Virus record (IMG/VR): IMGVR_UViG_3300045988_163275
Coordinates: 1 to 64,000 of that record
Length of the DNA: 64,000 bases
Strand: one strand, 5' to 3'
Source: a virus
Lineage: Duplodnaviria; Heunggongvirae; Uroviricota; Caudoviricetes
The position numbers were made by a program, and so were the translations under genes. Numbering within the stretch: the stretch's first letter is position 1; each line of letters opens with the position of its first letter. The notes beneath the pieces are model-generated. The model did no database searches. It saw only the letters and a program-made list of their open reading frames with translations, and was not told where the DNA came from. This document shows positions 1-64,000 of the stretch, in pieces.

Positions 1-2464
1 CATATGTATCCGTTGCCCTTCTGGCAAAAGCAGCCACATGCGCGGCGGTTAAAGTAATATCTTTTGAACCATCAAACTCAACCCCAGAAACCAGTCTTGG
101 CGTTTGCAGCTTTGTTGCTGTCAATGCGTTACCGTTCAGACTTGCAGACAGCTTGGTTCCAATAACCAGTTCGCCGGTTGCGTTATCAATAGCAAACGGT
201 CTTAATGTATTCCATCCACCATAAACATCACCTTGATTGGTAAGCAGCAGGTAAGTTTTAGCGCCATCATTACGCCATAATGCCCCATACTCCCCACCTA
301 TCATTCGAATCTGATTACCACCACGCGCTACAATTTCGTCTGTGGCAAAAAGTTTTTTGCACGACAAGTTATCGTTAACGATTAACGAATGAGACTCATA
401 AAAACCACGCCCACTCTTAAAATCAAGGATAACGTCCGCCGCGATACATTCAGTCGCTGGATTTGTTGCCCCAAACTTATAGGTCGTATCATTAACAACG
501 AGATCAGCACCAGGTGCGGATATTGACAGGCCATCTTCGATAAACGCAAAAACAGGGAAAGCAGCGCCATCAACATAGAACACAGAGCGCAAATCATCGC
601 CCTTATTACTCATCATTATTGAGTGGATGGCTCGTTCATTGTTTTGATATTGCCAGAACATTCCATAAGCATAACGCCCCCTGTCAGTCCAGCCACCAGG
701 CATAACAAATCCGTTAAACTCGCAGTTATTCATCGGATCGCCTGCGGTTCGCGTTGCCGTGGTGATAATGACCCTTGATGCCAGTTCGCTTACTGAGCCA
801 GCAGAACGCATAACAACAACAGGGTAATATTTTCCAGATGTTGCACCTGCAGGAGCGTTAACCCGCACATAACGCATACCACGCTTATCAGCAAAGTCTG
901 TTTTACTGACCGCGTTAATGTTGTTCAGGAAGCGTCCCTTATCGGGTATATCAGCGCCGTTCTGGTCTTTCTGCAGACGTTTCTCTGCATTGTCATAGGC
1001 TGATTTTACTGCCTTTGGCGTTGTCGCCAGCGTTTCAGACGTACTGTTGGTCGCACTGCTGAGCTGTACTATCCCCTTTTTCGTCGTACTTGCATCCTCA
1101 AGCGCCACGGCGGATGCAATATCCTCTGCCCGTTTTGCCGCTGTCTCAGAGCGTGTTGCCGCGGATTCTGCCGCATTTTTGCTCTGCGCAGCCGCCGTCG
1201 CACTGTCTGCCGCTTCCGTCGCCTTCGTTGATGCCGTTGTCGCACTCTCTGCTGCCGCTGACGCCTGGCGAGCGGCCTCATCTTTTGAAGATGACGCCGA
1301 GGAAGCTGAAACAGAGGCAGAGCTTGCAGATTCGGCTGCTGTCTCCTTAGAAGCAGCGGCATTGTCTTCTGAAGTCTTTGCATTGGTTTCAGAAGATTTT
1401 GCCGCCTCTGCTGACTTTTCCGCAGCTGTTGCCTGTTCCGTCGCCTCTGTCGCTTTAGCGGTGGCATTTGCCGCAGATAACGAAGCGCTTTCCGCAGACT
1501 TTTCTGCCGACGTTGCACTTGATGAAGCACTATCCGCGCTTATTGAGGCCGCGCTCGCTGACGTTTCTGCCACAGATTTAGAACTGTTTGCAGACAATGC
1601 ACTCTGTTCGGCAGCAGCTTCAGACGCTTTTGCGTTTGTCTCTGATGCTTTTGCTGCCTTACATGAATTTGCAGCTTCTGTAGCTGATGATGCTGCCGCG
1701 TTTGCACTCGATGAAGCGTTAGTCTCTGATAATTTAGCCGCATCCTTAGATGCAGAGGCACTGGACGCTGATGTGGCTGCCTCCGATGCTTTAGTCGACG
1801 CCACAGATGCTGATTTTGCTGCCGCTTCTTTTGCCGCTTCTGCGTTTGTTTCAGATTTTTCCGCAGCAGCTGCACTCTCACTCGCCGCACTTTGTGAAGA
1901 TACCGCAGCGGATGCACTTTGAGATGCCTGAGAGGCTTTTTCTACAGCAGTGTTGGCACTTTCTGCCGCAGCGACAGCACTGGCCGCCGCCTCCCGAGCT
2001 TTGTCTCCAGCGGCCTCAATCGCATCGGTGTTATTTTTATACCACTCAACGTTTTCGTTATGCTCGTTGACGATCTGCATTAGCGGCTTAACGGTCACTT
2101 CTGTACCGTCTTCACGCTCGATTGTCACATCATCCAGAGCGGTCAACCAACTGCGCATGGACTTGGAATCAGCCGACATACGCGACATTAGTGCAGTAAA
2201 GCGCGCACTAAACTGAGTTAAGTCGCCTTCATAGGTCGTAATGATTCGGCACGGAACTTTAGATTGAGTTTCGCCGGTATAAGGTTCTGAGAGGACAATG
2301 ACCGTATCACTGGTTACGCGCTTGACCTCATACAACTTATTGTCAGGACCAATGACAATCATGCCCGGTAACACGCCGTTTTCGGTCAAATTCCAACGTG
2401 TTCCGATGCCTGATATTGTGTCGCTTCCTTTTGTAAATGTAACAGTACCTTCCCTGTACCACAT
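1..2464 (-). CDS. side tail fiber protein (partial; C-terminal end runs off the window start)
   Basis: Absent from ORF track because it has no stop in the window. Minus-strand translation from ATG at 2464 (RBS AAGGAG) gives MWYREGTVTF..., a long Ala/Ser/Glu-rich repeat shaft, the fiber motif KKGIVQLSSATNSTSETLATTPKAVK and a distal LTATKLQTPRLVSGVEFDGSKDITL segment. Confidence 0.8.
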   Translation of the reverse strand, partial: MWYREGTVTFTKGSDTISGIGTRWNLTENGVLPGMIVIGPDNKLYEVKRVTSDTVIVLSEPYTGETQSKVPCRIITTYEGDLTQFSARFTALMSRMSADSKSMRSWLTALDDVTIEREDGTEVTVKPLMQIVNEHNENVEWYKNNTDAIEAAGDKAREAAASAVAAAESANTAVEKASQASQSASAAVSSQSAASESAAAAEKSETNAEAAKEAAAKSASVASTKASEAATSASSASASKDAAKLSETNASSSANAAASSATEAANSCKAAKASETNAKASEAAAEQSALSANSSKSVAETSASAASISADSASSSATSAEKSAESASLSAANATAKATEATEQATAAEKSAEAAKSSETNAKTSEDNAAASKETAAESASSASVSASSASSSKDEAARQASAAAESATTASTKATEAADSATAAAQSKNAAESAATRSETAAKRAEDIASAVALEDASTTKKGIVQLSSATNSTSETLATTPKAVKSAYDNAEKRLQKDQNGADIPDKGRFLNNINAVSKTDFADKRGMRYVRVNAPAGATSGKYYPVVVMRSAGSVSELASRVIITTATRTAGDPMNNCEFNGFVMPGGWTDRGRYAYGMFWQYQNNERAIHSIMMSNKGDDLRSVFYVDGAAFPVFAFIEDGLSISAPGADLVVNDTTYKFGATNPATECIAADVILDFKSGRGFYESHSLIVNDNLSCKKLFATDEIVARGGNQIRMIGGEYGALWRNDGAKTYLLLTNQGDVYGGWNTLRPFAIDNATGELVIGTKLSASLNGNALTATKLQTPRLVSGVEFDGSKDITLTAAHVAAFARRATDTY

Positions 2465-2508
2465 GTTCTTTTTCACTCCTTGAAGTGTGGGCGTCCTTGC
2501 CCACACAA

Positions 2509-2529
2509 ATAGGTATATACTTACTTATT
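2509..2529. repeat. TAAGTA-type AT-rich palindrome (family copy)
   Basis: ataggtatatacttacttatt; between J stop and stf start, followed by a GC hairpin. Confidence 0.5.
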
Positions 2530-2599
2530 ATCCATGATACAAAATCCTTTTGCACTAAGAAAACACGCTATATACATTGCTGCTCATTATTCCTATCAA

Positions 2600-5500
2600 T
2601 TAACTGATGCCCGACATGGAAAATGCGCCACTTCCACGGCTGATTAGCATCACGGGCGAATAAATATGTGTCTGTGATGAACTGGTCACTTTTACCGTAA
2701 CAGCAACAGTTCTTGAGGTAACATTGTTAAAAGCAGCGTAAAGAGTGCCACCGACGCCTGTAGAACTTGTCGAATTAAGATCAGGGTCTCTGTATGTTGT
2801 CCCCTTACCAGTGGTTGCGGTCTTCGTCACTCCATTGCAGGTAAATTGGGCTGCAACAGGGCCGACGCCCCCCGTATATACATTTATTGCCACATAAATA
2901 TTTTTGGGCAATGCAGACGAAGAAGAGTCTGTATATGTCATTGTATATGTGCCGTTGTAACGAACTGAGAAGTCATTGCCCACATACATGTTAGCGACAT
3001 CGCCTACGAAGTGATCTGCTTGTACCGTGCCTCTGAATGTTCCGCTGGTAGCCTGTATTTCTCCTGTGAATTTGCCATTTGTTGCGTAAACGGTGCCTCT
3101 AACAGTTACATTGTTAAACTCTGAGTTCCCGTTTTTATTAATATGCCACCCCGTCATCCCGCTTGAGTAATCGTTGGACTGAATGAAGTTGCCTATTTTG
3201 GCGTTATCAATGGTGCCGTTCTTGATATAAGCTCCGTTCATATAAGCCACACCGGCATCAATAACGAATGGCGTTGTAATTTTCCCATTAACGGAGTTCA
3301 CCAAACCAAAGCGATCTGCCTGCACCAAAAACTGCGATAGACCTGTTGTGTCGATGCCCAACGCTATGCCGGCAACATATTTTTGGCCTCCGCTGGTGGA
3401 GGTTTCCATTTTCAGCGTCCAGGCTGTTGATACCTTCTTGTTCGTATCAGCAATAGCTGTGGCCTGTTGTTGAATTGTTGCTGTATTTCCATCTACTGAT
3501 GCTTTTAAGGTGTCAACTCTCCCACTTAGTGCATTGTCGGCGCTTGTACGCGCAGTCGCTTCAGATGTAATCGCAGCATGAATATCTTTGCTCGTTTGAG
3601 CCTGTAGATTAGTGATATTAGAAGCCAAAGCGGAATCAGCATCAGTTCTGGCTTTCGTCTCTTCAGCTACAGCCGCCTTAATATCCTTGCCCGTTTGACT
3701 CTTCAATGTAGTTATCTGTTGTGCCAAAGATTCGTCGGCAGTTGCTCGGGCGTTTTTTTCTTCAGATATAGCGGCACTAATATCGCCTTCAACTTTGGCT
3801 TGTAACGATAGGACTTCTTTTGAAAGTGCTTCATCGGCACTGGCTCGCGCCTCTTGTTCACTCACAATTGCGGCAGAAATGTCATCGTTAATCTTTGATT
3901 CAAGTTTGGTGATTCTGCTTCCAATAGCATTATCCGCATCTACACGAGCCGTAGTCTCTTCAGTGATTGAAGCTCTGATATCCTCATTTATTTCAGCTCT
4001 AATCTCTTCCATTTTCGTAGCCATTGCGGACATATCATCTGCAAAAGCCTTCTGAGTTGTGGCGATCCTGGCATTGCTCACCATCTGTTTGTGCTGGTCT
4101 TCATCCTGACGCAAAGCTAAATCGATGTTTGTTTTAGCCAATGCCTCAATGTTTGTCGTCACTTCGGCACTGGAGTGCTCGACTTCAGCCACGGTTTTTT
4201 TCATCTCTTCAATGGTGGCCAAACTGCTATCTACAGTTGACTTCATTGCCTCGATTTCTTTCGCGTTCGCCAAGTCGCCTTCGACTCGTGCCTCACGTTC
4301 CTCCGCAACTAAAGCCGATGAATTGTCCAGTGCTGCATTCGCGGCCTCAACCGCTCCAGCAACGGCCTTGTCCTGCTCTGAAACAGTTTCCTTCAACTGA
4401 ATTAATGCGGCATTTGAGTTTTCAACCTCCTTAAGAGCCTCTTCCACCTTGCTGGCAGTATTAGAAACTTCCGTTCTAAGAACGTTTTGGGCTTCTTCAA
4501 TCCGTTGATCGGTCTCAGTAAATTTGTCATCAAGGCTTTTCAGGCTTTCTTCCATCTGCTTGTTGATTACGTCGACGGCTTCCTGCGAGGCTTTGGTGTC
4601 GATTTCCTCAAGCAGTTCCTGCCCCAATTCCGAAGAAGTGATCTTCCCGGTCAGGAAAGACAGAACATCTTTCGTCATCGCCTCAGTGCCTAAATTGGAG
4701 TTAGGCTGGCTCAACATTCCGCGTTTGTTTGCTGCACGAACCCAATAGAACCAAGTTTCGCTATCTCCAAGACCTGCGTGCGTAAAGGTGGTACTGGCTG
4801 CTTCGGCAATTAGTTTTGCAGTGTCCAGGTTGTTGGTCCGGGATGCATACACGTTGATGTGATCGAGGTCGATTGAGTCCGGGTTAACCCAATTCAGAAT
4901 CACGTTGCGGTAGTCGCCCACGGCCGTCAGTGCAGTCGGTGCATCCGGCGGCGTCATCGTCCCCTGAACTTTGTAGACGGTGCTGATAATTTCTGTTTTT
5001 TTACCGTTGAATGAAACCGCATACAGTTGGAAGTCGTAGCGTCCATTCTCCGCGACATTAACGATTTCGTATTGCTCTTCGGTTACACGCGCCGATTGCC
5101 AGTTCGATACATTGTTTGCATCAGAACGTCGCCAACTGATCCAATACTCTGGAGATTTCCCTTCCCATGTTGCAGTCAGTTTTACTGACAGGTTGCCCGG
5201 GCTTGAGAGATAAGTCCCTTCAGTGATTTGCAAATTAGACGGCTTGGAGTAAGTCGGGTCCAATACCGTCGTATTCTGCGGGATAAGCGTTGCACCATTG
5301 TCGATCGCCTCATATTTAGACGGATTGTTTTCAACAGCGGTGATGTCAAAGCTACCCGACGTTTCCCCCTGAGCGATGTTAACGATGCGAACGCGCATAG
5401 GTTCGAGATCTGGTTCTGTAATTGTCCAGACACCGTTCAAAACAGGCGTTTCCGCTGACGACAGGGCTTTTGAAAACGTAACTTTTGTTATATTTTCGCC

Positions 5501-7180
5501 AGTTTCAAGAACATCGCGTTCAACGATTTTGCCTTCCTGATTCAGTATTCGAATAAAGCAGCCGCCTTTGGCTAACGACACAGGCGCATCGAGTGTGACG
5601 CTGTTTTTGGTAAACGCCACAATTCGACCTGAGTTACGTTTGCCTGCGCGATATTTGTTCTGAATCAGAACGGTTTCACCAGGCATCAAAAATGACGCGT
5701 CTAAGCCGGCAGTAAATGTAATTACATCCGACTCCATTCTGGCGGTATATAAAAGCCACAAACCAACTCGGTGAGCCTGCCCTCGGCTTGTACAGCCAAA
5801 TGCTACGACTTCTGTCTTACGCTCACCATAACGGCGCATTGCGTCCTGATCTTCAACGTACTCGATGTTTTGCTTATAACCGTCCTCCTTGTTGTTGTAG
5901 GTTACGAGCGCAACGGATGGGCGATCTTTACGCGCAGAACCTTTATAGGTAAACAATCCATCTTTGACGTTAGAGTTGGTAAACATCATTACCGGATCTG
6001 ATGGGCTATCCTGCATGATGTTAACCATCCCACCAGCCCAAAACACCATGCCGCGGAATGCTCCAGCAATATCCTGAATTAGCCGGTATGCGTCCTGTCG
6101 ACTGGTGATCTGCGTATTGATTGCAAAGCGTTTCTCTTTGCCACCAAAGCCATCATCGACCTCTTCGTCACAATATCGACCAATCTGGTACAACTGGCCA
6201 AGGTCAATCATAGATTCCGACACATACTGACCAAGGCCATATCGAGCATTGGTCAGCAAATCAAAGAGAATCCACGCAGGGTTTGAAGAAGACAACAGCT
6301 TAAAAGTACCGTCCCATACGCCGACATAAGTATTGGTGTATTCGTTGTAGTTTGACGGTACTCGGATTTTGATACCGCGCACCAAATACGAACGGGAAGG
6401 CATTGTGCTACCAAACTGCTCTGAATTGACCTTCAAGCCAACAAGAGCAGAGTTAGGGTAGTTCATTGGCGTGTCGACAATTTCCCCGATGGAATCCACC
6501 CATGTATCGTTATAGAGATACTGAGTTTTGCTGTCGTCGGTTAGACGTATGACACGAACCTTATATGCACGGCCAGGTTTCGGCAGTTTGAGTTCATAGC
6601 TGCGGTAGTAAACACCTGTCTTCTTCGCTGTCAGTGCAATTTCAACGTCTTTCTCACCTTCAGCAACGACATCGGCAAATGTTCCATCGCCATTGGCAAT
6701 CTGGAACTTGTATTTGACTGTTGTACCGTTGGTGTCGCCGGATTTCTTATCCACGGAACGTAGAGAGGGGAATTTGAGAATGAGTCGAACGCGGTCAGCT
6801 TCATCGTTATCGATGGAGACCGTGACATCATGCGTCTTTTTCAACTGAATGTTGATGGACTTCGGCGTCTCGACGAAATCAAAACCGGCCATAGGCGTCT
6901 GATCTTGCGAACCATCGCGAAAATCCCATGTAATACCGCTGTAGTTTGCAGAGCCGTCTTCATTGAGGATCGGCAGGTCGTCGATAAAAATCGACTTTGC
7001 TCCGTCGACAAGACCGCCAATAGCGCCTTCCCCGAGCAAGTCGAGGATGGACGCCATAGCACGCGAGTTAACGGTATCATCGGCTTCAACCGGCGTGCGG
7101 CTGGAGCTGCTGCTTTTCTTGCCGCCTGCACCTGCGATCAGGAGAGGCAGTCTTTTCTTCTTGAACTGTTCCATGTTCAA
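2600..7180 (-). CDS. host specificity / central tail fiber protein (lambda J-like)
   Basis: 1526-aa ORF directly after I/K/L/M-like genes in lambda order; coiled-coil Ala-rich repeats in the C-terminal half and a distinct C-terminal domain. Confidence 0.85.
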   Translation of the reverse strand: MNMEQFKKKRLPLLIAGAGGKKSSSSSRTPVEADDTVNSRAMASILDLLGEGAIGGLVDGAKSIFIDDLPILNEDGSANYSGITWDFRDGSQDQTPMAGFDFVETPKSINIQLKKTHDVTVSIDNDEADRVRLILKFPSLRSVDKKSGDTNGTTVKYKFQIANGDGTFADVVAEGEKDVEIALTAKKTGVYYRSYELKLPKPGRAYKVRVIRLTDDSKTQYLYNDTWVDSIGEIVDTPMNYPNSALVGLKVNSEQFGSTMPSRSYLVRGIKIRVPSNYNEYTNTYVGVWDGTFKLLSSSNPAWILFDLLTNARYGLGQYVSESMIDLGQLYQIGRYCDEEVDDGFGGKEKRFAINTQITSRQDAYRLIQDIAGAFRGMVFWAGGMVNIMQDSPSDPVMMFTNSNVKDGLFTYKGSARKDRPSVALVTYNNKEDGYKQNIEYVEDQDAMRRYGERKTEVVAFGCTSRGQAHRVGLWLLYTARMESDVITFTAGLDASFLMPGETVLIQNKYRAGKRNSGRIVAFTKNSVTLDAPVSLAKGGCFIRILNQEGKIVERDVLETGENITKVTFSKALSSAETPVLNGVWTITEPDLEPMRVRIVNIAQGETSGSFDITAVENNPSKYEAIDNGATLIPQNTTVLDPTYSKPSNLQITEGTYLSSPGNLSVKLTATWEGKSPEYWISWRRSDANNVSNWQSARVTEEQYEIVNVAENGRYDFQLYAVSFNGKKTEIISTVYKVQGTMTPPDAPTALTAVGDYRNVILNWVNPDSIDLDHINVYASRTNNLDTAKLIAEAASTTFTHAGLGDSETWFYWVRAANKRGMLSQPNSNLGTEAMTKDVLSFLTGKITSSELGQELLEEIDTKASQEAVDVINKQMEESLKSLDDKFTETDQRIEEAQNVLRTEVSNTASKVEEALKEVENSNAALIQLKETVSEQDKAVAGAVEAANAALDNSSALVAEEREARVEGDLANAKEIEAMKSTVDSSLATIEEMKKTVAEVEHSSAEVTTNIEALAKTNIDLALRQDEDQHKQMVSNARIATTQKAFADDMSAMATKMEEIRAEINEDIRASITEETTARVDADNAIGSRITKLESKINDDISAAIVSEQEARASADEALSKEVLSLQAKVEGDISAAISEEKNARATADESLAQQITTLKSQTGKDIKAAVAEETKARTDADSALASNITNLQAQTSKDIHAAITSEATARTSADNALSGRVDTLKASVDGNTATIQQQATAIADTNKKVSTAWTLKMETSTSGGQKYVAGIALGIDTTGLSQFLVQADRFGLVNSVNGKITTPFVIDAGVAYMNGAYIKNGTIDNAKIGNFIQSNDYSSGMTGWHINKNGNSEFNNVTVRGTVYATNGKFTGEIQATSGTFRGTVQADHFVGDVANMYVGNDFSVRYNGTYTMTYTDSSSSALPKNIYVAINVYTGGVGPVAAQFTCNGVTKTATTGKGTTYRDPDLNSTSSTGVGGTLYAAFNNVTSRTVAVTVKVTSSSQTHIYSPVMLISRGSGAFSMSGIS

Positions 7181-7326
7181 AAAATCCTTATTACATAAGC
7201 TGGTCGATGGTGATAGAAGAACTCACAACCTGCGAGCCAACCAAAATTTCCTCTCCATAGATCAGCTGCACCGGGTTTCCTTGGTTAGTGGTGTTCTGCG
7301 GCCCATCGAAATAGAACGAGTCGGAG

Positions 7327-7776
7327 TTATCTGCCTGTCTCGTTAGTGGCTTGCGGAGATATGATTTGCGCTATACCGCCCATCATCAGTGACAAACCGA
7401 GAGGTGCTAAAGCAGGCATCATTACCGCCGATACAACCAACAAAGCGGCTCCTACTACCGTCTGAAACCACCCAAAAGCAGAACCGCCGCTTCCTCGCGG
7501 AACAGGGGTAATGCGGATTTTGGCTATGTTGTCAGACTGCCCCATCATCTGATATTCACTCTCGTCCACAGACCACTTGTAGCCCTGTTTATTGGTGATC
7601 TGGATGTGGTATTTGTCGTAGGTTTTGAGATTTCGCTTCATCCAGGCTTTGAATCCGGGGCGATTAGCCTCAATCAAATCCAGAGCCTGCTTGGTGTTGC
7701 GAACTTTCAAATGCCAATGACGACCAAAATGTTTGGCCATAGGGCCGCCAAGTTGCACATGAACTAACTCAGACAC
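7327..7776 (-). CDS. tail assembly protein (lambda I-like)
   Basis: 149 aa; hydrophobic Gly/Ala-rich C-terminus (GGSAFGWFQTVVGAALLVVSAVMMPALAPLGL); sits between K-like and J-like genes. Confidence 0.65.
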   Translation of the reverse strand: MSELVHVQLGGPMAKHFGRHWHLKVRNTKQALDLIEANRPGFKAWMKRNLKTYDKYHIQITNKQGYKWSVDESEYQMMGQSDNIAKIRITPVPRGSGGSAFGWFQTVVGAALLVVSAVMMPALAPLGLSLMMGGIAQIISPQATNETGR

Positions 7777-8588
7777 TTTTCATCTCCCTTGAGTAAGTCT
7801 CTGTGACGCAGATGGTGCGTCGTATGTTTCTGGTACATGCCGCCGTAATAAGCGCGACAACTCAGGCGGTCGATTTGGTGATGCAGGATCATGCCGTCTC
7901 CGATATACACCGCGCAGTGATCAGGCATTTTCCCGTACTGGATGAAGAAGACATCGCCGCGCTGCGGCTCCGTCCCTGGCGCAAGACGCACAAGCCCTTC
8001 ATTTCGATAGTTATGGTCGAGAATGTCATCATCACCCGTGTACCATGACGGAATATGCAGATGCGCATTCGGGTTCAGCTCGACACCAAACTCTCGTTTC
8101 AGATAGTCGCGACAAAGCATCCAGCAGTCGAAGACGCCGAACACATAGGGTCGGCCCAGATAAGGCATCTCAAAGCCGTCTGGGGTGATCACATTCATTT
8201 CACTGAAGTGAAATGGCGCATCGCCCTCGATGTTCTTGCGAACAGCCAGAATCAGCCACGGAACTTCCGTTGCCTCACATCCGGCGCGGTCGGCGTCTGA
8301 CGCATCAGCAGATTCGTCAGTATGGGAGTGCCAGATGGCAACCACGTCTCCCGCATCTTCCGCAGCGATAATGTCGTCAGCGTGCATAACAAACGTGTTT
8401 TCCGGGTACTCCGACACGTTCCGGGCTTCAATGAAGCGATATTTCTCGCCAGTGGTACGCACCAGAAAGCCACACGCTTCGTTCGGGTAGCGTTTGATGG
8501 CTGTCAGATAGATTTGTTGCATAACGTCCGAGCCAAGCTCAGGGAGCACTTTATTACCCATAACGTGTTGCCCCAATGAACCCGCCAA
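7764..8588 (-). CDS. tail tip assembly protein (lambda K-like; MPN/JAB + NlpC/P60)
   Basis: JAB/MPN-like motif (EACGFL...HSHTDE) followed by NlpC/P60-type Cys context (FDCWMLCRDY); position after L-like gene. Confidence 0.85.
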   Translation of the reverse strand: MAGSLGQHVMGNKVLPELGSDVMQQIYLTAIKRYPNEACGFLVRTTGEKYRFIEARNVSEYPENTFVMHADDIIAAEDAGDVVAIWHSHTDESADASDADRAGCEATEVPWLILAVRKNIEGDAPFHFSEMNVITPDGFEMPYLGRPYVFGVFDCWMLCRDYLKREFGVELNPNAHLHIPSWYTGDDDILDHNYRNEGLVRLAPGTEPQRGDVFFIQYGKMPDHCAVYIGDGMILHHQIDRLSCRAYYGGMYQKHTTHHLRHRDLLKGDEKCLS

Positions 8589-9252
8589 AGTGGATTACGC
8601 CATTGGCAAAGTAGTTGCGCCGTGCGTTGCATGAGTCGTAGCGTTTCGTGCAGTAATCCGCGCCTGACATGGTGGTTTGCTGGTTGTTTTTGTCGAAATA
8701 TGGGCCGGTGTAGCCGCACTCTGGGCCGCGGTATTTCCACGGGCAGGTGTTTTTGATGATCTGGCGGTACGGCAGCTGCACGCCCATCAGATCGAACACA
8801 CTCGACAGCTCAAACTCGACGACCTCATGGGTTTCGAGAGTCTTCTGTTCGATGAACCACATCTCATCCGGGAAGTGCTGATTTGGATCTGCGGTTGGAT
8901 TCCCGTCTTTGAAGTTGGCCTCGTCGAGAAAACGCGCCAGTGTCATCTTGCGGATGATGCGGCAACCTACCAGATCGTCGTTTGCCTGAACTTCAGCGGA
9001 GACAGTTCCGGCAAAGTTGGAGACCTGGATTTTTGGACGAGGCAAAGTACCCTGACCAGTCTTATCAAAGCCTGACGCTTTGATTGGCCACGGTTCGTAG
9101 GACACGCCTTGCCAAACAACCGGCTCCATCAGTTCGTTTGTACCAGCGTGGAAATATAGCTTGCCTCCAGAGGTGGTGTTCGACATATCAAGTTCGAACA
9201 GTTCAATGAGCGCGGAGGGCGACAAGCTCTGAATATCAGCTTTAATACCCAT
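8554..9252 (-). CDS. minor tail protein (lambda L-like)
   Basis: Conserved C-terminal Cys cluster (CPWKYRGPECGYTG ... CTKRYDSCNARRNYF); start moved to Met12 of the track ORF, which has RBS AAGGAAG and lies downstream of a terminator hairpin. Confidence 0.8.
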   Translation of the reverse strand: MGIKADIQSLSPSALIELFELDMSNTTSGGKLYFHAGTNELMEPVVWQGVSYEPWPIKASGFDKTGQGTLPRPKIQVSNFAGTVSAEVQANDDLVGCRIIRKMTLARFLDEANFKDGNPTADPNQHFPDEMWFIEQKTLETHEVVEFELSSVFDLMGVQLPYRQIIKNTCPWKYRGPECGYTGPYFDKNNQQTTMSGADYCTKRYDSCNARRNYFANGVIHFGGFIGATRYG

Positions 9253-9269
9253 TGTTTCTTCCTTGAAAT

Positions 9270-9298
9270 AAAAAGGCGCCAACATCCTGTCAGCGCCA
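9270..9298 (-). terminator. terminator/attenuator hairpin between M-like and L-like genes
   Basis: Minus strand GTGGCGCTGACAGGATGTTGGCGCC followed by TTTTT, then RBS of L. Confidence 0.55.
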
Positions 9299-9309
9299 CA
9301 ATGATAGTA

Positions 9310-9328
9310 AATTAGTACTTACTTATCC
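9310..9328. repeat. TAAGTA-type palindrome
   Basis: aattagtacttacttatcc; between M and L, directly before the terminator hairpin. Confidence 0.5.
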
Positions 9329-9334
9329 AGATAC

Positions 9335-9670
9335 TTAAGCCTCAAATACTTGTCTGAATGTAGCAGTTAAGACACAGTACCCCTGATATCGCTTGACCGT
9401 ATGACTGTCACATACAACTACAATCTGCTTGCCTCTTGGATTAACCCAATAGAACGATTCAACGCCTGATCGCTCAGTCAGGAAGTCATCGATTGCATTA
9501 ATTTCGTTGTATGATCTGGTAAAGGTTAACGACCATTCTTCTTTAATACGATTAAGACCTTGAGCCTGTCGCTGCTCGTAGTCATCACCAAAATTAAGTA
9601 CCGTTACATTCGGTTTTACGCTTTTTTCAGATTCGTAATCTGGATACCAATTAAACGTTTGTCTTTCCAT
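9335..9670 (-). CDS. minor tail protein (lambda M-like)
   Basis: 111 aa ORF immediately downstream of the tape measure gene, as in lambda. Confidence 0.7.
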   Translation of the reverse strand: MERQTFNWYPDYESEKSVKPNVTVLNFGDDYEQRQAQGLNRIKEEWSLTFTRSYNEINAIDDFLTERSGVESFYWVNPRGKQIVVVCDSHTVKRYQGYCVLTATFRQVFEA

Positions 9671-9712
9671 CTCACATCCTTGTGAGACTGCCCCGGTCGG
9701 GGCAGTCGATAG

Positions 9713-12700
9713 TTAGTTACGTTGAGTGTTTGGGTTGAGTGATCCGCCAGGGCGTTTCTCTTGAGCGATAGTCTCAAGCGCGATTGCTTTCATCCGTTGA
9801 GCGGCATTGTTCCATATGCTTTCTGTATCGCCAGATTCAGTTGTGCTACCGTCACTATGGACGTTGATCTCAATTGATACCGGAGAAAGAACATTTCCTC
9901 CTCCACTCATACCATCGGTACTGAGCGTTACAGGGATTGTTCGACCATCAGGCAATGGAACATACGCCTCATTCATAGAACCTTCCCCAAACAACGCTAA
10001 TTGAGGCGAGTTAGCAATACCGCCTTTCTGGTATGCCCGGAGCGGGATCACGCCGTCTTTTCCGAATATTCCTCCATTTGCAAACTTCGGGATTGCAGGA
10101 ATGCCTTTAGTTCCGTCAGCCACACTGCTGGTTGCGGTTTTAGCAGAGTTTGATGTCGCGCTGTCGAAACCACCACCTGCCCATACTGAAACCAACCCAG
10201 ATGCAACTGTCGCGCCGAAATTCAACCACTTATTACCAGAGCCGGAAGCATTAGCTCCAAGCATTGCGAACGCGGCAGACAGAGCACCGGTAACAGAGCT
10301 GAGGTTCTGCATCGAGAAGATGGAATCCTTCACTGCTTTTGTCTCAGCATCTTTGGCTTCGGTGCTATCAAATAGCCCTGATACCCAGCTACCAATCGCA
10401 TTTGTTGCTGTGCCAATTGCGCTGGTGGTCTGCTGTGTCGTTTGCCCCAATCCAGTTACCGAACTGGACGTCTCCTTCGTGGCTTCTCCTACCGACTTGT
10501 CGCCATTAACAGTGTTGCTTATGCGCACACCTTGATTGGCAACTGCGGAAGCAACCCCGGTGAGCAAATTACCACTCTGTGAACTACCAGCTGCGGTGGT
10601 TCCCATCCCCAACATGTTCATTAGAGGCAGCGTGATCTGCGACTTCACGACCATATTGGTGATATCTTTCAAAATGGACTGAGACAGGCTGGAGAAGCTC
10701 ATCTTCCCGTTAATAACGAAATCAGTCAGGACATCCGTTAAGCCACTAAACAAATCAGTCCAGGTGCTTTCGATCTGCTCTGCCAGGTTTTCGTATTCCA
10801 GTGCCAACTTCTGCGTCGCAGTCCCCGTCTCTTTAATAAGCGCGGTATTGCCAGCAGCAATCAGTTGATTGATTTTCTTTGTATAAAGCGCCACAACTTT
10901 AGGATCAGACGCCTTATCACGAAGTTCTATCAACGCTTTGAGATTGCGGTTGTAGGTGTCTTCGAAATCAGCAACTTTCTCTTCGCGAGACGGCGTATAG
11001 CCAGCACTAATAATGGAATCCGCCTCCGGTGCCCAAGTGGAGATCATCTGCTCAACATTGCGGCGATTAAACATCTCGCGATATTCAGGTATCGCATTTT
11101 TAAGGTCTTCAAGACGTTTTTTCGCCTTGTCGATCATCTCTTGAGTGATGAACTCGTTAGGAACCGCATTAGCCAAATCAGTCAGCGATTTCGTTGTATC
11201 GCGAAGAGACTGATCAAACGATACCGTAGCCTTAGAGCTTTCACCCATTTGCCCCATAAGCTGATCGGCTTTATCCAGAGCCTTCTGATATCCGGCCGCC
11301 AGTTTCTGTTGCGCTGCCTGTTCTTTCTTGGCCGCACGCTGAGAAGCATTGGCTGTACGTCGCCCGGCTTTTTCCGCTGCTGCGGCATCCTGTTCGCGCG
11401 CTTTGGTCAGCGCTGCAATGGCTGCGGCGCGTTCCGCATCGCTCATTTTCTCCAGAGAGCTGGCACTGGATGCTTTCTGCAAATTAAGCTGCGTCTTGAG
11501 TTGTTTAGGCCCAATAATCGGCTTACCTTCGAAGTCCATCATCGGAGTGCCGTCAGGCAAAGTACGCTGATAAGTCGCAGAATCCATCTGGTTTCGCATA
11601 TATTGCGCCAGCGCCTTCTGAGCAGCTTTATCAGTTGTACCTAACCCAAGAACAGTCCCCTGGTTTGACATTACGCCCTTACCAGTTTTGGCCGCATTAT
11701 CTCTCTCGAACTCTGCCTGAGTCAGCTCCTGAGCAACGGCTTCCAAATGCTCCTGATAACCACGAATACTGCCTTGCAGTTTCTGGATCTGCTCGGTATT
11801 GCCATCTTTTTTGGCTTTTTCAAGCTGATCATTAAGAGTCGCGATTTGCTTCTCGGTCGCATTCTTACGAGAAGAAAGTGAATCAACCAGTTTTTGCGCA
11901 GGCTCCAGATAGCTTTTGTTTACCGTTTCACGTAACGGTGCCAATAGTTTGTTCTTTTCGTCATCAGAAAGTGAATCGTCATCATTGATTTTTTGGATCT
12001 TCTCCAGAGCCTCTTGACGAGCTTTAGCGAATGTTGCCGCAAAGTCTCTATTCTCTTCCCGTATTTTCTCTATCTGTGATTCTGCCGCATCTTTTGCAAG
12101 ACGTTTGGCTACAGCAGTGTCTCCGCGTTCAATTGCCCCAGTAGTTTTATCGCGTTTCTCACGAAGGTCATTTAGCTCATTTTCTATACGCTTACGTTCA
12201 TCCTGATTAATCTTTACTGTAGTTCCGGCCATACCCGGCCCATAAACCACCTTTTCGCCAGATTTTAACTCTTGTTCCTTTTGCGTGATTTGTTGCTCAA
12301 GACGCGCTTTATACTCCGCCATTTGTGCACGTTTGGCCGCCGTCATCGCCTCTGGTATTTTCCTAATCTCGTCAACGACTTTTGACGTTTCGCTGCGAAG
12401 CATGGTCATATACGTGATCAGCCCGGCCACGGCTACGGTTGCCACGGTAAACGCAGCGCCAATTGGATTTGCTGCAATGAACGCCGTTAATCCAGCAAAA
12501 GCGCCTTTAAGCCCCGTAATCGCCCCACGGATGGCGAAAATAAGAGAGGGGATCGGAGCCAGCCCCATACGTGCCGCACGATTGAATCGAGTTACTGCTG
12601 TAGCGCCGAGGTTAAATGGAGTCTGTATGGCGGTCGCCATCGTGGCAAAGGTGCTAACCATCTGGCTCCCAGCGCCAACTACCCCCATGATCCCTGCTCG

Positions 12701-14305
12701 CATCAGTTTGAACGCAACCATCGCGGCCACGACCTTACCAAGATTAATTACCAGCTCTTGGTTCTTTGCTAACCATTGAGCAAGCTGACGCAACCCATCG
12801 ATTGCCGTCGTTAACCCCGAACCTAAAGAATTAGCAAACGAAATCCCTTCTGCGCTATTCATGATGGAGGCTAGTTCTTTCATTCCCTTAGAGAGAGAAT
12901 CCAGATAGCCCGTCTGACCGACACGATCGGCGAACAACGTAAAGGAGGTTTGTAGTTGCGCCAGCGCACCGGTGTAGGTTTGCATCATGTCTTTGGCGGC
13001 GTTTTCGTTCTCTGCACGCAGACCAACGAACATCAGCGATAACGCCTGTTTCGCTTCCACAGTACCGCTGGAGACTGCTTTGGTCAGTTCCCCCATAGTA
13101 ATGCCGGCAGCGTCTGCCATCGCTTTCATCGCGTTAGGAACGGCTTCACCTAATTGCTGACGCAGTTCTTCCATCGAAACGACGCCCTTACCGGACATCT
13201 GCTGGACGGCCACTGCTGCGCGTTTTAGCAGTTCACTATCGCCGCCGAAGCGTGCAACAGAGTCCACCAATGCTTTCAGCGAACCGTCAGTAGGATCGAG
13301 ACCTGCCGAGCGGAATTTAACGAAGGAATCGGTCAGCGCCTGCATCGCAAACGGGGCGTTTTGCGCCATATCCACGATGTACTGCATATCCTCTGCGGCT
13401 GCTTTGCCAGGGTTGGCCTTGTCCTTGTTCAGCCCGCGCAACATGACGCGCATACGCTCCATTTTGGAGGCAGCTTCGACGATTGGCTTCTGCCAGCCGA
13501 ACAGGATGTCAGTTACCGTTCTTGCCGCATCACCAATCTCGCCCAGCAGGAAAATATTGCCGCGCAGACCAGAGAACACGCCATTTTCAGCACCGCGCCC
13601 GCCGTGGCCATAGGAACCGCTGTGTCGACCGCCACCGCCATTACCACCGCCCTCACCGTAGCCGCTGGTGCGCACACGCACCGGCTTGCTGATCAGCTGC
13701 TGGCGGCCAATCACCGCATCCATCTGATCGCGGACTTTCTTCAGCCCCTCGGCAGCCTGGTTCGTTGTGACACCCCAATTACTGAGACGCTTCGTCGTGG
13801 TGTTAAGGCGCGTATTCATACCACTCACAGATGTAGAGGCTTCTTTTACCTCCGTACCGAAGCGGCTGGCGCTCTTACCAGCGAACGTTGCCCAATCGGA
13901 AAACTCATTGAGTTCAGACTGAACCTTGCGCAACGATGTGGTGAGCTTATTAACGGAAGAGGTGGTTGTGTCGACGCGCTCAATCAGGGTTTTGAGACCT
14001 GAATTGAGGCTGGTAATGTTGCCTCGCGTCTTGCGCGAAACATCAGACACAAGTTCGAAGCCGGCAGCTACATCCTGTAGTTTGTCTGCCGTGGCATCGA
14101 GCTTGGACTCCAGAACGCCGATGATGCGGGAGACCGAACCCAACGAGCGTTCCAGATTGTTAATTTTCTGAGCTGGTTTTGTGGCCTGCTCCCCGAATCT
14201 GGTAAGTAGCTTACCCGCCCGGTCGATTGACGCTGTAAACTGCTTGTCTTCCAGCGACAGGACAAACTCTACGTTTTGTGACATTCCCTTGTCATCCTCT
14301 GCCAA
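9713..14305 (-). CDS. tail tape measure protein
   Basis: 1530 aa, coiled-coil rich, Gly-rich segment (GYGEGGGNGGGGRHSGSYGHGG), hydrophobic central segments; located between G/GT chaperone and M. Confidence 0.9.
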   Translation of the reverse strand: MAEDDKGMSQNVEFVLSLEDKQFTASIDRAGKLLTRFGEQATKPAQKINNLERSLGSVSRIIGVLESKLDATADKLQDVAAGFELVSDVSRKTRGNITSLNSGLKTLIERVDTTTSSVNKLTTSLRKVQSELNEFSDWATFAGKSASRFGTEVKEASTSVSGMNTRLNTTTKRLSNWGVTTNQAAEGLKKVRDQMDAVIGRQQLISKPVRVRTSGYGEGGGNGGGGRHSGSYGHGGRGAENGVFSGLRGNIFLLGEIGDAARTVTDILFGWQKPIVEAASKMERMRVMLRGLNKDKANPGKAAAEDMQYIVDMAQNAPFAMQALTDSFVKFRSAGLDPTDGSLKALVDSVARFGGDSELLKRAAVAVQQMSGKGVVSMEELRQQLGEAVPNAMKAMADAAGITMGELTKAVSSGTVEAKQALSLMFVGLRAENENAAKDMMQTYTGALAQLQTSFTLFADRVGQTGYLDSLSKGMKELASIMNSAEGISFANSLGSGLTTAIDGLRQLAQWLAKNQELVINLGKVVAAMVAFKLMRAGIMGVVGAGSQMVSTFATMATAIQTPFNLGATAVTRFNRAARMGLAPIPSLIFAIRGAITGLKGAFAGLTAFIAANPIGAAFTVATVAVAGLITYMTMLRSETSKVVDEIRKIPEAMTAAKRAQMAEYKARLEQQITQKEQELKSGEKVVYGPGMAGTTVKINQDERKRIENELNDLREKRDKTTGAIERGDTAVAKRLAKDAAESQIEKIREENRDFAATFAKARQEALEKIQKINDDDSLSDDEKNKLLAPLRETVNKSYLEPAQKLVDSLSSRKNATEKQIATLNDQLEKAKKDGNTEQIQKLQGSIRGYQEHLEAVAQELTQAEFERDNAAKTGKGVMSNQGTVLGLGTTDKAAQKALAQYMRNQMDSATYQRTLPDGTPMMDFEGKPIIGPKQLKTQLNLQKASSASSLEKMSDAERAAAIAALTKAREQDAAAAEKAGRRTANASQRAAKKEQAAQQKLAAGYQKALDKADQLMGQMGESSKATVSFDQSLRDTTKSLTDLANAVPNEFITQEMIDKAKKRLEDLKNAIPEYREMFNRRNVEQMISTWAPEADSIISAGYTPSREEKVADFEDTYNRNLKALIELRDKASDPKVVALYTKKINQLIAAGNTALIKETGTATQKLALEYENLAEQIESTWTDLFSGLTDVLTDFVINGKMSFSSLSQSILKDITNMVVKSQITLPLMNMLGMGTTAAGSSQSGNLLTGVASAVANQGVRISNTVNGDKSVGEATKETSSSVTGLGQTTQQTTSAIGTATNAIGSWVSGLFDSTEAKDAETKAVKDSIFSMQNLSSVTGALSAAFAMLGANASGSGNKWLNFGATVASGLVSVWAGGGFDSATSNSAKTATSSVADGTKGIPAIPKFANGGIFGKDGVIPLRAYQKGGIANSPQLALFGEGSMNEAYVPLPDGRTIPVTLSTDGMSGGGNVLSPVSIEINVHSDGSTTESGDTESIWNNAAQRMKAIALETIAQEKRPGGSLNPNTQRN

Positions 14306-14561
14306 AAATTTGCATCAGTTGCTCTTTGGCGTCAGGGTCTGCCTTATCCTTGCGCGGATCGTAGACTTTATCGGTTACGACTGGTCTTCCAATCCTGAGT
14401 TGCAAACCCTCCATGAACGCCTTCACGCCCTCGCCATCTGCCTGGGCAGCGCGAGCGACTTGCAGGTTGCGGACATCCTCTTCCGCACGTAGACGGTCGA
14501 TGTTGCGACTGAGCATCCAGAACATCGTTAGAGGGACGCCCAGCAGCTCTAATGGCGACAC
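14292..14561 (-). CDS. tail assembly chaperone, T segment of G/GT (reached by programmed frameshift)
   Basis: ORF in the -1 frame relative to G; this frame stays open upstream until it overlaps the last codons of G (GAAGGGGCAAAGTAA). Classic G/GT arrangement before the tape measure gene. Confidence 0.55.
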   Translation of the reverse strand: MSPLELLGVPLTMFWMLSRNIDRLRAEEDVRNLQVARAAQADGEGVKAFMEGLQLRIGRPVVTDKVYDPRKDKADPDAKEQLMQIFGRG

Positions 14562-14641
14562 GGCGTAGTGAGCAACTACACGACTGAAATAGAATCCGAG
14601 ATCTATCGATACGGTCTTTACCCCGGATTCATCGCGGGAAA

Positions 14642-14959
14642 TTACTTTGCCCCTTCACCAGCCGCTTTTTCGTTCTCTTCATCAATCACTTCCATAGCGA
14701 AGGTGAAGATTTGCTGAAGCTGCGGAACAGTCAGTTTTTCCAGTACAGCGTCCGGCACGGATGGGATGACCTTGCGAACCAGGTCGGCGTAAGCAGTAAC
14801 CTGCTCTACAGGAGACATGTTCTGAAGATCTTTGCCTTCCATCTGCTTGATGGAGACGAACAGACCAACTGTCATTTCAACGATGGGGTATTCCTGACCG
14901 CCGAACTTGATACTTTTCTTCGGAGGTAGAATGGAGTCGAGATCGAGTAATTTGGTCAT
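14642..14959 (-). CDS. tail assembly chaperone (lambda G-like)
   Basis: 105 aa acidic protein between major tail protein and tape measure; 3' end overlapped by the T frame. Confidence 0.6.
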   Translation of the reverse strand: MTKLLDLDSILPPKKSIKFGGQEYPIVEMTVGLFVSIKQMEGKDLQNMSPVEQVTAYADLVRKVIPSVPDAVLEKLTVPQLQQIFTFAMEVIDEENEKAAGEGAK

Positions 14960-14970
14960 TGGTTAAAATC

Positions 14971-15001
14971 CTTTTAAAAGAGAGGCTCTTCCTGAGCCTC
15001 T
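14971..15001 (-). terminator. hairpin after major tail protein gene
   Basis: Minus strand AGAGGCTCAGGAAGAGCCTCT followed by CTTTTAAAAGG. Confidence 0.45.
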
Positions 15002-15018
15002 GCTTAGTTACGTCACGA

Positions 15019-15765
15019 TTATTCGGCAGAATTAACCGTTACAGCTTTGGTCGCTTTCTTGCCGCCGCTATTGCTGGTGAAGGAGATATTTGCCGAACCT
15101 TCAGCTACTCCGCGAACCAGACCAGTCTGATCAACGGTAGCCTTCTCCTGATTGTCGGACTCCCACACACCGGTTTTGTCGCCGGCATCTGCAGGTGTGA
15201 TCTGGGCTGCCAGCTGCACGCTCTCACCGGCTTTAACTTCCGGAGAATCCGGAGAGATAGAGACGGATTTAACCGGCTTTGGGCCGCTCATTTTCCCCAG
15301 AATACCGTCGTCATCCGGGTAAGCGGTGAACTGAACCGAGAACACGCGAACATCATCAGACTGGTAGGTCATGGTGAAGTTACCTGCGGTCGCAGCTTTC
15401 GGGATGGTCAGAACGTAGTCGGTGGTATCCTGCGGGGTCAGAACCAGCTCTTTAGCTACGTCGATCAGGTTGACGCCCTGTGCGGAAGTGATGGTCACAG
15501 AGTTATCTTCTTCACTCAGGGTAGAACCCGGCATCAGATCGACCATATTCTGCAACACAGACTCGGCCAGCGGCGCAGTGATAGTGATGTTACGGCCCTG
15601 TACCAGCTCGGAGATGGTGGTTTGCCCTAGCTGGTCTACGGTAACTTTCAGAGTTTCGGTCGCAACCTCAACCTGAACACCGCCTTTGGTGTAACCCAGA
15701 TCAACACCACCAAACGACACTTTGCAGGCGCCAAGTTTGATGTTTTTTACATGGGTATTGGACAT
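15019..15765 (-). CDS. major tail protein with C-terminal Ig-like domain
   Basis: 248 aa; C-terminal Big_2-like segment (VKSVSISPDSPEVKAGESVQLAAQITPADAGDKTGVWESDNQEKATVDQTGLVRGVAEGSANISF); followed by a terminator hairpin; lambda V position. Confidence 0.8.
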   Translation of the reverse strand: MSNTHVKNIKLGACKVSFGGVDLGYTKGGVQVEVATETLKVTVDQLGQTTISELVQGRNITITAPLAESVLQNMVDLMPGSTLSEEDNSVTITSAQGVNLIDVAKELVLTPQDTTDYVLTIPKAATAGNFTMTYQSDDVRVFSVQFTAYPDDDGILGKMSGPKPVKSVSISPDSPEVKAGESVQLAAQITPADAGDKTGVWESDNQEKATVDQTGLVRGVAEGSANISFTSNSGGKKATKAVTVNSAE

Positions 15766-15811
15766 TGTTGGAAAACTCCTTTTTCCGTTAAATCAGCACC
15801 TTCATGGCGCC

Positions 15812-15838
15812 AATAGTAAGTATATACTTACTTATTTT
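15812..15838. repeat. TAAGTA-type palindrome
   Basis: aatagtaagtatatacttacttatttt; between U-like and major tail protein genes. Confidence 0.5.
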
Positions 15839-15839
15839 G

Positions 15840-16223
15840 TTAATTCAACAAATAGCCCGCAAATTCAATCGGGATGCCCGCTTCAATCAACGAGCCTTCG
15901 TTTTTTGGATAAGTTATCGGCATCGACATTGGTCGTACCAACCGGAAGTAAACGCCATCTGACACGGTTTCCTCGACTGGAAACATGTCCATGATCTTAT
16001 TGGCTTTCGCCACCGCCTTTGTGATCGTCGCATTACGCACGATGACGGTAAAAGAGTCGTGATAAAAGCCTTTTAACTCATGGTCAATGGCGATCCCCGT
16101 ATTGGGAGTAACCAACAGGACGCCGGACTTCACATTGGCTGGCATGTAGTGACAGAAAATGTCAGTGCCGAGTGTGCCGATCTTCGCCTTCTGCATCAGG
16201 CTCGCAAATGCTTCAATAAACAC
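15840..16223 (-). CDS. tail terminator protein (lambda U-like, by position)
   Basis: 127 aa ORF immediately upstream of the major tail protein gene; assignment by synteny only. Confidence 0.45.
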   Translation of the reverse strand: MFIEAFASLMQKAKIGTLGTDIFCHYMPANVKSGVLLVTPNTGIAIDHELKGFYHDSFTVIVRNATITKAVAKANKIMDMFPVEETVSDGVYFRLVRPMSMPITYPKNEGSLIEAGIPIEFAGYLLN

Positions 16224-16224
16224 A

Positions 16225-16746
16225 TCAACCTCTCGTAAAACCTGCTTTCCTTGCTGCTTCAGCTATCGTCTGAGCGAACTGTTTCTCACTGACCTGTGCC
16301 GCTCTTTCAAGGAACAAAGGCCCAACGCGTGGCTTCACACCAGCAACTGGCGGGTTGGTGACGCTCTTCATGCGGGAGAGATAGCCGAGACGATACTTGC
16401 CCAACTCCATGTACTCCGCATAATCGCCAACCTCAACACCAGGGTTCCCTTCGCGCGGTTTAGCCCCAGACACCGATAACTCAATACGCAGCCCCGTATA
16501 GCCCTCTTTGACAACTCTCGCGAAAATCGCGCTTTCGAGTGAGCCAGTCTCCAGCGGAGCCATTGCCCGCGCCAGACGCTCAACCAGACGCGCCAGCTTC
16601 TCCATGTCACGAATGAGATAACGCTTAAAGGCTTTCTGGCTGTTATTGAGTCTGTCGCCAGCACGCTTAAACTGATGCGAGTCATGCTTCAGGCCCATAT
16701 GTTTGCCCCTACTTCCAGATGACCAGGGCGTCCACGTAACCCCCAA
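16225..16746 (-). CDS. head-tail joining / tail completion protein (by position)
   Basis: 173 aa ORF in the head-tail connector block; real start may be the internal Met (MGLKHDSHQF). No motif recognised. Confidence 0.4.
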   Translation of the reverse strand: MGVTWTPWSSGSRGKHMGLKHDSHQFKRAGDRLNNSQKAFKRYLIRDMEKLARLVERLARAMAPLETGSLESAIFARVVKEGYTGLRIELSVSGAKPREGNPGVEVGDYAEYMELGKYRLGYLSRMKSVTNPPVAGVKPRVGPLFLERAAQVSEKQFAQTIAEAARKAGFTRG

Positions 16747-17033
16747 CGACGATGCACACTGGATACCTTCAGCTTTAGCCCCTCCAGAATAAGAACGTCA
16801 TCAAGTTGCACTGCGGCCTCAAGTGGGACCACCAGAACGACATCGAACAATTCCATATTGGCTTTTCCGCGACTGCCGGAGCTGTCCGCACGTACCGATG
16901 ACTTCTCATTACTTTGTTCAAACTTAACGACACCGACGTTCGTCTTCCTGACGAACTGCAATTGCGCTTCACCGTAGACATTCTTCGAACCCAGACGGTA
17001 AATCGCCATCTCTGCTTGCCATGAAATGTTCAT
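16689..17033 (-). CDS. head-tail connector protein (by position)
   Basis: Track ORF 16689..17147; start moved to internal Met (MNISWQAEMAIYRL) to avoid overlap with the upstream gene. Synteny only. Confidence 0.35.
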   Translation of the reverse strand: MNISWQAEMAIYRLGSKNVYGEAQLQFVRKTNVGVVKFEQSNEKSSVRADSSGSRGKANMELFDVVLVVPLEAAVQLDDVLILEGLKLKVSSVHRRWGLRGRPGHLEVGANIWA

Positions 17034-17130
17034 GCACTCTCCCTGTGGTTGGCATCCGCACGCATTACCAGGCGAAGGCGCGATTGTGCGTCTTGAGCCT
17101 TTCGACCAGAAGTAAATAATGCGACTGGCG

Positions 17131-17964
17131 TTACGCACGGCGAACAATCATGCGGTTGTTGATGTAGCTAACCAGCAGTCTCCAGGTACTGCGAGCCACA
17201 TGTAAATTTGCCGCTTTGCCGGTGCGGTACATATTTGTCGTTTCACCAATGGATTCAGACAGGATGCCGTCCTCGCGAGCTGCCGCTACGTCATTGCCAT
17301 TAGCGATTTCGCAGGCTTCATTAACCACGGCCAGCATTAATGTCTGTTTGAAGTAGTCAGGGAATTCGTCGAATTTATCCTGCGTCATCTTCTCCCAATC
17401 AATCAGATCGTGACGATATGCCCCGTCAGCACCCCACGGTACGTCATATACGTTCAGCATGTTTTGTGGACGGTCGTACCGATCGAAATCGATACGAAGG
17501 ACTTTGCGGATTGAAAACGGCAGCGTTTTGACGCGTCTGGTGGCCTCAATGAGACGTTTGCGCATCAGCCCGTCACCATCAGCCAACAGAGTGTCGCCGT
17601 TCAGCATGTCGATGGCTTGCATCTGGGCGTCTGCGACCGTTGCGAATGACTGGCCTGGGATAGACAGCTCGAAGCTATTTAGCAGAACGTACATCTTGCG
17701 CTCTTCATGCGTCAGACCGGATGCCACCGCTTTGACGAGGACGTAACGCAGATCGCGCTCTTTGTCGGCAAGCAGGTTGTGTTCGGCCGACACGACAACC
17801 GGAATGGACATCTGCCCCTCAGTAATATCGAGAGGTTCGTTATCAACGATGATCGAACCCGCGCCATCTCTGACGGTATACGTTGCCGACTCAATATCCA
17901 GAACGTTAAATGCAAACGACAGGGAAACGGCTTCCCCGCTACGGTACGTGTCGATCTGTGCCAT
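17131..17964 (-). CDS. virion structural protein, function unknown
   Basis: 277 aa ORF in the late operon between capsid and tail genes; no recognisable motif. Confidence 0.4.
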   Translation of the reverse strand: MAQIDTYRSGEAVSLSFAFNVLDIESATYTVRDGAGSIIVDNEPLDITEGQMSIPVVVSAEHNLLADKERDLRYVLVKAVASGLTHEERKMYVLLNSFELSIPGQSFATVADAQMQAIDMLNGDTLLADGDGLMRKRLIEATRRVKTLPFSIRKVLRIDFDRYDRPQNMLNVYDVPWGADGAYRHDLIDWEKMTQDKFDEFPDYFKQTLMLAVVNEACEIANGNDVAAAREDGILSESIGETTNMYRTGKAANLHVARSTWRLLVSYINNRMIVRRA

Positions 17965-18410
17965 TACTCACCGCCCTGTGCTTTCAGGATACCCTCGATC
18001 ATTTCAACGATGCCTTTGGCTTTCACGCCAATTTGGTTGCCGATCTGACGAAGACCCGCAATACCTTCACAGTCCGCAATCGACTCCAGTTCTTCACGAG
18101 TAAAGCGCTGTACCGGTTTGGGCTTTGTTTCAGCCGCACCACGTTTCATTGGCACAATATCCGGGGCTGGCGTCTCGACAATGTCTTCCGCAGTCAAGTT
18201 ATTGCGGCTACTGTACGCGGCAGAAGGAGATACATTTTTACCTTCAACGGTAGTCGCACGCATGGAAGCACAAATCCGCTGCTGATCGACGAATGGCAGT
18301 TCAGCAACTGAGATACCGTCTACAAACTTGATACCGCAGAGAATCCCCGTGTACCCCAAAAATTGAGGCTCCAATAAACGAATTTTTGCTGGTTTCATTT
18401 TTCTTCTCAC
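17964..18410 (-). CDS. head-tail connector / head completion protein (by position)
   Basis: 148 aa ORF, start/stop coupled with the neighbouring late gene. Confidence 0.4.
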   Translation of the reverse strand: MRRKMKPAKIRLLEPQFLGYTGILCGIKFVDGISVAELPFVDQQRICASMRATTVEGKNVSPSAAYSSRNNLTAEDIVETPAPDIVPMKRGAAETKPKPVQRFTREELESIADCEGIAGLRQIGNQIGVKAKGIVEMIEGILKAQGGE

Positions 18411-18441
18411 TTAATGGACAGCTATGCTGCCCATATGTTGG

Positions 18442-18870
18442 TTACGCAGCCGGTGCTGCGGTCACTTCAACGGTCGCAGTCGCTTTGTGACTGCCATCCT
18501 GTGAAGCCACTTCAATGGTTGCCGTACCAACGGCTACGCCAACTACGTTACCGTTCTGATCCACGGTCGCTTTGTCGCTATTTTGAGAAGTCCAGGTGAC
18601 TTTTTGATTGGTTGCGTTTGACGGTTGCACATCAACTCGCAATTTGACTGACTTCCCCTTCTCAACAGAGACAGAATCAGGAGTCAGAGCAACAGACTCC
18701 ACGCTGACAGACTGCGTGAACGGAACTGTCCGGAAGCAAGCCGCAAGATGGTTCTGCTGGCGCTCGCTCAGAGGCTCGTTGGAGACGGAGTTGGTGAATC
18801 CGGCACGGCACATATGCCCTGTGAAATCCGCAAACGTCTCCTCCATGATTTTCATCTTTTGTTCTGGCAT
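18442..18870 (-). CDS. Ig-like (Big_2) domain protein, probable head decoration protein
   Basis: C-terminal Big_2-like segment (VESVALTPDSVSVEKGKSVKLRVDVQPSNATNQKVTWTSQNSDKATVDQNGNVVGVAVGTATIEVAS); immediately downstream of the capsid gene and its terminator. Confidence 0.5.
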   Translation of the reverse strand: MPEQKMKIMEETFADFTGHMCRAGFTNSVSNEPLSERQQNHLAACFRTVPFTQSVSVESVALTPDSVSVEKGKSVKLRVDVQPSNATNQKVTWTSQNSDKATVDQNGNVVGVAVGTATIEVASQDGSHKATATVEVTAAPAA

Positions 18871-18882
18871 TTATCGCTCCTA

Positions 18883-18907
18883 CAAAAAAGGTGGGCGTAT
18901 AGCCCAC
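18883..18907 (-). terminator. intrinsic terminator after major capsid gene
   Basis: Minus strand GGTGGGCTATACGCCCACC followed by TTTTTTGT. Confidence 0.65.
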
Positions 18908-18912
18908 CCATA

Positions 18913-18936
18913 TTAAGTAGATAACTATTTACCTAC
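18913..18936. repeat. TAAGTA-type palindrome (degenerate)
   Basis: ttaagtagataactatttacctac; between capsid stop and terminator. Confidence 0.4.
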
Positions 18937-18944
18937 TTTTCTGA

Positions 18945-19820
18945 TCAAATTTTTACATTGGTCAGCGCGGCGATAGCTTTGTCGTGCTTGTTCGCCAGAG
19001 AGCAGTACCACTTAACGCGGGTACGGGTTGCGTCTTTGTTCTGAACAGTACCGATGTTCTCAACAACGATACCAGCGTTTTCACCGCCATACAGACCGGT
19101 CACACCGTTCTCTTCGGACAGGTGCAGACAGTAGATGCTTGCTTTGCCCGCGTCAGTCGGGATGAAGTCGTTCACGATGAAAGGTACACCGTTGTGGCAC
19201 AACATCGGTCGACCGAAGTTTTCCATCATAATTTCGGACGGGCCGATATTAACGGTACGCAGCAGAGCGCGATAAGCACGCAGATGCTCGGAGCGCATCA
19301 TGATGCAGTCCGCACCCAGATCTTTCACCGCGTCGACCAGTTCGTCGAACATGGAGAAGGTCATGGAAGCGCCTTCGATATCGATCTTCTGATCGTCGTG
19401 CATCAGTTTCGGAATACCGTCGAACGCTTTGGTGTTGGTGCTGGAGTCGCCCAGAATCAGGTTGCGGCGGAATGCGCGAGCCAGACCTTTCACCTTCTGA
19501 CGAACCTGGATTGCCAGCTGGTTGTTGGTGTCGGACATAGTGGTCGCCAGGAATTTGTCGACGTCTACGTCGCCTGCCAGGATACGTAGCTTCGCAACGT
19601 GTTCGCTGAAGGTTGCTGCGCCTTCAGTGATGGTGTCGTTCACATCAATGAAGGTAGCTTCGCTCAGGGTAGCTTCGCGGTTGTAAAGGTATGCCTTAGA
19701 ATTAATCTTCATGAAAGGCAGAATAGCGAACAGGTCATCGCGATCGATGATGGTCTCGATCACACCCTGCTCAAGTTCGTTATTAGACAGCTTTTCAGCT
19801 TCATCACGCAGTAATGGCAT
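18945..19820 (-). CDS. major capsid protein
   Basis: 291 aa ORF between scaffold-like gene and head-tail genes; strong terminator hairpin directly downstream. Synteny plus size; no search run. Confidence 0.7.
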   Translation of the reverse strand: MPLLRDEAEKLSNNELEQGVIETIIDRDDLFAILPFMKINSKAYLYNREATLSEATFIDVNDTITEGAATFSEHVAKLRILAGDVDVDKFLATTMSDTNNQLAIQVRQKVKGLARAFRRNLILGDSSTNTKAFDGIPKLMHDDQKIDIEGASMTFSMFDELVDAVKDLGADCIMMRSEHLRAYRALLRTVNIGPSEIMMENFGRPMLCHNGVPFIVNDFIPTDAGKASIYCLHLSEENGVTGLYGGENAGIVVENIGTVQNKDATRTRVKWYCSLANKHDKAIAALTNVKI

Positions 19821-19846
19821 CTTTCATTTCCCTATGATTTAAGATG

Positions 19847-20743
19847 TTACTTGAGTCCGATTTTTCCCAGACCGGAGGTCAACTTATCCATAGTCGACTT
19901 GCTCTTCGGCTGGCTTACTTTGTGGGTCGGTTTGCTATTGGAACCAGCACCCTGCTTGGCTTCGCTACGCAACAGTGCGTCAGCTTCCGGATCTGCACGC
20001 AGAATGCGCTCAATCGCGGATTCGAACGGTAACGGCTTGCCTTCACCGTCAACCAGAACTGCACGTTCTTTCTGACCGGCTGGCTTATCAAAGCCCACAA
20101 CACTACCGTCTTCACCCACTTCGAAATGAGAGCCGTAGATAACGCGTGCCTTAGCCGGAGTCATCAGAACTTTGTCACGCAGGAAAGCAGAACTGCTGAA
20201 GGAAACACCAACAGTCATTTCGACCAGTTGAGCCTTCAGTGCGGCGTTCTCGCTCTCCAGAGCGGAGTAGCGTTCGTCGCGCTGTGCCAGTTCAGTCTGG
20301 TGTGCTTCGATCATCTGCTTTTTCACAGCATCGAACTCACCACGACGTTCCAGTTCAGCCTGCTCCGCCTCCCGACGTGCGGTTTCTGCGGCTTGTTCAG
20401 CTTCGAGAAGCTGGCGAGCACGCGTCGGGTCAATATCACCGTACTGAGCCAGCTGATCGGCCAATGTGCGCTCTTTCTCCTTGCGCTTCATGTTCTCTTT
20501 CAACAGATCTGCACCGGCTTTCTTAGACTTACGCAGTTCTGCCAGCAACTCTTCCTGAGTCATACCGGCATACTCGTCGTCGTCACCCTTCGGTTGCTCT
20601 TTTTGCTCGCCCTGTTTGCCTGGGTCTTGAATGCTCTGCTCATTGTCTCCAGCAGGAGCACCGCCACCAGCGCCGCCGCGCTCATGCGCTTCGGCTACAT
20701 CCATCAGGCCACGACGGGCCATAAGCATTTGCCACAGATTCAT
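19847..20743 (-). CDS. head scaffolding protein (putative)
   Basis: 298 aa, highly charged coiled-coil (ELLAELRKSKKAGADLLKENMKRKEKERTLADQLAQ ... AEQAELERRGEFDAVKKQM); between portal and capsid genes. Confidence 0.55.
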   Translation of the reverse strand: MNLWQMLMARRGLMDVAEAHERGGAGGGAPAGDNEQSIQDPGKQGEQKEQPKGDDDEYAGMTQEELLAELRKSKKAGADLLKENMKRKEKERTLADQLAQYGDIDPTRARQLLEAEQAAETARREAEQAELERRGEFDAVKKQMIEAHQTELAQRDERYSALESENAALKAQLVEMTVGVSFSSSAFLRDKVLMTPAKARVIYGSHFEVGEDGSVVGFDKPAGQKERAVLVDGEGKPLPFESAIERILRADPEADALLRSEAKQGAGSNSKPTHKVSQPKSKSTMDKLTSGLGKIGLK

Positions 20744-20765
20744 AGAAATACCTTTTCGTTACTTA

Positions 20766-22340
20766 TCACTCGGTCTCTTGAGTAGATGAGTCCCCATTCC
20801 CTCGGGGTTGATCTTGTCCGCTTTCTTGGACTATATCGCAATCATAAGTAAGTGCTGACTTATTTTCAAGGGCGCCAGGAGCATTTTTTAGAGGAAATTT
20901 CAAGAGATCTTTTTTAAATTCCTTTTGCATCGCTTCGGAAATATTCGGGAAGATCTTTTCTATGAGCATTTCCATCTGATGACGACGTACAGAATCAGGC
21001 GCCTGTAACAGCGACAATTTCTCAGCGACGGCAAATTCGTCAGTCAGACCACGAATATCGAAACTCTCCGGGTAAGCGATCAGAGAGTGGTCTTCATCCA
21101 ATTCGATGCCCATCCATTTCGCAGCCAACTCCATCATTTGGCGTTCTGCCCTTTCGAGGCGCTCTGCTTTTGTCACCAGCAGACTGTTAATACGTTGGAA
21201 GTCGTACATCTTCGCTGCCCCCGAAGAGTTGTCGATACCCTGCGCGTTATCCTGCTTGGTTCGCTCACCAGCCACACCAACGGAATGGTAGATCTCATTA
21301 ATCACCGTCTTAATCGTGGTGATGATCATCTGAGCCTGTTTCGGGTCTGGAGACAGATAGAATGGCTGATTACCGCTCTCAGAATCGAAGGTGAAGACAC
21401 GTTTTGTCCCCATTTCGAGCACTTTGGTGTGGTTTTCATCGCCCGGCAGCAGGGACTGAACCGGAATCGCTAACTGGCTGAATGTCTGATCCTGAATAAT
21501 CGCGTCAAGGTTCGACAGGTAGTTGGCCACGGCGCGGTCAAGATAGGCGATATCGTCAATTAACGACGGGCTAAAATACGGAGACTCGCTTTCACCAATG
21601 CAATCCACCGGAAACACCGGCACCACCCCAAGATTATGATTGCCACTATCCTCCAGAACGACTTTGGCCTGACGACGACCACTATTCCCTGAACCTTTCT
21701 TCACTTCTTCACGGAACAGATACCACTCGTTTTGCGTCCACAGACGGTAACGCTGGTATTCCTGCCCGGTTGATGTGAACGGATCTTCGTCGTCGCGCGC
21801 GATTTCAACAATCAACGCCCACAACATATTGCCATCTTCATCCCAGGCAACATCAAGCAGCTGCTGCGGCGAAATCCAGTAAGCGTAGGCACGCGCATCA
21901 TTTTTCTTCTCGTCTGCAACAGACTCAACATCGACGTTCATCGTGCTATCCACGACAACCCAGATACGGCCATAAATGGATGATTGCAGATCGATAGCCG
22001 CCATAAACGCATCGATGGAGGCGTTCTGGCGCGTGGCTCGCTTCCAGAAATTGCGGATCTGCTCCGGTGCTTCATCAGTGTTGCGGTGAATGACCTCTTT
22101 GAAGAGGTATTTGTTGATGAGGTTTACCACTTCGCGCGTATGGTTGAAGCGATAAGCGCGTTCCAGGCGCTCTTTGAACTCCTGATCGCCCTCTTTGAAG
22201 TAACGGAAGATATTGTCGTTGAACCAGGCACGCCCGCCAGCGTAGGTGCTGGCGAGGAAGTCCCAATGTTCTTTTTTCTTCTCATATTCAGGGTGGCGTC
22301 GTGCCACAAGGTCTTTGATTTGCTTGTCAGTCAATTCCAT
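20766..22340 (-). CDS. portal protein
   Basis: 524 aa ORF immediately downstream of terminase large subunit; size and position typical of a portal. Confidence 0.75.
   Translation of the reverse strand: MELTDKQIKDLVARRHPEYEKKKEHWDFLASTYAGGRAWFNDNIFRYFKEGDQEFKERLERAYRFNHTREVVNLINKYLFKEVIHRNTDEAPEQIRNFWKRATRQNASIDAFMAAIDLQSSIYGRIWVVVDSTMNVDVESVADEKKNDARAYAYWISPQQLLDVAWDEDGNMLWALIVEIARDDEDPFTSTGQEYQRYRLWTQNEWYLFREEVKKGSGNSGRRQAKVVLEDSGNHNLGVVPVFPVDCIGESESPYFSPSLIDDIAYLDRAVANYLSNLDAIIQDQTFSQLAIPVQSLLPGDENHTKVLEMGTKRVFTFDSESGNQPFYLSPDPKQAQMIITTIKTVINEIYHSVGVAGERTKQDNAQGIDNSSGAAKMYDFQRINSLLVTKAERLERAERQMMELAAKWMGIELDEDHSLIAYPESFDIRGLTDEFAVAEKLSLLQAPDSVRRHQMEMLIEKIFPNISEAMQKEFKKDLLKFPLKNAPGALENKSALTYDCDIVQESGQDQPRGNGDSSTQETE
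20843..20866. repeat. TAAGTA-type palindrome
   Basis: cataagtaagtgctgacttatttt; at the portal 3' end / scaffold upstream region. Confidence 0.45.
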
Positions 22341-22357
22341 TTGATTTTCCTTTCCGC

Positions 22358-22379
22358 TTAGGTAAGTACTTACCTATCT
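22358..22379. repeat. TAAGTA-type palindrome (near-perfect)
   Basis: cttaggtaagtacttacctatc; between TerL stop and portal start. Confidence 0.55.
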
Positions 22380-23630
22380 AGAACCACCAAGAATAACACG
22401 ATTTTTCACCGGATACCTACGATGAACCGGATAACCCAACGCATCCGCACTGTGTTCGATGCCGCCAGTCTTATCCATATCGCGTGAGCCTGGCTTGTAG
22501 ATCACCTTCTCCAGCGAGTCGATGAGGTGTTTGCACTTCGGATCGATGTACAACCGGGTTTCGCCCGAGGCACTCATCAACATGCGGTTCACTGCGTTAA
22601 CACGGTCTGCGATCGGCGGGTGCTTCTTCGGATAATCGACTCGAAGGAAACCTTTCTCTTTGAAGATGTCGACGTCAGATTCGCCGCGTGCGTGCTGGCG
22701 ATACGCACCTGCCGGGTCAGGAAAGATAGTGACCTGAGATTTCCAGCGCCAGTATCGACGCTCCAGCTCGTCACACACTTCAGCCGTGTTGGAAGAGAAC
22801 AGCACAACCTCGTCCACGGCCCACAACTCGCCATTTGGCTGCGGCTGCAGGATGACCGATGACATAGGGTCGATGTTGAAGTCCTGACCAACCCAGATCG
22901 GAAGTTTCGGATTGAACTGGAGTGGCTTCACATGCACATTGCGGTCGAACGGGTAGTAAACGCGTCCGGACATGTTTTCGAAGCTGGCCAGGTATTCCTG
23001 TGCGAACGATTTAGGGTCCATATCGTTCTTCGCTGCTTCGATTTCCGCGCTCGGTACGAACGGAGAATCGGCCGTAACGAACTGCCAGCTCTTCCACTGC
23101 CCCTTGCGTTGCAAATCTTTGTTCTGACCGATAGTCCACAGCTTGTGGAACTCGGAGAAGCCTTTTGGCGTACCGATGATCAGCGCACCGCCACGGGTGG
23201 AGGACAGTGTCGGACGCAGTACCTTGTACCAGGTGTCAGGCTTCATATCCTGAAATTCATCGAGCACCACAAAGTGCAGTGCCACACCACGAAGCGTATC
23301 GGGCTTATCCGCACCTTTCAGCGCGATTTCAGAGCCGTTCTTCAGCACGATGGTCATCGTGGTGTCGTTTTTCTTACGAACCCATTTGCGCGGCAGAACT
23401 TCCTGCAGGTCATCCCACAAGATCTGGCGAGCCATCTGGTAAGTCGGTGCGACGTACCAGACACGTTGCTTCTTCTCTTTGGCTGCCGCGCGGATGATGG
23501 TGGAGATCGACAACCGGGATTTACCCCAGCGTCGACCCGCACACACCACTTTGAAACGATGTGGCGACTGGAAGACTTGCATCTGCCCAGAATGCAGCTG
23601 TACGAGACTCAGAGACGACGGGATGGCCAT
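22374..23630 (-). CDS. terminase large subunit
   Basis: Walker A (VVCAGRRWGKS), Walker B (HFVVLDEF), C-terminal nuclease-like region (IWVGQDFNIDP...); follows the small subunit gene. Confidence 0.85.
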   Translation of the reverse strand: MAIPSSLSLVQLHSGQMQVFQSPHRFKVVCAGRRWGKSRLSISTIIRAAAKEKKQRVWYVAPTYQMARQILWDDLQEVLPRKWVRKKNDTTMTIVLKNGSEIALKGADKPDTLRGVALHFVVLDEFQDMKPDTWYKVLRPTLSSTRGGALIIGTPKGFSEFHKLWTIGQNKDLQRKGQWKSWQFVTADSPFVPSAEIEAAKNDMDPKSFAQEYLASFENMSGRVYYPFDRNVHVKPLQFNPKLPIWVGQDFNIDPMSSVILQPQPNGELWAVDEVVLFSSNTAEVCDELERRYWRWKSQVTIFPDPAGAYRQHARGESDVDIFKEKGFLRVDYPKKHPPIADRVNAVNRMLMSASGETRLYIDPKCKHLIDSLEKVIYKPGSRDMDKTGGIEHSADALGYPVHRRYPVKNRVILGGSR

Positions 23631-23632
23631 AG

Positions 23633-24274
23633 TCAGACGCTCCCATCACTTTCATCACCAGACGCTTCAGAATCGCCCTCAGCTTCGCTCAGTGCTTCCT
23701 CTTCGAGTGACTCAAGCAGATCGTCATCAATCAGATCCGGCTCATCATCTTCCTTACGCAGCTGCGCCACCTGGGAAGGCGTAAGTTCGCCAAATACCAG
23801 GTTCGGGATTTCGTCGTCCTCGTTCTCCACGCGATCCATACCGAGCGCTTTCGACGATATTTCGAAGCACTTAGCGAGTGTGCCGCTGGCACGCTGGAGA
23901 CTCTTCAGGTCATCTTCGATGGCTGCCAGTGGCCTGCCGTCCTTCTTGGCTGTGGCCACCTCATGCATCACCATACGACCGAGTGCGAACGCCCAATCGT
24001 CGTAACGAGTCCGGCGCTCTTCGATTTTCTCTGCACGCGCCTTCGCACGCAGCTCTGCGTCGGATTTGAGCGACTCGCGCACCATCTTCCCAACGGAGTC
24101 CGCGCCTTTCTCTAATCCACGCTTTTTGAAATGTCTGGAGAGCGTTTCACGACGAATGCCGTACTCTTCCTCCAGCCTGGAGAGTGTGTATTCGCCGGAA
24201 GTCCACTTCGCTTCGGCTTCTGCCCACTCAGCTGGTGTCAGGCGAGTTTTGCTCTCGTCTTTTTCTACAGTCAT
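23633..24274 (-). CDS. terminase small subunit (putative)
   Basis: 213 aa with N-terminal HTH-like region and acidic C-terminal tail; start/stop coupled to TerL; preceded by two operator palindromes and a hairpin. Confidence 0.6.
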   Translation of the reverse strand: MTVEKDESKTRLTPAEWAEAEAKWTSGEYTLSRLEEEYGIRRETLSRHFKKRGLEKGADSVGKMVRESLKSDAELRAKARAEKIEERRTRYDDWAFALGRMVMHEVATAKKDGRPLAAIEDDLKSLQRASGTLAKCFEISSKALGMDRVENEDDEIPNLVFGELTPSQVAQLRKEDDEPDLIDDDLLESLEEEALSEAEGDSEASGDESDGSV

Positions 24275-24311
24275 AGATCCCTCTAAAACACTCAGAGCGC
24301 ATCCTTGCGCT

Positions 24312-24356
24312 CCTAAACAACTTGTTTAATTCAGTGCCTAACCAATTTGTTTTCTG
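24312..24356 (-). promoter_or_regulatory. two tandem AAACAAnTTGTTT palindromes upstream of terS
   Basis: TAAACAACTTGTTTAA (24314-24329) and AACCAATTTGTTTTC (24340-24354), followed by hairpin GAGCGCAAGGATGCGCTC and the terS RBS. Confidence 0.55.
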
Positions 24357-24387
24357 GGTGTTTAAAACCGGGCTGGGGAGTATTCAG

Positions 24388-24466
24388 AACCTGCTTCCGT
24401 ATATATTTAATAAGTCACTTAGTATTTATATATACGGAAGCAGGCTCTCAAACTGGCTCCCAGACC
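24388..24466. repeat. 80-bp element: 17-bp inverted repeat around a TAAGTA-type palindrome (copy A)
   Basis: CCTGCTTCCGTATATAT, 21-nt loop (taataagtcacttagtattt), ATATATACGGAAGCAGG, then CTCTCAAACTGGCTCCCAGAC; between operon stop and terS promoter. Confidence 0.7.
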
Positions 24467-24469
24467 GAC

Positions 24470-24736
24470 TTACATCACCAGTAATTTGGCTCTGGCACGA
24501 CCTAACGTGGTCAGTCCCAGCGTGCGACGGTGGTAGCCGGAATCACCGCGCTGGCGGCACATTCCTTTCTCCACCAGCCCCTTTTTCACCAGTGCGCGGA
24601 TAGAGAACTGCATACTCTGTTTGGTCGTTTTGTACGGCAGCACTTCAAGCAGCTCGTCCAGATCGAGCAGATGCCCACGCTCATGGCCTAAATTGATGGT
24701 TTTGATGATGTCTTTTTGTTTGTCGGTCAACGTCAT
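24470..24736 (-). CDS. small winged-helix DNA-binding protein (putative regulator)
   Basis: 88 aa, HTH-like core (TTKQSMQFSIRALVKKGLVEKG); last gene of the ParB/ABC/GNAT operon, just upstream of the 17-bp IR hairpin element. Confidence 0.4.
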   Translation of the reverse strand: MTLTDKQKDIIKTINLGHERGHLLDLDELLEVLPYKTTKQSMQFSIRALVKKGLVEKGMCRQRGDSGYHRRTLGLTTLGRARAKLLVM

Positions 24737-24745
24737 GGCAAATCC

Positions 24746-25645
24746 TTATGCCGGTAATGCAATTTCAAGAGGTTTATTCAAAGGCTGTTTGTCGAATGCC
24801 AGCAGTGGCAGCGTGTCCGGCAGCTGACGACCAAAGTCCGGGTTTCGGTACACGCCATACAGCGGAGACGTGAAGCTCAGGTTGTGAATGTCCTTGAGCA
24901 GCTTCACGATGCTGGTCTCGTCCACCAGGCTGTCGGCAATGTCCTGAATCGTCGTGCCACGATTACGCCCGGCTTTGGCCAGGGAACTGTTCTTGTGGTA
25001 GTCAGCGACCAGATCACGCAGCGCACGACGACGGCGAGACTCACTCATGGCGAACAGCTCTTTGACGATCGCTTCGTTGTCGCCAGGGTCAGAACGGAAA
25101 TGACGCTGGAAGACGCGCAACGCACTCTCATAGCTCTTCGGACGCTCCGGACGGATGAACTGGAACCCTGCTTTCATGGCGAACGGGTTGTATTTGCTCA
25201 TCGACGACTGGATCTCGATGATTGGCCGGTCGTGCATCCTGCTAACCAGGTTAATCATTCGATAGGAGACGCCGACACCGCGGTACTGAGTGTCAACAAC
25301 GGAACGGCTGATCACGGCAAAGTTGTTGTTCACGTACCGGCCCCAATACTGGTTGGCCACGGTGGTATTGGTGGTTGGCTTCAGCTTAGGAAACATGCGA
25401 TGGCGAGGCGCCAGCAGCAGTTTCGGGTAAGCCATAACCACGACGCCCACCAGCCGGTCGTCCAGTTCGCAGCGATAATACGTTGGCGCGAACGGCTTAC
25501 CATCCGTCTTGTAGTGCAGCGACTTCAGCGCGTGCCAGTCTTCAACCGTGCCTTTGGTAACGGTCATACGCTCCAGAAAGTCCAGATGACGCGGGAACTC
25601 TTCCGGGCGGTAGCGTTTGATGATGATGCCTGTCATGTCGATCAC
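24746..25645 (-). CDS. GNAT-like acyltransferase domain protein with C-terminal extension
   Basis: GNAT-type motifs (VVDTQYRGVGVSYRMINLV ... NPFAMKAGFQFI) in the N-terminal half, plus about 130 aa of unknown C-terminal sequence. Confidence 0.4.
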   Translation of the reverse strand: MIDMTGIIIKRYRPEEFPRHLDFLERMTVTKGTVEDWHALKSLHYKTDGKPFAPTYYRCELDDRLVGVVVMAYPKLLLAPRHRMFPKLKPTTNTTVANQYWGRYVNNNFAVISRSVVDTQYRGVGVSYRMINLVSRMHDRPIIEIQSSMSKYNPFAMKAGFQFIRPERPKSYESALRVFQRHFRSDPGDNEAIVKELFAMSESRRRRALRDLVADYHKNSSLAKAGRNRGTTIQDIADSLVDETSIVKLLKDIHNLSFTSPLYGVYRNPDFGRQLPDTLPLLAFDKQPLNKPLEIALPA

Positions 25646-25896
25646 CTGCGCTCGATATTGGTATTGATGAAGTCCAGACGAAGCGATTCCATCGCCCCCA
25701 CCATGACGTATGGGCGCCCACCGTTATGCCAGCAATCCATAACATTGCCGTCGTTGTCGATCATCAGCAGAGCCAGGCTCTGACTTTTGCCTTCTCTTGC
25801 GTACTGGAGTGCTTCTTCCAGCAGGCGGATGACTTCAACGTTGTTGTTGTCAGTCTCTTTCGATGGCTTCAGCTCTACGATCTTCAAATCAGGCAT
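25642..25896 (-). CDS. hypothetical protein
   Basis: 84 aa ORF overlapping its neighbours by a few nt (operon context). Confidence 0.35.
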   Translation of the reverse strand: MPDLKIVELKPSKETDNNNVEVIRLLEEALQYAREGKSQSLALLMIDNDGNVMDCWHNGGRPYVMVGAMESLRLDFINTNIERR

Positions 25897-26527
25897 ATTC
25901 CACCTTCACGCGTTCTTTGTAGTGCTTGGTGATCTGCATATCCGGGCGCAGCGCGTTCTTCAGGTCTTCGTGGGTCGTCGCCACCATTACCGTCGCACCA
26001 ACCTTACGGGCGGCACGCTGGAGGTTCGACGCCACAACCTGGGCGGTTACACGGTCGAGAACAGCGCCAAATTCGTCGGCAGCCCAGACTTTCGCGCCGG
26101 ACTCGATCAGCTTGGCGATCTTGAGACGGTATTTCTGGCCGTCAGACATCTCGGATGGCTTACGCACAAAGAGATAGGCGTCATTCAATCCGGCCATAGA
26201 CAGCAGCCCCAGCGCTTCGCTGGTGGTTTTGCCCAGCTGGTCAATGACGTTAACCTCATTGTCGAAGGCAAAGTCATCGATGGAGGCTACAGAAAGCCCT
26301 TCATCCTTCATCTGGCGTTGCAGCTCGCGCAGCACAACGGATTTACCGGAACCGGATTGGCCGGTGATGTACACCACATCGCCCTGCTTCACTTCCAGCT
26401 CCAGATTGTCGTAAAGCGTCCACTCTTTTTCGTCCAGGCCAAGACCGAACGATTCGGCAATCTCCAGCGTGCGCGTGGTTTTGTTCACGCGGGTCTGAAA
26501 CGATACGTTGATGGTGTATTTGCTCAT
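25889..26527 (-). CDS. ABC-type ATPase (stand-alone nucleotide-binding domain)
   Basis: Walker A (GQSGSGKS), ABC signature-like (MSDGQKYRL), Walker B (VWAADEFGAVLD), H-loop (ATTHE). Confidence 0.65.
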   Translation of the reverse strand: MSKYTINVSFQTRVNKTTRTLEIAESFGLGLDEKEWTLYDNLELEVKQGDVVYITGQSGSGKSVVLRELQRQMKDEGLSVASIDDFAFDNEVNVIDQLGKTTSEALGLLSMAGLNDAYLFVRKPSEMSDGQKYRLKIAKLIESGAKVWAADEFGAVLDRVTAQVVASNLQRAARKVGATVMVATTHEDLKNALRPDMQITKHYKERVKVEYA

Positions 26528-27192
26528 GCGGCCAGCTCCCCAGAAGAAACTTTCTCCGCATACGCCACGAAAGCGTCTACCCCGCTCTCTCCCGTGATTT
26601 CTTCCATGTGGGCAAGCAAATCCCCAACCACAATGGCAGAGCCAGCAGGGAGCGTTTTAAAGCCCAATACGTCGATGACGCGGACTTCTTCAGAGGCCAC
26701 TTCGCGACTGATCTCGGTGTGCTCTTCCTTCTGGCGCTCCGTCTCTTCGCCCAGATCGAGCACCAGAGAGCCGGTTTCCATCTCTTCGGTCATGCTGCCG
26801 ACAAGCACGTTCAGCTCGCGCTCTTCAAAACCGAAGACCTCGACGTCGCCCAGCACCAGGGATTCCAGTTCCTGCTGCAATTTGATGGCGTCGTAGTCAA
26901 TACTGGCCAGGCGGTTGTCTTCCAGACGCTTAGCCTTCACTTCTTCTTCGCTCAGATCGTCGCGAACAATGACCGGCACACGCTCCAGACCAGCCAGAAG
27001 AGCCGCCTCGCGACGACCGTGGCCAGTAATGATGACGTCGTGCTTGTCGACAGTGATCGGCTGGTCAAAACCGCGCTTTTTGATGGCGGCCGCCAGATCG
27101 CGGATCTGCTGTTCGTCATGTTTTTTGGCGTTCATCTCATACGGGATGAGTTCTGCCGGGTTTCGATAGACGATTTCAAAGTTTTTGGTCAT
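26524..27192 (-). CDS. ParB-like nuclease domain protein
   Basis: ParB N-terminal domain motif (VIITGHGRREAALLAGLERVPVIV); acidic C-terminal half; start taken at MTKNFEIV, overlapping the upstream stop. Confidence 0.6.
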   Translation of the reverse strand: MTKNFEIVYRNPAELIPYEMNAKKHDEQQIRDLAAAIKKRGFDQPITVDKHDVIITGHGRREAALLAGLERVPVIVRDDLSEEEVKAKRLEDNRLASIDYDAIKLQQELESLVLGDVEVFGFEERELNVLVGSMTEEMETGSLVLDLGEETERQKEEHTEISREVASEEVRVIDVLGFKTLPAGSAIVVGDLLAHMEEITGESGVDAFVAYAEKVSSGELAA

Positions 27193-27890
27193 TACATACG
27201 CTCCTTGTAGTAGTCGACCAGCCACACCAGGGCTTCCCCGGCGTTCTCCATTTCGTTACCGGTATTGATTCCCTGCTCTTTGATGATGGTTTTGATGGTG
27301 TCGGCGACGCGATCTGACGCATCAAACGTCACCTTGAAGCGCATCGTCTGGTGTTCAGCGCCGACTCGCTCGGTTTTCTCGCGTTTGTCCTCATCGACCG
27401 GCTCGTCATCGCCACGGGAGAGCGCTTCCAGCGCTTCAAGATCGATAACGGACGCTTTGGCGAGTGTTGCCGCCATTTCGTCGTCATACGGGGCGATATC
27501 GGACAACCGGTAGTCGATTTCAGACTGGATTTCTTCGATTAAGCGCTGCAAAGCGACCTGATCGTCTTCGCCGTAGCGCTCGTTGTCGACGAGGGAAATC
27601 TGTTTGGCCACCAGATCGTTAATTTTGCCCACGGAGATGACGGGAACCGTTGAAATGCCCTGCTCCATCGCGGCACGCCAGCGGTGTTCACCACCGAGGA
27701 TCTCAAAAATGCCCCCGTCCAACTCCCGCGCCAGAATTGGCTTAAAAAAGCCCAATTTTTCGATAGAGCCTTTCAGTTTTTCGAAGTTTTGCGCCCCAAC
27801 GGAGTTGGTATTCCAGGGATTCGGACGCAGGTTCGCGACTTCCACCTGCAGAATCGTAATTTTCACACCCATAGTTCTGATACAATCCAT
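27192..27890 (-). CDS. ParB-like nuclease domain protein
   Basis: ParB N-terminal motif (FEILGGEHRWRAAMEQGISTVPVI); first gene of the operon, divergent from the helicase gene. Confidence 0.6.
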   Translation of the reverse strand: MDCIRTMGVKITILQVEVANLRPNPWNTNSVGAQNFEKLKGSIEKLGFFKPILARELDGGIFEILGGEHRWRAAMEQGISTVPVISVGKINDLVAKQISLVDNERYGEDDQVALQRLIEEIQSEIDYRLSDIAPYDDEMAATLAKASVIDLEALEALSRGDDEPVDEDKREKTERVGAEHQTMRFKVTFDASDRVADTIKTIIKEQGINTGNEMENAGEALVWLVDYYKERM

Positions 27891-27893
27891 TGT

Positions 27894-27910
27894 ATAAGTA
27901 CTTACTTACC
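27894..27910. repeat. TAAGTA-type palindrome
   Basis: tataagtacttacttacc; in the 64-bp divergent region between the ParB-like operon and the helicase gene. Confidence 0.5.
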
Positions 27911-27954
27911 ATAATAGCCAATTACCATACAAAAGGCACGAAGGAAAGAGGTTT

Positions 27955-29514
27955 ATGACAGTTCGGATTGTATCGAATGCAGTCAATGCGCTGATTTCTA
28001 GCGCTGATGACAACGTGAAGCGGCTCGTTCAGGAGATGTTGAGCTATGAAGTGGAGGCTGGGGACTGGAAAGGAACCAGCACGATGTTCAACTGGAGCAA
28101 AAACGCGTTCCCGGCTGGGTTTGCGAAGCCAGTTGCAGCCAACCTTCTGAAAGCTGGCATCAAATGCGTGCATGTGCGCAAGGAAAAAGCTCCCGCGCTG
28201 GGCAAGCCGAACCCGGTAGTTAACCCATTCCCGTATAACCCGGACTATGCGTATCAGGATCAGACAGTGGAAACACTGGTGCGCGAAGGGATGATGATTG
28301 CCCAGATTGCGACGGGTGGCGGTAAATCGAACGTAGCGTGTAAGGCTGCTGCTCGCATTGGTCGTATGACGCTGTTTTTAACCACGCGATCGGTTCTGAT
28401 GTTCCAGATGGCAGAGAACTTCCAGAAATCCATCGACTACCGCGCGGAGAATGGCGAGCCGTGGCTGAAAGGTCAGAGAGTTGGGGTGATTGGATCGGGT
28501 GAGTTCCAGGTCTCGCGCCATATCAACGTTGCCACGGTGCAGACCCTGGCCAGTTTTCTCGAAGAGCCACCGCGCGACGCATCACCGGAGAAAAAACAGT
28601 ACCACCTGAAGCGCCGGGAACTGGTTAAACGCTTCCTGTCCAGCGTTTCTCTGCTGATTCTGGAAGAGGCACACGAATCATCTGGTTCTAACTTCTACGA
28701 CATCGCCCGGTTGTGCATCAATGCCGACTACCGTCTGGCGCTGACAGCTACGCCGTTCATGAAGGACTCGACTGAAGCAAATATGCGTCTCATGGCCGTT
28801 GCGGGTCGCATCGAGATAAAAGTAACGGAGAAATATTTGATCGACAGAGGTATTTTAGCGAAACCATACTTTTTATATCATAAAATCGCGTACACTCCAG
28901 ATGAGGCGCGGATTAGAGCCGAACTTGCTTCAAAACACCTGAATTTTCGGGTTGGAATGAGCACGGCTTACCAGAAAGCCTATCAGTTAGGCATCGTCTA
29001 TAATCTGGGCCGCAACGAAGCTATTGTGCGTGAAGCGCTAATGTACAAGAGTCACGGTCTGAACTGTATGACATTGGTTCGTCTGAAGCGTCATGGTCAG
29101 ATCTTGATGGAAATGATGAAAGAGAGTGGCCTCAAGGTCGATTTCATCTACGGAGAATCAAACCAGACTACCCGACAAGCAAAACTTAATAGTCTGGCGG
29201 CAGGCAAGATAGATGTTCTCATTGGTTCAACCATTCTGGATGTTGGTGTCGACGTTCCAAGCGTAGGCGCGGTGATTCTGGGTGGTGGCGGGAAAGCAGA
29301 AGTTGAAATGAGACAGCGTGTCGGTCGTGGCTTACGAGCCAAGAAAAATCAGGCTAACGTGTGCTTTATTACCGACTTCATCGACGTGAGCAACAAATAC
29401 CTCATGTCGCATTCATATGAGCGGAAACACATTATCGACACGACGCCTGGGTTTGCCGAGGGGGTCTTGCCGGTTGGCAGCACATTCGATTTCACTGTTT
29501 TGGATAGAGAGTAA
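27955..29514 (+). CDS. SF2 DNA helicase (DEAH-like)
   Basis: Motif I (ATGGGKS), motif II (LEEAHE), motif III (TATP), motif VI (QRVGRGLR). Confidence 0.8.
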   Translation: MTVRIVSNAVNALISSADDNVKRLVQEMLSYEVEAGDWKGTSTMFNWSKNAFPAGFAKPVAANLLKAGIKCVHVRKEKAPALGKPNPVVNPFPYNPDYAYQDQTVETLVREGMMIAQIATGGGKSNVACKAAARIGRMTLFLTTRSVLMFQMAENFQKSIDYRAENGEPWLKGQRVGVIGSGEFQVSRHINVATVQTLASFLEEPPRDASPEKKQYHLKRRELVKRFLSSVSLLILEEAHESSGSNFYDIARLCINADYRLALTATPFMKDSTEANMRLMAVAGRIEIKVTEKYLIDRGILAKPYFLYHKIAYTPDEARIRAELASKHLNFRVGMSTAYQKAYQLGIVYNLGRNEAIVREALMYKSHGLNCMTLVRLKRHGQILMEMMKESGLKVDFIYGESNQTTRQAKLNSLAAGKIDVLIGSTILDVGVDVPSVGAVILGGGGKAEVEMRQRVGRGLRAKKNQANVCFITDFIDVSNKYLMSHSYERKHIIDTTPGFAEGVLPVGSTFDFTVLDRE

Positions 29515-29516
29515 GC

Positions 29517-29795
29517 ATGAGCGAGAAACGCGCTATTAACTGCCAGGTTAAGTTAACCGAAAAAGCAAACGATAAACTAGAGACCTTTCAGAATCGACTG
29601 CGTGAACGCAGCATAAAACTGTCAAAGGCAGACATCATCAATCTGGTGCTGTCCAATATGACGATGGGTGATTTTGATAAGATAGCTACGTCATTAGAGA
29701 CTACTGCAAAGGCTCGTGAAAAGGTCATGAAGATTTACGAAAACTCGGGTATGACCAAAGAAGATCTGGCCGATATTCTAAAACGCCTCGATTGA
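29517..29795 (+). CDS. hypothetical protein
   Basis: 92 aa ORF starting 3 nt after the helicase stop. Confidence 0.4.
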   Translation: MSEKRAINCQVKLTEKANDKLETFQNRLRERSIKLSKADIINLVLSNMTMGDFDKIATSLETTAKAREKVMKIYENSGMTKEDLADILKRLD

Positions 29796-29854
29796 GCATT
29801 ATGGCGCCTTGAGGCGCCATGATTTTCGTAAAGATAAGGATTTTGTTCGGCACA

Positions 29855-30277
29855 ATGAAACACGTATTACTTCCTCTGGTTGCTGCCTCCGCGTTACTTA
29901 TCACTGCATGTCAATCTCGTCCTATTCCTGTCTCTGAGGCAAAGCCAGCACCGCAGACCAGAATATTCAAATACCAATCTCCGGCGGCATCGACGCTGGT
30001 GGTTATGAGAGATAAAAGCATGGTGGGCGCCGGTTGCGACGCATCGATCTTCATCAATGGCGAAACCGTTGCAAAACTGGAAACAGGTGAAAAAGTCACT
30101 TTTCATCTGGATGCCGGAGAATGGATTGTTGGCGCCTCACTCGAAGACGCTGGGCTGTGCGCACTGAATCCTGCTCGTCAGGAACGCGAGACGATTACCA
30201 AAGCTGGCGAGACGAAAGTCTTCCGGGTGTTCACCAGTAATGCTGGTGACATCGATATCTTACCAACGACACTGTGA
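29855..30277 (+). CDS. lipoprotein (candidate superinfection-exclusion protein)
   Basis: Start at MKHVLLPLVAASALLITAC: signal peptide with lipobox LITA-C; mature domain about 120 aa with 2 further Cys. Confidence 0.5.
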   Translation: MKHVLLPLVAASALLITACQSRPIPVSEAKPAPQTRIFKYQSPAASTLVVMRDKSMVGAGCDASIFINGETVAKLETGEKVTFHLDAGEWIVGASLEDAGLCALNPARQERETITKAGETKVFRVFTSNAGDIDILPTTL

Positions 30278-30281
30278 CGAT

Positions 30282-30809
30282 ATGACGAATATTACTGACA
30301 TCACCTACGGGATTCCTGCAGAAGTCTGGCCGCGCGATTACACCAACGTGGAGAAAGCGCTGATGTTCTGGCGCAAGTCTCTTATTCCTGTAAGGGTCAC
30401 GATGGAAGATGGTCAGGTGTTCTGCATGTATGTTCAGGGTCTCATGTCGTCACGCAACAAGGTCGACCTTTGCCCTGCCCCGTTCGACAAAGATAATCGT
30501 ATAAGGCTCCCACTTGAGCGAATCAGCACGATTGAATCAGGTGTGACAGAAGGCATTGCACACGACTTCACGGGTCGGACAACGATACACCCAGACTATG
30601 TGGACAATCGGCCATCTCGCCGTGATTTCTTCAAAATTTGTCGCCAGGCCCATGAGATGCAGAAGTCTATAAGGGTCTACATGGCGGATGGCCGTGAAAT
30701 TGAGGGGGTGTCTTCAGGCGTTGACGCTTGTCAGGTCACACTCAACATGGGGGACGGTAGGAAGACAGTCGCCATGTTCGATTGGGTCGAACGGATTTTA
30801 CCGTTTTAA
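30282..30809 (+). CDS. hypothetical protein
   Basis: 175 aa from MTNITDITYG; last gene before the AT-rich island. Confidence 0.4.
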   Translation: MTNITDITYGIPAEVWPRDYTNVEKALMFWRKSLIPVRVTMEDGQVFCMYVQGLMSSRNKVDLCPAPFDKDNRIRLPLERISTIESGVTEGIAHDFTGRTTIHPDYVDNRPSRRDFFKICRQAHEMQKSIRVYMADGREIEGVSSGVDACQVTLNMGDGRKTVAMFDWVERILPF

Positions 30810-31054
30810 ATCTATAAGGGTAATAACCGGCTAAGTCCGGTTATTATTTTATTCGTCACTTCCCGTTATATTTATTTCCCACAAACTCGATTCCAATTTA
30901 AATATATAAGGGTGATTGGCTGAATAGAGAATTTATTTAGGCAACACCTTCGAGAAAATGCATTTTATTTCTAAGACTTTGATTTTTATTGAATAAAATT
31001 TTTCATTCCCGAACAAAAAAACTCTTGATTTTATTTTCTGTATGTCGATAATTA

Positions 31055-31125
31055 ATCACATCGAAAGCGAACGCGCTAACGATAAATAAATAAAAAATTA
31101 AGTTATCAATATTACATAAGGATTA
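31055..31125 (+). promoter_or_regulatory. sigma70-like promoter without operator palindrome (low-GC island)
   Basis: cTTGATTttattttctgtatgtcGATAATtaatcac in a roughly 320-bp AT-rich region upstream of 31131..31781; no AAACAAnTTGTTT copy. Confidence 0.45.
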
Positions 31126-31130
31126 ACATC

Positions 31131-31781
31131 ATGTCTAACGTTACCATTTCTAAAAAATCCATCATCGACGCTGCTGTAGTTATCGCTAATGAATTGCAAG
31201 TTGCAGCCAACAACGCTACTCAGACTTATAACAATCATTATCAGAATGGTACACACACAAAAGCGGATAAAGCCAACATGCTTGCAGCGTCTACCAAACT
31301 AGCATACTTCACCAACAACGTTTTAAACGCTGTTAATGATGAGAAATTAGCTGGTGTCTTTTACTACGCGATTAAAGCAAGCAAACAAGCGCCAGAAGTG
31401 TTTTTCCGCGAAGCTATGACAAATAGCTATTCACTCGAAAAATTGGTTTATCTGGTTAAATCAATTAAATCTGGCAAATGCGTTTATTCCGTCGCTGATA
31501 TGTCCGGATCTCGTGTATTCGCGTTAATCGATATGATTAACGACGAGATCGACACGTTCACTAATGGCGCTGTTTTCGATTTAATGAATGAAGCGAAAAA
31601 AGCCAACGAAATAAAATTAGACGCTGGATACACTCAAGCCAACCAGCTTATCAATCTTTGCGAACGTCTGGGACTGGTCGAAAAAATCAAAGGAATGGGT
31701 GCAGCGAAAAACGGATCACAGCAATATCGCTTCGTTAAAAATGATTTTTATAACTATCTGGCTGATGCTTTCAAAGCGTAA
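31131..31781 (+). CDS. hypothetical protein (low-GC island gene 1)
   Basis: 216 aa, Asn/Lys-rich, markedly lower GC than flanks; upstream AT-rich region with sigma70-like TTGATT-N16-GATAAT and no operator palindrome; hairpin immediately downstream. Confidence 0.5.
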   Translation: MSNVTISKKSIIDAAVVIANELQVAANNATQTYNNHYQNGTHTKADKANMLAASTKLAYFTNNVLNAVNDEKLAGVFYYAIKASKQAPEVFFREAMTNSYSLEKLVYLVKSIKSGKCVYSVADMSGSRVFALIDMINDEIDTFTNGAVFDLMNEAKKANEIKLDAGYTQANQLINLCERLGLVEKIKGMGAAKNGSQQYRFVKNDFYNYLADAFKA

Positions 31782-31787
31782 TTAGAT

Positions 31788-31812
31788 GGATATAGCGCCC
31801 ATAGTGGGCGCT
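31788..31812 (+). terminator. intergenic hairpin between island genes (attenuator-like)
   Basis: AGCGCCCATAGTGGGCGCT followed by a short T-run, then RBS AAGGAG. Confidence 0.4.
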
Positions 31813-31831
31813 AGTTTTAAGGAGCTTAATC

Positions 31832-32062
31832 ATGTTTGTTCTTATTGCTGGCGTTAACGTGCGCAATGATTATTTTGTTAATCGCATCGCTGGGATCGCG
31901 GGGTACGCTGGGCGCTCAGTCGAGTTTATAAATGAAACAACGCGCAAAATTGACTTATTGAACGACCAGGAGCGAAAAAAAGCAGACGTGAATGACGCTG
32001 ATATATTTTTAATGTTAAAAGCGTTTGTAGAAATAGGATTTGAAATCAGTTTACACAAATAA
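31832..32062 (+). CDS. hypothetical protein (low-GC island gene 2)
   Basis: 76 aa; RBS AAGGAG; followed by an intrinsic terminator. Confidence 0.45.
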   Translation: MFVLIAGVNVRNDYFVNRIAGIAGYAGRSVEFINETTRKIDLLNDQERKKADVNDADIFLMLKAFVEIGFEISLHK

Positions 32063-32092
32063 AATCGAGCGCCCACTATGGGCGCTTTTTTC
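32062..32092 (+). terminator. intrinsic terminator after low-GC island
   Basis: AGCGCCCACTATGGGCGC followed by TTTTTTCG; same stem as the intergenic hairpin. Confidence 0.7.
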
Positions 32093-32107
32093 GTTTCCAA
32101 TACTCCC

Positions 32108-32136
32108 ACCATAACGCGCCATCATTGGCGCGTTTT
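32108..32136 (+). terminator. second intrinsic terminator
   Basis: AACGCGCCATCATTGGCGCGTT followed by TTTTTATT. Confidence 0.65.
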
Positions 32137-32679
32137 TTATTGTCCGAAGTTAGCCAAAACAGACCAAAGGCAAGCGCCATAAAAGCGCCAATTTAACGCA
32201 TTTTTGCGAGTCGCAGTATCTGACCATTACCCACAATAAAAACACGTTATAGCACGTTTTACAGCGTTTTAGCGTGTTGCTTATTTTGTCGTGTCGTTGG
32301 CGTGATCCGCGCTATCCTTCGGGACGTGTCGGCAATATTGGCGCTATCCGTGGGCGCTCGCATATGATTGCCACGTTGGGCAACGTGTACGCGCTTACAG
32401 TGGTTTACCCACGGATTCACATAATCACATAGCGAAAGCTATCTGGATGGCCCAGGGGCTGAAACCCCACCAGCGCTACCCCAGCGCCGCTACGCAATTT
32501 CTGGCGCGATTCCGGGTTTCTCCCGCTCAGTTTTCTACATAAAGGCGACCCCCGCCGTTTCCCGAAAAAATCTTGGCCGTTTCCCGTCGGCTCATGAATG
32601 CGTTCCTCGCCGTTTCTGAAAATTTCCCTGCGGCAGCTGGTGGCTATAGAGAAAGGGCCGTTTCTGGCCCTCTTCTCAG

Positions 32680-33162
32680 TTACACGCCATCAAGGATGTG
32701 GATGCGGTTGCTTGCGTATACATTCAGCATAAAGTTAGCGCAAAACAGTTTCCATGTGTCAACGCCAGCGGCATACGTAATGTTTTTGCATTTTATTGCA
32801 TTGTTGGCGATCCACATCCCCTGCGATACTGCTTCATCGTCGGAAAATTTGAACGACGATTGAGTTTTAATCCAGACAGAAATCTGCGTAGCGAACTCAA
32901 TCAGCTTGGACTGGCAGAATCGCCCGGAGCGCACCGGAAAGACGAACGTTCCGAATCCAGAATTTACCACATATGCTTTCTCAAATACCCGCGAGTAACG
33001 ACGATTGCCAATGATGTCGCGTGCAATAATGCATTTTTCTTGTGCTGACAGTTCTACCGTCTCATTGTCGCGCCATGCACCAAGTACTCGTTTTTCAATG
33101 TCAGAGAACGTTACAGCGATATTGCCATGTGCGGGTGCGTTTACAGTAGCGATAAAATTCAT
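32680..33162 (-). CDS. hypothetical early protein
   Basis: 160 aa; conserved promoter plus palindrome module directly upstream. Confidence 0.45.
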   Translation of the reverse strand: MNFIATVNAPAHGNIAVTFSDIEKRVLGAWRDNETVELSAQEKCIIARDIIGNRRYSRVFEKAYVVNSGFGTFVFPVRSGRFCQSKLIEFATQISVWIKTQSSFKFSDDEAVSQGMWIANNAIKCKNITYAAGVDTWKLFCANFMLNVYASNRIHILDGV

Positions 33163-33179
33163 GATTAATTACTTATCGT

Positions 33180-33240
33180 AAATAACAAATTGTTTTCTTG
33201 TTGGTGTTAATTATCGTTGTACGAATAAGGCGTCAAAGTG
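33180..33240 (-). promoter_or_regulatory. promoter plus AAACAAnTTGTTT palindrome module
   Basis: Minus strand: CTTTGACG-N16-GATAAT-taacaccaacaag-AAAACAATTTGTTA, upstream of 32680..33162. Confidence 0.55.
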
Positions 33241-33366
33241 GAAAGTTGCGGTAGCCGGACGGGAACAGGTGGGTTTGTCGGTTGCCTGGAGGTAAGAGGT
33301 TGGTGTTTTTAGCCTGCGGGAAACAGGATGGTCATTTAAGGCCACCAGCATTGGTGGCCTTACTCT

Positions 33367-33648
33367 TTAGTGGAGCAGACCGATGTCGATGGTATCCCCT
33401 GAATCATCCACACGGATCATCAGCATGGCGAAGGCGTTTAGTGGATAGCTTGCGTGCCATTCAGGGAAGCGGTCATCTCGCATGAAGTCGGCAATGTCGT
33501 AAACGCAGCCCTCAAAGTGGAAGAATCGCGTGCTTACCTGCTCGTCATATTCCACATGATCCATTTCTTGCTGTTCTGTTTCCGGCAAGTCCAGCCATGA
33601 TTCAAGGAATACATTTTGTGCTTTAGGGGTAATGGTGAAATCAGTCAT
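33367..33648 (-). CDS. hypothetical early protein (acidic)
   Basis: Start at MTDFTITPKA with RBS GAGGA; promoter plus palindrome module upstream. Confidence 0.45.
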   Translation of the reverse strand: MTDFTITPKAQNVFLESWLDLPETEQQEMDHVEYDEQVSTRFFHFEGCVYDIADFMRDDRFPEWHASYPLNAFAMLMIRVDDSGDTIDIGLLH

Positions 33649-33664
33649 GAGCATATCCTCACTG

Positions 33665-33722
33665 CGTAAACATATTGTTTTCTTGTTGGTGTAATTATCG
33701 CAGTGTAGATAAGGCATAAAAG
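33665..33722 (-). promoter_or_regulatory. promoter plus palindrome module
   Basis: Minus strand: ...GCGATAATtacaccaacaagAAAACAATATGTTT, upstream of 33367..33648. Confidence 0.55.
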
Positions 33723-33983
33723 ACGTTAATACAGGCTGAATACACAAGAAAGGTTCTGGAAGTTGATAGCCAGGTTTCAAACTAACCTTCGGTTATTAAA
33801 AGTCATTTAAGACCACCAATGCTGGTGGCCTTAATAATTATCGCCCGATTACGCTAAGGATCTTTTCCTCAACTGATTTGTTGTTGCGACTAAACTGCCT
33901 TGCGTATCTTATGACAGAAGAGGCGTTTCGCTTTCTGACCATCTCGGCTCTCTCCTTCAGGCGTTTCTTGAAATCGCCCATAT

Positions 33984-34358
33984 TTACCACCAGGCGCAGA
34001 AGGTCAGTCTATTATTGTGAAAGTCGTGGTTCTTAATCAGATCTTCCACAATCTCTTTCAACTCCCCCACATCATGCCAGTAACCTTCATCGTACTCCTG
34101 ACTGCCGAAGAAAAAACCTTCCTGGGTAGGCAAGTACTCTTCGCAATTACTTTCGTTTATGTGCATCAAATGAGCCTTCAGAAAACAAATGTCATTCATC
34201 GTTAATTCTAAAAGCTCACAATTTTCGACTTCACCTACGTTGCGCTCCATCCACCCAACGAGCGCATTGAACTTACGGAAGTAAGCAACCTGCTTTCTGG
34301 ATGCCTCGTTATTCAGATCGTTTTTTGGCTGCGTCTCGATGTAGATATCAAGCCCCAT
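33984..34358 (-). CDS. hypothetical early protein
   Basis: Start at MGLDIYIETQ (RBS AAGGAAACC); palindrome copy upstream. Confidence 0.4.
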   Translation of the reverse strand: MGLDIYIETQPKNDLNNEASRKQVAYFRKFNALVGWMERNVGEVENCELLELTMNDICFLKAHLMHINESNCEEYLPTQEGFFFGSQEYDEGYWHDVGELKEIVEDLIKNHDFHNNRLTFCAWW

Positions 34359-34414
34359 GATGGTTTCCTTATTAAGTTGCTTCAGTGAAATCATTTTCAC
34401 AAATCAGATAAGGC

Positions 34415-34435
34415 AGAAAACAAATTGTTATCGGG
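34415..34435. promoter_or_regulatory. AAACAAnTTGTTT-type palindrome copy
   Basis: GAAAACAAATTGTTAT upstream of 33984..34358; flanked by the recurring GCCTTATCT block. Confidence 0.4.
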
Positions 34436-34475
34436 CATAAGAAAATGGCGCGGGGTACGCGCCATTCAAAGAGGA

Positions 34476-34871
34476 TTAAGCGAATACGCTTTCAGGGACA
34501 ATGGTGTCGATCTTTTCGCCGGAGATTATTCGCAGACCGTGTTGTCCCATCCAGGTACTATTGGTATTTAAACTCGATGTATAAACCGCATCGACCTTTT
34601 TCATCAAATTTTCAAACAACGTCTGATCCGCGCCACGGAAATGAGTTTCCAGTTTTATCAGTAAAGGGTCAGAAGCATTACTGATGCTTTGGTAACGCAC
34701 CGAATATTTCCCCTTTGTCGCCTCGCCGGTGCGAGTTAAGGTACTGGTGTGAACTTCTTCGCCGGAGGCATTATCGCGTAGCACAATTGTAATTTTTGCA
34801 ACTTTGTCTCCATTTTCCGTCTCTGATGCATAATACATATCCAGGGTCAGATTTTCGCGTTTAACGGTCAT
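34476..34871 (-). CDS. hypothetical early protein
   Basis: 131 aa; TAAGTA-type palindrome upstream. Confidence 0.4.
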   Translation of the reverse strand: MTVKRENLTLDMYYASETENGDKVAKITIVLRDNASGEEVHTSTLTRTGEATKGKYSVRYQSISNASDPLLIKLETHFRGADQTLFENLMKKVDAVYTSSLNTNSTWMGQHGLRIISGEKIDTIVPESVFA

Positions 34872-34908
34872 TTCACTCTCCTTAGTGTTTAATTTTTAAT
34901 TTTATTAT

Positions 34909-34927
34909 CATAAGTAAGTACTTACAA
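34909..34927. repeat. TAAGTA-type palindrome
   Basis: cataagtaagtacttacaat; upstream of 34476..34871. Confidence 0.5.
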
Positions 34928-34992
34928 TACAAAAAAGCCCCGAAGGATTGGCGGGGCTGTCGTACATTCGACTAACTACTGCTTGCACATGT

Positions 34993-35304
34993 TTAAGCTA
35001 CCGCCTGAACAGACGCTCGTTGGATCTCTTGTTGGGCGACACGGTTGGCTTCCATCAGCGCCAGTTCAAGCTGGTCCTCTGGCCACATTTTCTGGACCGA
35101 CATCCACCCTCTTCCACGCTGGCGACGAACTACCATCACATAGCGCGTAAAATTGCCCGCGTCGAAGGTAATGGCTTTTTCACGAAACAGACGGATAGAA
35201 GTCCCATTCGCTACGATATCCAGCAATGTGAGATGCCCCATTAAGGTTGGTTTTTCTTTTCTATCCTGGCCTTCAGCAAGACCCAGCACCAATGAAGTAT
35301 TCAT
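34993..35304 (-). CDS. hypothetical early protein
   Basis: Start at MNTSLVLGLAEG (RBS GGAG); promoter plus palindrome module upstream. Confidence 0.4.
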   Translation of the reverse strand: MNTSLVLGLAEGQDRKEKPTLMGHLTLLDIVANGTSIRLFREKAITFDAGNFTRYVMVVRRQRGRGWMSVQKMWPEDQLELALMEANRVAQQEIQRASVQAVA

Positions 35305-35311
35305 CACCACT

Positions 35312-35385
35312 CCGTAAACAAATTGTTTTCTCAATGGCGTAAATAATACCAGTGTAAAAACGGCTACAAAGCATATTGCTCAGGC
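35312..35385 (-). promoter_or_regulatory. promoter plus palindrome module
   Basis: Minus strand: TTTGTAGCC...TATTATttacgccattgagAAAACAATTTGTTTacGGAG, upstream of 34993..35304. Confidence 0.5.
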
Positions 35386-35464
35386 ACATGAATTATCTAA
35401 AGGTGGTTCTGCCCTGCGGCTACAGAGAAGTTAAGCCAGCAGGCGGTGCTGGCTTTGGTTGGGC

Positions 35465-35794
35465 TTACGCGAATAACTCAAGGAATTCCTGCACGTCCCA
35501 ATGCTGGACAAGGTGAAGATAGAGCTTAGAAATCACGTCATTCTCGCTATCGCATGTGAAGTAGTACTTCTGGCTGCGGTTGTATGTGTCCACACAAAAT
35601 TCGCTCATATCCATAAAGTCAGCATCTTCACCCATGTCGCAAATAATCAAAGCAGGAGCATCATCACGAGTCATCAGCTCAAGCACCCAGCGCGAATTGA
35701 TCAGCGTGGAAGACCAACCTTCTAACTCATAAAACTGGTCAAACTCTTTTTGAGTCATTTTCTTGATTTGGTTGATGTCGATATTTGCAAACAT
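35465..35794 (-). CDS. hypothetical early protein (acidic)
   Basis: Start at MFANIDINQ (RBS AAGGAT); promoter plus palindrome module upstream; acidic (DMGEDADFMDMSEF). Confidence 0.4.
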   Translation of the reverse strand: MFANIDINQIKKMTQKEFDQFYELEGWSSTLINSRWVLELMTRDDAPALIICDMGEDADFMDMSEFCVDTYNRSQKYYFTCDSENDVISKLYLHLVQHWDVQEFLELFA

Positions 35795-35802
35795 AAAGCA
35801 AT

Positions 35803-35882
35803 CCTTAAACATGTTGTTTTCTGAATTGCGTAAACAATACCAGTAAGAAAACGGCCACAAAGTATATCGTTACGGTGCTGCG
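35803..35882 (-). promoter_or_regulatory. promoter plus palindrome module
   Basis: Minus strand: ...TATTGTttacgcaattcagAAAACAACATGTTTAAGGAT, upstream of 35465..35794. Confidence 0.5.
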
Positions 35883-35933
35883 CTGCCCCGGAGGTTAATA
35901 GCGACAAAAGCCACCGTGCTGGTGGTCTCACTC

Positions 35934-36152
35934 TTAATCTTCGTCGTCCGGGAACTCGCTGTGTACCGCGTCCACCAGCTCCCGCTTTTCATCTTCACTA
36001 AGCAGGTGCCAGATATCCTTCCCTTTGGGCGATTCCCCTTCTGCCGGGACGAACGACCACAACTTGCGGTACAACTCCGGCCCCACTGCATCCAGACACT
36101 CAGCCAGGGAATCCACGCCCCACACCTCAACCGTCACAGGCATCTTAATCAT
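35934..36152 (-). CDS. hypothetical small acidic protein
   Basis: 72 aa, very acidic C-terminus (LLSEDEKRELVDAVHSEFPDDED); RBS GAGGA; promoter plus palindrome module upstream. Confidence 0.45.
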   Translation of the reverse strand: MIKMPVTVEVWGVDSLAECLDAVGPELYRKLWSFVPAEGESPKGKDIWHLLSEDEKRELVDAVHSEFPDDED

Positions 36153-36181
36153 CTCTTCATCCTCACTTCGTTTCTATAACG

Positions 36182-36242
36182 TCTAAATATGTTGTTTACT
36201 TGTTGGTGTTATTATCGCAATAAGACAAAGGCGAAAAAGGAT
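36182..36242 (-). promoter_or_regulatory. promoter plus palindrome module
   Basis: Minus strand: CCTTTTTCGCCTTTG...GCGATAATaacaccaacaagTAAACAACATATTT, upstream of 35934..36152. Confidence 0.55.
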
Positions 36243-37382
36243 TTTATGTCGTGAAAGCCAGGCTGGGCAGTGAATATCCGGGAACGACACGGGAACCAGT
36301 ATTTACGATATTCTGCTCTACGCGCGCCGCAGGGCTGGTGGGCAGAATTTTCTTCTCCCCGAAAACCTACTGAAATCGCTTGAGACCCGAGGATGGTCTG
36401 GCAGACTGGAGTTCAGCAGCTGCACGAGAGGGAACGACACTCCCCCGCGATTTTCAGGCGAGTGAAGAGTAAGGCGCACTCCCGAAGATTTCCCGCACCG
36501 CTCCCGCAGTCGTCTCTCACTCTGTACCGGGATGTACCCGTTTCCCGACCGGCAGCCAGCCTTTTCCCGGTTCGTATAGCGAGATTCCCACCGTTTCCCT
36601 GAAAAACCTCCAGCCTTTTCCCTGCGGCGACGTTCCCGTTCCTGAAAAGGGACATGGCCTTTTCCCTGGATGGCCCGAAGGCTGACCGAAGGGGTGGATA
36701 GGGACGTTACGGGGGATGAAAGCTATGGCTTGAATTTATACGAAGAAAGTGGCGATACCCCTCCTTCCCTTCCCACTTATACCTCCCACGAATTTTCTCT
36801 CTTATGTGGGCATAAATCTTCTCTCTGATAACGCTCAATACGGCGACTATTCCTGTGGGTGAAATGGGTGGTTTGTTCTTTCTACCGGCATATGTGGTTT
36901 CGTTCTTCTTGAGGTGGTTCTTCTCTGTGTTTTCGTCAGGGTTGTTCTCGTTGTTTTGGTGATTGTTCTTCTCTGTGTATGGAGTAATGGCAGGTGGGCG
37001 ATTCCTTTCGTTATTGTATTTGAGTTGTTTGTCTTGAGAGCGTGAAAGGCTTTTGTGGTTATTTGTGTATTGAGTAATGGCGTTTCCCCGCGAATGTTCT
37101 GTTTCGTGTCTTTGGGGATTGAGGGAGTCCTTGCGGTAACAGGCTTCGTTAGAGTTTCAGTGGTTCTGGTGTTTATTCGCTGTTTGGGGAATGGCGTGTA
37201 GTGGGTATCGCATGTATGAATGTTTCGAGTTGCCTGTGAAAGTTAGGTTGGTTGTCCGGTAGCCTGGGAAGAAGAGGTGGGTCTTTTCAGTAGCCTGCCA
37301 TAAAGAGGTTGGTTGTTTTTGGGAATGTGGGTAATGGCGTCTCTGGGTTTCCTGTGGGTGTGGTTAGCTTGTTTTCTTGTGT

Positions 37383-37403
37383 CTGAAAACAACTTGTTTA
37401 GAT
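37383..37403 (+). promoter_or_regulatory. plus-oriented palindrome copy inside the gene-free region
   Basis: ttgttttcttgtgtctGAAAACAACTTGTTTAG on the plus strand; no obvious downstream protein gene. Confidence 0.35.
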
Positions 37404-37741
37404 GTCCAATATAACGCAACGGGAGCGCTTCTGAGCGTGTCTGTTTTTGGGTGGTATCACGAGTCGTTTTTGACGTTTTGGTCGCAGGGAGATGGATTCT
37501 GGTACGCTGGATTTGGGTATAAGAGATGGCGTGCGAAAACATCAACTTTTTAGACCAAATCAGGGGAAAGCGTTGACTTTACGTTGATGTGTTATTTATT
37601 TGTTTTCTTATGGGTGTAATTAGCTTAAATGCCTTGTCACGCCTGGGATTGAGTGGGGTAGGGTGGTGGGGAAAGTGGCGATCAACGGACTCTTATAGAA
37701 ATCCTCAATTTGTGACCGCCAATATCAACGAGTTGCAGCCG

Positions 37742-38311
37742 TTAGTTGTTCAGATAGGCATCCGGAACGCGCACATAAAAGTTTCTTTCGCCGGTCAGTT
37801 CCAGAGTAACGTTTATGTCGTTGCCGTTATCCAGCGTAGCCGTCGCTTTATAGAACTTGTCCGTCACCTTGTCCTGAATTGTCACCTTCATACATTTCGG
37901 CGCTGTGGTTCCGTTATTCTCTTTCAGAATGGTCGTTACGAGAGGACAAGCCGCTTCTTCAAGAGCAACCTCTTCCTGGTGTGGGATACCGATGAAGATG
38001 TTACCAGCAAGCAACGCGACGATTACGATAAAAGGAAGTCGACTGCCTTTTGTAACGGTGGCACGTTTCCAGAGATAGACCGGAAGGAGAAATACTCCCC
38101 ACAGGATGGCCGGTGGTTCATACCCTGCATCAGACAATGCCATTCTGTCAGCCACCAGAAAGCCGAGTCCAGCGACTCCACCTATCACTATTGCATAATT
38201 CAAATACTCATCTGGCGGTACTCCAAAGAAGAGAGGCAGTAAAGCTAGAAGCCACGCATAAGCATTATTCAGAGGTTTTGTTTGTTGGTTCTGGGTTTCC
38301 ATCACATCCAT
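37742..38311 (-). CDS. integral membrane protein (candidate exclusion protein)
   Basis: Three predicted TM helices (WLLALLPLFFGV, AIVIGGVAGLGFLV, ILWGVFLLPVYLW, FIVIVALLAGNIFIGI) and a C-terminal soluble domain; last gene of a three-gene early operon. Confidence 0.5.
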   Translation of the reverse strand: MDVMETQNQQTKPLNNAYAWLLALLPLFFGVPPDEYLNYAIVIGGVAGLGFLVADRMALSDAGYEPPAILWGVFLLPVYLWKRATVTKGSRLPFIVIVALLAGNIFIGIPHQEEVALEEAACPLVTTILKENNGTTAPKCMKVTIQDKVTDKFYKATATLDNGNDINVTLELTGERNFYVRVPDAYLNN

Positions 38312-38387
38312 TCCATCAGATTAAAAAGCGGTACTATGTTACCAATTTTCTTCGCTTATATGACATGATTACTCAACGAGTGGGCGA

Positions 38388-38708
38388 TCACCATTCCCAT
38401 GCAGGTAGCCCATCCACCAGCTCGGCGTCGCAATCGAAGTGAACCACGTCAAAGCCGTCATCCAGTATGGTCTGTATGTTGGAGATCGCCTCTTGGGAAA
38501 TGCCGTACTCACGCAGTTCTTCCTTCCAGTCATTCCCTCGCATTCCAGCACGAACAATCCAGCCGTACTGTGTACCGTGTACCCAATTCAACCCGCGATC
38601 AGTAAGTGGGTCGAAGCAGGCAATGGGTAGCCGTTCTGAATCCGCTGCCGTGACGTGGGCGGTGCTGATCACCGCCGTCTTATACGATTCGGTGATTTTC
38701 AGCATCAT
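38388..38708 (-). CDS. hypothetical early protein
   Basis: 106 aa, start/stop coupled to the upstream gene. Confidence 0.45.
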   Translation of the reverse strand: MMLKITESYKTAVISTAHVTAADSERLPIACFDPLTDRGLNWVHGTQYGWIVRAGMRGNDWKEELREYGISQEAISNIQTILDDGFDVVHFDCDAELVDGLPAWEW

Positions 38709-38938
38709 GCCTTCTCCTTTGGAAACAGAATGTTGGCCGTGTCAGAAATGACATCCCAATTCACGCCGACGCTGGCGTCATGGCACTCTTTGATTTTTCG
38801 CAAAACCTGAACGCACTGTTCGTCAGTCAGGTCTGGTCGCCCTTCACCTACATCTTCCTTGTGCCACATCACCATCAGCAGCGGCTCGTCTTCTGGGTAG
38901 TTCTCCAGCTTTTCGATAATTTCTTTCGCGGTTCCGAA
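38705..38938 (-). CDS. hypothetical early protein
   Basis: Start at MFGTAKEIIEKL with RBS AAGGAG; promoter plus palindrome module upstream. Confidence 0.45.
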   Translation of the reverse strand, partial: FGTAKEIIEKLENYPEDEPLLMVMWHKEDVGEGRPDLTDEQCVQVLRKIKECHDASVGVNWDVISDTANILFPKEKA

Positions 38939-38949
38939 CATGATTAACT

Positions 38950-39012
38950 CCTTAAACAATTTGTTTTCTTATTGGTATTATTATCTCAAATAACGAAAGG
39001 CAGAAAACAAGA
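38950..39012 (-). promoter_or_regulatory. promoter plus palindrome module
   Basis: Minus strand: CCTTTTCTGCCTTTCG...GAGATAATaataccaataagAAAACAAATTGTTTAAGGAG, upstream of the 38938-37742 operon. Confidence 0.55.
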
Positions 39013-39026
39013 TGTTTAAGGGATGA

Positions 39027-39350
39027 CTAGGTGAGTTTGAAGTCGTCTATGTCATCAACAAACTCCATATACCTGGCTTCGACACTCGACAATCTGATCA
39101 GATACGCAAGCCCGTAACTTAGTGAAGTGGGTTGCTCCAGCACAAATTCGAACCCATCCTCATGCGTTTTACCAAGCCAGAACCCCCCACCGTATTCTTT
39201 TTCACGTTGGAAGAAAACGAACTGTCCGGGTATTAGGTGCTTGAGTGCTTCGCCCCTATAGACGATCACATATTTAGAATTCTTGCTGCCCATTGCTCGC
39301 CTCGCAATACTGCACATATAAACAGTGGTATTTATTACGGTACTGGTCAA
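39027..39350 (-). CDS. hypothetical protein
   Basis: 107 aa ORF (true start may be internal MGSKNSKYVIVYRG); palindrome copy upstream. Confidence 0.35.
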   Translation of the reverse strand: MTSTVINTTVYMCSIARRAMGSKNSKYVIVYRGEALKHLIPGQFVFFQREKEYGGGFWLGKTHEDGFEFVLEQPTSLSYGLAYLIRLSSVEARYMEFVDDIDDFKLT

Positions 39351-39377
39351 CTTTACGGGTTAATTGAATAACAAGAT

Positions 39378-39400
39378 GGTGAAAACAATTTGTTTTGGCG
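39378..39400. promoter_or_regulatory. palindrome copy in the region between genes 39350 and 39481
   Basis: GAAAACAATTTGTTTTGG. Confidence 0.4.
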
Positions 39401-39480
39401 CTTGAGATTTTGCAAATCGCACCTACATGGAAAACGGCAATTTTTGAAACCTGATTTGACCCATGTGAAAGGAGGAAACG

Positions 39481-39684
39481 ATGAAGACCTATGATCGCAA
39501 CCGTAACACTATCACTACCGGCAGCCGAGTGATGGTGGCAACGAATGGTGCAACGGGAGTCATCAAGGAAATCTGCGGAGAAGGCAAATCAGAAGAACAA
39601 TTACGCCGCTCTGACTGCGTGTCTATCGAAGGTGTGGAAGATCTGTTCTGCCCAATGGATTTAGTTCGCCTGGGATTCCAATAA
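39481..39684 (+). CDS. hypothetical small protein
   Basis: 67 aa with strong RBS AGGAGG; terminated by palindrome plus hairpin. Confidence 0.45.
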   Translation: MKTYDRNRNTITTGSRVMVATNGATGVIKEICGEGKSEEQLRRSDCVSIEGVEDLFCPMDLVRLGFQ

Positions 39685-39704
39685 TTACACCACTAATTAA
39701 ACAA

Positions 39705-39745
39705 ATTGTTTAAGGCCACAAATAATGGCCTTATCTGGCTTACGG
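39705..39745. terminator. palindrome plus hairpin between convergent genes
   Basis: TTAAACAAATTGTTTAAGG followed by hairpin AAGGCCACAAATAATGGCCTT, between 3' ends of 39481..39684 (+) and 39740..40444 (-). Confidence 0.4.
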
Positions 39746-40444
39746 AACAGCAGTAATCAGATCGCAAATGCCTGTTTTAGTTAAATCACTATTTAGCTTC
39801 TGAAAATTGGCATTCAGCATTGCGGTATGTATTCGATTCTCAAGTTCAAAGAAGAGATCGATCTTGCCCTCTTTGGCTGCCACCTTCTTCCAAATATTCA
39901 CCTGGTCATCTGCGATACGACTTGCGCAGGTGAACAAGAACGAACTCCCTCTGGGAAGGGATGTCGTGCTGTAGTATTCACCGTCAACTTCAATATACTT
40001 AGCTCGGAATGACTCCAGAGTTAGCTTTTTACCGCTCTCAGCCTGCTTTGTGTCTGCCTTGCTTGTCTTTTCCTGAACTTCAGGCTGTTTCTGCACAGGC
40101 TTTGGTGTCTCATTGACCACCGCAGTGCTGGCCGAACCATCCAAACTCTTGAGGCCATTAATTTGGATTAGATAAGCCAACTCCAGAGTCTTATCACCAG
40201 TGAGTTTTCCACGCATACTTACCCATTGACGCTGAACCGTCTTTAAGGCGTCTGCGTCCCCCGGGTTTGCTTTGAGTGCGTTGGAATAGGTAGAGCTAAG
40301 TTGTTCGTCTAATTTTGACAGGCGTTCGTTATCGCAGATTTTGTGTTCGATTTCTGCCGAAGCCTTTTGGCAGTCAAAGCTGGCTGCAAATACAGCCGGC
40401 GATGCCACCAACAATGATGCCAGTAGGATATTTTTCATATTCAC
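39740..40444 (-). CDS. secreted protein with lysozyme-inhibitor-like (LprI/DUF1311-type) N-terminal domain
   Basis: Signal peptide (MNMKNILLASLLVASPAVFA), then FDCQKASAEIEHKICDNERLSKLDEQLSSTYSNALK...QRQWVSMRG, resembling the Cys-containing DUF1311 pattern; family assignment from memory. Confidence 0.45.
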   Translation of the reverse strand: MNMKNILLASLLVASPAVFAASFDCQKASAEIEHKICDNERLSKLDEQLSSTYSNALKANPGDADALKTVQRQWVSMRGKLTGDKTLELAYLIQINGLKSLDGSASTAVVNETPKPVQKQPEVQEKTSKADTKQAESGKKLTLESFRAKYIEVDGEYYSTTSLPRGSSFLFTCASRIADDQVNIWKKVAAKEGKIDLFFELENRIHTAMLNANFQKLNSDLTKTGICDLITAVP

Positions 40445-40476
40445 TCCATAAATATAAAAGCGCCTGACTATAGCAC

Positions 40477-40692
40477 TTAACCGATTGCTTCTCTCATCTG
40501 ATTGTGAAGCTCTTTCAGCCCATTACGTACCGCGTTCATGATACGTTCCAGGTATTGGTATCTGGGGTTTGGCACCGTTGGCCAACCGGCATACCACGGA
40601 TCGTCACCAAACAGACTCAGCAGTTCGTTACCGACACCGAAACAGCAGCAACTTTCTTTTACGTCATCAGCGTTTTCTGCCTCGTCCCACAT
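40477..40692 (-). CDS. hypothetical small protein
   Basis: 71 aa ORF in the early cluster. Confidence 0.3.
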   Translation of the reverse strand: MWDEAENADDVKESCCCFGVGNELLSLFGDDPWYAGWPTVPNPRYQYLERIMNAVRNGLKELHNQMREAIG

Positions 40693-40738
40693 ATTGCGGG
40701 CCTGCTCTGCGTCGATTTCTCTCTCTCCCTGCGCAACT

Positions 40739-40978
40739 TTATGATTTCGGATTTGACGAAAAGCAGGTTTGCGTCGTTGTCATCGTCGACCGTACTGAAG
40801 TGGCACACTGAATTTGGCCGTCTGTAATGGGCAGATCCGGCAACTGTTTAAAAACTTCCATCTGCTCATGGATACGCAGAAACCACCTTGCCAGCTCCAT
40901 CTGCTCACCGCGGGTGAGGGGATTATTCAGCGGGGACTTAACAAAAGCGGAGACTCGCTCGACAAGCAGATCATTCAT
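40739..40978 (-). CDS. hypothetical small protein
   Basis: Start at MNDLLVERVS, ATGA-coupled to the upstream gene. Confidence 0.35.
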   Translation of the reverse strand: MNDLLVERVSAFVKSPLNNPLTRGEQMELARWFLRIHEQMEVFKQLPDLPITDGQIQCATSVRSTMTTTQTCFSSNPKS

Positions 40979-41664
40979 GCCGCGCACCTCTCTGCTTTCT
41001 CCTGCAATTCGCGAACGAACTCGACCAAAGAGCCACCTGGCGGGATCTGGCATTCCTCAACCAACTGGAAGTATATGTCTGCGGCCGCGCGTGTGTTCGA
41101 GCCTTTGTTTAGCTGCTCTTCGCGCAGCGCATCACGTTCATTAATCAAACGGACGCACTCGCCGTTACGCTGATCCACAACGGCCTCAAGTTCAGCGATA
41201 CGTTCGCCAGGAGTCTTACCTTCTTTACGTTGAATGGTGACGGTAAACTCACCCATTTCAGGAACGTCGTACCCCAGCTCCAGGTAGTTTCTGGCCCCGC
41301 TACGAACAAACTCACCGGCAAACATGGTTGCGAACATCGCAGAGGCCATTTCACCTTTAAACAGAGACTCCAAATCTAACGGAGTACCCGCAGCCAGAGC
41401 CGTTTTTTCTGTATCAATTGCAGACATGAATGCATCAAATTCACGAGCACGTTTTTCCAGGTCTCTCCATTGCTCGCTCCAACGTTTAGCAACGAAGTCT
41501 ATGAATGTTTTCGCGGATTCATCATAATCCCCTTCAAACTTAACAGTGCCTTTGTCAATGATGATCTGGTCTACTGCTTCCTCTGCATAACCTCTCATTA
41601 CAAATTTGAAAGGAAAGTCGGCATGGCTTTTGACGTTAAAACGCTCTAACGGAAGATTGCTCAT
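40975..41664 (-). CDS. hypothetical protein
   Basis: 229 aa; TAAGTA-type palindrome upstream; no recognisable motif. Confidence 0.45.
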   Translation of the reverse strand: MSNLPLERFNVKSHADFPFKFVMRGYAEEAVDQIIIDKGTVKFEGDYDESAKTFIDFVAKRWSEQWRDLEKRAREFDAFMSAIDTEKTALAAGTPLDLESLFKGEMASAMFATMFAGEFVRSGARNYLELGYDVPEMGEFTVTIQRKEGKTPGERIAELEAVVDQRNGECVRLINERDALREEQLNKGSNTRAAADIYFQLVEECQIPPGGSLVEFVRELQEKAERCAA

Positions 41665-41706
41665 GTGTTTTTTCTCTTATCATATAGTCACTATATTCTT
41701 ACATAG

Positions 41707-41728
41707 ATTAGGTAAGTATTTACCTCTC
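41707..41728. repeat. TAAGTA-type palindrome
   Basis: attaggtaagtatttacctctc; between the methyltransferase stop and 41664 start. Confidence 0.5.
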
Positions 41729-43412
41729 ATTTAACGCGTTTAAAAACGTATACGCTGACAGTAATCCCGGTGTCTTCAAACATGTTAGTAAACGACTTCC
41801 CTTTGGCATAAACGTAATTATCCAGCGTCATCCAGTTTAGAATTGGCGCGTCGCCCGGCAGCACTGCTACCAGACGCCCACCGACTTTCAGATGTCCCAG
41901 CGCGGCCAACGTGTGCTCTCTGTGACGGCCAAGAGAGTAGGGCGGGTTCATGACGATTTTGTCGAACTGATAACCTGCGTTGTCCTCAGACCACTTCATG
42001 AAGTCGCAGCAGACCGTATTTGTGTACCCCTTGCCAAGCAGGATATCAGCGAAGAGAGGTGCGACTTCTATGCAGGTAACGTCTTCCGGATTGGCGTCGA
42101 TGCAGGCCAGCAGATCTCCGCGCCCGGCTTCAGGCTCCAGCAGCTTCTCACCTGGCTTCAGCTCGATGGCTCTGGCAACGTACTCCGCTATCAAACGCGG
42201 GGTAGGGTAGAACTGGTGTGATTTTGTATCCGGTATTAAGCCGGTGGCCACAATCGTATTGAGCGTATGGCCGATCTCATACGGGAACTGCCAGTGCTTG
42301 TTCTCCTGCACGCCGCCAATAAAGCTCAGTGTACGCTCCAGCTCTTCCACCTGTGACTTCTGAAGACCGGAATCAGAGAAGTACCATACGCGTTTGTCAT
42401 TGCCAGATCGCCCGTCGCGAAGCGCAGTACGCACCGGCTCGGAGATCGTCTTCTGGATTAACCCGAACTGTTTTGGTGCCCGTGTTTTGGGCGCAGTACG
42501 ACATGGAGCCGGGATTGCAGCGGGCATACTGTAAGCCAGCACCTCATTCAGCTTCCAGGCTACGTCAGGATGTATTTCAAAGTGAACGTTGCCGTTCTTA
42601 AACATCTTCACACGCATCAGGTTTCCGTCGACATTCATCCAGTCGCCGGTCTGGCAGTCATTTGCTCGATACGCAGCTGACAGCATCTCGGCCGTGCGGT
42701 TGATGGTGATAAATTCTTTGTGTGCAAAGAAATGCAACATGACGCGCAGGTCGTCTATGTAATCCTCTTTCCGGTAGTTAACGCTGACGCTGTCCCGCCA
42801 GAAATCGGAAATGCAGTCGGCGATGATCAGACGCTCGCTGAAGCCGTTCGTCTTATTGGTCTTGTGAGCAGGACTCAACGCCTTAAACAAGCCATACACG
42901 CGCTCAGAGAGATATTTGTGCCTGTCATTCAGCAAATTAAGCATCGTTGGTATGACCGTTTCTGCTTTGAACTCAGGTACACCAACGAACTCTTTAACCT
43001 TCATTTGATAGCCAGTTCTGTCAGTCTTGATCGTTTCCTGCTTGCCCTCGATAAACTGTTCACGCCACTCGTCGCGGCGGGATGCTGGCATGATCAGCAG
43101 AACGTTGGTCATATCCGTGACCTTCTTCCAGTACTCGGCCCAGATATTTTGTTTCACCCATTCCAGGTCGACTTTGTCCAGCCAGGTTCTGTTAAAGCGT
43201 GTGCGCTCGTCGTCCGGCCGGTGGTTAAGTCGCAGTAGACGGTTAATCATGTTGTGGCGTTCGTCGCCATAAACGAAGTCGTGAACCTTATTCATGAACG
43301 CAATCTCTTTCTCGCATTCGGCCACAATTTCGTGGATAACATTCATTTCCTGCCGGTAGTCAATACCGGTGTCTGGAGTGATAGAGTCAATGATGGAAAG
43401 GGCTGTATTCAT
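41727..43412 (-). CDS. DNA methyltransferase (N6-adenine/N4-cytosine type) with large N-terminal domain
   Basis: C-terminal methyltransferase motifs: motif I (LLEPEAGRGDLL) and motif IV (VMNPPYS); about 390-aa N-terminal region of unknown function; true ATG at MNTALSIIDS; promoter plus palindrome module upstream. Confidence 0.7.
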   Translation of the reverse strand: MNTALSIIDSITPDTGIDYRQEMNVIHEIVAECEKEIAFMNKVHDFVYGDERHNMINRLLRLNHRPDDERTRFNRTWLDKVDLEWVKQNIWAEYWKKVTDMTNVLLIMPASRRDEWREQFIEGKQETIKTDRTGYQMKVKEFVGVPEFKAETVIPTMLNLLNDRHKYLSERVYGLFKALSPAHKTNKTNGFSERLIIADCISDFWRDSVSVNYRKEDYIDDLRVMLHFFAHKEFITINRTAEMLSAAYRANDCQTGDWMNVDGNLMRVKMFKNGNVHFEIHPDVAWKLNEVLAYSMPAAIPAPCRTAPKTRAPKQFGLIQKTISEPVRTALRDGRSGNDKRVWYFSDSGLQKSQVEELERTLSFIGGVQENKHWQFPYEIGHTLNTIVATGLIPDTKSHQFYPTPRLIAEYVARAIELKPGEKLLEPEAGRGDLLACIDANPEDVTCIEVAPLFADILLGKGYTNTVCCDFMKWSEDNAGYQFDKIVMNPPYSLGRHREHTLAALGHLKVGGRLVAVLPGDAPILNWMTLDNYVYAKGKSFTNMFEDTGITVSVYVFKRVK

Positions 43413-43421
43413 GATTGCACC

Positions 43422-43482
43422 ATTAAACAAATTGTTTTCTTATTGGTGTTATTTTCTCAAAGCTAAAAAGGCGTAAAAGCAG
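43422..43482 (-). promoter_or_regulatory. promoter plus palindrome module
   Basis: Minus strand: GCTTTTACGCCTTTTT...GAAAATAACACCAATAAGAAAACAATTTGTTTAATGG, upstream of the methyltransferase gene. Confidence 0.55.
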
Positions 43483-43552
43483 CATTCACAGGCGTTGCAG
43501 CTGATTTAAGACGTAAAAAGGGGGCTTTCGTCCCCTGTACGCAGGTGAGAGA

Positions 43553-44125
43553 TTAGTGGTGTACGTGCTGCGTTTTGTACGGCTGTTTGTTCAGGTTGTG
43601 GCGGTGCATAAGCTCGCGCATCATGTCTTCAAGACGGCTCTTGGTGTCGTCAAGCTGGTCGGCCATTGCCCCCAGCAGCTGGCGAAGGGCCATCGGATCG
43701 TCGCTGTTCAGCTCAGGCATTTTGAACCCAGCCTGGGAAGACATCAGTTTGAAAGCGGCCAGCAACATCGCCAGAGAAGACTTCAGCCCGGCGATTTCAT
43801 GATCTTTGCTGGCGTTGGTTTCATCTGCCTTGACTGAATCCAGTGAGCACTTCGGCTTGCTTACCATTTCCAGAGTTGCCTGAAGTTTGTCGGCGCGTTC
43901 TTTCTCTTCCAGATACGCTTCGCCGAAATGACGCGCCAGCATCACAATTTCAATCGGATCATCAATCATGCTTGAGAACTTGAGAACGCTGAAAAGGCGG
44001 TCAATAGGGGAGGCGTCGTCTTCGTGACCAACCACAAGACCCATGATCTCAACCAGTTCGGCCGCACCAACTTTTTTAATCACGCTTTCAACTTTGGCAT
44101 TAGTTTTTTTGCATTTTTCACACAT
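43553..44125 (-). CDS. hypothetical protein
   Basis: 190 aa, N-terminal CxxC (MCEKCKK); promoter plus palindrome module upstream. Confidence 0.45.
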   Translation of the reverse strand: MCEKCKKTNAKVESVIKKVGAAELVEIMGLVVGHEDDASPIDRLFSVLKFSSMIDDPIEIVMLARHFGEAYLEEKERADKLQATLEMVSKPKCSLDSVKADETNASKDHEIAGLKSSLAMLLAAFKLMSSQAGFKMPELNSDDPMALRQLLGAMADQLDDTKSRLEDMMRELMHRHNLNKQPYKTQHVHH

Positions 44126-44141
44126 GTGTTCTTCCTTATGC

Positions 44142-44205
44142 TTTTAAACAAGTTGTTTTCTTAATTGTTTAATTGTCTCAAATTCTATGATGATGTGAAG
44201 AGTTG
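44142..44205 (-). promoter_or_regulatory. promoter plus palindrome module
   Basis: Minus strand: ...ACAATTAAACAATTAAGAAAACAACTTGTTTAAAAG, upstream of 43553..44125. Confidence 0.5.
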
Positions 44206-44333
44206 CATTAAGGCGAAAAGACACGCAAAAGGAAAAATCAGGCATACCAGACATTTATTTAAAGTGGCATTCATAGCAGAATGTTCTCATTGCCGAAGTT
44301 CTATTCAGACGTCAGTCCCTAAGAGAGAGCAAA

Positions 44334-45293
44334 ATGTTTGGTAATCTTTTCAAAACGGAAGAAACTAAGGCCCGGGAGGGCTTGGAGTCTCATTATCAGA
44401 AAGTCATGAGCTTCGTTGCTGAAAATGATCTACATGAAGCATGGGAAAAAACACGCAATATCATTTTTCGAAATATGGAAGTTAGAAGCTACATCACGCA
44501 AAACGGCGCGTTCGATCGTAACGATTTTTACTATAAGTCAGCCAAAGAGAAGCTTATTCAAAGCGCCTTCACTTCATACCTACTCATAAAAGTTTTACCT
44601 CAGTTCTATGAAATGCATCTCACCACTTTGAAAAGAAAAGAAAAAACACTCACAACACAGGATGAATACGGGGTCTGGAACTTTGACAAGTGGTTTGATG
44701 AAGTAGACTACTTTTATGACAAGGTAGTAAAAGAGAAAGTTTACGATTGGATCGAAGAGAACACAGGCCGGCTCAACAACCTTTGGTTGGCAGAGTCGGA
44801 GGACAAGAATGCCTGGGGGCGGCCAGTTTACTTTAAATTCCAGTTGCCTGAACAATTTGATCGCTGCGCAATAAATCACATTATGACGGTGGTAGACAAT
44901 ACACCAGAACCTGAATTACCTGAGTACACTTCGCTACTGACCGGGCACGAATATGAGCATTTTGTCGCTGGGGAGTTTATGAAGTATGGATCCGACACCC
45001 AAGTAACTAAGGGCAGCGGCGATCACGGTCTGGATATCCTTGTAACCTATAGAGAAGTTCGAATGGCTGTTCAGTGCAAACACTACCAGTCTAAAGTAGG
45101 CAACAAAGCTATTCAGGAAGCATTTTCCGCGAAACAGTTCTACGATTGCTCCCTCGCAATAGTAGTCAGCAACAGCGAGTTTACCCCTCACGCCAGACAA
45201 GCAGCCAAAAAACTGGACGTTTATCTGTATCACCATGAAGATATACACTTAATAATAGACGCCATTAATAATTGGCTGGATGCGCCGGAGTGA
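44334..45293 (+). CDS. Mrr-type restriction endonuclease domain protein with novel N-terminal domain
   Basis: C-terminal PD-(D/E)xK Mrr-catalytic pattern (GHEYEHFVAGEFMKYG...GSGDHGLDILVT...VQCKHYQSKVGNKAIQEAFSA...VVSNSEFTPHARQAAKK); aromatic-rich N-terminal region of about 200 aa. Confidence 0.65.
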   Translation: MFGNLFKTEETKAREGLESHYQKVMSFVAENDLHEAWEKTRNIIFRNMEVRSYITQNGAFDRNDFYYKSAKEKLIQSAFTSYLLIKVLPQFYEMHLTTLKRKEKTLTTQDEYGVWNFDKWFDEVDYFYDKVVKEKVYDWIEENTGRLNNLWLAESEDKNAWGRPVYFKFQLPEQFDRCAINHIMTVVDNTPEPELPEYTSLLTGHEYEHFVAGEFMKYGSDTQVTKGSGDHGLDILVTYREVRMAVQCKHYQSKVGNKAIQEAFSAKQFYDCSLAIVVSNSEFTPHARQAAKKLDVYLYHHEDIHLIIDAINNWLDAPE

Positions 45294-45328
45294 AGATTGA
45301 GGGGCTAATGCCCCCCCCTATTCGTCGG

Positions 45329-45517
45329 TTAAAAGAACCCGAGGATGCCGCCCACTGGAACAATGAAAACTCCCACGACACGCGCAAGTGTCACTCCGGC
45401 ATGAGACTGGAGATCGCCATCGTTCACAAGTTTCACCAGATTCATGATCCAGCCGCTAAACAAAAAAACGGTAAAGCCAACAATCATCAAGGTGAATTTC
45501 TGGAAGTTCCATTTCAT
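45329..45517 (-). CDS. small two-helix membrane protein
   Basis: 62 aa with two hydrophobic helices (FTLMIVGFTVFLFSGWIMNLV; VVGVFIVPVGGILGFF); ATGA-coupled to the upstream ORF. Confidence 0.4.
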   Translation of the reverse strand: MKWNFQKFTLMIVGFTVFLFSGWIMNLVKLVNDGDLQSHAGVTLARVVGVFIVPVGGILGFF

Positions 45518-45771
45518 ACAATAGCCTCAGTCACAGCAGAAGGAAGATCCGGAGTCGCAGGTCGAGCTGGAATCGTGTCCATCAGCATCCCATCCAGAGA
45601 GACAGGAGGTCGTTCGGGCAGGGGGGTCATCTGCAAGGCCGTGGTGGCAGTGGAAGTAGTTGTGCCCGGCATCAAAAGGCTCTGACCGGCTGGTACGGTA
45701 ACCGCTGCCAGAGTTGCCAAAATCACTCCGTAGGCCATTGGCTTCAGTCGATTTCGTTGAAAATTTTCCAT
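45514..45771 (-). CDS. secreted Pro/Thr-rich small protein (embedded ORF)
   Basis: Start at MENFQRNRLK with RBS AAGGA; signal-peptide-like segment (MAYGVILATLAAVTVPAG) then Thr/Pro-rich tail; lies in another frame inside the 3' half of ORF 45527..46120. Confidence 0.35.
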   Translation of the reverse strand: MENFQRNRLKPMAYGVILATLAAVTVPAGQSLLMPGTTTSTATTALQMTPLPERPPVSLDGMLMDTIPARPATPDLPSAVTEAIV

Positions 45772-46120
45772 GAGAACTGTCCTTGTGTGTCCGGGTTTCA
45801 CGCAAAACACGAGAAGCAACGCTATTACGCACCTTCTCCATGCCTACTGTCGTGCCCAGATTAGCTATGGCGGTAGCTTGCGCATTAATGCGCTTCTCCA
45901 GTTCAAACACTCGTTCTTCCAGTTCCGCAAGGCGTGCGGAAACACGACCACTAAACAGCTCGGTCAGCACCAGGCGAATTGAACGGGGACGTTTATTGAA
46001 AGAAGTGAAAGACGTTTGACGGGCCATGTGGATTCCATTCAGTGTCAGAAAGAGTTGCGGCTGGCCAAGCCGCCTTTTGGCGTTCCATCCTGGAACCGTA
46101 CCTAACCGGTACTTCGTCAT
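45527..46120 (-). CDS. hypothetical protein with coiled-coil segment (overlaps embedded ORF)
   Basis: 197-aa ORF; N-terminal half protein-like with coiled coil (RLAELEERVFELEKRINAQATAIANL); C-terminal half low-complexity and overlapped out of frame by 45514..45771. Confidence 0.25.
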   Translation of the reverse strand: MTKYRLGTVPGWNAKRRLGQPQLFLTLNGIHMARQTSFTSFNKRPRSIRLVLTELFSGRVSARLAELEERVFELEKRINAQATAIANLGTTVGMEKVRNSVASRVLRETRTHKDSSHGKFSTKSTEANGLRSDFGNSGSGYRTSRSEPFDAGHNYFHCHHGLADDPPARTTSCLSGWDADGHDSSSTCDSGSSFCCD

Positions 46121-46152
46121 CCTGACGATTTATAAGATACCTGATTTATTAT

Positions 46153-46174
46153 AGTAGGTAAATACTTACTTATC
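46153..46174. repeat. TAAGTA-type palindrome
   Basis: agtaggtaaatacttacttatc; between rnhA stop and 46120 start. Confidence 0.5.
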
Positions 46175-46177
46175 TTT

Positions 46178-46774
46178 TTATGACAAAAACCCAATGTCAT
46201 GCTTGTGAGGCATATCAGCTGCGGAATAGGCGGCGATCTTCGCCAGACGGTCACACATTTCGTTCTCGCGATGACCTGCATGGCCTTTAACCCACTTCCA
46301 GCGGACATTATGACGACTGGCGGCCGCGTCGAGACGTTTCCAGAGATCCACGTTTTTGACTGGCTTCTTCTCAGACGTGATCCATCCGTTACGCTTCCAG
46401 CCTTTCATCCAGAGCGTCATGCCGTTTTTAAGATACTGGCTGTCGGAATGCAGGATCACGTTGCAGGGGTACTTCAGACGCTCCAGCGCAATCAGGGCGC
46501 CCATCATCTCCATCCGATTGTTGGTCGTGCTGTGGAAGCCCTCAGAAAGCTCGCGCTCTTCGCCTCGATACTGGAGAACGATGCCGTAACCGCCCGGCCC
46601 GCCCGGATTTTTGAGGCAGGAGCCATCACTGAATACTTTTACGGTTTTGAGCTGGGGATTGAACTCGACTACGGGTGTGTTGAAATTGGTACGGGAATGC
46701 TGGTGGGTTTGGCATCTGGCTTTAGACTTCGTGCGGCAGCCAGTGCGTTGCCGGACTGGGTTCTTGGTCGTCAT
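46178..46774 (-). CDS. rnhA: ribonuclease HI
   Basis: Close match to E. coli RnhA pattern ([20 protein letters not shown]...[12 protein letters not shown]...[11 protein letters not shown]...[10 protein letters not shown]...[18 protein letters not shown]); about 40-aa basic N-terminal extension; RBS GGAG. Confidence 0.85.
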
Positions 46775-47350
46775 TTTGGCTCCAGAATCGTGCGCCGCGA
46801 CGATTTTTGTTTTCTCGCGCGTGTGCGCACGCGTGCGTGTAAATAATAAAAAATTTTATAAAAGAAAAACTTACTTCCCAGAACAGGTTTTAATAAAACC
46901 TGAACTGAACGAACGAAGTGAGTGAAGTTCACCTCGAACGAAGTGAGAGGTTGTCTTTTCAGGTAATACTCTCCCAGGGAGGTGAGTACAAAATTTCCTC
47001 ACCAACCTGGTCGTTTCATAACCTGAAAAGTTATGACCTAAGTCTACTGCCAGCTTAGGCTTGGGAAGTTATGGATGACAGCACCCCAGAACCGAGATCT
47101 TCCCACACTTTATGAAGGGGAGTACTGGAATCAACCTCTCGAAACACTCCAGACTCGACAATCATAAAGTGACCCTTCTCTCTGCTCACTTTGGTTCCCC
47201 CTTCCCCAACCCCTAAACGGTGCTGGTTCTACGCTGGTAGTGAGCTTTTTTAAACCTGACGCCAGTGACGCAATCCCCCACCCATCAGGTCGAGCTGCCG
47301 AAAGTATCCGGAAGCGGATAGATTGTATCACTGGTTAGTGGCGCTTTGAA

Positions 47351-47368
47351 TGGTAAGTACTTACCTAT
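47351..47368. repeat. TAAGTA-type palindrome
   Basis: tggtaagtacttacctat; overlaps the stop codon of 47368..47598. Confidence 0.5.
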
Positions 47369-47598
47369 TATATTGATTGATTAATTTCTCGCCCATGCAG
47401 CTGGACATTCAGAGCAAACACCTCATTGATCAGCTCACCCAACAACTGCTCCACCAGTTCTATGTGCTCGCCTGAATGAAGACACTTGAGCGACCATTCG
47501 TAGAGACTGAAAGCCTTATCGCGATCTTTCATCATGTCGCGTATCTTGGCCAGAAAATCGCTCTCAACGAGCGCTACGACGTTCGTCGGGTATATCAT
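47368..47598 (-). CDS. hypothetical protein
   Basis: 76 aa ORF downstream of the 17-bp IR hairpin element. Confidence 0.4.
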   Translation of the reverse strand: MIYPTNVVALVESDFLAKIRDMMKDRDKAFSLYEWSLKCLHSGEHIELVEQLLGELINEVFALNVQLHGREINQSI

Positions 47599-47714
47599 GA
47601 TAATTTTCCTTACTGTGGTTCATAAAATCGATTCTAGAGCGTCTGGAGAGGGACTCCAGTGGGTTCTGGAGGTGTAAAACGGTCTGGGAGTTGTTTGGAA
47701 ATCACGTCTTAAAA

Positions 47715-47795
47715 AGCCTGCGTCTGTATATATTAATAATTAGTACTTAGTTATTTATATATACGGAAGCAGGTTCTCAAACTAACTCCCAGACT
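47715..47795. repeat. 80-bp element: 17-bp inverted repeat around a TAAGTA-type palindrome (copy B)
   Basis: CCTGCGTCTGTATATAT ... ATATATACGGAAGCAGG then TTCTCAAACTAACTCCCAGAC; right arm identical to copy A; immediately 3' of dam. Confidence 0.7.
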
Positions 47796-47800
47796 GGTGT

Positions 47801-48394
47801 TTACGCTGCCTTTTTACGTGGTCTCTTCTTCCTGACAACATTGGCAGGGTCATAACCACCCAGCTTTTTCATCACCGCCAGCGGTATCTTGCTGATGGTG
47901 TGCCCAGCTTCCTGACAGTAGCCACGGAAGATAAGCAACATGCTGCCACCAGGGTTGATGTTCACCTCCACCAGCCCAAGTTCAACATCCGGCTCAACGA
48001 ACGCCACGCGGCCGCCAGACAAGATGACGGTTTCGTTGGCGCATTCAGCCGCACGCTCGTACCACTGCGTATCGAGGGATTGTGGTATCAGCATGACCGT
48101 CGTCACTCCACGCGCCTGCTCGCGAATGGCTGCGTCTATCCAGGGGGTGATTTTGGAGTAGGGCGGGTTAAGGAACGCCACAGTGCCAGGTTCTCCCCAA
48201 CTGCACTTGAGCGCATCACGCTCAACACCGATAAAGTTCGGCAGGAGAGCATTATCTTTGTTGCAGGCGACGTCCACATCGAACTTTACGCCTATGTAAC
48301 GTTGGATGGCGACAAACAACCACTGCGGTGTGCGCCAAAGGTCGCGAAGAGAGGCATCACGCTCTCGCTTTTTGATTTTTTCGGCTGCGATCAT
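47801..48394 (-). CDS. dam: DNA N6-adenine methyltransferase (phage Dam-type)
   Basis: NPPY motif in context FLNPPYSKITPWIDAAI; about 197 aa as in small phage Dam enzymes. Confidence 0.75.
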   Translation of the reverse strand: MIAAEKIKKRERDASLRDLWRTPQWLFVAIQRYIGVKFDVDVACNKDNALLPNFIGVERDALKCSWGEPGTVAFLNPPYSKITPWIDAAIREQARGVTTVMLIPQSLDTQWYERAAECANETVILSGGRVAFVEPDVELGLVEVNINPGGSMLLIFRGYCQEAGHTISKIPLAVMKKLGGYDPANVVRKKRPRKKAA

Positions 48395-48403
48395 TACTTT
48401 ACT

Positions 48404-48427
48404 CTGATAGGTAAATACTTACCTATT
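48404..48427. repeat. TAAGTA-type palindrome
   Basis: ctgataggtaaatacttacctatt; 10-15 nt upstream of the dam start. Confidence 0.55.
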
Positions 48428-48548
48428 TTTTCATTTAATCCAACGGATAGCAAACAAAGAAGAACGCGCCAGATTCGCAAACGGGAAGCTCTCTGGCGCG
48501 TTTTATCGATGCTGGGTAAGCCAATTCATACCCAGCATCCTAAAGCTC

Positions 48549-49421
48549 TCAGGGTGCTTTAGATCGTGCAGAGGAACATTGTTCAATGGAATACTCCGCT
48601 ATGAATTTTTTGACGATCGGCGACTCTTTATTAAGCGTTAGATTTCCACCTTCTCTGGTGGCAATGCCTGTGGCCGGAAACACAGCCATCATCTGGCCAG
48701 CCTGAGTCGAAGCCGTGTTAAGTGGATATGGTTTCTCCGGGTAGCTCATTAGCGCCAGTTTGATGCTATTGCTGGTCGCCGTGTTCGTATCAAGAATATG
48801 GCGCATTGCGATTACCGTGTAGACGCTGATTTCCGGGCCACCACTAAACCAGTTCAGGAGGTTTAAGATTTTGTCTTTCGCTTTGACCGGCGCGCCTTCA
48901 AATGCGGCAGTAAAGCGCTCACTATCCAGACCGGCTGTCACATAGAACGATTCATCCTTACCCTCCAGCGTGAAGCGAGGTTTGGTCGGCGCACGCTTTG
49001 ATTGTGCCTTCTGGTGTTTTGGCTGCTCTTCTTCAGGTTTAGGCCCAGACTCCACTGAAGGTAAAAGCGTTGGAGCTATATCGGTGGTCTCAGCGCTTCG
49101 AGCATCAAGTTCAGGTGTTGGCTCGTCCACTATCTCCGCAATAGGGCCACGCTCTGGCTCCTCGACCTTCACCGATTCGTGTGCAATCTCAAGCTCTTCC
49201 AGAACGCCACTCAGATCGCCGGTAGAGCTGACATTCATGACTTCATCTGCCACCGCCTCGACTGGTTTTGCGATTGCATCATCCAGACCAGAAAGAAGAT
49301 CGTCGATCTCGTCGACACCGCTCATTTTCGCAGCTTTCTGAACCGGTTCTTCGAGAGATTGCAGCATTGCAGTCAATTCATCCAGGTCATCGTTTTTAAC
49401 AATGTTTGAAACTGCGCTCAT
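48549..49421 (-). CDS. hypothetical protein with acidic N-terminal region
   Basis: Start at MSAVSNIV; Asp/Glu-rich N-terminal 150 aa then a C-terminal domain; terminator hairpins downstream. Confidence 0.4.
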   Translation of the reverse strand: MSAVSNIVKNDDLDELTAMLQSLEEPVQKAAKMSGVDEIDDLLSGLDDAIAKPVEAVADEVMNVSSTGDLSGVLEELEIAHESVKVEEPERGPIAEIVDEPTPELDARSAETTDIAPTLLPSVESGPKPEEEQPKHQKAQSKRAPTKPRFTLEGKDESFYVTAGLDSERFTAAFEGAPVKAKDKILNLLNWFSGGPEISVYTVIAMRHILDTNTATSNSIKLALMSYPEKPYPLNTASTQAGQMMAVFPATGIATREGGNLTLNKESPIVKKFIAEYSIEQCSSARSKAP

Positions 49422-49549
49422 TTTTAACTCCTTATGTTTTCGTTGGTGCATTTCCGCGTTTTGGTTGAGCTTATTCTGGCAAAACCTATCAGGCAGAAAA
49501 GTCATAACTACAGGCAGTTAAAGGAACTGGAGGCAAAGAAAAAGCGCCA

Positions 49550-50104
49550 TCAGGCGCTTTCGAATGGGAGTTTGAAGAAGCCGTATTTCTCTCGGGCTTT
49601 GAAGAAACACTGCATCATCAGATCAGTATCGTAGAGAGCACTGTGGGCTTTCTCACGGTCGTAAGTGAACCCAAGTGAGAATGCCAGCTCTTCCAGGCGT
49701 GGGCGCTTCCCATCCTCGGTAGCCCACAGGGAAAATAGAGTGTCAACCAGAGGGATTTCTGGCAATTTCACTCCATAGCTTCCGAACTCGTGGCGAATGA
49801 ACGGAAGGTCAAAAGCCTCCCCGTTATGGGCGACTAACGCGCTACATGCCCCCATATATGCAGCAATCTTACCTGCGTGATCAGCCAACAGCGGTTCAGC
49901 AGCCAGTTCTTCCAGAGAGATACCATGTACAGCCTGCGCCTTCGGATCGATGCTACGACGCGGGTTGAAGCGCATCTCAAGGCTGTCAATGCGCTTCTGG
50001 GTTTCCAGTTCATAACGAGATATCGCGATTTCGATAATTTTGTGGCCGGATGTGAAGTCCAGCCCCGTGGACTCAATATCGACGCCACCGACAATCGTGG
50101 TCAT
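49550..50104 (-). CDS. DEDDh 3'-5' exonuclease (DnaQ-like)
   Basis: Exo I (VDIESTGL), Exo II (HNGEAFDLPFI), Exo III (HSALYDTD). Confidence 0.75.
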   Translation of the reverse strand: MTTIVGGVDIESTGLDFTSGHKIIEIAISRYELETQKRIDSLEMRFNPRRSIDPKAQAVHGISLEELAAEPLLADHAGKIAAYMGACSALVAHNGEAFDLPFIRHEFGSYGVKLPEIPLVDTLFSLWATEDGKRPRLEELAFSLGFTYDREKAHSALYDTDLMMQCFFKAREKYGFFKLPFESA

Positions 50105-50113
50105 TGGTACTCC

Positions 50114-50548
50114 TTACAGCTTCTTCGCGCCTTTCAGCAGTGCGCCACGCACAAACTGAGCAGCCTTTTTTAGTGCGTCCTCGCCGCTTTCGCAGACGAC
50201 CGGCTCACGCCATTCGCCCGTTGACGTGTTGAGGAGCTGAATTTGGTTAGTCTCCAGGCAAACGGACACATACAAAACCGTACCGCCCGAGAGTTTGAGA
50301 TGCATAGGAAACAGAGAGCGCTTGGTGCCGCCATTGAATTGCGACATCGCCGCATTAATGGCTTCACCAACCTCTTCCCCAACAAGACCTTGAACGGACT
50401 CAAACACTGCTCGGATAGCCAGACGTGCTTCACGTTCACTCATTAAGGAACGGGATTGTTCGTCAGCAATACGGATCAGTGCTTCAATCGCTTTGCGATC
50501 TAATTCATCCGACAGGGGAAGTTCATCTATCATTCTGTTTTTCCTCAA
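50114..50548 (-). CDS. hypothetical protein
   Basis: 144 aa ORF in the replication/nucleotide-metabolism block. Confidence 0.4.
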   Translation of the reverse strand: MRKNRMIDELPLSDELDRKAIEALIRIADEQSRSLMSEREARLAIRAVFESVQGLVGEEVGEAINAAMSQFNGGTKRSLFPMHLKLSGGTVLYVSVCLETNQIQLLNTSTGEWREPVVCESGEDALKKAAQFVRGALLKGAKKL

Positions 50549-50596
50549 TTTATTTAGCGTGTCTTATTGTCACACTGCCCAACAGGGGAACAACAT

Positions 50597-51241
50597 TCAG
50601 TGGAAGGTCACTCGTCCTGTTATACGGCTCTCGATGTTTTCAGTGGCTCTTTCCAGCACACGCAATACCGATCTGGCTCGCGCCTCAACCGTGCGGCACT
50701 TTTCAGAGATAATGAAAACCTGCAAATCGCCGGTATGGGGAAGGGCGCTAATTTTCGTCAGCTCGCCACACATAAGTGCATCGATGCGAGCAACATAGAG
50801 ACGGTCAAGCGATCCTCGCTGGGGACGCGCGAGATCTTTGCTGGAAAGCTCAACGCCCGGGCGAAGACCCGCTATAGCATTAAAGTTGGAAATGGCCGCT
50901 TTGTGGCAAAACTGCTCAATGTCGAGAGCCAGCTCGATGCAGCGGTCTTCGTTGGTCTGGCCGACCAGGTCAAGCGTATAAGCCATGACATCGGCTGGCG
51001 TGCGGTCGATGACAAAACCTTCAACGCCGCGGGTGATCATCTCGATGTGTCTGGCAATCTCCATCTGAACCTGAAGACGCTCGTAAAGGGGCAAACGCTC
51101 GCCAACCTTCACCCCCAGACTGCTCATCAGCTTGCCAACACCGGCATCCACATACGGAATGCCATAGTGCGCATCGATGTACCTTGCCAGGGTTGTTTTC
51201 CCACTGCCCTGTGCGCCAGTGATTCCAATCCGGTAATCCAT
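50597..51241 (-). CDS. P-loop NTPase, putative (deoxy)nucleotide kinase
   Basis: Walker A (GITGAQGSGKTT) near the N-terminus; stop overlaps DHFR gene context. Confidence 0.45.
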   Translation of the reverse strand: MDYRIGITGAQGSGKTTLARYIDAHYGIPYVDAGVGKLMSSLGVKVGERLPLYERLQVQMEIARHIEMITRGVEGFVIDRTPADVMAYTLDLVGQTNEDRCIELALDIEQFCHKAAISNFNAIAGLRPGVELSSKDLARPQRGSLDRLYVARIDALMCGELTKISALPHTGDLQVFIISEKCRTVEARARSVLRVLERATENIESRITGRVTFH

Positions 51242-51717
51242 TACGACCTTCTGTATACGATCTGCAAAAAGCCAGGCTCATCCTCATTTGCACGTTGGGT
51301 ATAAGCCGTTTCGACTGGTACGAACCCTAAAGAACGCATCATTGGCGCCGGGAAGAACGCATCCGCGCCCGACACATCCACGCCAATATGCGACAGCCAG
51401 ATCTCTTCAACGTGTGGCATAAAGAGCGAGTAAATCTGCCCGCCACCAATCACCCAGACCGGATCTGGTAGTTTTAAAACGTCATCGATGCCAGCGGGGT
51501 AGAAACCATTGGGGATATAGCCACGAGAGCGCGTCAAAACGAGGTTATGGCGCTCTGGCAGCGGGCGTTTGAGACTTTCCATCGTCTTACGTCCCATCAC
51601 GACAGTGGCGTTTTTGGTGAGTTGTTTGAACAGTTTCAGATCGGTCGGGCAACGCCAGGGAAGTTCGTTGCCAATGCCGATTTCATAGTTGCGGCCGACA
51701 GCTGCAATCATCTTCAT
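51241..51717 (-). CDS. folA: dihydrofolate reductase
   Basis: FolA-like pattern (MIAAVGRNYEIGIGNELPWRCPTDLKLFKQLT...VVMGRKT...VWVIGGGQIY). Confidence 0.8.
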   Translation of the reverse strand: MKMIAAVGRNYEIGIGNELPWRCPTDLKLFKQLTKNATVVMGRKTMESLKRPLPERHNLVLTRSRGYIPNGFYPAGIDDVLKLPDPVWVIGGGQIYSLFMPHVEEIWLSHIGVDVSGADAFFPAPMMRSLGFVPVETAYTQRANEDEPGFLQIVYRRS

Positions 51718-52127
51718 TGGCTTACCTCATAGATGGTTGGTCGCTGGTGAGAATCTGCCAGCGCAGAACGCAGACGCGGATCATGAACCAGTGCGGCGAT
51801 AAGTAAGTCGCCTTTGTGCTCTGCCAGCGTGCGCTTGATATGGGTTTCAAAACTGACACCGCGCGGAACCAGGTGGAGCCAGTCATAATCAATGCCGAAG
51901 TCCTTCAGCCAGCGCTTGGTTGGGCCTTCGAGCGCTTCCGGACGACTACTGATAAGCACCACTTCAGCACCGGAGCGAGCAAAACCACGCAACATGCGGC
52001 TGGTGGGAAAGATGAGTTCATCACCGGCAATGAGAGCGCCTGCATCCGCATCAGGCACTGCTTTGCGATGGCTGGCTCTCGCCAGCACACCTTCAATTTC
52101 ACACAACACATACATCCCTCTGGCCAT
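51714..52127 (-). CDS. hypothetical protein, possibly HAD-like nucleotidase
   Basis: Start at MARGMYVLCEIEGVL, 2 nt after the TS stop; HAD-like first-motif position has E instead of D, so assignment is weak. Confidence 0.3.
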   Translation of the reverse strand: MARGMYVLCEIEGVLARASHRKAVPDADAGALIAGDELIFPTSRMLRGFARSGAEVVLISSRPEALEGPTKRWLKDFGIDYDWLHLVPRGVSFETHIKRTLAEHKGDLLIAALVHDPRLRSALADSHQRPTIYEVSQ

Positions 52128-52128
52128 A

Positions 52129-53244
52129 TCACACCGCCACTGGAACCTTGATCCACGGAAGAGGGCTGTAGCCGCACACCTGCACACCTTCCCATTTGAA
52201 GTCGTCCAGTTCGGCCCATTCATGCGGGAAGATGACAACCGGGTCGGACTCTTTGGGCGGCTCGCACTTCATCAGTTCCTCAACGCCTTCCATGTGGTTG
52301 TCGTAGAGATGAACGTCAAAGCCAAAATGCACGAATGCGCCAGCCATGTGGCCGGTGATCTTCGCGAGGAAGTGGGTGAGAATGCCGTAACCGGCGATGT
52401 TGAACGGCATACCAACAAAGGTATCGACACTGCGTTGAACCAGGCATGAGTTCAGAATGCGTTTCGGGATGCCCAGCTCGTCCAGCATGTTCTCAGTAAT
52501 GCCGCCATCTCTTTCCAGAAGACACAGCATCTGGGTGTAAATGGACTCGTGGCCGTGGCGGTTGTGCTGTATGCCAATGTCGGTGGCCATAGTCAGTCGG
52601 GTCTCAAAGTCCAGCTCGCGACTCCACAGTGAAAACACGAAATGGCATGGCGGCAGCTTCATATCTTCCAGTTCGCCAACATTCCAGGCATTCAGCAGGA
52701 TGCGACGATCTGTAGGGTTGGTGCGAAGCGTGTCAACGATACGCTGTAGCTGGTCAATTTCACGGGACAACACAACGCGATCTTCACTTACGCCCAGATA
52801 CCCCTCGACCTTGTACCCGCGCTCACGGAACGTGTCGATTTTGCGCAGATACTCGCTATGGCTCACGATGCGAGTGTCTTCCCACCGACGCCATTGCTTG
52901 CCATAGACCGGGCCTAAATCGCCATTTTCATCGGCCCAGGCATCCCAGATTTTGACGCCATTGTCTTTCAGGAACTGGATGTTGCCTGTTCCTTTGAGAT
53001 ACCACTCCAGCTCAACCAGTAACGGCTTCAGATTGACGGCTTTTCCGGAGATAAGTGGAACAGATCCGCCCGTCAGCATGTAGTAGGAAGGGACATATGA
53101 AACACTTTTTGTGCCGGTTCCGGTGCGATCACCCGCGTGAACGCCAGTGTTGAGCACCGTTTCAACCACTTTGGCATACGAATCACTGGCAAACTGACCG
53201 TTCGTAAAGTCTCGATTCAGTAGGATAGACAAAATCAACCTCAC
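52129..53244 (-). CDS. thyA: thymidylate synthase (ThyA family) with two insertions
   Basis: DRTGTGT, WADENGDLGPVYGKQWR, catalytic LPPCH, QRSVD, MPFNIAGY all present; two extra segments (about 38 and 50 aa) relative to E. coli ThyA; GTG/TTG start near 53244. Confidence 0.8.
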   Translation of the reverse strand: MRLILSILLNRDFTNGQFASDSYAKVVETVLNTGVHAGDRTGTGTKSVSYVPSYYMLTGGSVPLISGKAVNLKPLLVELEWYLKGTGNIQFLKDNGVKIWDAWADENGDLGPVYGKQWRRWEDTRIVSHSEYLRKIDTFRERGYKVEGYLGVSEDRVVLSREIDQLQRIVDTLRTNPTDRRILLNAWNVGELEDMKLPPCHFVFSLWSRELDFETRLTMATDIGIQHNRHGHESIYTQMLCLLERDGGITENMLDELGIPKRILNSCLVQRSVDTFVGMPFNIAGYGILTHFLAKITGHMAGAFVHFGFDVHLYDNHMEGVEELMKCEPPKESDPVVIFPHEWAELDDFKWEGVQVCGYSPLPWIKVPVAV

Positions 53245-53247
53245 ACA

Positions 53248-53270
53248 AGATAAGTAAGTACATACCTATT
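53248..53270. repeat. TAAGTA-type palindrome
   Basis: agataagtaagtacatacctatt; immediately upstream of the thyA start. Confidence 0.5.
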
Positions 53271-53319
53271 ATTTTATACAAGTTTATCTGTCAGAAGTGT
53301 GTAAGGCTAGGAGGGGAGT

Positions 53320-53347
53320 AAAAAAAATGGTGGCTCTTCGGCCACCA
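53320..53347 (-). terminator. intrinsic terminator between MazG-like gene and thyA
   Basis: Minus strand TGGTGGCCGAAGAGCCACCA followed by TTTTTTTT. Confidence 0.7.
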
Positions 53348-53402
53348 TTGCAATGAGCAATTAAGAACTTGGACAATAAAACACGCCAAGGCAATATATA
53401 AT

Positions 53403-53419
53403 GATAAGTACTCACTTAC
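53403..53419. repeat. TAAGTA-type palindrome
   Basis: gataagtactcacttac; at the MazG-like stop, before the terminator. Confidence 0.45.
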
Positions 53420-54290
53420 AATTATTTTTTACCATCTCGTAAAGAGATGAGGACTTCGCCTTCTCAACAAAGCAAGTCAGATCCACATCGCTGTAGGTTG
53501 GGGATTTGAGGATCTTGCCATCAGAAACTCTGAAGCCGATCATCATGTCAGTCCCTTCAGCATGGCGGAACCCCAGATCTTCCTTATCGTATTTGCAATT
53601 CTCTACCGCCACACGACGCTCTTCGGCGTCAGCCGGCCACAGCTTGGTCATGTTGGAACGGTGGATTTCTGCCACCAGCTCAACAATATCGATTCCGAGA
53701 AAATCAGCCAGACGGTAGGTCATCATGCAGGCAACGTAGATTTTGTTCATCACGCGGCGCAGCTCCTGCACCAATTCGGAATCGCTTATCGGCTTCGCTT
53801 CAAGTTTGTCAGCCAGCGCATTCAGCATTAATGCAGCTTCTTTTGCTTCTTCAAACGGGATAGCCATATCGTCAAAGACCGTGTTGCCCGGAACCATGAT
53901 GGTGTGGATGAAGCGATCAACACTCTGCTCTTGGGTGTAGTAACTCATGCCCGTCGAGATGCCGCCTTTGATGGCCACCATTGTGCCGACGCCCACGTAA
54001 AGGAAGTCAGCCATCGCGTCCAGCAGTGCCGTCATATCCCCATTTTTGGCTGCCGGGATGCCCTCGGTAACTGCTTCTTCGTGGATCAGCTTGGCACGCA
54101 GACGCAGTAATGCCGGATCTGGAATGGCACGGCGTGGGTGCTGAAACAGTGTGTGGAACTGGTCAACCATCAGGTAGATGCTTTCCGTTGTCTTGCCGAA
54201 ACCGGGATTCAACTCGTAAGGCTCTGGTTTAAACCCCACGAGTTTGTCTGCGGCAAGTTTCAGATGATCGGTCAGTTTCGTAAATTTCAT
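53412..54290 (-). CDS. hypothetical protein, possibly MazG-like NTP pyrophosphohydrolase
   Basis: All-alpha segments with acidic motifs (RAKLIHEEAVTE; EAKEAALMLNALADKLE) reminiscent of MazG/HisE-type enzymes; weak. Confidence 0.3.
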   Translation of the reverse strand: MKFTKLTDHLKLAADKLVGFKPEPYELNPGFGKTTESIYLMVDQFHTLFQHPRRAIPDPALLRLRAKLIHEEAVTEGIPAAKNGDMTALLDAMADFLYVGVGTMVAIKGGISTGMSYYTQEQSVDRFIHTIMVPGNTVFDDMAIPFEEAKEAALMLNALADKLEAKPISDSELVQELRRVMNKIYVACMMTYRLADFLGIDIVELVAEIHRSNMTKLWPADAEERRVAVENCKYDKEDLGFRHAEGTDMMIGFRVSDGKILKSPTYSDVDLTCFVEKAKSSSLYEMVKNNCK

Positions 54291-54496
54291 GTTTTCTTTC
54301 CTTTAGACTTCTCTTGATACGCCAATTTTGACCCAGCAGCGCCAGGCCACAAAGTGGTTAAACTCGGCTTAGAGGTATTCGAACTGGCTCAGGCCAGTGC
54401 AATCGACAGCGAACTTTGTCAGCGCTTCATGCAACTGGCAGCGGCTCGGTGGGCGTTACGTTTTACGATGCTTATTATGTGTAGCCCAATTAAAAA

Positions 54497-54516
54497 GACC
54501 ACTATATATAGTGGTC
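54497..54516. repeat. perfect 20-bp palindrome GACCACTATATATAGTGGTC
   Basis: Perfect inverted repeat whose arms (CCACTATA) match the repA iteron core; about 7 kb from the origin. Confidence 0.5.
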
Positions 54517-54524
54517 TCATGGTA

Positions 54525-54545
54525 ATAGATAAGCACTTACCTATC
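54525..54545. repeat. TAAGTA-type palindrome
   Basis: atagataagcacttacctatc; downstream of the RuvC-like stop. Confidence 0.45.
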
Positions 54546-54555
54546 AATTATCAAC

Positions 54556-55125
54556 TTATAAAATTCCAGCAAGAACATCGCGAACCTGACGGAATTGATC
54601 AGTTTGCATACCGGTGTAAATCGATGCGACAGCGTCCGCAAGGTGCTCGTTTTTATTCACCAGCACTTCCTTGCCCGATTGCTTCCGGCGCAACCACGGG
54701 GCGTTTGGCTGCTTCTGCGTAGCCCACTGAATGATCTCTTCTTTCGACGTAGTCAGCTTATTCCCGACATAGTACTTAATCTCGTTTGGCGTGACCTGTA
54801 TCAGTGGCTTATCCACACACGCCAGTACGCCAAGACAACCACCATAAGAAACCATCGCTCTAGCAGATTGACTGCCTACTGGCAGTTCACAGAACACTAA
54901 ATGAACTTGGTCAATCAGTGGCTTAATACCACGCCAAATCTCGTTCAACCGCCGCATATCGTCACTGTTAACGCGAACTTGCTTTTTCGTATCACCAGCT
55001 TTCGTCTCAATGAGATGCAACTTATTGACCTGCAATGCACCTGAATCCAGTTCTATTTCTCCGATGGCAACGCCAAAATTTGACAGAGATGGATCGAGAC
55101 CTGCAACTTTGATTACTTTTTTCAC
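54556..55125 (-). CDS. RuvC-like Holliday junction resolvase
   Basis: N-terminal GLDPSLSNFGVAIGE (first catalytic Asp), FCELP, C-terminal EHLADAVASIY, consistent with the RuvC/RNase H-like fold. Confidence 0.6.
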   Translation of the reverse strand: MKKVIKVAGLDPSLSNFGVAIGEIELDSGALQVNKLHLIETKAGDTKKQVRVNSDDMRRLNEIWRGIKPLIDQVHLVFCELPVGSQSARAMVSYGGCLGVLACVDKPLIQVTPNEIKYYVGNKLTTSKEEIIQWATQKQPNAPWLRRKQSGKEVLVNKNEHLADAVASIYTGMQTDQFRQVRDVLAGIL

Positions 55126-55898
55126 TCTGTGACCTCCATTTCAACAAAATGCGGTAGATTGTGCTCTTCGATAAATCGCTTACGCGCTAAGTAAGCCTCC
55201 AATTCATCGTGACATTGATACAAGAAGACACACTCTCCTTTCCACACAACTCTAGCAACCCAAACCTTGTTCGTTTTGCAGTAATGAACGCCAGTAAACT
55301 TCGACGTACTACCATCCACTTTCCCTTGTTTATTTGCACTCTGGACGTGCTTGTCAGCCCACCTCAGATTCCCTGGTTCATATCCCTTGCTGGAGTCGAT
55401 GCGATCAAGCGTAACCCCCTCTACAACTCTCTCCGTATCGGAAAACGGATAGCCCTCAAGTACGGAAACATACCTGTAAAAATTATCAAAATCCTCGAAC
55501 CCGGTGGCGTAAGATATTCCCCGTCCACCATACTTTTCGTATCTTGCCCGATTTGGATTGTTACAACGCGCCTTCATACTTGCCCAAGTCCAGTACAGAG
55601 GGTTTTCCATGACTTTATATTCTGCGTTCTGGCGATATATCCCGGCACATTTATTTGAGCAGGTCTTCTGTCTGACTCGCTTCGCGTTCTCAAGGTTTGC
55701 AGAGAATCGATGACCGCAGATAAAGCATTCAAGCTCAACAATTCGGCGCTTACGCTCCCTTGAATCAAATATTGGCTCCAACTCTCTAATGAAATTTCCG
55801 TCGAAATCGTCGGGATTGATAGGTTTCGCATCTTTTCTTAATTTTGTCGCTCTTCCTCTCACTTTTGGTCTCCTTACCACGTAGCCCAGGTTGGGCAT
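55122..55898 (-). CDS. HNH homing endonuclease with AP2 DNA-binding domain
   Basis: HNH_3-like motif (LDRIDSSKGYEPGNLRWADKHVQSANK) plus AP2-like C-terminus (KFTGVHYCKTNKVWVARVVWKGECVFLYQCHDELEAYLARKRF). Confidence 0.7.
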   Translation of the reverse strand: MPNLGYVVRRPKVRGRATKLRKDAKPINPDDFDGNFIRELEPIFDSRERKRRIVELECFICGHRFSANLENAKRVRQKTCSNKCAGIYRQNAEYKVMENPLYWTWASMKARCNNPNRARYEKYGGRGISYATGFEDFDNFYRYVSVLEGYPFSDTERVVEGVTLDRIDSSKGYEPGNLRWADKHVQSANKQGKVDGSTSKFTGVHYCKTNKVWVARVVWKGECVFLYQCHDELEAYLARKRFIEEHNLPHFVEMEVTE

Positions 55899-56620
55899 TC
55901 CATTAGTTTCTGTTCAAGTGTCTTCTCCGGCTCGCGAGTTGGCGGCTTCGGAATGTCGTTAACTACGTGAATGCCATCGTTGATCAGAACGCCTGCAGCA
56001 ATATCTGCATCAATCATGCTCTGGCCGATGAAATGCCGCATGATGTCAATAAGTTGGCACGCAGCCTTTTCATTCGCGTTGAATACGTGGGGGAGGAGAA
56101 CTTCAATAATCGCTACTTCACATCCCTTCTCGTAAAAGCAGAGTTTCGCCCGCTTTGAAATTGGCGCGTGCCGGTCATAGTCAACAGAGAAGCTGGCGAA
56201 GGCAGCACCCGGCATTGCAACGTGATCCGCGCGTGCGTTAGCGTGTCGAATCAGATTAGTGAATGCGGTGCTGATGTGCGTCTCCATTGCATTGAAGAGT
56301 GCATTTTCTTGGATGTTCAGCGTTCCGGTTTCAGGAATCACAACGAACCCCGGCCCAGAATGTGGGAGATATCCACCTTCCGTAAATGGATTAATAAGGA
56401 TCGGCGCAGTGCTTCCTGACGGCAGATTAGCCAAGCTCGGCATCAAAGGAGTCGATGACAATAGATTGGTTAATACCGAGAACTGGTTGTCGCTGATGTT
56501 TACGTTTTTCCACAAAAGTGCAGGCGGAGTTACTTTTGCTGTATGGTTGTTTATCAGCTTTATAGACTGCATCACGGCAAACATCTGCAAAAACTGCGTG
56601 CGGCTCAAGTTAAACGACAT
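55874..56620 (-). CDS. hypothetical protein
   Basis: 248 aa ORF between SbcC-like and HNH genes. Confidence 0.4.
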   Translation of the reverse strand: MSFNLSRTQFLQMFAVMQSIKLINNHTAKVTPPALLWKNVNISDNQFSVLTNLLSSTPLMPSLANLPSGSTAPILINPFTEGGYLPHSGPGFVVIPETGTLNIQENALFNAMETHISTAFTNLIRHANARADHVAMPGAAFASFSVDYDRHAPISKRAKLCFYEKGCEVAIIEVLLPHVFNANEKAACQLIDIMRHFIGQSMIDADIAAGVLINDGIHVVNDIPKPPTREPEKTLEQKLMECPTWATW

Positions 56621-58526
56621 AGCTGCGCCCCTCTTTAACTTCGACAGTGATAATTTCCCGGAACCACGATTTCATCTCTTTGTGGGAGATGATCATCACT
56701 GTGCCACGTTCACGCGCTTTGGCTTCCAGAATCCCCATGAGACGCTCCAGACCGGCTGTGTCGAGCGCGTCGTCAATTTCATCACCGATAAATAGCTCGA
56801 TATTCTTACTGGCGCGACTGGCAACCAGATCCTGCAAAGCCAGAGAGCACGCAATACGTACCTTACGCTTCTCACCACCAGACAAAGTCTGGAAGGATTT
56901 GCTGGAGCCTGTTTTGATTACGCTGATATTGAATTTGTCGCGATACTCACCTTTCTTCGTTGTCTCCATTGTCGACCATTCGGCAACGATATTGCCGTCC
57001 GACAGCGTGTTGAGATACTCCGCAGTCCTGATGTTCAGGAAAGGCGTAACGGAGGTCAGGATGTGTGAACGCACGCCTGCTGGGGAGTAAACCTGGCGGG
57101 CCTTCTCCAGCAACAGAGCCTGTTTCTGAATGCTCTTTAACTCATTTTTAAGTACTGCATGATTAGATTTATTGGCAGCCAGGTTGTCTTCATGGCGCTT
57201 AATAACGGCCAGAAATGGGTTTGCTTCCGCCATGATGCGATTCACTTCAGTACGCGCCCGCGCAACCATCGCTTCGACGGCCACAACTTCACGTTCGCGA
57301 TGACGCAGCGCACTTAGCTCATTGGTCAGGCGTTCTATTGTGGAGATGATTTCTGAGACGTCGGGTGTGGCTGCGACCAGTGCAGACTCGATACCGAGCG
57401 CTTTCTCAAGACGAGCCTTGTGTTGAGCCACTGCCGCTGCTGATGTCTGCGCAAGGCCGATCTCATTGCGCGCTTGTTCAATGAAGCTCTCCTTCACCGT
57501 GGATAAATCTTCTTCGCAGTAGGGCTTTCCGCACGTAATGCAGGGTGCCCCGATCTTTGTGCTGACCTCTTCAGCTTTGGTTTTAAACGAGCGAGCACGG
57601 TTTATCGACTCGTTCTGTGCCGCTTCTGAAGTACGGATGCTTGAGCGGATCTCAGTAATAGCACTGCGCACCTTCAGCAGTTTGGCGTCATGCTCTTCTT
57701 TGGAGGCCAGCTTGCTGCGTTCGCCAGCAATCGCGTTTTCCGTATCACGGATCTGTTCCGGCAGCGAGCGAATTTCCATCTCGACTTCAGACAGTGTTAC
57801 CTCCGCGCCAGCCAAATCGGCTCGGGCCTTGTCCAGACGCTCGCCGCGATCGCGCTCCCAGCTTTCAGAGGACGCTTTGGCCGCCTCAATCTCTGACTGT
57901 GCAGTCTCGATAAGCGTGAGACAGGCGTCCATTTTGGATTTGGTAACGTCCATACGTGCGGCAGCTGCATTAGCACGCTCGCGGGCAATGGCATAGGCTC
58001 GCGTCAATCGGTCGACGCCAGCAGCTTCTTCAACGATGGTTTTGAGGCTCTTGTCGGACATACCGGGCAGATCTGGCATCGCTTCCTGACTGGCGTAGAT
58101 GGACGCCATGAACACCTCTTTCGATGCCCCAATCAGACGTTCTACGAACGTCTGTGTCAGCGTGTCCTTGCCTTTGGTCATATCACCGTCTTCACCACGG
58201 ACGATTAGTCGGTTCTTGAACTCTTTGTGTTTACGATGGCGAATGATCGCGTATTTCTTACCTTCGTCTTCAACTGTAACCATCACACGGCAGTTCTTCT
58301 CATGGCCCGTCGACAGCACGTCATCGCCTTTGACGCCATGTGCAGTCTCACCATACAGACACCACATTAAGCTATTCATCAGAGTGGATTTCCCGGCGCC
58401 ATTGCTGGCAGCAGACGTATCGCCACTGTTCACACCCTGGATCAGCACCAGTCCACGCTGGTCTAACTCGACTTCTGCGCTGGCGATTGCCATAAAATTT
58501 TCAACCTGGAGCTTTAAAAACTTCAT
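56610..58526 (-). CDS. sbcC: SbcC/Rad50-like recombination ATPase
   Basis: Start moved to MKFLKLQVENF (E. coli SbcC begins MKILSLRLKNL); Walker A (NGAGKST), long coiled coil with CxxC hook-like (CITCGKPYC), C-terminal signature (LSGGEKRKVRIACSLAL) and Walker B (LFIGDEID). Confidence 0.8.
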   Translation of the reverse strand: MKFLKLQVENFMAIASAEVELDQRGLVLIQGVNSGDTSAASNGAGKSTLMNSLMWCLYGETAHGVKGDDVLSTGHEKNCRVMVTVEDEGKKYAIIRHRKHKEFKNRLIVRGEDGDMTKGKDTLTQTFVERLIGASKEVFMASIYASQEAMPDLPGMSDKSLKTIVEEAAGVDRLTRAYAIARERANAAAARMDVTKSKMDACLTLIETAQSEIEAAKASSESWERDRGERLDKARADLAGAEVTLSEVEMEIRSLPEQIRDTENAIAGERSKLASKEEHDAKLLKVRSAITEIRSSIRTSEAAQNESINRARSFKTKAEEVSTKIGAPCITCGKPYCEEDLSTVKESFIEQARNEIGLAQTSAAAVAQHKARLEKALGIESALVAATPDVSEIISTIERLTNELSALRHREREVVAVEAMVARARTEVNRIMAEANPFLAVIKRHEDNLAANKSNHAVLKNELKSIQKQALLLEKARQVYSPAGVRSHILTSVTPFLNIRTAEYLNTLSDGNIVAEWSTMETTKKGEYRDKFNISVIKTGSSKSFQTLSGGEKRKVRIACSLALQDLVASRASKNIELFIGDEIDDALDTAGLERLMGILEAKARERGTVMIISHKEMKSWFREIITVEVKEGRSYVV

Positions 58527-58714
58527 ATAACACCTCTGATATCGTGTGTTAACTTTTGACCATCTTTCAATCTGAACTCCGTATGCGCGGGGAAGGATCT
58601 GCGATTCAATAAGCCTTTTCTGGTTAGCCTTCCAAGATAAAACGCTACGGGATTTCCTCCTGAAGGGTATGGCTTGTGAAACATAACCGTCTGGCCTTTT
58701 TGAAGTTTTTTCAT
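58523..58714 (-). CDS. hypothetical small protein between sbcD and sbcC
   Basis: About 63 aa from MKKLQKGQTV; stop overlaps the sbcC start (ATGA). Confidence 0.25.
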   Translation of the reverse strand: MKKLQKGQTVMFHKPYPSGGNPVAFYLGRLTRKGLLNRRSFPAHTEFRLKDGQKLTHDIRGVI

Positions 58715-58755
58715 CACGATGGCAAACTCTCGAAAGCTCCCATAATAACGTTGCC

Positions 58756-59841
58756 TCACACAGCCTCCGCACTCTCTGCTTCGGTCAAGATCTCCTGACA
58801 CAGTATGTCCAGCTTGCTCAGGTCGAAGCCACCGTCAGTGTCGTGAACGATCTTGCAGTACGCCGCAACGGACTCTCCCAGGCTGTCAATTTTGCTGGTT
58901 TCCGCAGTACTGGCAGCGCCTTCCATCATCGATGCCTTGCGAATGAAGTTGCAGACGACACCCTTCGCGCCCATTGTTTTCAGGACATTCTGAAGTTTGA
59001 TGCCTTCTTCATCGCTCTCAACAACGGCACGGAAGCGCACGTAGTTGCCGCGAATCTGATCGTCATCTACATCGTCCTCAAGGTTCACGAATTTAGGTGC
59101 CGAGGTTTCGTGGTGAGTGAATGAGCCGTCCGGTTTGACGATCATGAAGCCGGCCAGTGAACCAACATCCCCCCAATTCTGGTGTGTCAGCGCCCCGATA
59201 CTTACCACTCCAGGCAGCACTTCTTTGTGGTTGTGGTAGTGCCCGGACAACAATAAACGGAAGCCGATATCTTTCAGTTCCTGTGCGTCGATGCCGACAT
59301 CGGGCATGGTGGGGATCGCTTTGTTGATTGAGGTATGTACAACAACATCATGGTTGTCACCATCCAGCCCGGAACGCAGCGTTTTGAGATCGCTGATAAG
59401 TTCTGCGTGGTTATTACGCCAGCTAATCAGATGGACGGTTACGTCGCCCATTTTGATGGAATGAGGACGTTTGCCGCAGACGATTTCCACACCGATTGAG
59501 CGCAGAGAGGCTGCTGCATTGGCGCTGTATACGGAATCGTTGGTTTCGAGGTCGTGGTTGCCAGCCAGCATTACCACCTTGAGACCCAACTCTTTGATGA
59601 TCCACTCGTAAGTTTCGGTCACGAAATGCAGAACGGAAGGTGATATAGCACCGCGAACATGGAAGGTATCACCAGCTACCAGCATGTGCTTACAGCCAGC
59701 AGCTTTCATCGCTTTGGCCGCCTCCTTCGTAGCGTCCAATTGGATCTCCAGCCGAGAGTTAAGCCCGTCAGCGTTTGTTGTCGCAAAAGCATCCCAACGA
59801 TGATAATGGGGATCTGATATTACCCCGTATGGCAATGTCAT
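58756..59841 (-). CDS. sbcD: SbcD/Mre11-like nuclease
   Basis: Calcineurin-like phosphoesterase motifs (VISDPHYH; AGDTFH; LAGNHD; GHYH). Confidence 0.8.
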   Translation of the reverse strand: MTLPYGVISDPHYHRWDAFATTNADGLNSRLEIQLDATKEAAKAMKAAGCKHMLVAGDTFHVRGAISPSVLHFVTETYEWIIKELGLKVVMLAGNHDLETNDSVYSANAAASLRSIGVEIVCGKRPHSIKMGDVTVHLISWRNNHAELISDLKTLRSGLDGDNHDVVVHTSINKAIPTMPDVGIDAQELKDIGFRLLLSGHYHNHKEVLPGVVSIGALTHQNWGDVGSLAGFMIVKPDGSFTHHETSAPKFVNLEDDVDDDQIRGNYVRFRAVVESDEEGIKLQNVLKTMGAKGVVCNFIRKASMMEGAASTAETSKIDSLGESVAAYCKIVHDTDGGFDLSKLDILCQEILTEAESAEAV

Positions 59842-59956
59842 GTGTCTTTTCCTTTGTGGTTATTTTGATACAAATTCTAAGCGTGCATAAGAGGCGTACA
59901 ACCCAGACAACACGGCACACGAAAGAATATAAAGGCACATGATAATGACAAAAAAA

Positions 59957-59977
59957 ATAAGTAAGTAAATACCTATC
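59957..59977. repeat. TAAGTA-type palindrome
   Basis: ataagtaagtaaatacctatc; upstream of sbcD. Confidence 0.45.
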
Positions 59978-60238
59978 AGATAGGGCAGCAACGATTTCTA
60001 AACGTCACAAGCAATTTTATGAGAGCAGTCATTTACTGATGACAAGAAATGAAAAAGGAGAACGGACGGTGAAGTTGTGAGATGACATTTACGGCGTTTG
60101 CGTGCGTCGTCTTCAAACGCATCCGTCGGCCACAGTTTCTGCTCTTGAATAAAATTCACTCATGCATTAATCCCTAAAGCTCTCAGTGTCTTTCTAAGAC
60201 ACCATATTTTATGCCCGGTAAAAAGCATGAGTTTGCCT

Positions 60239-60883
60239 TTAAAACGTCTCTGAGGGCTTCTGACGCGCTCTGCTGATGTCTATTACCCCAGCTTTTGGAC
60301 GAGGGTCTACAAGATTCAACTCTTCAGCACTGTGATACTCCGTGTCGAACTCCCGATCGACATGGCGAATGTAAATGGCTGTCAGAAGGCTGTTATCATT
60401 CAGAAAGTGTCCGTAAGATTTGCGAATTACTTCGCCAACCTTCTCAATCTTCTCTCCGCCCATGCAGAGATGGTTAAATCGGCTGTGTTTCCGCAGCATT
60501 TCATCCACCGGGCCTGAGTAGACCTTATCAACTCTCCCGAACCGGATGACATTTCCGGTATCAGCTTCAACCAGACAAACGAGTTTGCCAGGTTCGACAC
60601 GATCTCGCCAAGTGACACCAGAGCGCAGTGTGTTGAAGTAGGGAGCATCCAATCCGATGATCGGTTTACGAAATGCTAGTAGTGGCACGTAACGTATGCA
60701 GCTGTTTAGGTGGAAATGCGCACCGGCGTCGTGGAGTTTAAGCCGGGTTTCGTTAATCGGGCATTTCGAAGCAATGCCGCAAAGGTCGCAGAGCAACTTC
60801 TGTTTGTTCAGACTAGTGTTTGATTCAATGGTGTAGGAGCCATCTTCAAGACGGCGAACCCAGCGCGTGCGTTTAAGATCCAT
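60239..60883 (-). CDS. hypothetical protein
   Basis: 214 aa ORF between the sbcD upstream region and the repA origin; no motif recognised. Confidence 0.4.
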   Translation of the reverse strand: MDLKRTRWVRRLEDGSYTIESNTSLNKQKLLCDLCGIASKCPINETRLKLHDAGAHFHLNSCIRYVPLLAFRKPIIGLDAPYFNTLRSGVTWRDRVEPGKLVCLVEADTGNVIRFGRVDKVYSGPVDEMLRKHSRFNHLCMGGEKIEKVGEVIRKSYGHFLNDNSLLTAIYIRHVDREFDTEYHSAEELNLVDPRPKAGVIDISRARQKPSETF

Positions 60884-61069
60884 AATTCTTGTTCAAATAA
60901 TTTTGTCCGGGGCAACGATAACGGATAAGGCGCACCGGAGTTTGCAAATGCCTGTTTACTTATTCACTTTATTCACAGGCCCGATCCAATATTTAGATCC
61001 CCAGAGAGATCCTACAGAAGATCAAAAGAGATCCCCGATCGTCTCCAGCGCTTGCGGTTACTGGCTTGA

Positions 61070-61590
61070 GAAGGGGTTACTATCCACTATAGGGAGCAAA
61101 ATAACCACTGTAGAGAGCATAATAACCGCTATGAAGAGCAAAACAACCTCTCTGGAGAGTAGTCGGTATCCACTGTAGTGAGTAGGAGACAATGTTTTAA
61201 CTGGATAACTCCGAGCCTGTTTTTCTGCGGCAGATGGCTGATATTCTTGGAAATATTGTAAATTTTGCGTTGCGGCGTGTTTATTTCGATCACACATTAT
61301 CCCCAGAAGGGGAGTGATGCCTGATTTTGTAATTATCTGATTTTTATACACAGGCCCGATCCAGTAATTCAGATCCCTGTTAGAACCAAAGAGAACCACA
61401 AAGACCCAAAGAGATCCCCGGACCCTGCAAACCGTTGTGCCACATGGCTTTAGAGGTTATCGATATCCACTATAGCGAGAATAACAACCACTATGGAGAG
61501 TAAATCAACCACTATGGAGAGTAGAAAAACCGCTGTAGGCGGTAGGATAACCACTGTGATGGGTGCTACTATCCACTGTAATCAGTAAAG
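61070..61590 (+). repeat. origin iteron arrays upstream of repA
   Basis: About 11 direct repeats of roughly 20 bp (TATCCACTATAGGGAG, TAACCACTGTAGAGAG, CAACCACTATGGAGAG ...) in two clusters (61076-61185; 61460-61585) separated by an AT-rich segment; GATC clusters at 60990-61040 and 61350-61420. Confidence 0.8.
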
Positions 61591-61625
61591 GCACCCAAGC
61601 CGTCGAATAAAAAGAGACATTTGGA

Positions 61626-62681
61626 ATGAGCGTAAACGACAATAAAAACATTGCGATAAGCGAAGCATTTTCCGAAACAGACAAAAAGACCGGCGAAGTT
61701 GTTACGTTAGTTCCTAACACCAACAACACAGTTCAGCCTGTTGCTCTGATGCGTCTTGGTCTCTTCGTTCCGACGCTGAAATCGACATCCAGGGGTAGAA
61801 AGGGGCAAATGGTCTCTATGGACGCCTCCGCTGAACTCAAACAGCTGTCTCTGGCCAAAGCCGAAGGGTACGAGGATATAAGGATTGCTGGTCTTCGTCT
61901 TGATATGGATAACGATTTCAAAACATGGGTGGGCATCATCCACGCGTTCGCCAAGCACAAGGTTGTTGGTGACACCGTCACGTTGCCGTTCGTCGAGTTC
62001 GTCAGACTTTGTGGCATACCAACAGCCAGATCGTCCGCGAAGTTACGTAAGCGCCTGGACAGCTCTCTAAGTCGTATCGCCACAAACACCATCTCATTCC
62101 GCAGCAAAGGCTCTGAAGAGTATTACGTTACGCACCTTGTGCAGACGGCAAAGTACAGTACCAAGAATGACACGGTCGAACTGAAGGCCGATCCTAAGAT
62201 TTTCGAACTTTACCAGTTCGACAAAAAGGTGCTTTTGCAACTTCGGGCCATCAACGAACTCTCCAGAAAGGAATCCGCGCAGGCGCTCTACACCTTCATT
62301 GAAAGTTTGCCACCAGACCCGGCGCCAATCTCATTGGCTCGCTTACGCGCCAGACTTAACTTAACCAGCCGCACCATTACCCAGAATGCGACAGTCAGGA
62401 AGGCGATGGAGCAACTGCGAGAGATCGGCTATCTCGATTACACTGAAGTGAAACGCGGCAGCTCGGTCTACTTCGTCATCCACTATAGACGGCCGAAGTT
62501 ACGTTCGGCACTGCCGCCATCTATGGCCACGCCTGAAGATCCAGAAGATATCTTGCCAGGTGATGATCCGGAGGACATTATCGATGTTGCTCCTGAAGAA
62601 AAAGACGGGGAAATGGTCATGTTGAGCAAGGAAGAACTGGCGATTCTCGAAGAGCTGCGCAAGGCAAAGGCTCGCAAATAG
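61626..62681 (+). CDS. repA: iteron-binding replication initiator (P1/RepFIB-type RepA)
   Basis: N-terminal [21 protein letters not shown] and central [78 protein letters not shown] resemble RepFIB/P1 RepA; flanked by iteron arrays. Confidence 0.85.
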
Positions 62682-62684
62682 CCC

Positions 62685-63245
62685 AACCACTGTAGAGAGT
62701 AAAAAGGCTCACTATCCACTGTAGTGAGCCTTTTTGTTTATCGGAAATGCAATATCCACTGTAGTGAGTAAAAGAAACCGAAGAATAACCACTGTAGGCA
62801 GTGCGCACAAATCGCGAAGTAAATGTTAGTGGTTGCAAACATAGATAAAACAAGGGCTGAGAGGTTAGCGGTCACTGGGTATCCATGTTAAGTCTACTCT
62901 CTACAGCGGTTATCGTCGCTCTCTTCATTGTTGACTATCCACTGTGAAGAGCAGAATTGGCTGACTTGACCTTTATCCACTGTAGTGAGTGGATATCTGT
63001 TTAAAACAGCGAAGATTTACTCTCCATAGTGGATATCCGCTGGAGGAGGCATTCCATCACTCTCTATAGTGGTTGTTTGTAGTCAGTGAACGCCTGTTTA
63101 CTCACTACAGTGGATAGTTGATATCGTGGCAGAGGGTTTGCTCACTACAGTGGTTGGGGTGCATACCTGAAGGGTGTTCTACTCGCTACAGTGGTTATGA
63201 GCCGGATTCACACACGGTGAGCTGGCTACTCACCGCAGTGGATAG
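62685..63245. repeat. iteron array downstream of repA (incA-like)
   Basis: About 13 copies of the same CCACTGTAG core in both orientations (e.g. CTCACTATCCACTGTAGTGAG; CTCACTACAGTGGATAG). Confidence 0.8.
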
Positions 63246-63250
63246 TGTTA

Positions 63251-63466
63251 TCAGTGGATTTTCTTCAGCAGACCCCAGAGTGTCCCGGCCTTCGTTGCGA
63301 GCTTACCTGTTTCCGGATCGTACATGTGCCATTCACGTCGCTGGTGGACAATATACCCATCTTCACGTTCCAGTCGTTCCAGTACGCCGGACTGCTTGAA
63401 CCCTTTGGCACGCCAGTAGCCGCTTGTTTTTTCGATTTCCAGACCTGTCAGTGTAACCGCCATCAA
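63251..63466 (-). CDS. hypothetical small protein
   Basis: 71 aa; last gene of a three-gene operon ending at the downstream iteron array. Confidence 0.35.
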   Translation of the reverse strand: MMAVTLTGLEIEKTSGYWRAKGFKQSGVLERLEREDGYIVHQRREWHMYDPETGKLATKAGTLWGLLKKIH

Positions 63467-63798
63467 CTAATCTCCTTGCAGTCATCGAAAAGGTAGCTGT
63501 CGTTCTTCGCGTGAACGCCGTATACATCACCCGATTTGTTGTAAACGAACCTATCTTTACCTACGCCAGATAGTTCGCCGTTACGTTTAGTGAGAAACGG
63601 GGAAGACAGGACGCGATCATCGCGTACCACATAAAACTGTTCGCCGCGGTCCACAACCATCGCGCCGTAATTAGCTTTAACGACGTTACGGATCAGGCCG
63701 TTTTTCGCTTCGACCACAAACATTTCGCACTCATAGACATGTGTGTCCGCAAAGACGGGGAGAGTGAGCAGCGCCAGTACCAGGGCTGTTTTCTTCAT
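63463..63798 (-). CDS. secreted small protein
   Basis: Signal peptide MKKTALVLALLTLPVFA; mature part about 94 aa with 2 Cys. Confidence 0.45.
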   Translation of the reverse strand: MKKTALVLALLTLPVFADTHVYECEMFVVEAKNGLIRNVVKANYGAMVVDRGEQFYVVRDDRVLSSPFLTKRNGELSGVGKDRFVYNKSGDVYGVHAKNDSYLFDDCKEIS

Positions 63799-63974
63799 GC
63801 CACGACTCCTTTGAAAACGCCTAATGCTGAGTCGAAGACCAGTACTACGGCCAGCGCATTGATCATCACATCATTAACAGGCGCCAGCGCTTTACGGATT
63901 GCCTCTGTGAAGATGCAGTCGAGCACAAAGGCTATCGAGATAATAAGTAACGTAATATCTAATAAAATTTTCAT
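63795..63974 (-). CDS. small membrane protein (59 aa; below ORF-track cutoff)
   Basis: Minus-strand translation MKILLDITLLIISIAFVLDCIFTEAIRKALAPVNDVMINALAVVLVFDSALGVFKGVVA; stop overlaps the ATG of the next gene. Confidence 0.35.
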   Translation of the reverse strand: MKILLDITLLIISIAFVLDCIFTEAIRKALAPVNDVMINALAVVLVFDSALGVFKGVVA

Positions 63975-63995
63975 GATAGGTAAATGCTAACTTAT
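63975..63995. repeat. TAAGTA-type palindrome
   Basis: gataggtaaatgctaacttat; immediately upstream of the 59-aa membrane ORF. Confidence 0.45.
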
Positions 63996-64000
63996 ATATT

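Follow-up and report, generated by a model that had tools for sequence, protein, structure and literature searches.

Recurrent 20-bp palindromes at the gene junctions of an SSU5-like phage-plasmid: possible operators and roadblocks bound by a phage repressor

The DNA analysed here, a 64-kb stretch of an E. coli SSU5-like phage-plasmid (the window), carries one short palindrome many times over, and the question arises of whether such a dispersed family serves as a promoter element, as a binding site for a protein, or as a signal in RNA. The consensus, rATA[R]GTAAGTACTTAC[Y]TATy, is a 20-bp palindrome with the least conserved positions at its centre; 19 copies were found in the window versus 0.3 expected, corresponding to about one site per 4 kb. 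A symmetrised PWM yielded 19 peaks at 12 bits or more versus 0.33 in 200 dinucleotide shuffles, 17 versus 0.07 at 14 bits or more, and 16 versus 0.00 at 18 bits or more, while shuffling the AT-richer intergenic DNA alone gave an expectation of 0.06. Since the matrix was trained on the same sites that it scores, mismatch counts provide the independent test of copy number: the consensus TAGGTAAGTACTTACCTA with at most three mismatches was matched 10 times (0.00 expected), and the core TAAGTACTTA with at most one mismatch 13 times (0.81 expected). The preliminary description of this DNA had given at least 19 copies, and both approaches show the family to be real and above chance; the copy that it called near-perfect at 22358 is in fact perfect, and it occupies positions 22359–22376, so that the 22-mer starts at 22357. 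The motif is thus confirmed as a true, non-random repeat of a regulatory kind, associated with signals for transcription. All sites and associated elements are listed in Table 1.

Table 1. Copies of the palindrome, neighbouring signals and candidate binding proteins in the window
Feature	Positions	Strand	Score (bits)	Context
Motif copy	2510..2527		28.6	After tail-tip J-like gene; GC hairpin downstream on transcribed (-) strand, about 2485-2506
Intrinsic terminator, M/L	9275..9297	-		10 nt downstream of site 9308
Motif copy	9308..9325		24.6	Between M-like and L-like tail genes; inside predicted - strand promoter TGGATA-17-TATCAT
Motif copy	15817..15834		26.8	After tail-completion gene; weaker hairpin downstream
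Intrinsic terminator, capsid/decoration	18889..18909	-		8 nt downstream of site 18918
Motif copy	18918..18935		22.8	9 nt past major capsid stop codon
Motif copy	20845..20862		23.4	Within portal ORF 3' end; in spacer of TTGAAA-17-TATGAT (20869 to 20841, - strand), the best sigma70-like promoter of the portal 3' region
Perfect palindrome TAGGTAAGTACTTACCTA	22359..22376			First three - strand bases are the TerL stop codon; portal ATG 18 nt on
Single half-site ATAAGTCAC	24407..24427			Loop of inverted repeat with 24-nt arms (24383-24451), upstream of terS
88-aa winged-helix (MarR-like fold) protein, candidate binder	24470..24736	-		Directly upstream of terS
ParB N-terminal (CTPase-fold) protein, candidate binder	27192..27872	-		First gene of operon starting at site 27891
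Motif copy	27891..27908		20.3	Divergent region between UvsW-like helicase operon (+) and ParB-fold/late operon (-); -10-like hexamers on both sides
Weak motif copy	33158..33175		12.0	
Motif copy	34911..34928		20.0	Directly past an upstream terminator; predicted promoter TTGTAA-17-TAAAAT
Motif copy	41709..41726		25.1	Abuts stop codon of DUF4942 gene
Motif copy	46155..46172		29.3	5 nt past RNase H-like gene
Motif copy	47350..47367		27.2	Sole window locus with antisense predicted promoter
Weak motif copy	47736..47753		13.4	
Motif copy	48408..48425		31.1 (top score)	Adenine-methyltransferase start 13 nt on
Motif copy	53251..53268		30.0	Just upstream of thymidylate synthase RBS
Intrinsic terminator, MazG/thyX	53326..53349	-		Between sites 53401 and 53251
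Motif copy	53401..53418		14.7	Overlaps MazG-like stop codon; predicted promoter TTGTAA-17-TATATT
Intrinsic terminator	54495..54518	-		7 nt downstream of site 54526
Motif copy	54526..54543		27.3	12 nt past RuvC-like gene; predicted promoter TTGATA-17-TACCAT
Motif copy	59958..59975		26.3	Upstream of SbcD-like gene
Motif copy	63977..63994		20.9	Window edge, past repA iteron block

According to the gene calls of this analysis, 18 of the 19 sites are intergenic, while intergenic DNA makes up only 16% of the window; the sole exception, in the portal gene, is kept at the same place in relatives. The distance of 10–50 nt to the next start codon given previously is roughly right, but the spacing from the upstream stop codon is more regular: at 9 of 14 scorable window sites, the motif starts 0–12 nt past this codon or contains it. 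The motif precedes early, replication, nucleotide-metabolism and late genes alike, and at several of the best sites a transcription start would not fit in before the RBS, as at the TerL/portal site 22359 and at site 59400 of phage Cyrano, which lies 2 nt from an ATG. Sites mark borders between lysogeny-expressed and lytic genes, one example being Cyrano site 31297, which follows the par operon.

The motif is also the most over-represented word in relatives, with about 25 sites in Cyrano and 27 in Klebsiella pJN2-26 (about 23–27 per genome), and the same gene junctions carry it in distant relatives with TerL only about 54–75% identical and a genome GC content of 40–64%. Orthologous sites are 85.8% identical, compared with 72.7% for the 40-nt flanks; judging from such alignments, the motif is under selection, with purifying selection acting on each half-site. 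The outer TARGT...ACYTA is universal and was kept from Enterobacteria to alpha- and beta-proteobacterial relatives, whereas the inner 8 nt are lineage-specific, being of the type AAGTACTT, AGTTAACT, ATTTAAAT or CACnnGTG, and are shared by all copies within one genome. In each lineage the inner core is self-complementary despite the sequence change, the AGTTAACT clade keeping a G..T pair.

Two further sequence patterns were recorded in the course of these comparisons. A CCTTATA element occurs near motifs in GC-rich relatives; it was rejected as a partner of the motif, since the two are unassociated in the window, where the element clusters only at 30500–30911. A scan with a degenerate G-type pattern returned mostly noise.

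Gene conversion could also produce an inner core shared genome-wide, and one could suppose that the repeats are scars of recombination or mobility without a regulator of their own, that is, module-boundary sequences for mosaic exchange, comparable to T4-type promoter/stem-loop cassettes or miniature mobile repeats. The location of the sites at gene and module junctions is consistent with this, as is the absence from the window of the ribonucleotide reductase genes of Cyrano, SSU5 and pJN2-26, missing directly beside site 54526 and its hairpin. However, the sites are syntenic over very large distances and not newly scattered in each lineage, neither target-site duplications nor longer repeat units were found around them, and they are short palindromes in which each half-site appears to be under purifying selection. 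Alternatively, the repeats could be targets of a sequence-specific DNA modification by the ParB-fold/ATPase cluster; phage enzymes that modify DNA can be activated by proteins with a ParB fold (PMC13229309), but this cluster showed neither a dioxygenase nor a modifying enzyme comparable to one. Taken together, scars or modification targets are a very improbable explanation.

Several junctions combine the motif with termination signals. The three intrinsic terminators reported previously (M/L, capsid/decoration and MazG/thyX, the last gene there named thyA) were confirmed, and a fourth, absent from that set, was found directly after site 54526. The GC hairpin described as following the motif is real and conserved at four or five junctions, where an intrinsic terminator or a strong hairpin lies within about 10 nt of it, but is not general to the family, being present downstream of only about 5 of the 19 window sites. 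Hairpins lie downstream rather than upstream at 12 versus 4 of 64 sites; counted by independent loci, the figures are about 5 versus 2 (Wilcoxon p 0.22), and such a bias was rejected as a family property. After the capsid gene, the order stop codon, motif, GC hairpin and RBS occurs in all seven aligned genomes, with a U-rich tail of the hairpin that is clear in five of them, degenerate in L020 and absent in L131. Instead of two copies forming the loops of a 17-bp inverted repeat, as had been proposed, one large repeat was found, with arms at 24383–24406 and 24428–24451 and only a half-site in the loop.

These arrangements could indicate that the motif acts in the mRNA, as a junction hairpin for an RNA-binding regulator, processing, stability, translation or antitermination, in the last case as a nut-like element just upstream of internal terminators, whose read-through is required for late genes. 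Indeed, transcription passes through the motif in every case, its position is tied to the stop codon upstream, and the next RBS is often just 2–18 nt away; self-complementarity of the inner core in every lineage points in the same direction, and G.U-type mismatches exceed A.C-type ones on the transcribed (sense) strand (47 versus 28). The G.U excess was attributed to a C-to-T bias on the coding strand, while an RNA hairpin would give the same. However, no compensation between the arms was detected within any of three genomes, the numbers of complementary pairs being 106, 140 and 172 versus 107.1, 147.9 and 172.7 after shuffling (p 0.40–0.97); the half-sites vary independently in each of these genomes, and 67 of 390 cells are non-pairing mismatches. 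The hairpins are weak (mean -4.4 kcal/mol, 7 of 17 weaker than -4) with similar energies for sense and antisense, no Rfam family matched at the gathering score, and the stem sequence is kept far past structural need. Since the halves are independent, the hairpins weak and Rfam matches absent, the motif has the properties of a DNA target of a symmetric protein rather than those of structured RNA, which disfavours the RNA processing site suggested earlier and makes a function in mRNA distinctly unlikely.

At the DNA level, the motif is embedded in a promoter at about a third of loci, while two thirds of the sites have no recognisable promoter. Among 64 sites, a full sigma70-type promoter that holds the motif in its spacer was found 17 times in sense orientation and twice in antisense; by our own count of independent loci, this is about eight versus one. 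The -10 hexamer falls at motif position 17, 20 or 25, with the -35 present and spacers of 16–18 bp; because there are three such phasings, occlusion of the promoter fits better than phase-dependent activation. Single -10-like hexamers flank the motif symmetrically on both sides and, therefore, part of the promoter likeness is inherent in the palindrome; a directional -10 element beside the motif was rejected, since only the full -35/-10 combination is directional. The late or middle promoter element served by an activator, one of the functions proposed initially, fits poorly with complete sigma70-type promoters, three phasings, non-late genes and sites without room for a start. Of the other proposal, a binding site for an activator or antiterminator, the protein-binding part is supported, but a repressor and its operator fit better than either of these factors.

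We therefore consider which protein might read these sites. The explanation that we favour, with a probability of roughly 45%, is that the motif forms a genome-wide family of operators and roadblocks for a phage repressor, the likeliest binder being a small HTH repressor encoded beside the integrase, outside the window (CYRAN_45 in Cyrano). One phage-encoded, twofold-symmetric regulator would recognise about 25–30 copies over the phage-plasmid of about 100 kb. Where the site lies in a promoter spacer or over a start site, at about a third of the loci, the bound protein would keep RNA polymerase out. The other junctions lack room for a promoter; there, the protein could serve as a roadblock between lytic transcription units or insulate them from one another, and at four or five of these junctions an intrinsic terminator or strong hairpin lies a few bases further on as a backup. 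In sum, early, replication and late genes would stay silent during plasmid life. Simple repression does not account for the conserved succession of stop codon, motif and terminator behind the capsid gene.

In all four A-type classes of the HTH repressor, its promoter reads TTTACA-N17-TAATAT followed directly by GGTAAGYACTTACC, and the palindrome core covers the start site; from this position, the repressor would be autoregulated. The Cyrano and Klebsiella repressors are 56% identical, yet have in common the HTH segment GYKN.N.LSLIK and the same motif, while the repressor of the clade with the AGTTAACT inner core carries GYENANNLSNIK in place of this segment; its promoter lacks the tidy succession of -10 and core, and just a degenerate site is present about 150 nt upstream. 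We infer repression and a roadblock role, and for the candidate binder we rely on position and this single evolutionary contrast. The repressor is transcribed in Cyrano lysogens; the genes listed as expressed in these do not include those of the ParB-fold proteins (PMC9928086).

Alternatively, the same DNA sites could be read by a conserved core protein of the lytic phase encoded in the window, either the 88-aa winged-helix protein or a ParB-fold protein, for temporal control or for coating or organisation of replicating phage DNA, and not for prophage silencing. Immunity operators are usually far less deeply conserved than the outer half of the motif, and, for this reason, a slowly evolving core protein fits that half better than an immunity repressor. 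Wherever the flank of a relative extended over the position of the candidates, both were present; they belong to an operon with the motif in its promoter region, and the density of about one site per 4 kb would also suit such a protein. The winged-helix protein, present wherever the flank covers the terS-proximal region, has a confidently predicted fold (pLDDT 85; TM 0.70–0.76 to MarR, MexR and MepR) and could be a late regulator in the Lpa/RinA position next to the terminase genes. However, four inner-core types go with one and the same recognition helix, TTKQSMQFSIRAL, while L020 and Chelativorans have a different helix although both keep the AAG-type motif, and an activator acting at about -20 is difficult to reconcile with three phasings, optimal 17-bp spacers and the sites without room.

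The second candidate is one of two PF02195 proteins in the window (26524–27225 and 27192–27890); it could load at the palindromes in the manner of KorB or Noc and then spread or slide. Its ParB N domain, alignable to Spo0J and Noc, retains GGEHRWRA, the canonical box II of ParB being GERRxRA; under this reading, loading at the motif would depend on CTP. Only this domain is confidently predicted: the tail, a conserved strand-helix-helix, is putatively ribbon-helix-helix-like, has no Pfam match and no HTH, and reaches a C-terminal pLDDT of about 60–80. The beta-strand HQTMRFKVTFD is identical in the AAGTACTT and AGTTAACT clades, and co-variation with the inner core was rejected for the winged-helix recognition helix, this strand and the tail of the second ParB-fold protein, none of which changes between these clades. 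Homologue searches with the two candidates retrieved close relatives only, and scans of viral contigs with the ParB-fold alignment were likewise dominated by them. Precedents are offered by Lpa of phage P1 with its 11 inverted-repeat sites (PMC10695390) and by KorB (PMC11790492); no Lpa-like match was recognised with Pfam or PHROGs among ten proteins (around terS, in the helicase operon, and the 60239–60883 product). A core protein as reader is possible but rather unlikely.

In a more specific form of this idea, the palindromes are loading sites for the ParB-CTPase-fold protein at 27192–27872 with its ribbon-helix-helix-like tail, which would be a KorB- or Noc-like clamp native to a large family of siphoviral phage-plasmids. 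Loaded about every 4 kb, it would coat or scan the whole phage genome, and late transcription, read-through of internal terminators or packaging could be coupled to the coated state; we regard this as improbable. A FljA-family protein (30240–30809; PF03614, E 1.9e-95) was rejected as a binder: distant relatives retain the motif, yet their flanks lack this gene, and in the E. coli fliC 5' UTR the likeness is only partial and gapped.

Comparison with known systems bears on the repressor reading first. The stoperators of mycobacteriophage L5 are asymmetric 13–14 bp sites that are oriented with transcription and change between subclusters; in L5 and cluster A phages they were reportedly described by Brown et al. 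in 1997. Like stoperators, the motif is a putative repressor-type site with tens of copies scattered over early and late operons, where it keeps to the short intergenic gaps between neighbouring genes; a putative true operator at a promoter comes on top of these. Unlike them, the motif is a 20-bp palindrome with symmetric flanks and no transcription-tied asymmetry, about a third of its sites lie inside sigma70-type promoters, and its outer half-site is common to many host genera. The core over the repressor promoter and the one contrast of HTH and motif would indirectly fit binding by a prophage repressor here too, which may block elongation.

In phage P1, Lpa binds a 9-bp inverted repeat at each of 11 late promoters (PMC10695390). 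Both elements are phage-plasmids of about 100 kb with many transcription units, each with a short shared protein-binding sequence, and in both inverted repeats lie beside the -10, the motif centre being near -20 to -22 at some loci. In P1, however, the repeat is fixed at about -22 and replaces the -35, whereas the phasing of the motif is variable and the -35 is present; the motif is unrelated in sequence, is not limited to late genes and includes sites without room for a start, and the position before terS is held here by the unrelated winged-helix protein. The dispersed C1 operator of P1, with a 17-bp asymmetric consensus (ATTGCTCTAATAAATTT), was rejected, with one match at three mismatches versus 0.18 expected, which is chance level.

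The OB operators of KorB in plasmid RK2 (PMC11790492), as well as Noc and ParB sites, resemble the motif in being short palindromes with a dozen or more copies per plasmid-sized replicon, near promoters and far from them, and a ParB-fold protein is encoded beside motif site 27891. In contrast to those systems, the ParB-fold proteins here have no recognisable HTH but a strand-helix-helix tail of uncertain fold, and the putative DNA-reading strand is constant where the motif changes. Matches to canonical parS in the window were at chance level, and this site was rejected.

Phage-plasmids of the SSU5 type occur commonly in E. coli, Klebsiella, Salmonella and Yersinia, and 787 plasmid records match part of the window. 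Phage-plasmids have been linked to resistance genes in the literature, and the annotation of a close relative includes a DfrA51 dihydrofolate reductase. Almost nothing was found in the searched literature on the silencing or timing of the approximately 100 lytic genes in SSU5-type elements; the motif appears in none of the papers searched and the reachable SSU5 literature is silent on it, in agreement with the preliminary description, which knew it from no described phage system. One 20-bp word at nearly every lytic transcription unit would provide a direct handle on this control, predicts a regulon, and could serve as a simple bait for the regulator. It is unusual for an immunity operator to have an outer half-site conserved this deeply, and the conservation would be informative whichever protein binds; if the ParB clamp were true, viruses would be using the ParB fold in a new way and in a new architecture. 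Under the favoured repressor reading, all elements with the AAGTACTT inner core would be predicted to be cross-immune, and the AGTTAACT, ATTTAAAT and CACnnGTG lineages to be heteroimmune.

The AT-rich palindromes of this genome are a genuine genome-wide family of predicted protein-binding sites. On the transcribed strand, the motif reads rA-TA[R]GTAAGTA[C/t]TTA[C/t][C/t]TA-Ty, a 20–22 bp palindrome with AT-rich symmetric flanks. Its copy number is above chance: the consensus with up to three mismatches was matched 10 times and never in shuffled sequences, and the 10-bp core with at most one mismatch 13 times against 0.8 expected. These counts are the independent test, since the symmetrised weight matrix, with 19 peaks of at least 12 bits (0.33 in dinucleotide shuffles) and 16 of at least 18 bits (0 in the shuffles), was built from the same sites. 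The preliminary description had listed about 19 copies, one of them near-perfect, and three intrinsic terminators. The count and the terminators were borne out, the copy in question (22359–22376) is perfect, and a fourth terminator was found directly after the site starting at 54526. It had also placed two copies in the loops of larger inverted repeats; only one such repeat was found, upstream of terS, with 24-nt arms enclosing an AT-rich segment that holds a motif half-site. Comparable repeats, with a half-site or full site, occur in relatives of very different GC content (loci L020, about 2840–2920; L133, 9085–9399; L134, 8947–9397). The repeat upstream of terS may serve as the principal late control region or belong to pac.

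Intergenic DNA makes up only 16% of the window and harbours 18 of the 19 sites, partly because stop codons fill two frames of the motif on each strand and thus keep it out of open reading frames. The sole copy within a gene, at the 3' end of the portal gene, lies in an open frame and is kept in Escherichia phage Cyrano, the Klebsiella relative pJN2-26, and the distant locus L131. For 9 of the 14 sites that could be scored, the motif starts 0–12 nt past the upstream stop codon on the transcribed strand or contains that stop; at site 22359, its first triplet is the TAG stop codon of terL. The distance to the next start codon is more variable, from 13 to more than 200 nt.

The window (64 kb) belongs to an Escherichia coli phage-plasmid of the SSU5 type, with 99% identity to plasmids pGS04EC-1 and pYLPI6a, 93–97% to Salmonella phage SSU5, and about 78–84% to Cyrano and Klebsiella relatives. 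A near-identical backbone (ParB-fold protein 98–99%) was seen in a Yersinia pestis NCTC5923 contig (L217) and in a contig labelled as a Bacillota MAG (L215), a label that is probably a binning artefact. Nearly all genes lie on the minus strand, which carries, from high to low coordinates, genes of nucleotide metabolism, recombination and replication, small early genes in a block, and the late operon (ParB-fold gene pair, terS, terL, portal, capsid, tail). SSU5, Cyrano and pJN2-26 carry ribonucleotide reductase genes between a RuvC-like and a MazG-like gene; these are absent from the window at 54290–54556, and the gap directly adjoins site 54526 and its terminator. The repeats around repA, ten in all and present on both sides of it, look like iterons of a plasmid origin. 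No gene for the FljA-family protein, which may be a moron acting on host flagellin, turned up in the flanking DNA of three distant relatives (L131, L133, L134).

Coordinates of features in the window and of the candidate readers of the palindrome
Feature	Coordinates	Strand	Remarks
Post-capsid terminator hairpin	18889-18909		Sequence as well as structure conserved from Enterobacteria to L133/L134 (GGGTGGGC..GCCCACC)
Long inverted repeat	24383-24451		Upstream of terS
Candidate reader (a), 88-aa protein	24470-24736	-	Winged helix; directly upstream of terS
Two adjacent ParB N-terminal-fold genes	26524-27890	-	Head of late operon
Candidate reader (b), ParB N-terminal-fold protein	27192-27872	-	
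Short operon, UvsW-like helicase and FljA-family protein	27955-32062	+	
FljA-family protein, full-length	30240-30809	+	Pfam PF03614 (repressor of phase-1 flagellin), E 1.9e-95
CCTTATA-containing repeat cluster	30500-30911	-	Near helicase operon end
Second recurrent element, about 60 nt each	33190, 33675, 35323, 35814, 37369, 37600, 38961, 43432, 44153	-	Partial copy near 24347
Sigma70-type early promoters	33190, 33675, 35323, 35814, 38961, 43432, 44153		-35, 17-18 bp, GATAAT-like -10
Dihydrofolate reductase	51241-51717	-	Nucleotide-metabolism block; trimethoprim-resistant DfrA51 in pGS04EC-1 annotation
repA	61626-62681		
CCACTGTAG(t/a)GAG repeats, ten copies	61105-63186		On either side of repA
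Candidate reader (c), small HTH repressor	Outside window (CYRAN_45)		Adjoins integrase

The preliminary description had proposed a comparison of orthologous positions, and the motif was indeed found at them. Cyrano contains about 23 strong sites and pJN2-26 about 25–27, with the same consensus as in the window, and no 9-mers of the pJN2-26 genome are more frequent than the motif words. Orthologous sites in the window and these two genomes are 85.8% identical against 72.7% for the 40-nt flanks (coding ends and ribosome-binding sites included). Distant relatives were collected through TerL homologues (L131–L134), a motif scan of viral contigs, and alignment of the ParB-fold protein against species-representative genomes. 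Their TerL is about 54–75% identical to that of the window, the gene order is unchanged, and the motif occupies equivalent junctions: the divergent region between the helicase and ParB-fold genes, the region preceding terS, the TerL/portal junction, the 3' end of the portal gene, and the positions following the capsid and major tail genes. Motif-bearing relatives span 40 to 64% GC and include Morganella, Xenorhabdus, Photobacterium, a Piscirickettsiaceae MAG, Massilia, and Chelativorans. Neither the outer TARGT...ACYTA nor the 20-bp length varies among all the relatives compared; the inner eight bases do, by lineage: AAGTACTT in the clade of the window and in several distant clades, AGTTAACT in a clade whose ParB-fold protein is 74% identical, ATTTAAAT in Morganella and Xenorhabdus, and CACnnGTG in L131, L133, the Piscirickettsiaceae MAG, and Massilia.

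An action of the motif as an RNA element appears improbable. Within each of three genomes, we asked whether the two arms of one site pair better with each other than with arms of other sites; observed Watson–Crick pairs did not exceed the shuffled values (106 vs 107.1, 140 vs 147.9, and 172 vs 172.7; p 0.40 to 0.97), so that deviations from the consensus are uncompensated, the pattern expected if a symmetric protein contacted the half-sites independently. The predicted RNA hairpins are weak (mean -4.4 kcal/mol, with 7 of 17 weaker than -4) and about equally stable on the antisense strand, and an Rfam search of the motif gave no match. The main remaining point for an RNA role is the excess of G.U-type over A.C-type mismatches on the sense strand (47 vs 28), which we attribute to a C-to-T bias of the coding strand, visible also in the strand GC skew. 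Recombination or modification sites seem a still more remote interpretation of the palindromes.

Single hexamers resembling -10 and -35 elements are equally frequent at either edge of the motif and belong to the extended palindrome. Complete promoters (at least 4/6 per hexamer and 9/12 in total, with a 16–18 bp spacer) containing the motif in the spacer were found at 17 of 64 pooled sites in sense orientation and at 2 in antisense, corresponding to about eight independent loci against one when orthologues are grouped by our own assignment. In a separate promoter scan of 60 kb, 6 of 18 minus-strand predictions coincided with motif sites. Predicted promoters at motif sites include one inside the portal gene (20841–20869, site 20845) and those at sites 9308, 53401 and 54526. 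An activator site requires fixed phasing and usually substitutes for the -35 hexamer; here, the -10 is located at position 17, 20 or 25 of the motif, spacer lengths are optimal (16–18 bp), and -35 hexamers are present, so the predicted geometry is that of an operator occluding a self-sufficient promoter rather than of an activator site. Between the divergent helicase and ParB-fold genes, two -10-like elements face each other across the motif. Other sites cannot, judging from their distance to the following ATG, be promoters for the next gene: this distance is 18 nt at site 22359 (portal, with the ribosome-binding site in the gap), 13 nt at site 48408, and 2 nt at Cyrano 59400. Such sites would only be passed through or block passage. 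The second recurrent element, of about 60 nt, is probably the other palindrome family of the preliminary description; its palindrome AAACAAnTTGTTT was found also in Cyrano and pJN2-26, and seven of its copies show sigma70-type early promoters followed by a conserved leader, ACACCAAnAAGAAAACAAnTTGTTTA, ending at the Shine–Dalgarno sequence of small early genes.

Within 45 nt of the motif, strong hairpins were located downstream at 12 of the 64 sites and upstream at 4, which represent only about five and two independent loci, respectively. After the capsid gene, the order of stop codon, motif, 3–10 nt, GC hairpin, and ribosome-binding site is kept in seven genomes, one of them of 64% GC, and the hairpin has a clear U-rich tail in five. 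Since no more than about 20 nt separate these terminators from the starts of the following genes, late transcription must read through them. That the motif always comes before the hairpin may reflect an inherited order, or the pair may act jointly as an insulator. Clusters of CCTTATA-containing repeats lie near the end of the helicase operon in the window and in L131 (2280–2412), and also in long intergenic regions of L133 and L134; within the window, they are not associated with the palindrome.

Three proteins are candidate readers. The 88-aa protein is confidently modelled (pLDDT 85) as a winged helix resembling MarR, MexR or MepR. The ParB-fold protein keeps GGEHRWRA. Instead of the usual HTH, the products of both late-operon ParB-fold genes carry a short strand-helix-helix that is conserved at the C-terminus; in the candidate it consists of MRFKV... 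followed by two helices. The tail of the candidate resembles a ribbon-helix-helix, is not recognised by Pfam, and lies beyond the N domain, the only part modelled confidently. Two ABC-like ATPase genes follow the pair. Reading of the sites by either protein for lytic-phase control agrees with the presence of the 88-aa protein in every relative whose flank covered the position before terS, and with conservation of the ParB cluster from Enterobacteria to Massilia and Chelativorans relatives. It is nevertheless rather unlikely. Neither protein tracks the inner core: the recognition helix of the winged-helix protein is constant over four inner-core types and differs in two lineages retaining the AAG-type core, and the putative DNA-reading strand of the ParB-fold protein is identical between the AAGTACTT and AGTTAACT clades.

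The HTH repressor is the only candidate whose predicted reading head changes along with the site. With just 56% identity, the repressors of Cyrano and Klebsiella still have GYKN.N.LSLIK in common, which is replaced by GYENANNLSNIK in the AGTTAACT-clade repressors at 7 of 7 loci recovered by repressor alignment. This co-change is one evolutionary contrast, not proof. In all four AAGTACTT-clade repressor classes, the repressor promoter TTTACA-N17-TAATAT is directly followed by GGTAAGYACTTACC, so that the palindrome core covers the repressor start site. The gene is transcribed in Cyrano lysogens (PMC9928086). A point against this reader is the outer half-site, whose conservation reaches deeper than is usual for immunity operators.

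No description of this palindrome family was found in the literature searched, including the reachable SSU5 literature. Among known systems, the stoperators of L5, the C1 and Lpa regulons of P1 (PMC10695390), and the KorB operators (PMC11790492) come closest; by sequence or defining geometry, the family belongs to none of them. A regulon of operators and roadblocks is the best-supported mechanism, and we assign a probability of about 0.45 to this model with the prophage repressor as the reader. Sites within promoter spacers or over start sites would keep lytic promoters shut, and those at junctions without a promoter would insulate operons, at some junctions together with terminators.

What the first reader, a model, noticed from the sequence alone, without database searches (positions are those of the whole stretch)
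24312..44205. Regulon-like family of a 13-bp palindrome AAACAAnTTGTTT at 13 or more promoters, including terS
At least 13 copies of AAACAA(A/T)TTGTTT occur in the window. About nine sit in a conserved block of roughly 60 bp (CTTTTACGCCTTT ... GATAAT-aACACCAAcAAG-AAAACAAnTTGTTT) directly upstream of small minus-strand genes, with the palindrome placed just downstream of a sigma70-like -10, where repressor operators usually lie. Two tandem copies precede terS, the first gene of the late operon. One copy lies at a convergent terminator and one faces the other way inside the gene-free region. The low-GC island promoter has no copy. This looks like the operator set of a master repressor (lysogenic/plasmid-state silencing) or of another dedicated phage DNA-binding protein. 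No obvious repressor gene is in the window; the 88-aa wHTH protein at 24470..24736 is only a weak candidate.
Basis: seen in the sequence. Interest (0 to 1): 0.7.

Follow-up and report, generated by a model that had tools for sequence, protein, structure and literature searches.

The report
Operator-like palindrome regulon, SSU5-type phage-plasmid
A 13-base palindrome (AAACAAnTTGTTT) sits at fixed positions around about a dozen promoters of an SSU5-like phage-plasmid and is unchanged across the whole phage family, so it is very probably the DNA docking site of one still unidentified phage regulator that switches a block of early genes and the packaging operon together.

Summary
AAACAAnTTGTTT occurs 8 times exactly and 14 times with at most 1 mismatch, against 0.38 expected. 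All copies are intergenic.

The window is an SSU5-like phage-plasmid. The motif is the top palindrome in every relative examined, including Klebsiella elements and a lineage whose small regulators are only about 33% identical.

Most copies follow an extended -10 promoter (TGnGATAAT) by exactly 13-14 nt, so they span about +8 to +20. Others are inverted over the -35 region. Neighbouring copies lie almost only 51 or 25 bp apart. The RNA hairpin is negligible (-0.7 kcal/mol). Orthologous target genes are silent in a published lysogen transcriptome.

Best reading (about 0.5): a set of double-stranded DNA operators for one conserved dimeric phage regulator. The binder is not identified. The 88-aa winged-helix-like protein beside terS fits best, because it is well conserved, has an invariant recognition helix and is adjacent to the terS sites.

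- a FljA-family protein, modelled here as tandem Hfq-like domains;
- a 92-aa protein whose N-terminus looks ribbon-helix-helix (RHH)-like.

A rival reading (about 0.2) is that the FljA-like protein binds the motif in mRNA leaders.

A second palindrome family (TAAGTACTTA) also exists.

The parts
24340..24352 (.). Motif copy AACCAATTTGTTT (1 mismatch). It is the first site of the terS leader, read on the minus strand, and follows a degenerate block (TTTAAAcacccaga).
24315..24327 (.). Exact copy and second terS-leader site, 25 bp from the first. It abuts a terminator-like hairpin.
24294..24313 (-). Terminator-like hairpin GGAGCGCAAGGATGCGCTCT plus GAGTGTTTT, lying between the two sites and the terS ATG (24274).
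   Evidence: A hairpin is kept with a different stem sequence in L044 and L180.
33183..33195 (.). Class I copy (1 mismatch), 14 nt after GATAAT, in the leader of gene 32680-33162 (-).
33668..33680 (.). Class I copy (1 mismatch), 13 nt after TGcGATAAT, in the leader of gene 33367-33648 (-).
34418..34430 (.). Class II copy (1 mismatch), inverted and overlapping the -35 region of the promoter (TGtGAAAAT) of gene 33984-34358 (-). This promoter has no downstream copy.
35316..35328 (.). Exact class I copy, 14 nt after TGgTATTAT, for gene 34993-35304 (-).
35807..35819 (.). Class I copy (1 mismatch), after TGgTATTGT, for gene 35465-35794 (-).
36185..36197 (.). Degenerate class I copy (2 mismatches), after TGcGATAAT, for gene 35934-36152 (-).
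37387..37399 (.). Exact copy inside the gene-free, repeat-rich region. Distant relatives have two copies 25 bp apart at this place.
38954..38966 (.). Exact class I copy, 13 nt after TGaGATAAT (hexamer 38980-38985, minus strand), for gene 38705-38941 (-).
39005..39017 (.). Class II copy (1 mismatch), inverted, 51 bp from 38954, over the -35 region of the same promoter.
39383..39395 (.). Exact copy between divergent genes 39027-39293 (-) and ydfZ 39481-39684 (+). On the plus strand the context is block-like.
39699..39711 (.). Exact copy after the ydfZ stop codon. It follows a plus-strand block-like sequence (AATAATtacaccactaatt) and abuts the hairpin AAGGCCAC..ATGGCCTT between convergent genes.
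43425..43437 (.). Exact class I copy, after TGaGAAAAT, for gene 41727-43412 (-), a DUF4942/methyltransferase-like gene.
44146..44158 (.). Exact class I copy, after TGaGACAAT, for gene 43553-44125 (-).
24470..24736 (-). Candidate binder 1: an 88-aa winged-helix-like protein, the last gene before the terS leader sites.
   Evidence: It is 75-91% identical across all lineages, and the stretch TTKQSxQFSxRALxKKGLVEK is invariant. Pfam LexA_DNA_bind is below threshold: E = 2.9e-4 for the L180 homologue and 0.14 for this copy. The Cyrano annotation reads 'DNA binding domain containing protein'.
29517..29795 (+). Candidate binder 2: a 92-aa protein whose N-terminus looks RHH-like, lying between the helicase gene and the FljA-like gene.
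   Evidence: The gene order is conserved. In the Cyrano lysogen it runs at about 12x background. The RHH fold is not supported statistically. It is only 33-39% identical in lineages that keep the motif unchanged.
30282..30809 (+). Candidate binder 3, for the rival RNA-level reading: a FljA-family protein modelled as two Sm/Hfq-like domains in tandem.

Best explanation
The palindrome is a double-stranded DNA operator. One conserved, dimeric, sequence-specific regulator encoded by the phage-plasmid binds it and blocks RNA polymerase at a family of extended -10 promoters.

Binding occurs in two positions. One is just downstream of the start site, centred at about +14, comparable to lac O1. The other lies over the -35 region, centred at about -38. 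When both are present they are exactly 51 bp apart, about five helical turns, so the two bound dimers could cooperate. Tandem sites 25 bp apart occur in the terS leader and in the gene-free region.

The regulated set comprises a battery of small early genes, each with its own promoter. In the complete SSU5 genome it also includes parA, dnaB, a cobT-like gene, nrdB and the leader of the packaging (terS) operon.

What is shown: the motif, its statistics, its geometry, its conservation, and the low mRNA level of orthologous targets in a lysogen.

What is inferred: the transcription start sites, that the effect is repression, and the identity of the binder. My first choice is the 88-aa winged-helix-like protein at 24470-24736. 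The 92-aa RHH-like protein or a host protein remain possible.
For: 1. Over-representation: 14 copies with at most 1 mismatch against 0.38 expected, all intergenic. SSU5 has 20 copies genome-wide.

2. Symmetry: perfect 6-1-6 dyad symmetry with an uninformative centre (63/51/65/49 A/C/G/T in 228 unique contexts). This is what a symmetric dimer on duplex DNA produces.

3. Coupling to the promoter: in 126 of 269 unique contexts a -10-like hexamer ends exactly 13-14 nt upstream, and 100 of those carry TGn. The distance to the start codon ranges from 6 to 115 nt.

4. Class II copies overlap the -35 region and lie upstream of the presumed start site. In the distant lineage L180-L183 at least five promoters have only this upstream copy, followed by a leader with no palindrome. 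An RNA element cannot explain these.

5. Spacing: neighbouring sites are 51 bp apart in 41 unique contexts and 25 bp apart in 15. Only 3 cases have any other distance.

6. Footprint: in the alignment of ten diverged orthologues of the 38954 promoter, the two palindromes, TGAGATAAT and the Shine-Dalgarno sequence are the invariant blocks, while the spacer between -10 and palindrome varies.

7. RNA structure: the hairpin is worth only -0.7 kcal/mol, and the leaders fold no better than shuffles (z = -0.43 to +1.58). There are no compensatory changes among variant copies.

8. Expression: in the Cyrano lysogen the orthologous motif genes CYRAN_101, 105, 106, 108 and 110 are at 5.7-12.8 normalised reads (111 at 25.5) against a median of 9.8, despite good extended -10 promoters (PMC9928086 S1 Table).

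9. Binder: the 88-aa protein is 75% identical in the lineage where the FljA-like and 92-aa proteins have dropped to 31-39%. Its putative recognition helix is invariant, which matches an invariant site, and its gene ends 118 nt from the terS sites. It shows weak LexA-type winged-helix similarity.
Against: No binding, start-site or mutational data exist for any copy.

The flanks are asymmetric and oriented: AGA on the promoter-proximal side and A on the other. A purely symmetric operator does not need this.

The copy before dnaB in SSU5 and Cyrano lies 12-28 nt after the upstream stop codon, with no room for the block promoter. It looks tied to the ribosome-binding site rather than to a promoter.

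About a third of copies end 12-14 nt before a start codon.

Immunity operators of temperate phages normally diversify, whereas this one is invariant. It may therefore not be the lysogeny operator at all.

The winged-helix assignment of the 88-aa protein is below threshold. Its mRNA is low in LB-grown lysogens (7.8 against a background of 9.8), although it is 2-8x above its operon neighbours in the other conditions.

parA carries the motif and is nevertheless expressed in the lysogen (about 50).
Confidence: 0.5

Rival explanations
1. RNA-level operator. The transcribed element AGAAAACAAnUUGUUUA, sitting just 5' of the ribosome-binding site, is bound by the phage-plasmid's FljA-like tandem-Sm protein (30282-30809). 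The protein blocks translation and so destabilises about 20 mRNAs, in the way Salmonella FljA acts on the fliC leader.
For: - The window encodes a full-length FljA-family protein (PF03614, E = 1.9e-95).
- FljA-type proteins are reported to prevent fliC mRNA translation (PMC2652032, citing Bonifield & Hughes 2003 and Yamamoto & Kutsukake 2006).
- The gene is present in every SSU5-like phage in GenBank, including six from non-flagellate Klebsiella pneumoniae. One of these also has 11 motif copies in 32.5 kb. Flagellin therefore cannot be its only target.
- It is expressed in the Cyrano lysogen (log2 FPKM 7-8 in four of five conditions).
- The fliC leader of Salmonella and Citrobacter reads ...ACATCAAGTTGTAATTGATAAGGAAAAGATCATG. 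It shares CAAGTTGT followed by AAGGA with the phage leader. I estimate a chance probability of about 0.03-0.1.
- The oriented flanks, the leader position and the intercistronic dnaB copy all fit an RNA signal.
- The leaders are unstructured, as Hfq-type targets are.
Against: - Reverse-complement symmetry has no meaning for a single-stranded RNA ligand, and the hairpin is negligible.
- Class II copies lie upstream of the start site and are the only copy at many promoters in L180-L183.
- Spacing is rigid relative to the -10 and loose relative to the start codon. The 51/25-bp quantisation points the same way.
- The FljA-like protein is only 31-34% identical in a lineage where the motif is unchanged.
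- The operon's own promoter carries the other palindrome, not this one.
Confidence: 0.2
2. The palindrome is the site of a conserved host (Enterobacterales) DNA-binding protein that the phage-plasmid uses to tie its early promoters to host physiology.
For: The motif is invariant across elements from Escherichia, Salmonella, Klebsiella, Enterobacter, Citrobacter, Cronobacter and Nissabacter, while the phage's own small regulators diverge. Such invariance is unusual for phage immunity operators.
Against: I could recall no enterobacterial regulator with this consensus, and memory is not a test. The host chromosome could not be scanned with these tools. A conserved phage candidate, the 88-aa protein, explains the invariance equally well.
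Confidence: 0.08
3. No dedicated trans-acting factor exists. The block is a duplicated promoter-plus-leader cassette (extended -10, an unstructured A/U-rich leader that favours translation) spread by recombination, and the palindrome is carried along as part of it.
For: The block is kept while the downstream gene is exchanged exactly at the ATG (L013/L017 against the window). The leaders are unusually unstructured. The sequence TTGTTTAA followed by a Shine-Dalgarno sequence resembles strong phage leaders; this last point rests on my own knowledge of the T7 gene 10 leader and was not tested.
Against: - The palindrome is far better conserved than the rest of the block.
- It occurs on its own, without the block, at 37387, 34418, 39005 and many sites in L180.
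- It occurs in both orientations at fixed distances.
- It persists unchanged where the flanks have diverged.
Confidence: 0.1

Closest known systems
C1 repressor and its dispersed operators in phage-plasmid P1 (own knowledge)
   Same: The element is a plasmid prophage. One short operator is repeated at more than ten scattered promoters, and each promoter controls a small operon.
   Different: P1 operators are 17 bp and asymmetric, and they are bound by a large monomeric C1. Here the site is a 13-bp perfect palindrome, no C1 homologue was seen, and it is not established that the sites act in lysogeny.
KorB/OB and KorA/OA global regulons of IncP plasmid RK2/RP4 (own knowledge for OB; KorA as a global repressor is described in PMC2665229, abstract seen)
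   Same: OB is also a 13-bp 6-1-6 palindrome, present in about a dozen copies around the replicon at defined positions relative to promoters. Bound proteins cooperate with one another.
   Different: KorB is a ParB-family protein. The two ParB_N proteins in this window show no detectable helix-turn-helix. Their Cyrano orthologues are essentially unexpressed in the lysogen (5-9.5 against a background of 9.8). The sequences are unrelated.
lac O1 and gal/deo-type paired operators (own knowledge)
   Same: An operator centred just downstream of the start site, about +11 to +14, paired with a second operator on the same helical face upstream.
   Different: The pair here is only 51 bp apart and brackets the core promoter. 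The arrangement is repeated at many promoters.
Stoperators of cluster A mycobacteriophages L5/L1 (multiple asymmetric operators; PMC1934351, abstract seen)
   Same: A 13-bp site in many copies, mostly in short intergenic regions and oriented with transcription.
   Different: Stoperators are asymmetric and act as roadblocks within operons. Here the core is symmetric and tied to promoter geometry.
FljA acting on the fliC 5'UTR in Salmonella flagellar phase variation (PMC2652032; primary papers not held)
   Same: A homologous protein is encoded in the window. The target lies in a short leader next to the Shine-Dalgarno sequence. The core CAAGTTGT..AAGGA is shared.
   Different: FljA has one known target, whereas about 20 would be needed here. 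The phage protein is only 35-38% identical to chromosomal FljA. The DNA-level features listed above are not explained.
PeSL promoter cassettes of T4-type phages (own knowledge)
   Same: A repeated early-promoter module flanks small, variable open reading frames, and gene swapping occurs at module borders.
   Different: PeSLs carry a stable stem-loop, while this hairpin is worth -0.7 kcal/mol. PeSLs are not proposed to be operators.

Membership tests
Multi-operator regulon of a phage or plasmid global regulator | A specific short site repeated far above chance and confined to regulatory DNA | tested here: met
   There are 14 copies against 0.38 expected, all intergenic. SSU5 has 20. A Klebsiella relative has 11 in 32.5 kb against 0.2 expected.
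Multi-operator regulon of a phage or plasmid global regulator | Sites placed where a bound protein excludes RNA polymerase | tested here: inconclusive
   The geometry fits: 13-14 nt after an extended -10, or over the -35, with 51-bp pairs. However, start sites are inferred, and the plain sigma-70 scan does not call these promoters.
Multi-operator regulon of a phage or plasmid global regulator | A cognate DNA-binding protein encoded by the element and shown to bind the site | not testable with these tools
   There are three candidates in the window (88-aa, 92-aa, FljA-like). No binding data exist, and no co-variation test was possible because the site never varies.
Multi-operator regulon of a phage or plasmid global regulator | Target genes silent while the regulator is present | tested here: inconclusive
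   The Cyrano lysogen transcriptome shows most orthologous targets at background. This is a different isolate, there is no induction time course, and parA is expressed.
KorB/ParB-type global repressor system | A ParB-family protein with a helix-turn-helix that recognises the 13-bp palindrome | tested here: inconclusive
   Two ParB_N proteins are present (E = 1.4e-13 and 1e-8). The alignment to Spo0J is weak over the helix-turn-helix region and lacks its usual residues. The orthologues are not expressed in the lysogen.
FljA (Pfam PF03614, Flag1_repress): membership of the protein at 30282-30809 | A full-length match above Pfam's gathering score | tested here: met
   317.9 bits against a cut-off of 24, covering 1-170 of 170 profile positions. 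It aligns with chromosomal FljA at 35-38% identity with shared invariant motifs.
FljA-type translational control: membership of the motif as its target | The protein binds the leader RNA and blocks translation | not testable with these tools
   Only indirect evidence exists: the Sm/Hfq-like fold and a shared 8-nt core with the fliC leader.
LexA-type winged helix: the 88-aa protein | A significant match to a winged-helix DNA-binding domain | tested here: inconclusive
   PF01726 scores 21.0 bits (cut-off 23.7), E = 2.9e-4, for the L180 homologue and E = 0.14 for the window copy. The profile against the PDB gives RosR winged-helix proteins only at E = 1.3.
Ribbon-helix-helix repressor: the 92-aa protein | A detectable RHH fold or sequence relationship | tested here: inconclusive
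   By eye the pattern matches CopG (xCQVKLTE...LSKADIINLVL). hhalign against CopG gives probability 2%, the PDB profile search finds nothing relevant, and the monomer model has pLDDT 67 with a disordered N-terminus followed by helices.
Structured RNA element (hairpin, attenuator or riboregulator) | A stable or covarying secondary structure | tested here: not met
   The hairpin is worth -0.7 kcal/mol, and leader z-scores are -0.43 to +1.58 against shuffles. Variant copies show no compensatory changes. There is no Rfam hit in 24000-45000.
Start-associated sequences (cluster K mycobacteriophages) | A fixed, very short distance to the start codon, with an asymmetric site | tested here: not met
   The distance to the start codon is 6-115 nt, and the core is a perfect palindrome.
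T4-type PeSL promoter cassette | An early promoter plus a stable stem-loop flanking shuffled small open reading frames | tested here: not met
   The promoter module and gene swapping are present, but there is no stable stem-loop.

The most novel reading that the evidence does not exclude
The FljA-like tandem-Hfq-fold protein of SSU5-like phage-plasmids is a global post-transcriptional repressor that recognises the AGAAAACAAnUUGUUUA leader element on about 20 phage mRNAs. On this reading the Salmonella phase-variation repressor FljA, with its single fliC leader target, is a domesticated copy of this phage system. The family is tiny (26 cluster representatives among 1.84 billion proteins) and is dominated by phage-plasmid members. 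That is compatible with such an origin but does not prove it.
Probability: 0.18. Interest if true: 0.85.

Novelty: new member of a known kind. Interest (0 to 1): 0.55.

Why it matters
SSU5-like phage-plasmids are very common in clinical Enterobacteriaceae: one 15-kb query matched 796 plasmid records. They carry resistance genes. I found no description of their gene regulation in the held literature.

A single invariant site at about 20 promoters gives a direct experimental handle in three ways:
- It defines a regulon.
- It can serve as bait to fish out the regulator.
- It marks promoters that are silent in the plasmid state.

The same work exposes a lysogen-expressed operon encoding a FljA homologue with an Hfq-like fold in elements of non-flagellate hosts. 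This bears on where the classic Salmonella phase-variation repressor came from and on what that protein family really does.

Tried and rejected
1. Co-variation between site and regulator. I collected relatives through IMG/VR, encoding contigs and metagenomes. The site never changes, so no test was possible. The 88-aa family has no distant members among the 120 listed.

2. Co-occurrence. The FljA-like and 88-aa proteins occur in exactly the same 12 phage records, so they cannot be separated this way.

3. Scan of viral contigs for GAAAACAANTTGTTT.

4. RNA hairpin or riboregulator. Rejected.

5. Plain sigma-70 consensus scan. It does not call the block promoters; the extended -10 was recognised by inspection and by my own script.

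6. CYRAN_45, named 'putative repressor' in PMC9928086. It sits beside an integrase in a Cyrano-specific insertion that is absent from SSU5, so it cannot bind a family-wide site. SSU5_054, annotated 'excisionase/regulator', occupies the position of the Cyrano HicB antitoxin gene; no sequence comparison was run.

7. ParB-like proteins as KorB analogues. Not supported.

8. RHH assignment of the 92-aa protein. Not confirmed.

9. The primary FljA papers could not be read. The mechanism is cited through PMC2652032 and from memory.

10. Known host regulators. None that I could recall matches the consensus. The host genome could not be scanned.

Full report
IDENTITY OF THE WINDOW

Region 33000-45000 is 87.7% identical to Salmonella phage SSU5, in inverted orientation. 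It also matches Escherichia and Klebsiella phage-plasmids such as Cyrano and ST13-OXA48phi12.3. A 15-kb query matches 796 plasmid records from Klebsiella, Escherichia, Enterobacter, Yersinia, Salmonella and others. The window therefore covers roughly the SSU5 map from 62 kb, through the end, to 24 kb.

THE OBSERVATION

AAACAANTTGTTT occurs 8 times exactly, against 0 expected. With at most 1 mismatch there are 14 copies against 0.38 expected. With at most 2 mismatches there are 15 against 4.6. All copies lie between 24315 and 44158 and all are intergenic. The central base is any nucleotide.

ANATOMY

Read in the sense of the downstream gene, the extended consensus is AGAAAACAAnTTGTTTA. The AGA flank is nearly as conserved as the core.

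The promoter in the block is of the extended -10 type (TGnGATAAT, TGgTATTAT and similar) in 7 of the 8 good blocks. The -35 is poor, which is why the simple TTGACA/TATAAT scan misses these promoters.

Across 269 unique contexts collected from the family, a -10-like hexamer ends exactly 13-14 nt before the core in 126 cases, and 100 of those carry TG. The distance from the core to a start codon with a Shine-Dalgarno sequence ranges from 6 to 115 nt, with a mode at 12-14. If the start site lies about 7 nt after the -10, these 'class I' copies span about +8 to +20. This is an inference, because no start site has been mapped.

A second class of copies ('class II': 34418, 39005) is inverted, so that the AGA/TCT flank again faces the core promoter. 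These copies overlap the -35 region.

Across the family, neighbouring copies are 51 bp apart in 41 unique contexts and 25 bp apart in 15. Only three cases show any other distance.

In the complete SSU5 genome there are 20 copies with at most 1 mismatch. Besides the small genes seen here, they precede parA, dnaB, a cobT-like gene, nrdB and terS. Cyrano has the orthologous copies.

CONSERVATION

The motif is the most frequent 5-mer palindrome in nearly all of 38 related IMG/VR loci; the exceptions are a few short or partial loci. It is also the top palindrome in relatives whose FljA-like protein is only 53-58% identical. In a still more distant lineage (L180-L183) there are up to 9 exact copies in 20 kb. 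A Klebsiella pneumoniae phage-plasmid has 11 copies in 32.5 kb against 0.2 expected.

In an alignment of ten diverged orthologues of the 38954 promoter, the invariant blocks are the two palindromes, TGAGATAAT and AAGGAG. The spacer between the -10 and the palindrome varies. In two relatives the downstream gene is replaced exactly at the ATG.

In L180-L183 at least five promoters carry only the upstream (class II) copy, followed by a leader without the palindrome.

DNA OR RNA?

As RNA the palindrome forms at best a 5-bp hairpin of -0.7 kcal/mol. Whole leaders fold no better than shuffles (z = -0.43 to +1.58). Variant copies show no compensatory changes, and Rfam finds nothing in the region.

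Several features favour recognition of duplex DNA by a symmetric dimer placed to exclude RNA polymerase:
- dyad symmetry with a free centre;
- rigid coupling to the -10 or the -35;
- copies upstream of the start site;
- the 51/25-bp quantisation.

Three features fit an RNA signal better and keep that reading alive:
- the oriented AGA flank;
- the position of many copies next to the ribosome-binding site;
- the intercistronic copy before dnaB, which has no room for a block promoter.

EXPRESSION

In the published LF82 transcriptome, the Cyrano orthologues of the motif genes (CYRAN_101, 105, 106, 108, 110) show 5.7-12.8 normalised reads in LB, and CYRAN_111 shows 25.5, against a prophage median of 9.8. 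They stay low in all five conditions (PMC9928086 S1 Table). Promoters with near-consensus extended -10 elements that are silent in the lysogen argue for negative control. Post-transcriptional decay would give the same picture.

WHO BINDS?

(a) 30282-30809 encodes a FljA-family protein (PF03614, E = 1.9e-95; PHROG 1444 'transcriptional repressor').
- It is present in all 12 SSU5-like GenBank phages, including six from non-flagellate Klebsiella, so flagellin cannot be its only target.
- The family is tiny: 26 representatives among 1.84 billion proteins.
- FljA-type proteins are reported to block fliC mRNA translation (PMC2652032).
- The fliC leader of Salmonella and Citrobacter, which I retrieved, shares CAAGTTGT...AAGGA with the phage leader. 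My rough estimate of the chance probability is 0.03-0.1.

(b) 29517-29795 encodes a 92-aa protein that always lies between the helicase and FljA-like genes.
- It runs at about 12x background in the lysogen.
- It looks RHH-like by eye, but this was not confirmed.

- It gives sub-threshold LexA-type winged-helix matches.
- Its putative recognition helix is invariant in every lineage.

Between the window and the most distant lineage, which keeps the motif unchanged, the 88-aa protein is 75% identical. The FljA-like and 92-aa proteins are 31-39% identical. An invariant site is most simply paired with the conserved protein, whose gene also ends 118 nt from the terS sites.

The two ParB_N proteins show no convincing helix-turn-helix and are not expressed in the lysogen.

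The promoter of the helicase/92-aa/FljA-like operon carries a different palindrome, TAAGTACTTA. The half-site spacing of that palindrome changes between lineages. That would suit the fast-evolving small regulators better than the invariant motif does. This last step is inference.

VERDICT

The finding is a family-wide regulatory site.

The best-supported mechanism is a set of duplex-DNA operators for one conserved phage-encoded regulator acting at extended -10 promoters (confidence about 0.5). The 88-aa protein is the leading candidate for the binder but is unproven.

The main rival is an RNA-level FljA-type translational regulon (about 0.2). A host factor (0.08) and a factor-free promoter cassette (0.1) follow.

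In kind this resembles P1 C1 operators, RK2 KorB/KorA sites and lac-type downstream operators. The site, its geometry and the candidate regulators appear to be undescribed in the literature I could search.

Noticed in passing
window 9312, 22363, 27895, 33166, 34915, 41713, 46159, 47354, 47740, 48412, 53255, 53405, 54530: There is a second, larger palindrome family, (A)TAGGTAAGTACTTACCTA(T). Its core TAAGTACTTA occurs 4 times exactly and 9 times with one mismatch, against 0.8 expected. It lies in promoter spacers (the helicase/ParB divergent region at 27895; TTGTAT-N17-GATAAT at 34915) and in intercistronic leaders of the late and DNA-metabolism operons. The half-sites are kept, but their spacing changes between lineages (0, 4 or 6 nt).
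   Followed up: partly
window 30282-30809 (+): This is a FljA-family protein (PF03614) modelled as two tandem Sm/Hfq-like domains. It is a core gene of all SSU5-like phage-plasmids, including those of non-flagellate Klebsiella. It is the last gene of a helicase / 92-aa / lipoprotein operon that is expressed in the Cyrano lysogen.
   Followed up: yes
window 24294-24352 (-): The terS leader contains a degenerate block promoter, two motif copies 25 bp apart, a terminator-like hairpin (8 pairs, tail GAGTGTTTT) and then the terS ATG 20 nt later. A hairpin is kept with different stem sequences in distant relatives. This layout is reminiscent of late operons controlled by antitermination.
   Followed up: partly
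window 36250-37560: The gene-free region is full of degenerate direct repeats (GTAATGGCG; TTTCCC(T)G, which also occurs at 32500-32640). There is no Rfam hit. A degenerate block promoter at about 37600 (minus strand) points into it. It may be an origin, a centromere or a non-coding transcript.
   Followed up: partly
window 38941 region, compared with loci L013 and L017: The whole promoter block, with both palindromes, is retained while the downstream gene is replaced exactly at the start codon. The repeated block therefore looks like a recombination joint for swapping small genes.
   Followed up: partly
window 39685-39735 (+): A plus-strand block-like promoter with an exact motif copy starts at the ydfZ stop codon and runs straight into a hairpin (AAGGCCAC..ATGGCCTT). 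The same pairing of motif and AAGGCCAC hairpin recurs in SSU5 (85602, 87625) and in Cyrano. It could be a very short transcript or a bidirectional stop signal.
   Followed up: no
window 44334-45293 (+): A 319-aa protein with an Mrr-type restriction endonuclease domain (PF04471, E = 2e-21) occupies the place where SSU5 has its 'Ant' gene. This is a local gene replacement next to the last motif copy.
   Followed up: no
locus L179, about 2590-2650: In a relative whose FljA-like protein is 45% identical, one leader keeps the ACACCAACAGAA part of the block but lacks the palindrome.
   Followed up: no

Follow-up and report, generated by a model that had tools for sequence, protein, structure and literature searches.

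The 64,000-nucleotide stretch analysed here (the window) comes from an SSU5-like phage-plasmid with its genes on the minus strand and carries two similar hairpin-like sequences, each lying between two genes. Are they copies of one element and, if so, what might that element do? A first reading, made from the sequence alone, had suggested transcript boundaries, processing sites, or sites for recombination or inversion. Our analysis partly supports that interpretation. Both hairpins are genuine copies of a conserved 55-bp palindromic site that borders the main gene blocks and may serve in their control.

Two copies of a palindrome in the window

The 17-mer arm ATATATACGGAAGCAGG matches the window at four places with at most three mismatches (24390-, 24428+, 47717- and 47757+), against 0.13 matches expected from shuffled sequence, and none of 100 shuffles gave four. 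The reported pair of copies, here A and B, is thus beyond chance, and their direct orientation was borne out. The extent of the element needs revision: instead of an 80-bp hairpin, each copy is a near-complete palindrome of 55 bp (A) or 57 bp (B), flanked by a second, outer inverted repeat (GGTCTGGGAG / CTCCCAGACC). The centre, earlier read as TAAGTA, consists of TAAGT-N-ACTTA at copy A and of AGTACT at copy B; it is ~90% A+T and sits between GC-rich inverted boxes. When the arms are taken as 13 bp, the spacer is 29-31 bp; among the elements compared, relatives included, the arm-to-arm length ranges over 50-57 bp. Copy B keeps 15 of the 17 left-arm positions (not 14), and the 21-nt flank differs at three positions (not two). 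This flank had been described as a 3' extension, whereas, relative to transcription, it lies upstream of the palindrome, because all genes adjoining both copies are on the minus strand. Each copy is just past a stop codon and ~105-120 nt ahead of the next start codon, at a block border, in keeping with the earlier placement between a gene stop and the next unit. The literature searched contained no account of the element.

Features at copy A, in the direction of transcription:
24470..24736, minus strand: 88-aa gene with a winged-helix (MarR/PadR-like) DNA-binding fold, directly upstream of A
24445..24466, minus strand: upstream flank, GGTCTGGGAGCCAGTTTGAGAG on the minus strand, directly past the stop codon that ends the 88-aa gene; forms the left half of the outer repeat
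24390..24444, minus strand: 55-bp palindromic core, whose arms CCTGCTTCCGTATATAT / ATATATACGGAAGCAGG enclose the AT-rich centre
24370..24380, minus strand: downstream outer repeat, CTCCCCAGCCC on the minus strand
24349..24360, minus strand: conserved motif CACCCAGAAAAC (ACACYNCRGAA), ACACTGCGGAA in distant relatives
24313..24352, minus strand: two 15-mers present at copy A only, AAACAAATTGGTTAG and AAACAAGTTGTTTAG, between the palindrome and the terS-like gene
24294..24313, minus strand: small GC hairpin GGAGCGCAAGGATGCGCTCT followed by GAGTGTTTTA, just ahead of the ribosome-binding site of the terS-like gene
23633..24274, minus strand: gene for a terS-like DNA-binding protein (phrog_867); TerL comes next

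Copy A fills the gap between the 88-aa gene and the terS-like gene, which opens the packaging and morphogenesis block, and matches both the phage SSU5 record ends and Yersinia pestis pMT1 with 100% identity. The RNA of a 111-nt stretch around it has a predicted fold of -48.2 kcal/mol (z = -7.7). The upstream flank is kept in both the A and the B contexts of relatives.

Features at copy B, in the direction of transcription:
47801..48394, minus strand: gene for a Dam-type DNA adenine methyltransferase (PF05869, E = 4e-37), the final gene of the block upstream of B
47774..47795, minus strand: upstream flank, AGTCTGGGAGTTAGTTTGAGAA on the minus strand, directly past the dam stop codon
47717..47773, minus strand: 57-bp palindromic core; in the sense direction its upstream arm is CCTGCTTCCGTAT and its downstream arm ATACAGACGCAGG
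47710..47716, minus strand: T-run, CTTTTTA in the sense direction, abutting the downstream arm
47681..47697, minus strand: downstream outer repeat, CAAACAACTCCCAGACC on the minus strand, pairing with the upstream flank
47631..47636, minus strand: candidate sigma-70 -10 hexamer TAGAAT, seen by alignment, ~30 nt ahead of the start of the 76-aa gene
47368..47598, minus strand: 76-aa gene (phrog_5343), the first gene downstream of B

Two positions of the copy B arms do not pair, and the sense-strand RNA has a predicted fold of -45.6 kcal/mol (z = -8.6). The candidate -10 hexamer reads TAAAAT in other lineages and is tentative, since the promoter consensus scan, which called nothing in region A or B, missed it.

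A third copy and conserved positions among relatives

Phage SSU5, the closest full-length relative and the single close relative examined in full, has exactly three copies. The third, C, is at SSU5 33458-33513, upstream of the replication block and beyond this window. The SSU5 sites lie 22-35 nt past a stop codon and ~105-120 nt ahead of a block's first start codon, one in the intergenic gap at the head of every major co-directional block: A precedes the terS-like gene and then packaging, head, tail and lysis genes; B lies past dam, ahead of the block that opens with the 76-aa gene; and C precedes a gene-038 homologue, a DnaB-like helicase and a primase. The sequence-only reading had looked to further copies and to conservation, and both are found, as positions A, B and C are each kept in hundreds of relatives. 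An Escherichia albertii plasmid has the element in the same orientation relative to genes as at all other sites.

Upstream of C the relatives are a mosaic of unrelated genes, with homology beginning at the palindrome, and in other plasmids that have C the copy stays beside the gene-038/DnaB/primase unit; the element therefore belongs to the unit downstream of it. No copies were found outside the SSU5/pHCM2/pMT1 plasmid family, host chromosomes included, which argues against a dispersed mobile repeat.

Conservation of the arms and T-runs

Across 151 unique elements from the three loci (46 A, 50 B and 55 C; 302 arms), arm positions 1-4, 7 and 10-11 show no variation, whichever arm and whichever of the loci is considered, and positions 12-13 almost none (4 exceptions in 302 arms). 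Positions 5, 6, 8 and 9 vary, mostly without compensation; position 6 does not pair in 14 of 46 A and 10 of 50 B sequences, and one lineage has a compensated change at B arm position 8. Some C lineages keep the arms though the centre is no longer palindromic. The mismatches would mostly be G-U wobbles in the sense RNA (roughly 110 versus 26 cell counts, uncorrected for relatedness), and Pectobacterium has further mismatches of this type.

Plasmids of Moellerella, Pectobacterium and Klebsiella oxytoca share this gene order and have palindromes in the corresponding gaps, with different arms: the right arm reads CCTAGCTCCCATA in Moellerella, CCG(C/T)GCTC(T/C)CATA in Pectobacterium and ATCCAGAGCAAGG in K. 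oxytoca, and within each genome all sites share one arm type. Solitary single arms also occur between genes, at Moellerella 12535, 38852 and 64217 and at Pectobacterium 65262, the last in a position equivalent to Moellerella 64217. These are unable to form a hairpin in cis, yet match the arm variant of their own genome. Such arms, changing together at every site of a genome, point to recognition by one plasmid-encoded factor. The invariant positions, the uncompensated variation and this concerted change favour arms that behave as a recognised sequence, beyond a mere stem, a point absent from the earlier reading. Gene conversion between copies could imitate co-evolution with a factor.

A T-run (at least 5 T within 9 nt past the right arm, in the sense direction) follows 45 of 50 unique B and 50 of 55 unique C elements and none of the 46 A elements; on the antisense side of B, none was seen in the 50 unique sequences. 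Given this sense-direction T-run, which A lacks, copies B and C probably also terminate the upstream block. The suggested role at transcript boundaries is thus plausible for B and C, whereas A lacks the T-run.

A site possibly read in trans and the rival explanations

We tentatively favour the view that the conserved sites are targets of a trans-acting, sequence-specific factor, most likely a DNA-binding transcription regulator. The element would consist of two inverted copies of an asymmetric recognition sequence of ~20-23 bp, made up of the GC-rich arm CCTGCTTCYGTAT and the adjoining AT-rich stretch. As a cis-acting DNA site of the SSU5/pHCM2/pMT1 family it would thus be bivalent. A plasmid-encoded factor may read the arms at all sites and so coordinate expression of the blocks, by activation or repression. 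At B and C, the inverted arms with the downstream T-run would in addition end transcription of the upstream block as an intrinsic terminator, combining terminator and regulatory boundary in one site.

Operators of the P1 C1 repressor offer a parallel: they are asymmetric, 17 bp long, stand ahead of different operons, and occur alone or joined in pairs as imperfect palindromes. There too a phage-plasmid has a ~20-bp asymmetric site, single or in inverted pairs, with several copies scattered over ~100 kb. However, the sequences are unrelated, the pairs here are ~29 bp apart whereas those of P1 overlap, and the sites here lie upstream of candidate promoters with no repressor linked to them.

Several observations count against a regulator. 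No arm-binding protein was identified. The 88-aa protein (AlphaFold model, pLDDT 85; Foldseek matches to MarR, MepR and AF1382, TM 0.71-0.76) does not co-vary with the arms, since its putative recognition helix is invariant also where the arms of a lineage differ. Two ParB_N proteins near A have no recognisable helix-turn-helix, and putative repressor genes have no arm-like sequence nearby. Candidate sigma-70 -10 elements are ~60-110 nt downstream of the sites and do not overlap them, which is atypical of a repressor operator. The variable arm-to-arm length is awkward for one rigid dimer, and the very stable predicted folds and mostly G-U mismatches fit an RNA hairpin instead.

An RNA-level role is a serious rival, and in our estimate an unlikely one as the whole explanation. 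A hairpin of ~25 bp plus the outer repeat, transcribed inside long co-directional transcripts, would be an intrinsic terminator (B and C), an RNase III processing site or 3' stabiliser, or both, and its sequence conservation would reflect common descent and gene conversion. This would suit the sense-strand folds (-30 to -48 kcal/mol, z -4.7 to -8.6 across elements), T-runs on the sense side only, sites directly past stop codons, an orientation to genes that is constant even in the E. albertii plasmid, the G-U bias, and the compensated change at B. Against it, 9 of 13 arm positions are invariant or nearly so at three paralogous loci while the flanks diverge, true mismatches are frequent at position 6, the T-run is missing from every A, the loop is ~29 nt in some C lineages, and the solitary arms of Moellerella and Pectobacterium track their genome's arm variant without pairing in cis. 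Moellerella and K. oxytoca also have ordinary terminators beside some sites, next to which the element would be redundant as a terminator, the terminator scan did not call the elements, and Rfam has no family matching them.

The elements resemble the intrinsic (Rho-independent) terminators of phage module boundaries in the GC-clamped hairpin and sense T-run past the last gene of a block at B and C, but differ in the length of the hairpin, its AT-rich upper stem, the lack of a T-run at A, one sequence retained, with no compensatory drift, at three loci and in different lineages, and the single arms in relatives. The RNase III sites of phage T7 are long, interrupted hairpins that separate the cistrons within co-directional operons, several per genome and mutually similar. 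Long intercistronic hairpins are predicted here too, but the arms are conserved far more strictly than RNase III requires, and solitary arms cannot give double-stranded RNA in cis.

It is improbable that the sites are lytic replication origins, with inverted boxes around an easily melted AT-rich centre that would bind an initiator, the product of gene 038 encoded just downstream of C. The base composition of the centre and the constant company of C with the gene-038/helicase/primase unit in the other plasmids examined would agree with this, and multiple origin copies per genome have precedents. The herpes simplex oriS/oriL and SPP1 oriL/oriR likewise combine inverted boxes, an AT-rich centre and multiple copies, one beside replication genes. 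Here, however, two of the three copies are away from replication genes (A and B adjoin packaging and dam genes), no initiator is identified, and the cumulative GC and AT skews of SSU5 climb steadily with no turning point at any site. The gene 038 protein matches no family or solved structure, and solitary arms stand upstream of unrelated genes in relatives.

A very doubtful alternative makes copy A part of a terminase packaging signal (pac or cos), with B and C as relics or auxiliary sites. Copy A is directly upstream of the terS-like gene, the customary pac/cos place; the SSU5 GenBank and RefSeq records begin and end exactly at its centre; and the 15-mers confined to A are arranged like lambda cosB. 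Each 15-mer contains a small palindrome, AAACAA-N-TTGTTT, and a 25-nt deletion merges the two in one lineage; they could be sites bound by TerS or a regulator. Two further, equally conserved copies argue otherwise, since the genome of a cos phage would be cut there as well. A 454 assembly would likewise break a record at a perfect palindrome, and the Cyrano record, with the same start, gives no independent support, being a re-annotated plasmid pLF82 apparently laid out like SSU5. The closest solved TerL relatives, P74-26 and T4 gp17, leave the packaging type unsettled, and copies are kept by pMT1 and the defective plasmid pYLPI6a, neither known to make phage.

Similarly slight is the chance of dispersed parS-like centromere sites, or of loading sites for a KorB/ParB-like global regulator. 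The linear phage-plasmid N15 has four scattered palindromic SopB centromere sites, and here too several palindromes are spread over a low-copy phage-plasmid, some near phage-gene promoters. Genes for a ParA-like ATPase and a small protein lie 2-3 kb upstream of C, every lineage has the genes for the two ParB_N-domain proteins 1.8-3.4 kb upstream of A, and KorB class II operators lie at a comparable distance from promoters. But the ParB_N proteins, despite a GxxRxxA-type motif, have an acidic tail and no detectable helix-turn-helix. The parS or OB sites of N15 and RK2 KorB are 13-16-bp perfect palindromes bound by helix-turn-helix ParB proteins, and no such ParB is evident here. The present site measures 55 bp, and ~29 bp separate its 13-bp arms. 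Moreover, pMT1, which uses a P1-type par system, retains A unchanged.

Least probable, and largely refuted, are site-specific recombination targets or a selfish MITE/REP-like palindromic repeat without plasmid function: the inverted 13-bp arms do look like recombinase core sites or transposon ends, relatives encode a tyrosine recombinase, and C has a mosaic junction at its left edge, but in more than 300 loci (119 viral-contig instances and ~230 others retrieved through their neighbouring genes) no copy had exchanged its surroundings on either side and no A/B hybrid junction was seen, the ~29-bp spacer greatly exceeds a tyrosine-recombinase core, and the sites occupy fixed, orthologous places in every lineage, without insertion polymorphism and without copies beyond the plasmid family. 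The earlier suggestion of inversion or deletion thus finds no support; direct repeats would in any case give deletion, not inversion.

The small GC hairpin ahead of the terS-like gene is itself terminator-like in the scan, and it shows compensated change (GAGCAC/GTGCTC) in relatives.

Palindromic sites at fixed places in SSU5-like phage-plasmids

The window is an SSU5/pHCM2-type phage-plasmid: the part that was compared with Salmonella phage SSU5 shows 98.5% identity to it, and E. coli plasmids from this family match at about 99%. Both copies of the palindromic site described by the sequence-only reading, here A and B, are present where it had placed them. Below, arms are the 13-bp inverted ends of each site and the centre is the AT-rich stretch between them.

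24390-24444, minus strand: core of copy A, after the stop codon of an 88-aa protein gene and before the terS-like gene and TerL
47717-47773, minus strand: core of copy B, after the dam methyltransferase gene and before a 76-aa gene

The likeness of the copies does exceed chance, given that the window has four matches to the 17-mer arm with at most three mismatches, where 0.13 are expected and no shuffle gave as many. Several details have to be corrected. The left arm of B agrees at 15 of 17 positions rather than 14, the shared flank has three mismatches rather than two, and in place of TAAGTA the centre of A has TAAGT-N-ACTTA and that of B has AGTACT. Because the neighbouring genes are on the minus strand, what had been called a 3' extension is the upstream flank in the direction of transcription, GGTCTGGGAG-N12. 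This flank has a downstream partner, CTCCCAGACC, and the whole element is therefore an imperfect palindrome of 100-125 bp. The finding is real, has more structure than was first seen, and recurs in conserved form throughout a plasmid family of clinical importance.

Further copies elsewhere in the replicon had been thought worth seeking, and SSU5 has exactly three, the third of which we call C:

SSU5, both ends of the linear record: copy A
SSU5, 33458-33513: copy C, outside the window, upstream of gene 038, which heads the DnaB-like helicase/primase/ligase/polymerase block
SSU5, 78304-78360: copy B

The three sites cut SSU5 into a block for packaging, morphogenesis and lysis, a block for replication and nucleotide metabolism, and an accessory and regulatory block. 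An exact-arm scan of IMG/VR gave 117 stretches, all in A, B or C context. When loci were retrieved via their flanking proteins, blind to the palindrome, only one or two of those with enough flank lacked it at the expected position. A 161-bp query (copy A plus flanks) matches 798 PLSDB plasmid records from Klebsiella, Escherichia, Enterobacter, Yersinia, Salmonella, Citrobacter and Cronobacter, and Yersinia pMT1 is 100% identical over it. Across 185,579 species genomes, true elements are confined to Kluyvera, Buttiauxella, Y. pestis and one probably contaminated MAG, and match the family's A, B and C contexts; the remaining hits are hairpins without relation to the element, picked up by the degenerate pattern. 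The restricted distribution makes the element specific to the SSU5-type plasmid family, and not a dispersed repeat. A full-text literature search, whose coverage did not extend to two relevant older papers, returned no description of the element, and a 2026 preprint on phage-plasmid heteroresistance deals with a different family.

Two contigs of a Bacillota MAG (JAEWTL01; L356 and L359) carry typical enterobacterial A-type and C-type copies, probably through binning contamination by an SSU5-like plasmid. The E. coli plasmid pYLPI6a (NZ_CP074043; L351/L352) is a close relative, 99% identical over 20 kb. Its annotation passes from the minor-tail gene to the SSU5_129 homologue with nothing in between, and packaging and head genes are thus apparently missing; it keeps B and C, copy A was not found there, and it is probably a defective phage-plasmid.

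Conserved arms and solitary arms

The anatomy of the site in close relatives was drawn from 151 unique sequences (302 arms) covering all three loci, with an element length of 50-57 bp. Both arms follow the consensus CCTG-Y-N-T-Y-Y-GTAT. Positions 1-4, 7 and 10-11 are invariant at all three loci, and positions 12-13 differ in just 4 of the 302 arms. Variation is found at positions 5, 6, 8 and 9, usually in a single arm, so that the changes are mostly uncompensated: position 6 is non-pairing in 14 of 46 A and 10 of 50 B sequences, and at position 9 the choice between C and T in one arm is largely independent of the other. Several C lineages have lost the symmetry of the centre and kept the arms, and the loop is about 29 nt in some.

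In a test for co-variation, the outer flanks scored 15.5 within their own pair and 15.5 across lineages at A, 20.6 and 18.2 at B, and 11.3 and 11.4 at C. Rather than a stem that co-varies, the outer repeat is therefore mainly the conserved motif GGTCTGGG / CCCAGACC. Folding of the three sets with RNAalifold was uninformative, the alignment being spoilt by indels in the AT-rich centre. As to the transcript-boundary role that had been proposed from the sequence alone, the sequence just past the downstream arm speaks for it at B and C, where 45 of 50 and 50 of 55 sequences have at least five T within 9 nt, but not at A, where none of 46 do.

Upstream of C the sequence is mosaic, with unrelated genes in different relatives, and the left edge of C is a sharp mosaic junction (about 1300-1330 in L199-L278). 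Since homology starts at the C palindrome, the element is part of the unit downstream; C stays beside the gene-038/helicase/primase unit in other plasmids, and its site may be a hotspot at which modules are exchanged. Within the leader of the gene that follows C, AAGTAAGTGACT may resemble the ERIC repeat. Further features accompany the sites on their downstream side:

Within 24294-24352, minus strand: two 15-mers AAACAARTTGKTTAG, each with a small palindrome, ahead of the terS-like gene (copy A only)
Within 24294-24352, minus strand: conserved GC hairpin with a TGTTTT tail, after the 15-mers and just before the terS-like ribosome-binding site
24349-24360 and 47662-47672 in the window, L373 22724, L374 45927, L379 about 18215: motif ACACYNCRGAA

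The GC hairpin shows a compensated change (GAGCGC/GCGCTC to GAGCAC/GTGCTC), and a 25-nt deletion in one lineage fuses the two 15-mers; together they are possibly sites for TerS or a regulator plus an attenuator. The ACACYNCRGAA motif follows the sites by 9-45 nt in all lineages, as CACCCAGAAAAC or CCTCCAGAAC here and as ACACTGCGGAA in Moellerella, Pectobacterium and Xenorhabdus.

More distant plasmids, found via homologues of the terS-like protein at 50-65% identity, come from Moellerella, Xenorhabdus, Pectobacterium and K. oxytoca and have the same gene order. The three complete ones (Moellerella, Pectobacterium and K. oxytoca) have AT-rich palindromic or single sites in the same three gaps with different arms, and inside each genome one arm variant is common to all sites.

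Moellerella, arms: CCTAGCTCCCATA / TATGGGAGCTAGG
Pectobacterium, arms: CCG(C/T)GCTC(T/C)CATA / TATGGGAGC(G/A)CGG
K. oxytoca, arm in right-arm reading: ATCCAGAGCAAGG
Moellerella, 12535, 38852 and 64217: extra single left-type arms in intergenic gaps
Moellerella, plasmid position 87728 (L374 about 37728): single right-type arm with AT-rich flank (AATACTTATGGGAGCTAGG) inside the nrdA coding sequence
Pectobacterium, 65262: single arm matching the position of Moellerella 64217, upstream of AAA-ATPase and dnaE genes
K. oxytoca, at B and C: single right-type arms

The match in Moellerella nrdA is too long for chance. A single arm allows no hairpin in cis, yet it follows the variant of its genome, which local pairing cannot explain. 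Judged from the sequences, a trans-acting reader of an asymmetric site of about 20-23 bp (arm plus a TAAATAYTAT-like flank) can explain this, and the only alternative to such a reader is frequent gene conversion among the copies. Two further genes stand out in the Pectobacterium plasmid, Drgb1: one for Hfq (L379 48354-48575), between the homologue of gene 038 and the DnaB-like helicase, and one for Shedu defence (L379 34260-35150), lying within the tail module as an insertion.

Possible roles of the sites

As the best-supported reading we infer from their placement and arms, tentatively and somewhat short of calling it probable, that the sites are a set of cis-regulatory sites for one plasmid-encoded factor. 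They would be placed where each gene block starts and, in the SSU5 lineage, be paired head-to-head; such pairing together with the T-run would at B and C also end transcription of the upstream block, and these two copies probably do serve as terminators in this way. The kind is familiar, a regulatory site plus a terminator at operon borders; the architecture and the concerted arm change are unusual.

The nearest analogy is with the C1 operators of phage-plasmid P1, which are dispersed, asymmetric, and single or paired. Similarly, the sites here are asymmetric and, at about 20-23 bp, within the 17-23 bp expected of that type; they form inverted pairs in the SSU5 lineage, and single arms occur in Moellerella, Pectobacterium and K. 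oxytoca. One sequence per genome, differing between lineages, is also as in the C1 type, although gene conversion could give the same pattern. Unlike C1 operators, the sites do not overlap the candidate promoters, as candidate -10 elements lie about 60-110 nt downstream:

Before the B gene: TAGAAT/TAAAAT
Before the C gene: TATGAT/TATCAT
At a fourth site, upstream of AAA-ATPase/dnaE, in Moellerella and Pectobacterium: TAATAT

A sigma-70 consensus scan around A and B gave no promoter, and sigma-54 motifs, sought by eye, gave nothing convincing. As no binder was identified, the sites lie off the candidate -10 elements and the consensus scan gave no promoter, they can be likened to the P1 C1 type but not assigned to it. 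A likeness of TATAAATA and ACTATGGGAG to T4-late or T7-type promoters was set aside, as the annotation shows neither a phage RNA polymerase nor a late sigma factor and solitary left-type arms would point away from genes.

A purely RNA-level role, as terminator, RNase III site or stabiliser, is a serious rival. Predicted folds of the sense strand reach -48.2, -45.6 and -30.6 kcal/mol for A, B and C (z-scores -7.7, -8.6 and -4.7), the T-runs are sense-specific, and most arm mismatches would be G-U in sense RNA. However, a role in RNA only does not account for the fixed positions in the arms, for a copy A that lacks the T-run, or for the solitary arms. As in intrinsic terminators, a GC-rich stem-loop is predicted in the transcript of all three copies. 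In contrast to these compact structures (stem about 5-20 pairs, loop 3-8 nt), the hairpin spans 55-57 nt, and its stem is not kept by compensatory change, nine of 13 arm positions being invariant; a terminator consensus scan called neither A nor B. The predicted double-stranded RNA between cistrons, interrupted and at least about 20 bp long, is like that of T7-type RNase III sites if co-transcription is assumed, and an Rfam scan of the whole window gave no family.

It is also conceivable, if improbable, that the arms serve throughout the genome as a recognition code that is read in trans in RNA, with the hairpins as regulated terminators in a master switch between lysis and plasmid. In this scenario, an RNA-binding factor would read the arms, or left-type and right-type arms of different transcripts would pair. 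During plasmid life the terminators would silence the blocks for packaging, replication and accessory functions, and induction would override them all together. Antisense immunity is known from the CI RNA of P4 with seqA/seqC and from the c4 RNA of P1, and trans pairing of arms would resemble it. If true, this would be a master plasmid/lytic switch in a family that has among its members pHCM2, pMT1 and numerous Klebsiella and E. coli phage-plasmids with resistance genes.

Copy A alone could have a role in packaging (cos or pac), as it adjoins the small-terminase gene and the SSU5 GenBank/RefSeq records (NC_018843; L001 position 1, L003 end) start and end at its centre (window 24407/24408). Yet the site is not unique, having three copies in SSU5, and assemblies, too, would break at a perfect palindrome, so the record end could be either a true DNA end or an assembly break. 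The Cyrano record, which has the same start, is re-annotated plasmid pLF82, apparently laid out like SSU5, and is not independent.

Lytic replication origins fit only the form of the sites, an AT-rich centre with inverted boxes, and the position of C beside the replication genes; A and B are not next to such genes, and the cumulative GC and AT skew of SSU5 rises steadily with no turning point, a weak test because all genes are co-oriented. Recombination, inversion or deletion at the sites, another suggestion of the sequence-only reading, is not supported: no hybrid junction occurs in more than 300 loci (three apparent A/B hybrid contexts are truncated loci), and the inverted arms, a feature of loxP/dif-type sites, are separated by about 29 bp instead of 6-8 bp. 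A mobile miniature repeat (MITE/REP-like) is excluded, because positions are fixed and orthologous and the distribution is restricted, without spread in host chromosomes.

Candidate binders and the control circuit

SSU5-like phage-plasmids are common, among them pHCM2 of S. Typhi, pMT1 of Y. pestis and many resistance-carrying Klebsiella, E. coli and Enterobacter plasmids, and to our knowledge almost nothing has been established about how they control plasmid maintenance versus lytic growth. A short conserved site at the start of each major block, with arms that change in concert, is an obvious handle on the control circuit: it offers bait for the regulator, defined mutations for block-wise expression, and a signature for lineage typing. 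Even if the sites were merely terminators, the set would be a useful map of transcription units. Two features lie upstream of copy A:

24470-24736, minus strand: gene of the 88-aa protein, a winged helix of MarR/PadR type in the model
24746-27890, minus strand: gene cluster conserved in every lineage examined

Modelling confirmed a winged-helix fold for the 88-aa protein (pLDDT 85; TM 0.71-0.76), which in Pfam, NCBIfam, PHROGs, PADLOC and PDB searches had faint winged-helix hits alone. The protein is 60-99% identical across all lineages examined. It is the one candidate tested as arm binder, and what speaks against it is that lineages whose arms differ share one and the same putative recognition helix, so the protein does not track the arms. 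The other flanking small proteins and gene 038 had no match in the same five databases, and arm-like sites are absent near putative repressor genes.

The cluster at 24746-27890 has no convincing match to known defence systems. Two of its products are ParB_N proteins with a GxxRxxA motif, an acidic tail and no detectable helix-turn-helix, and a parS/ParB centromere was rejected; in contrast to the 13-16-bp perfect palindromes of parS (N15/KorB type), the 13-bp arms here are about 29 bp apart. The cluster also encodes an ATPase of ABC type and two further proteins, of 84 and 299 aa; all of its genes but that for the 299-aa protein adjoin the packaging genes, directly upstream of them.
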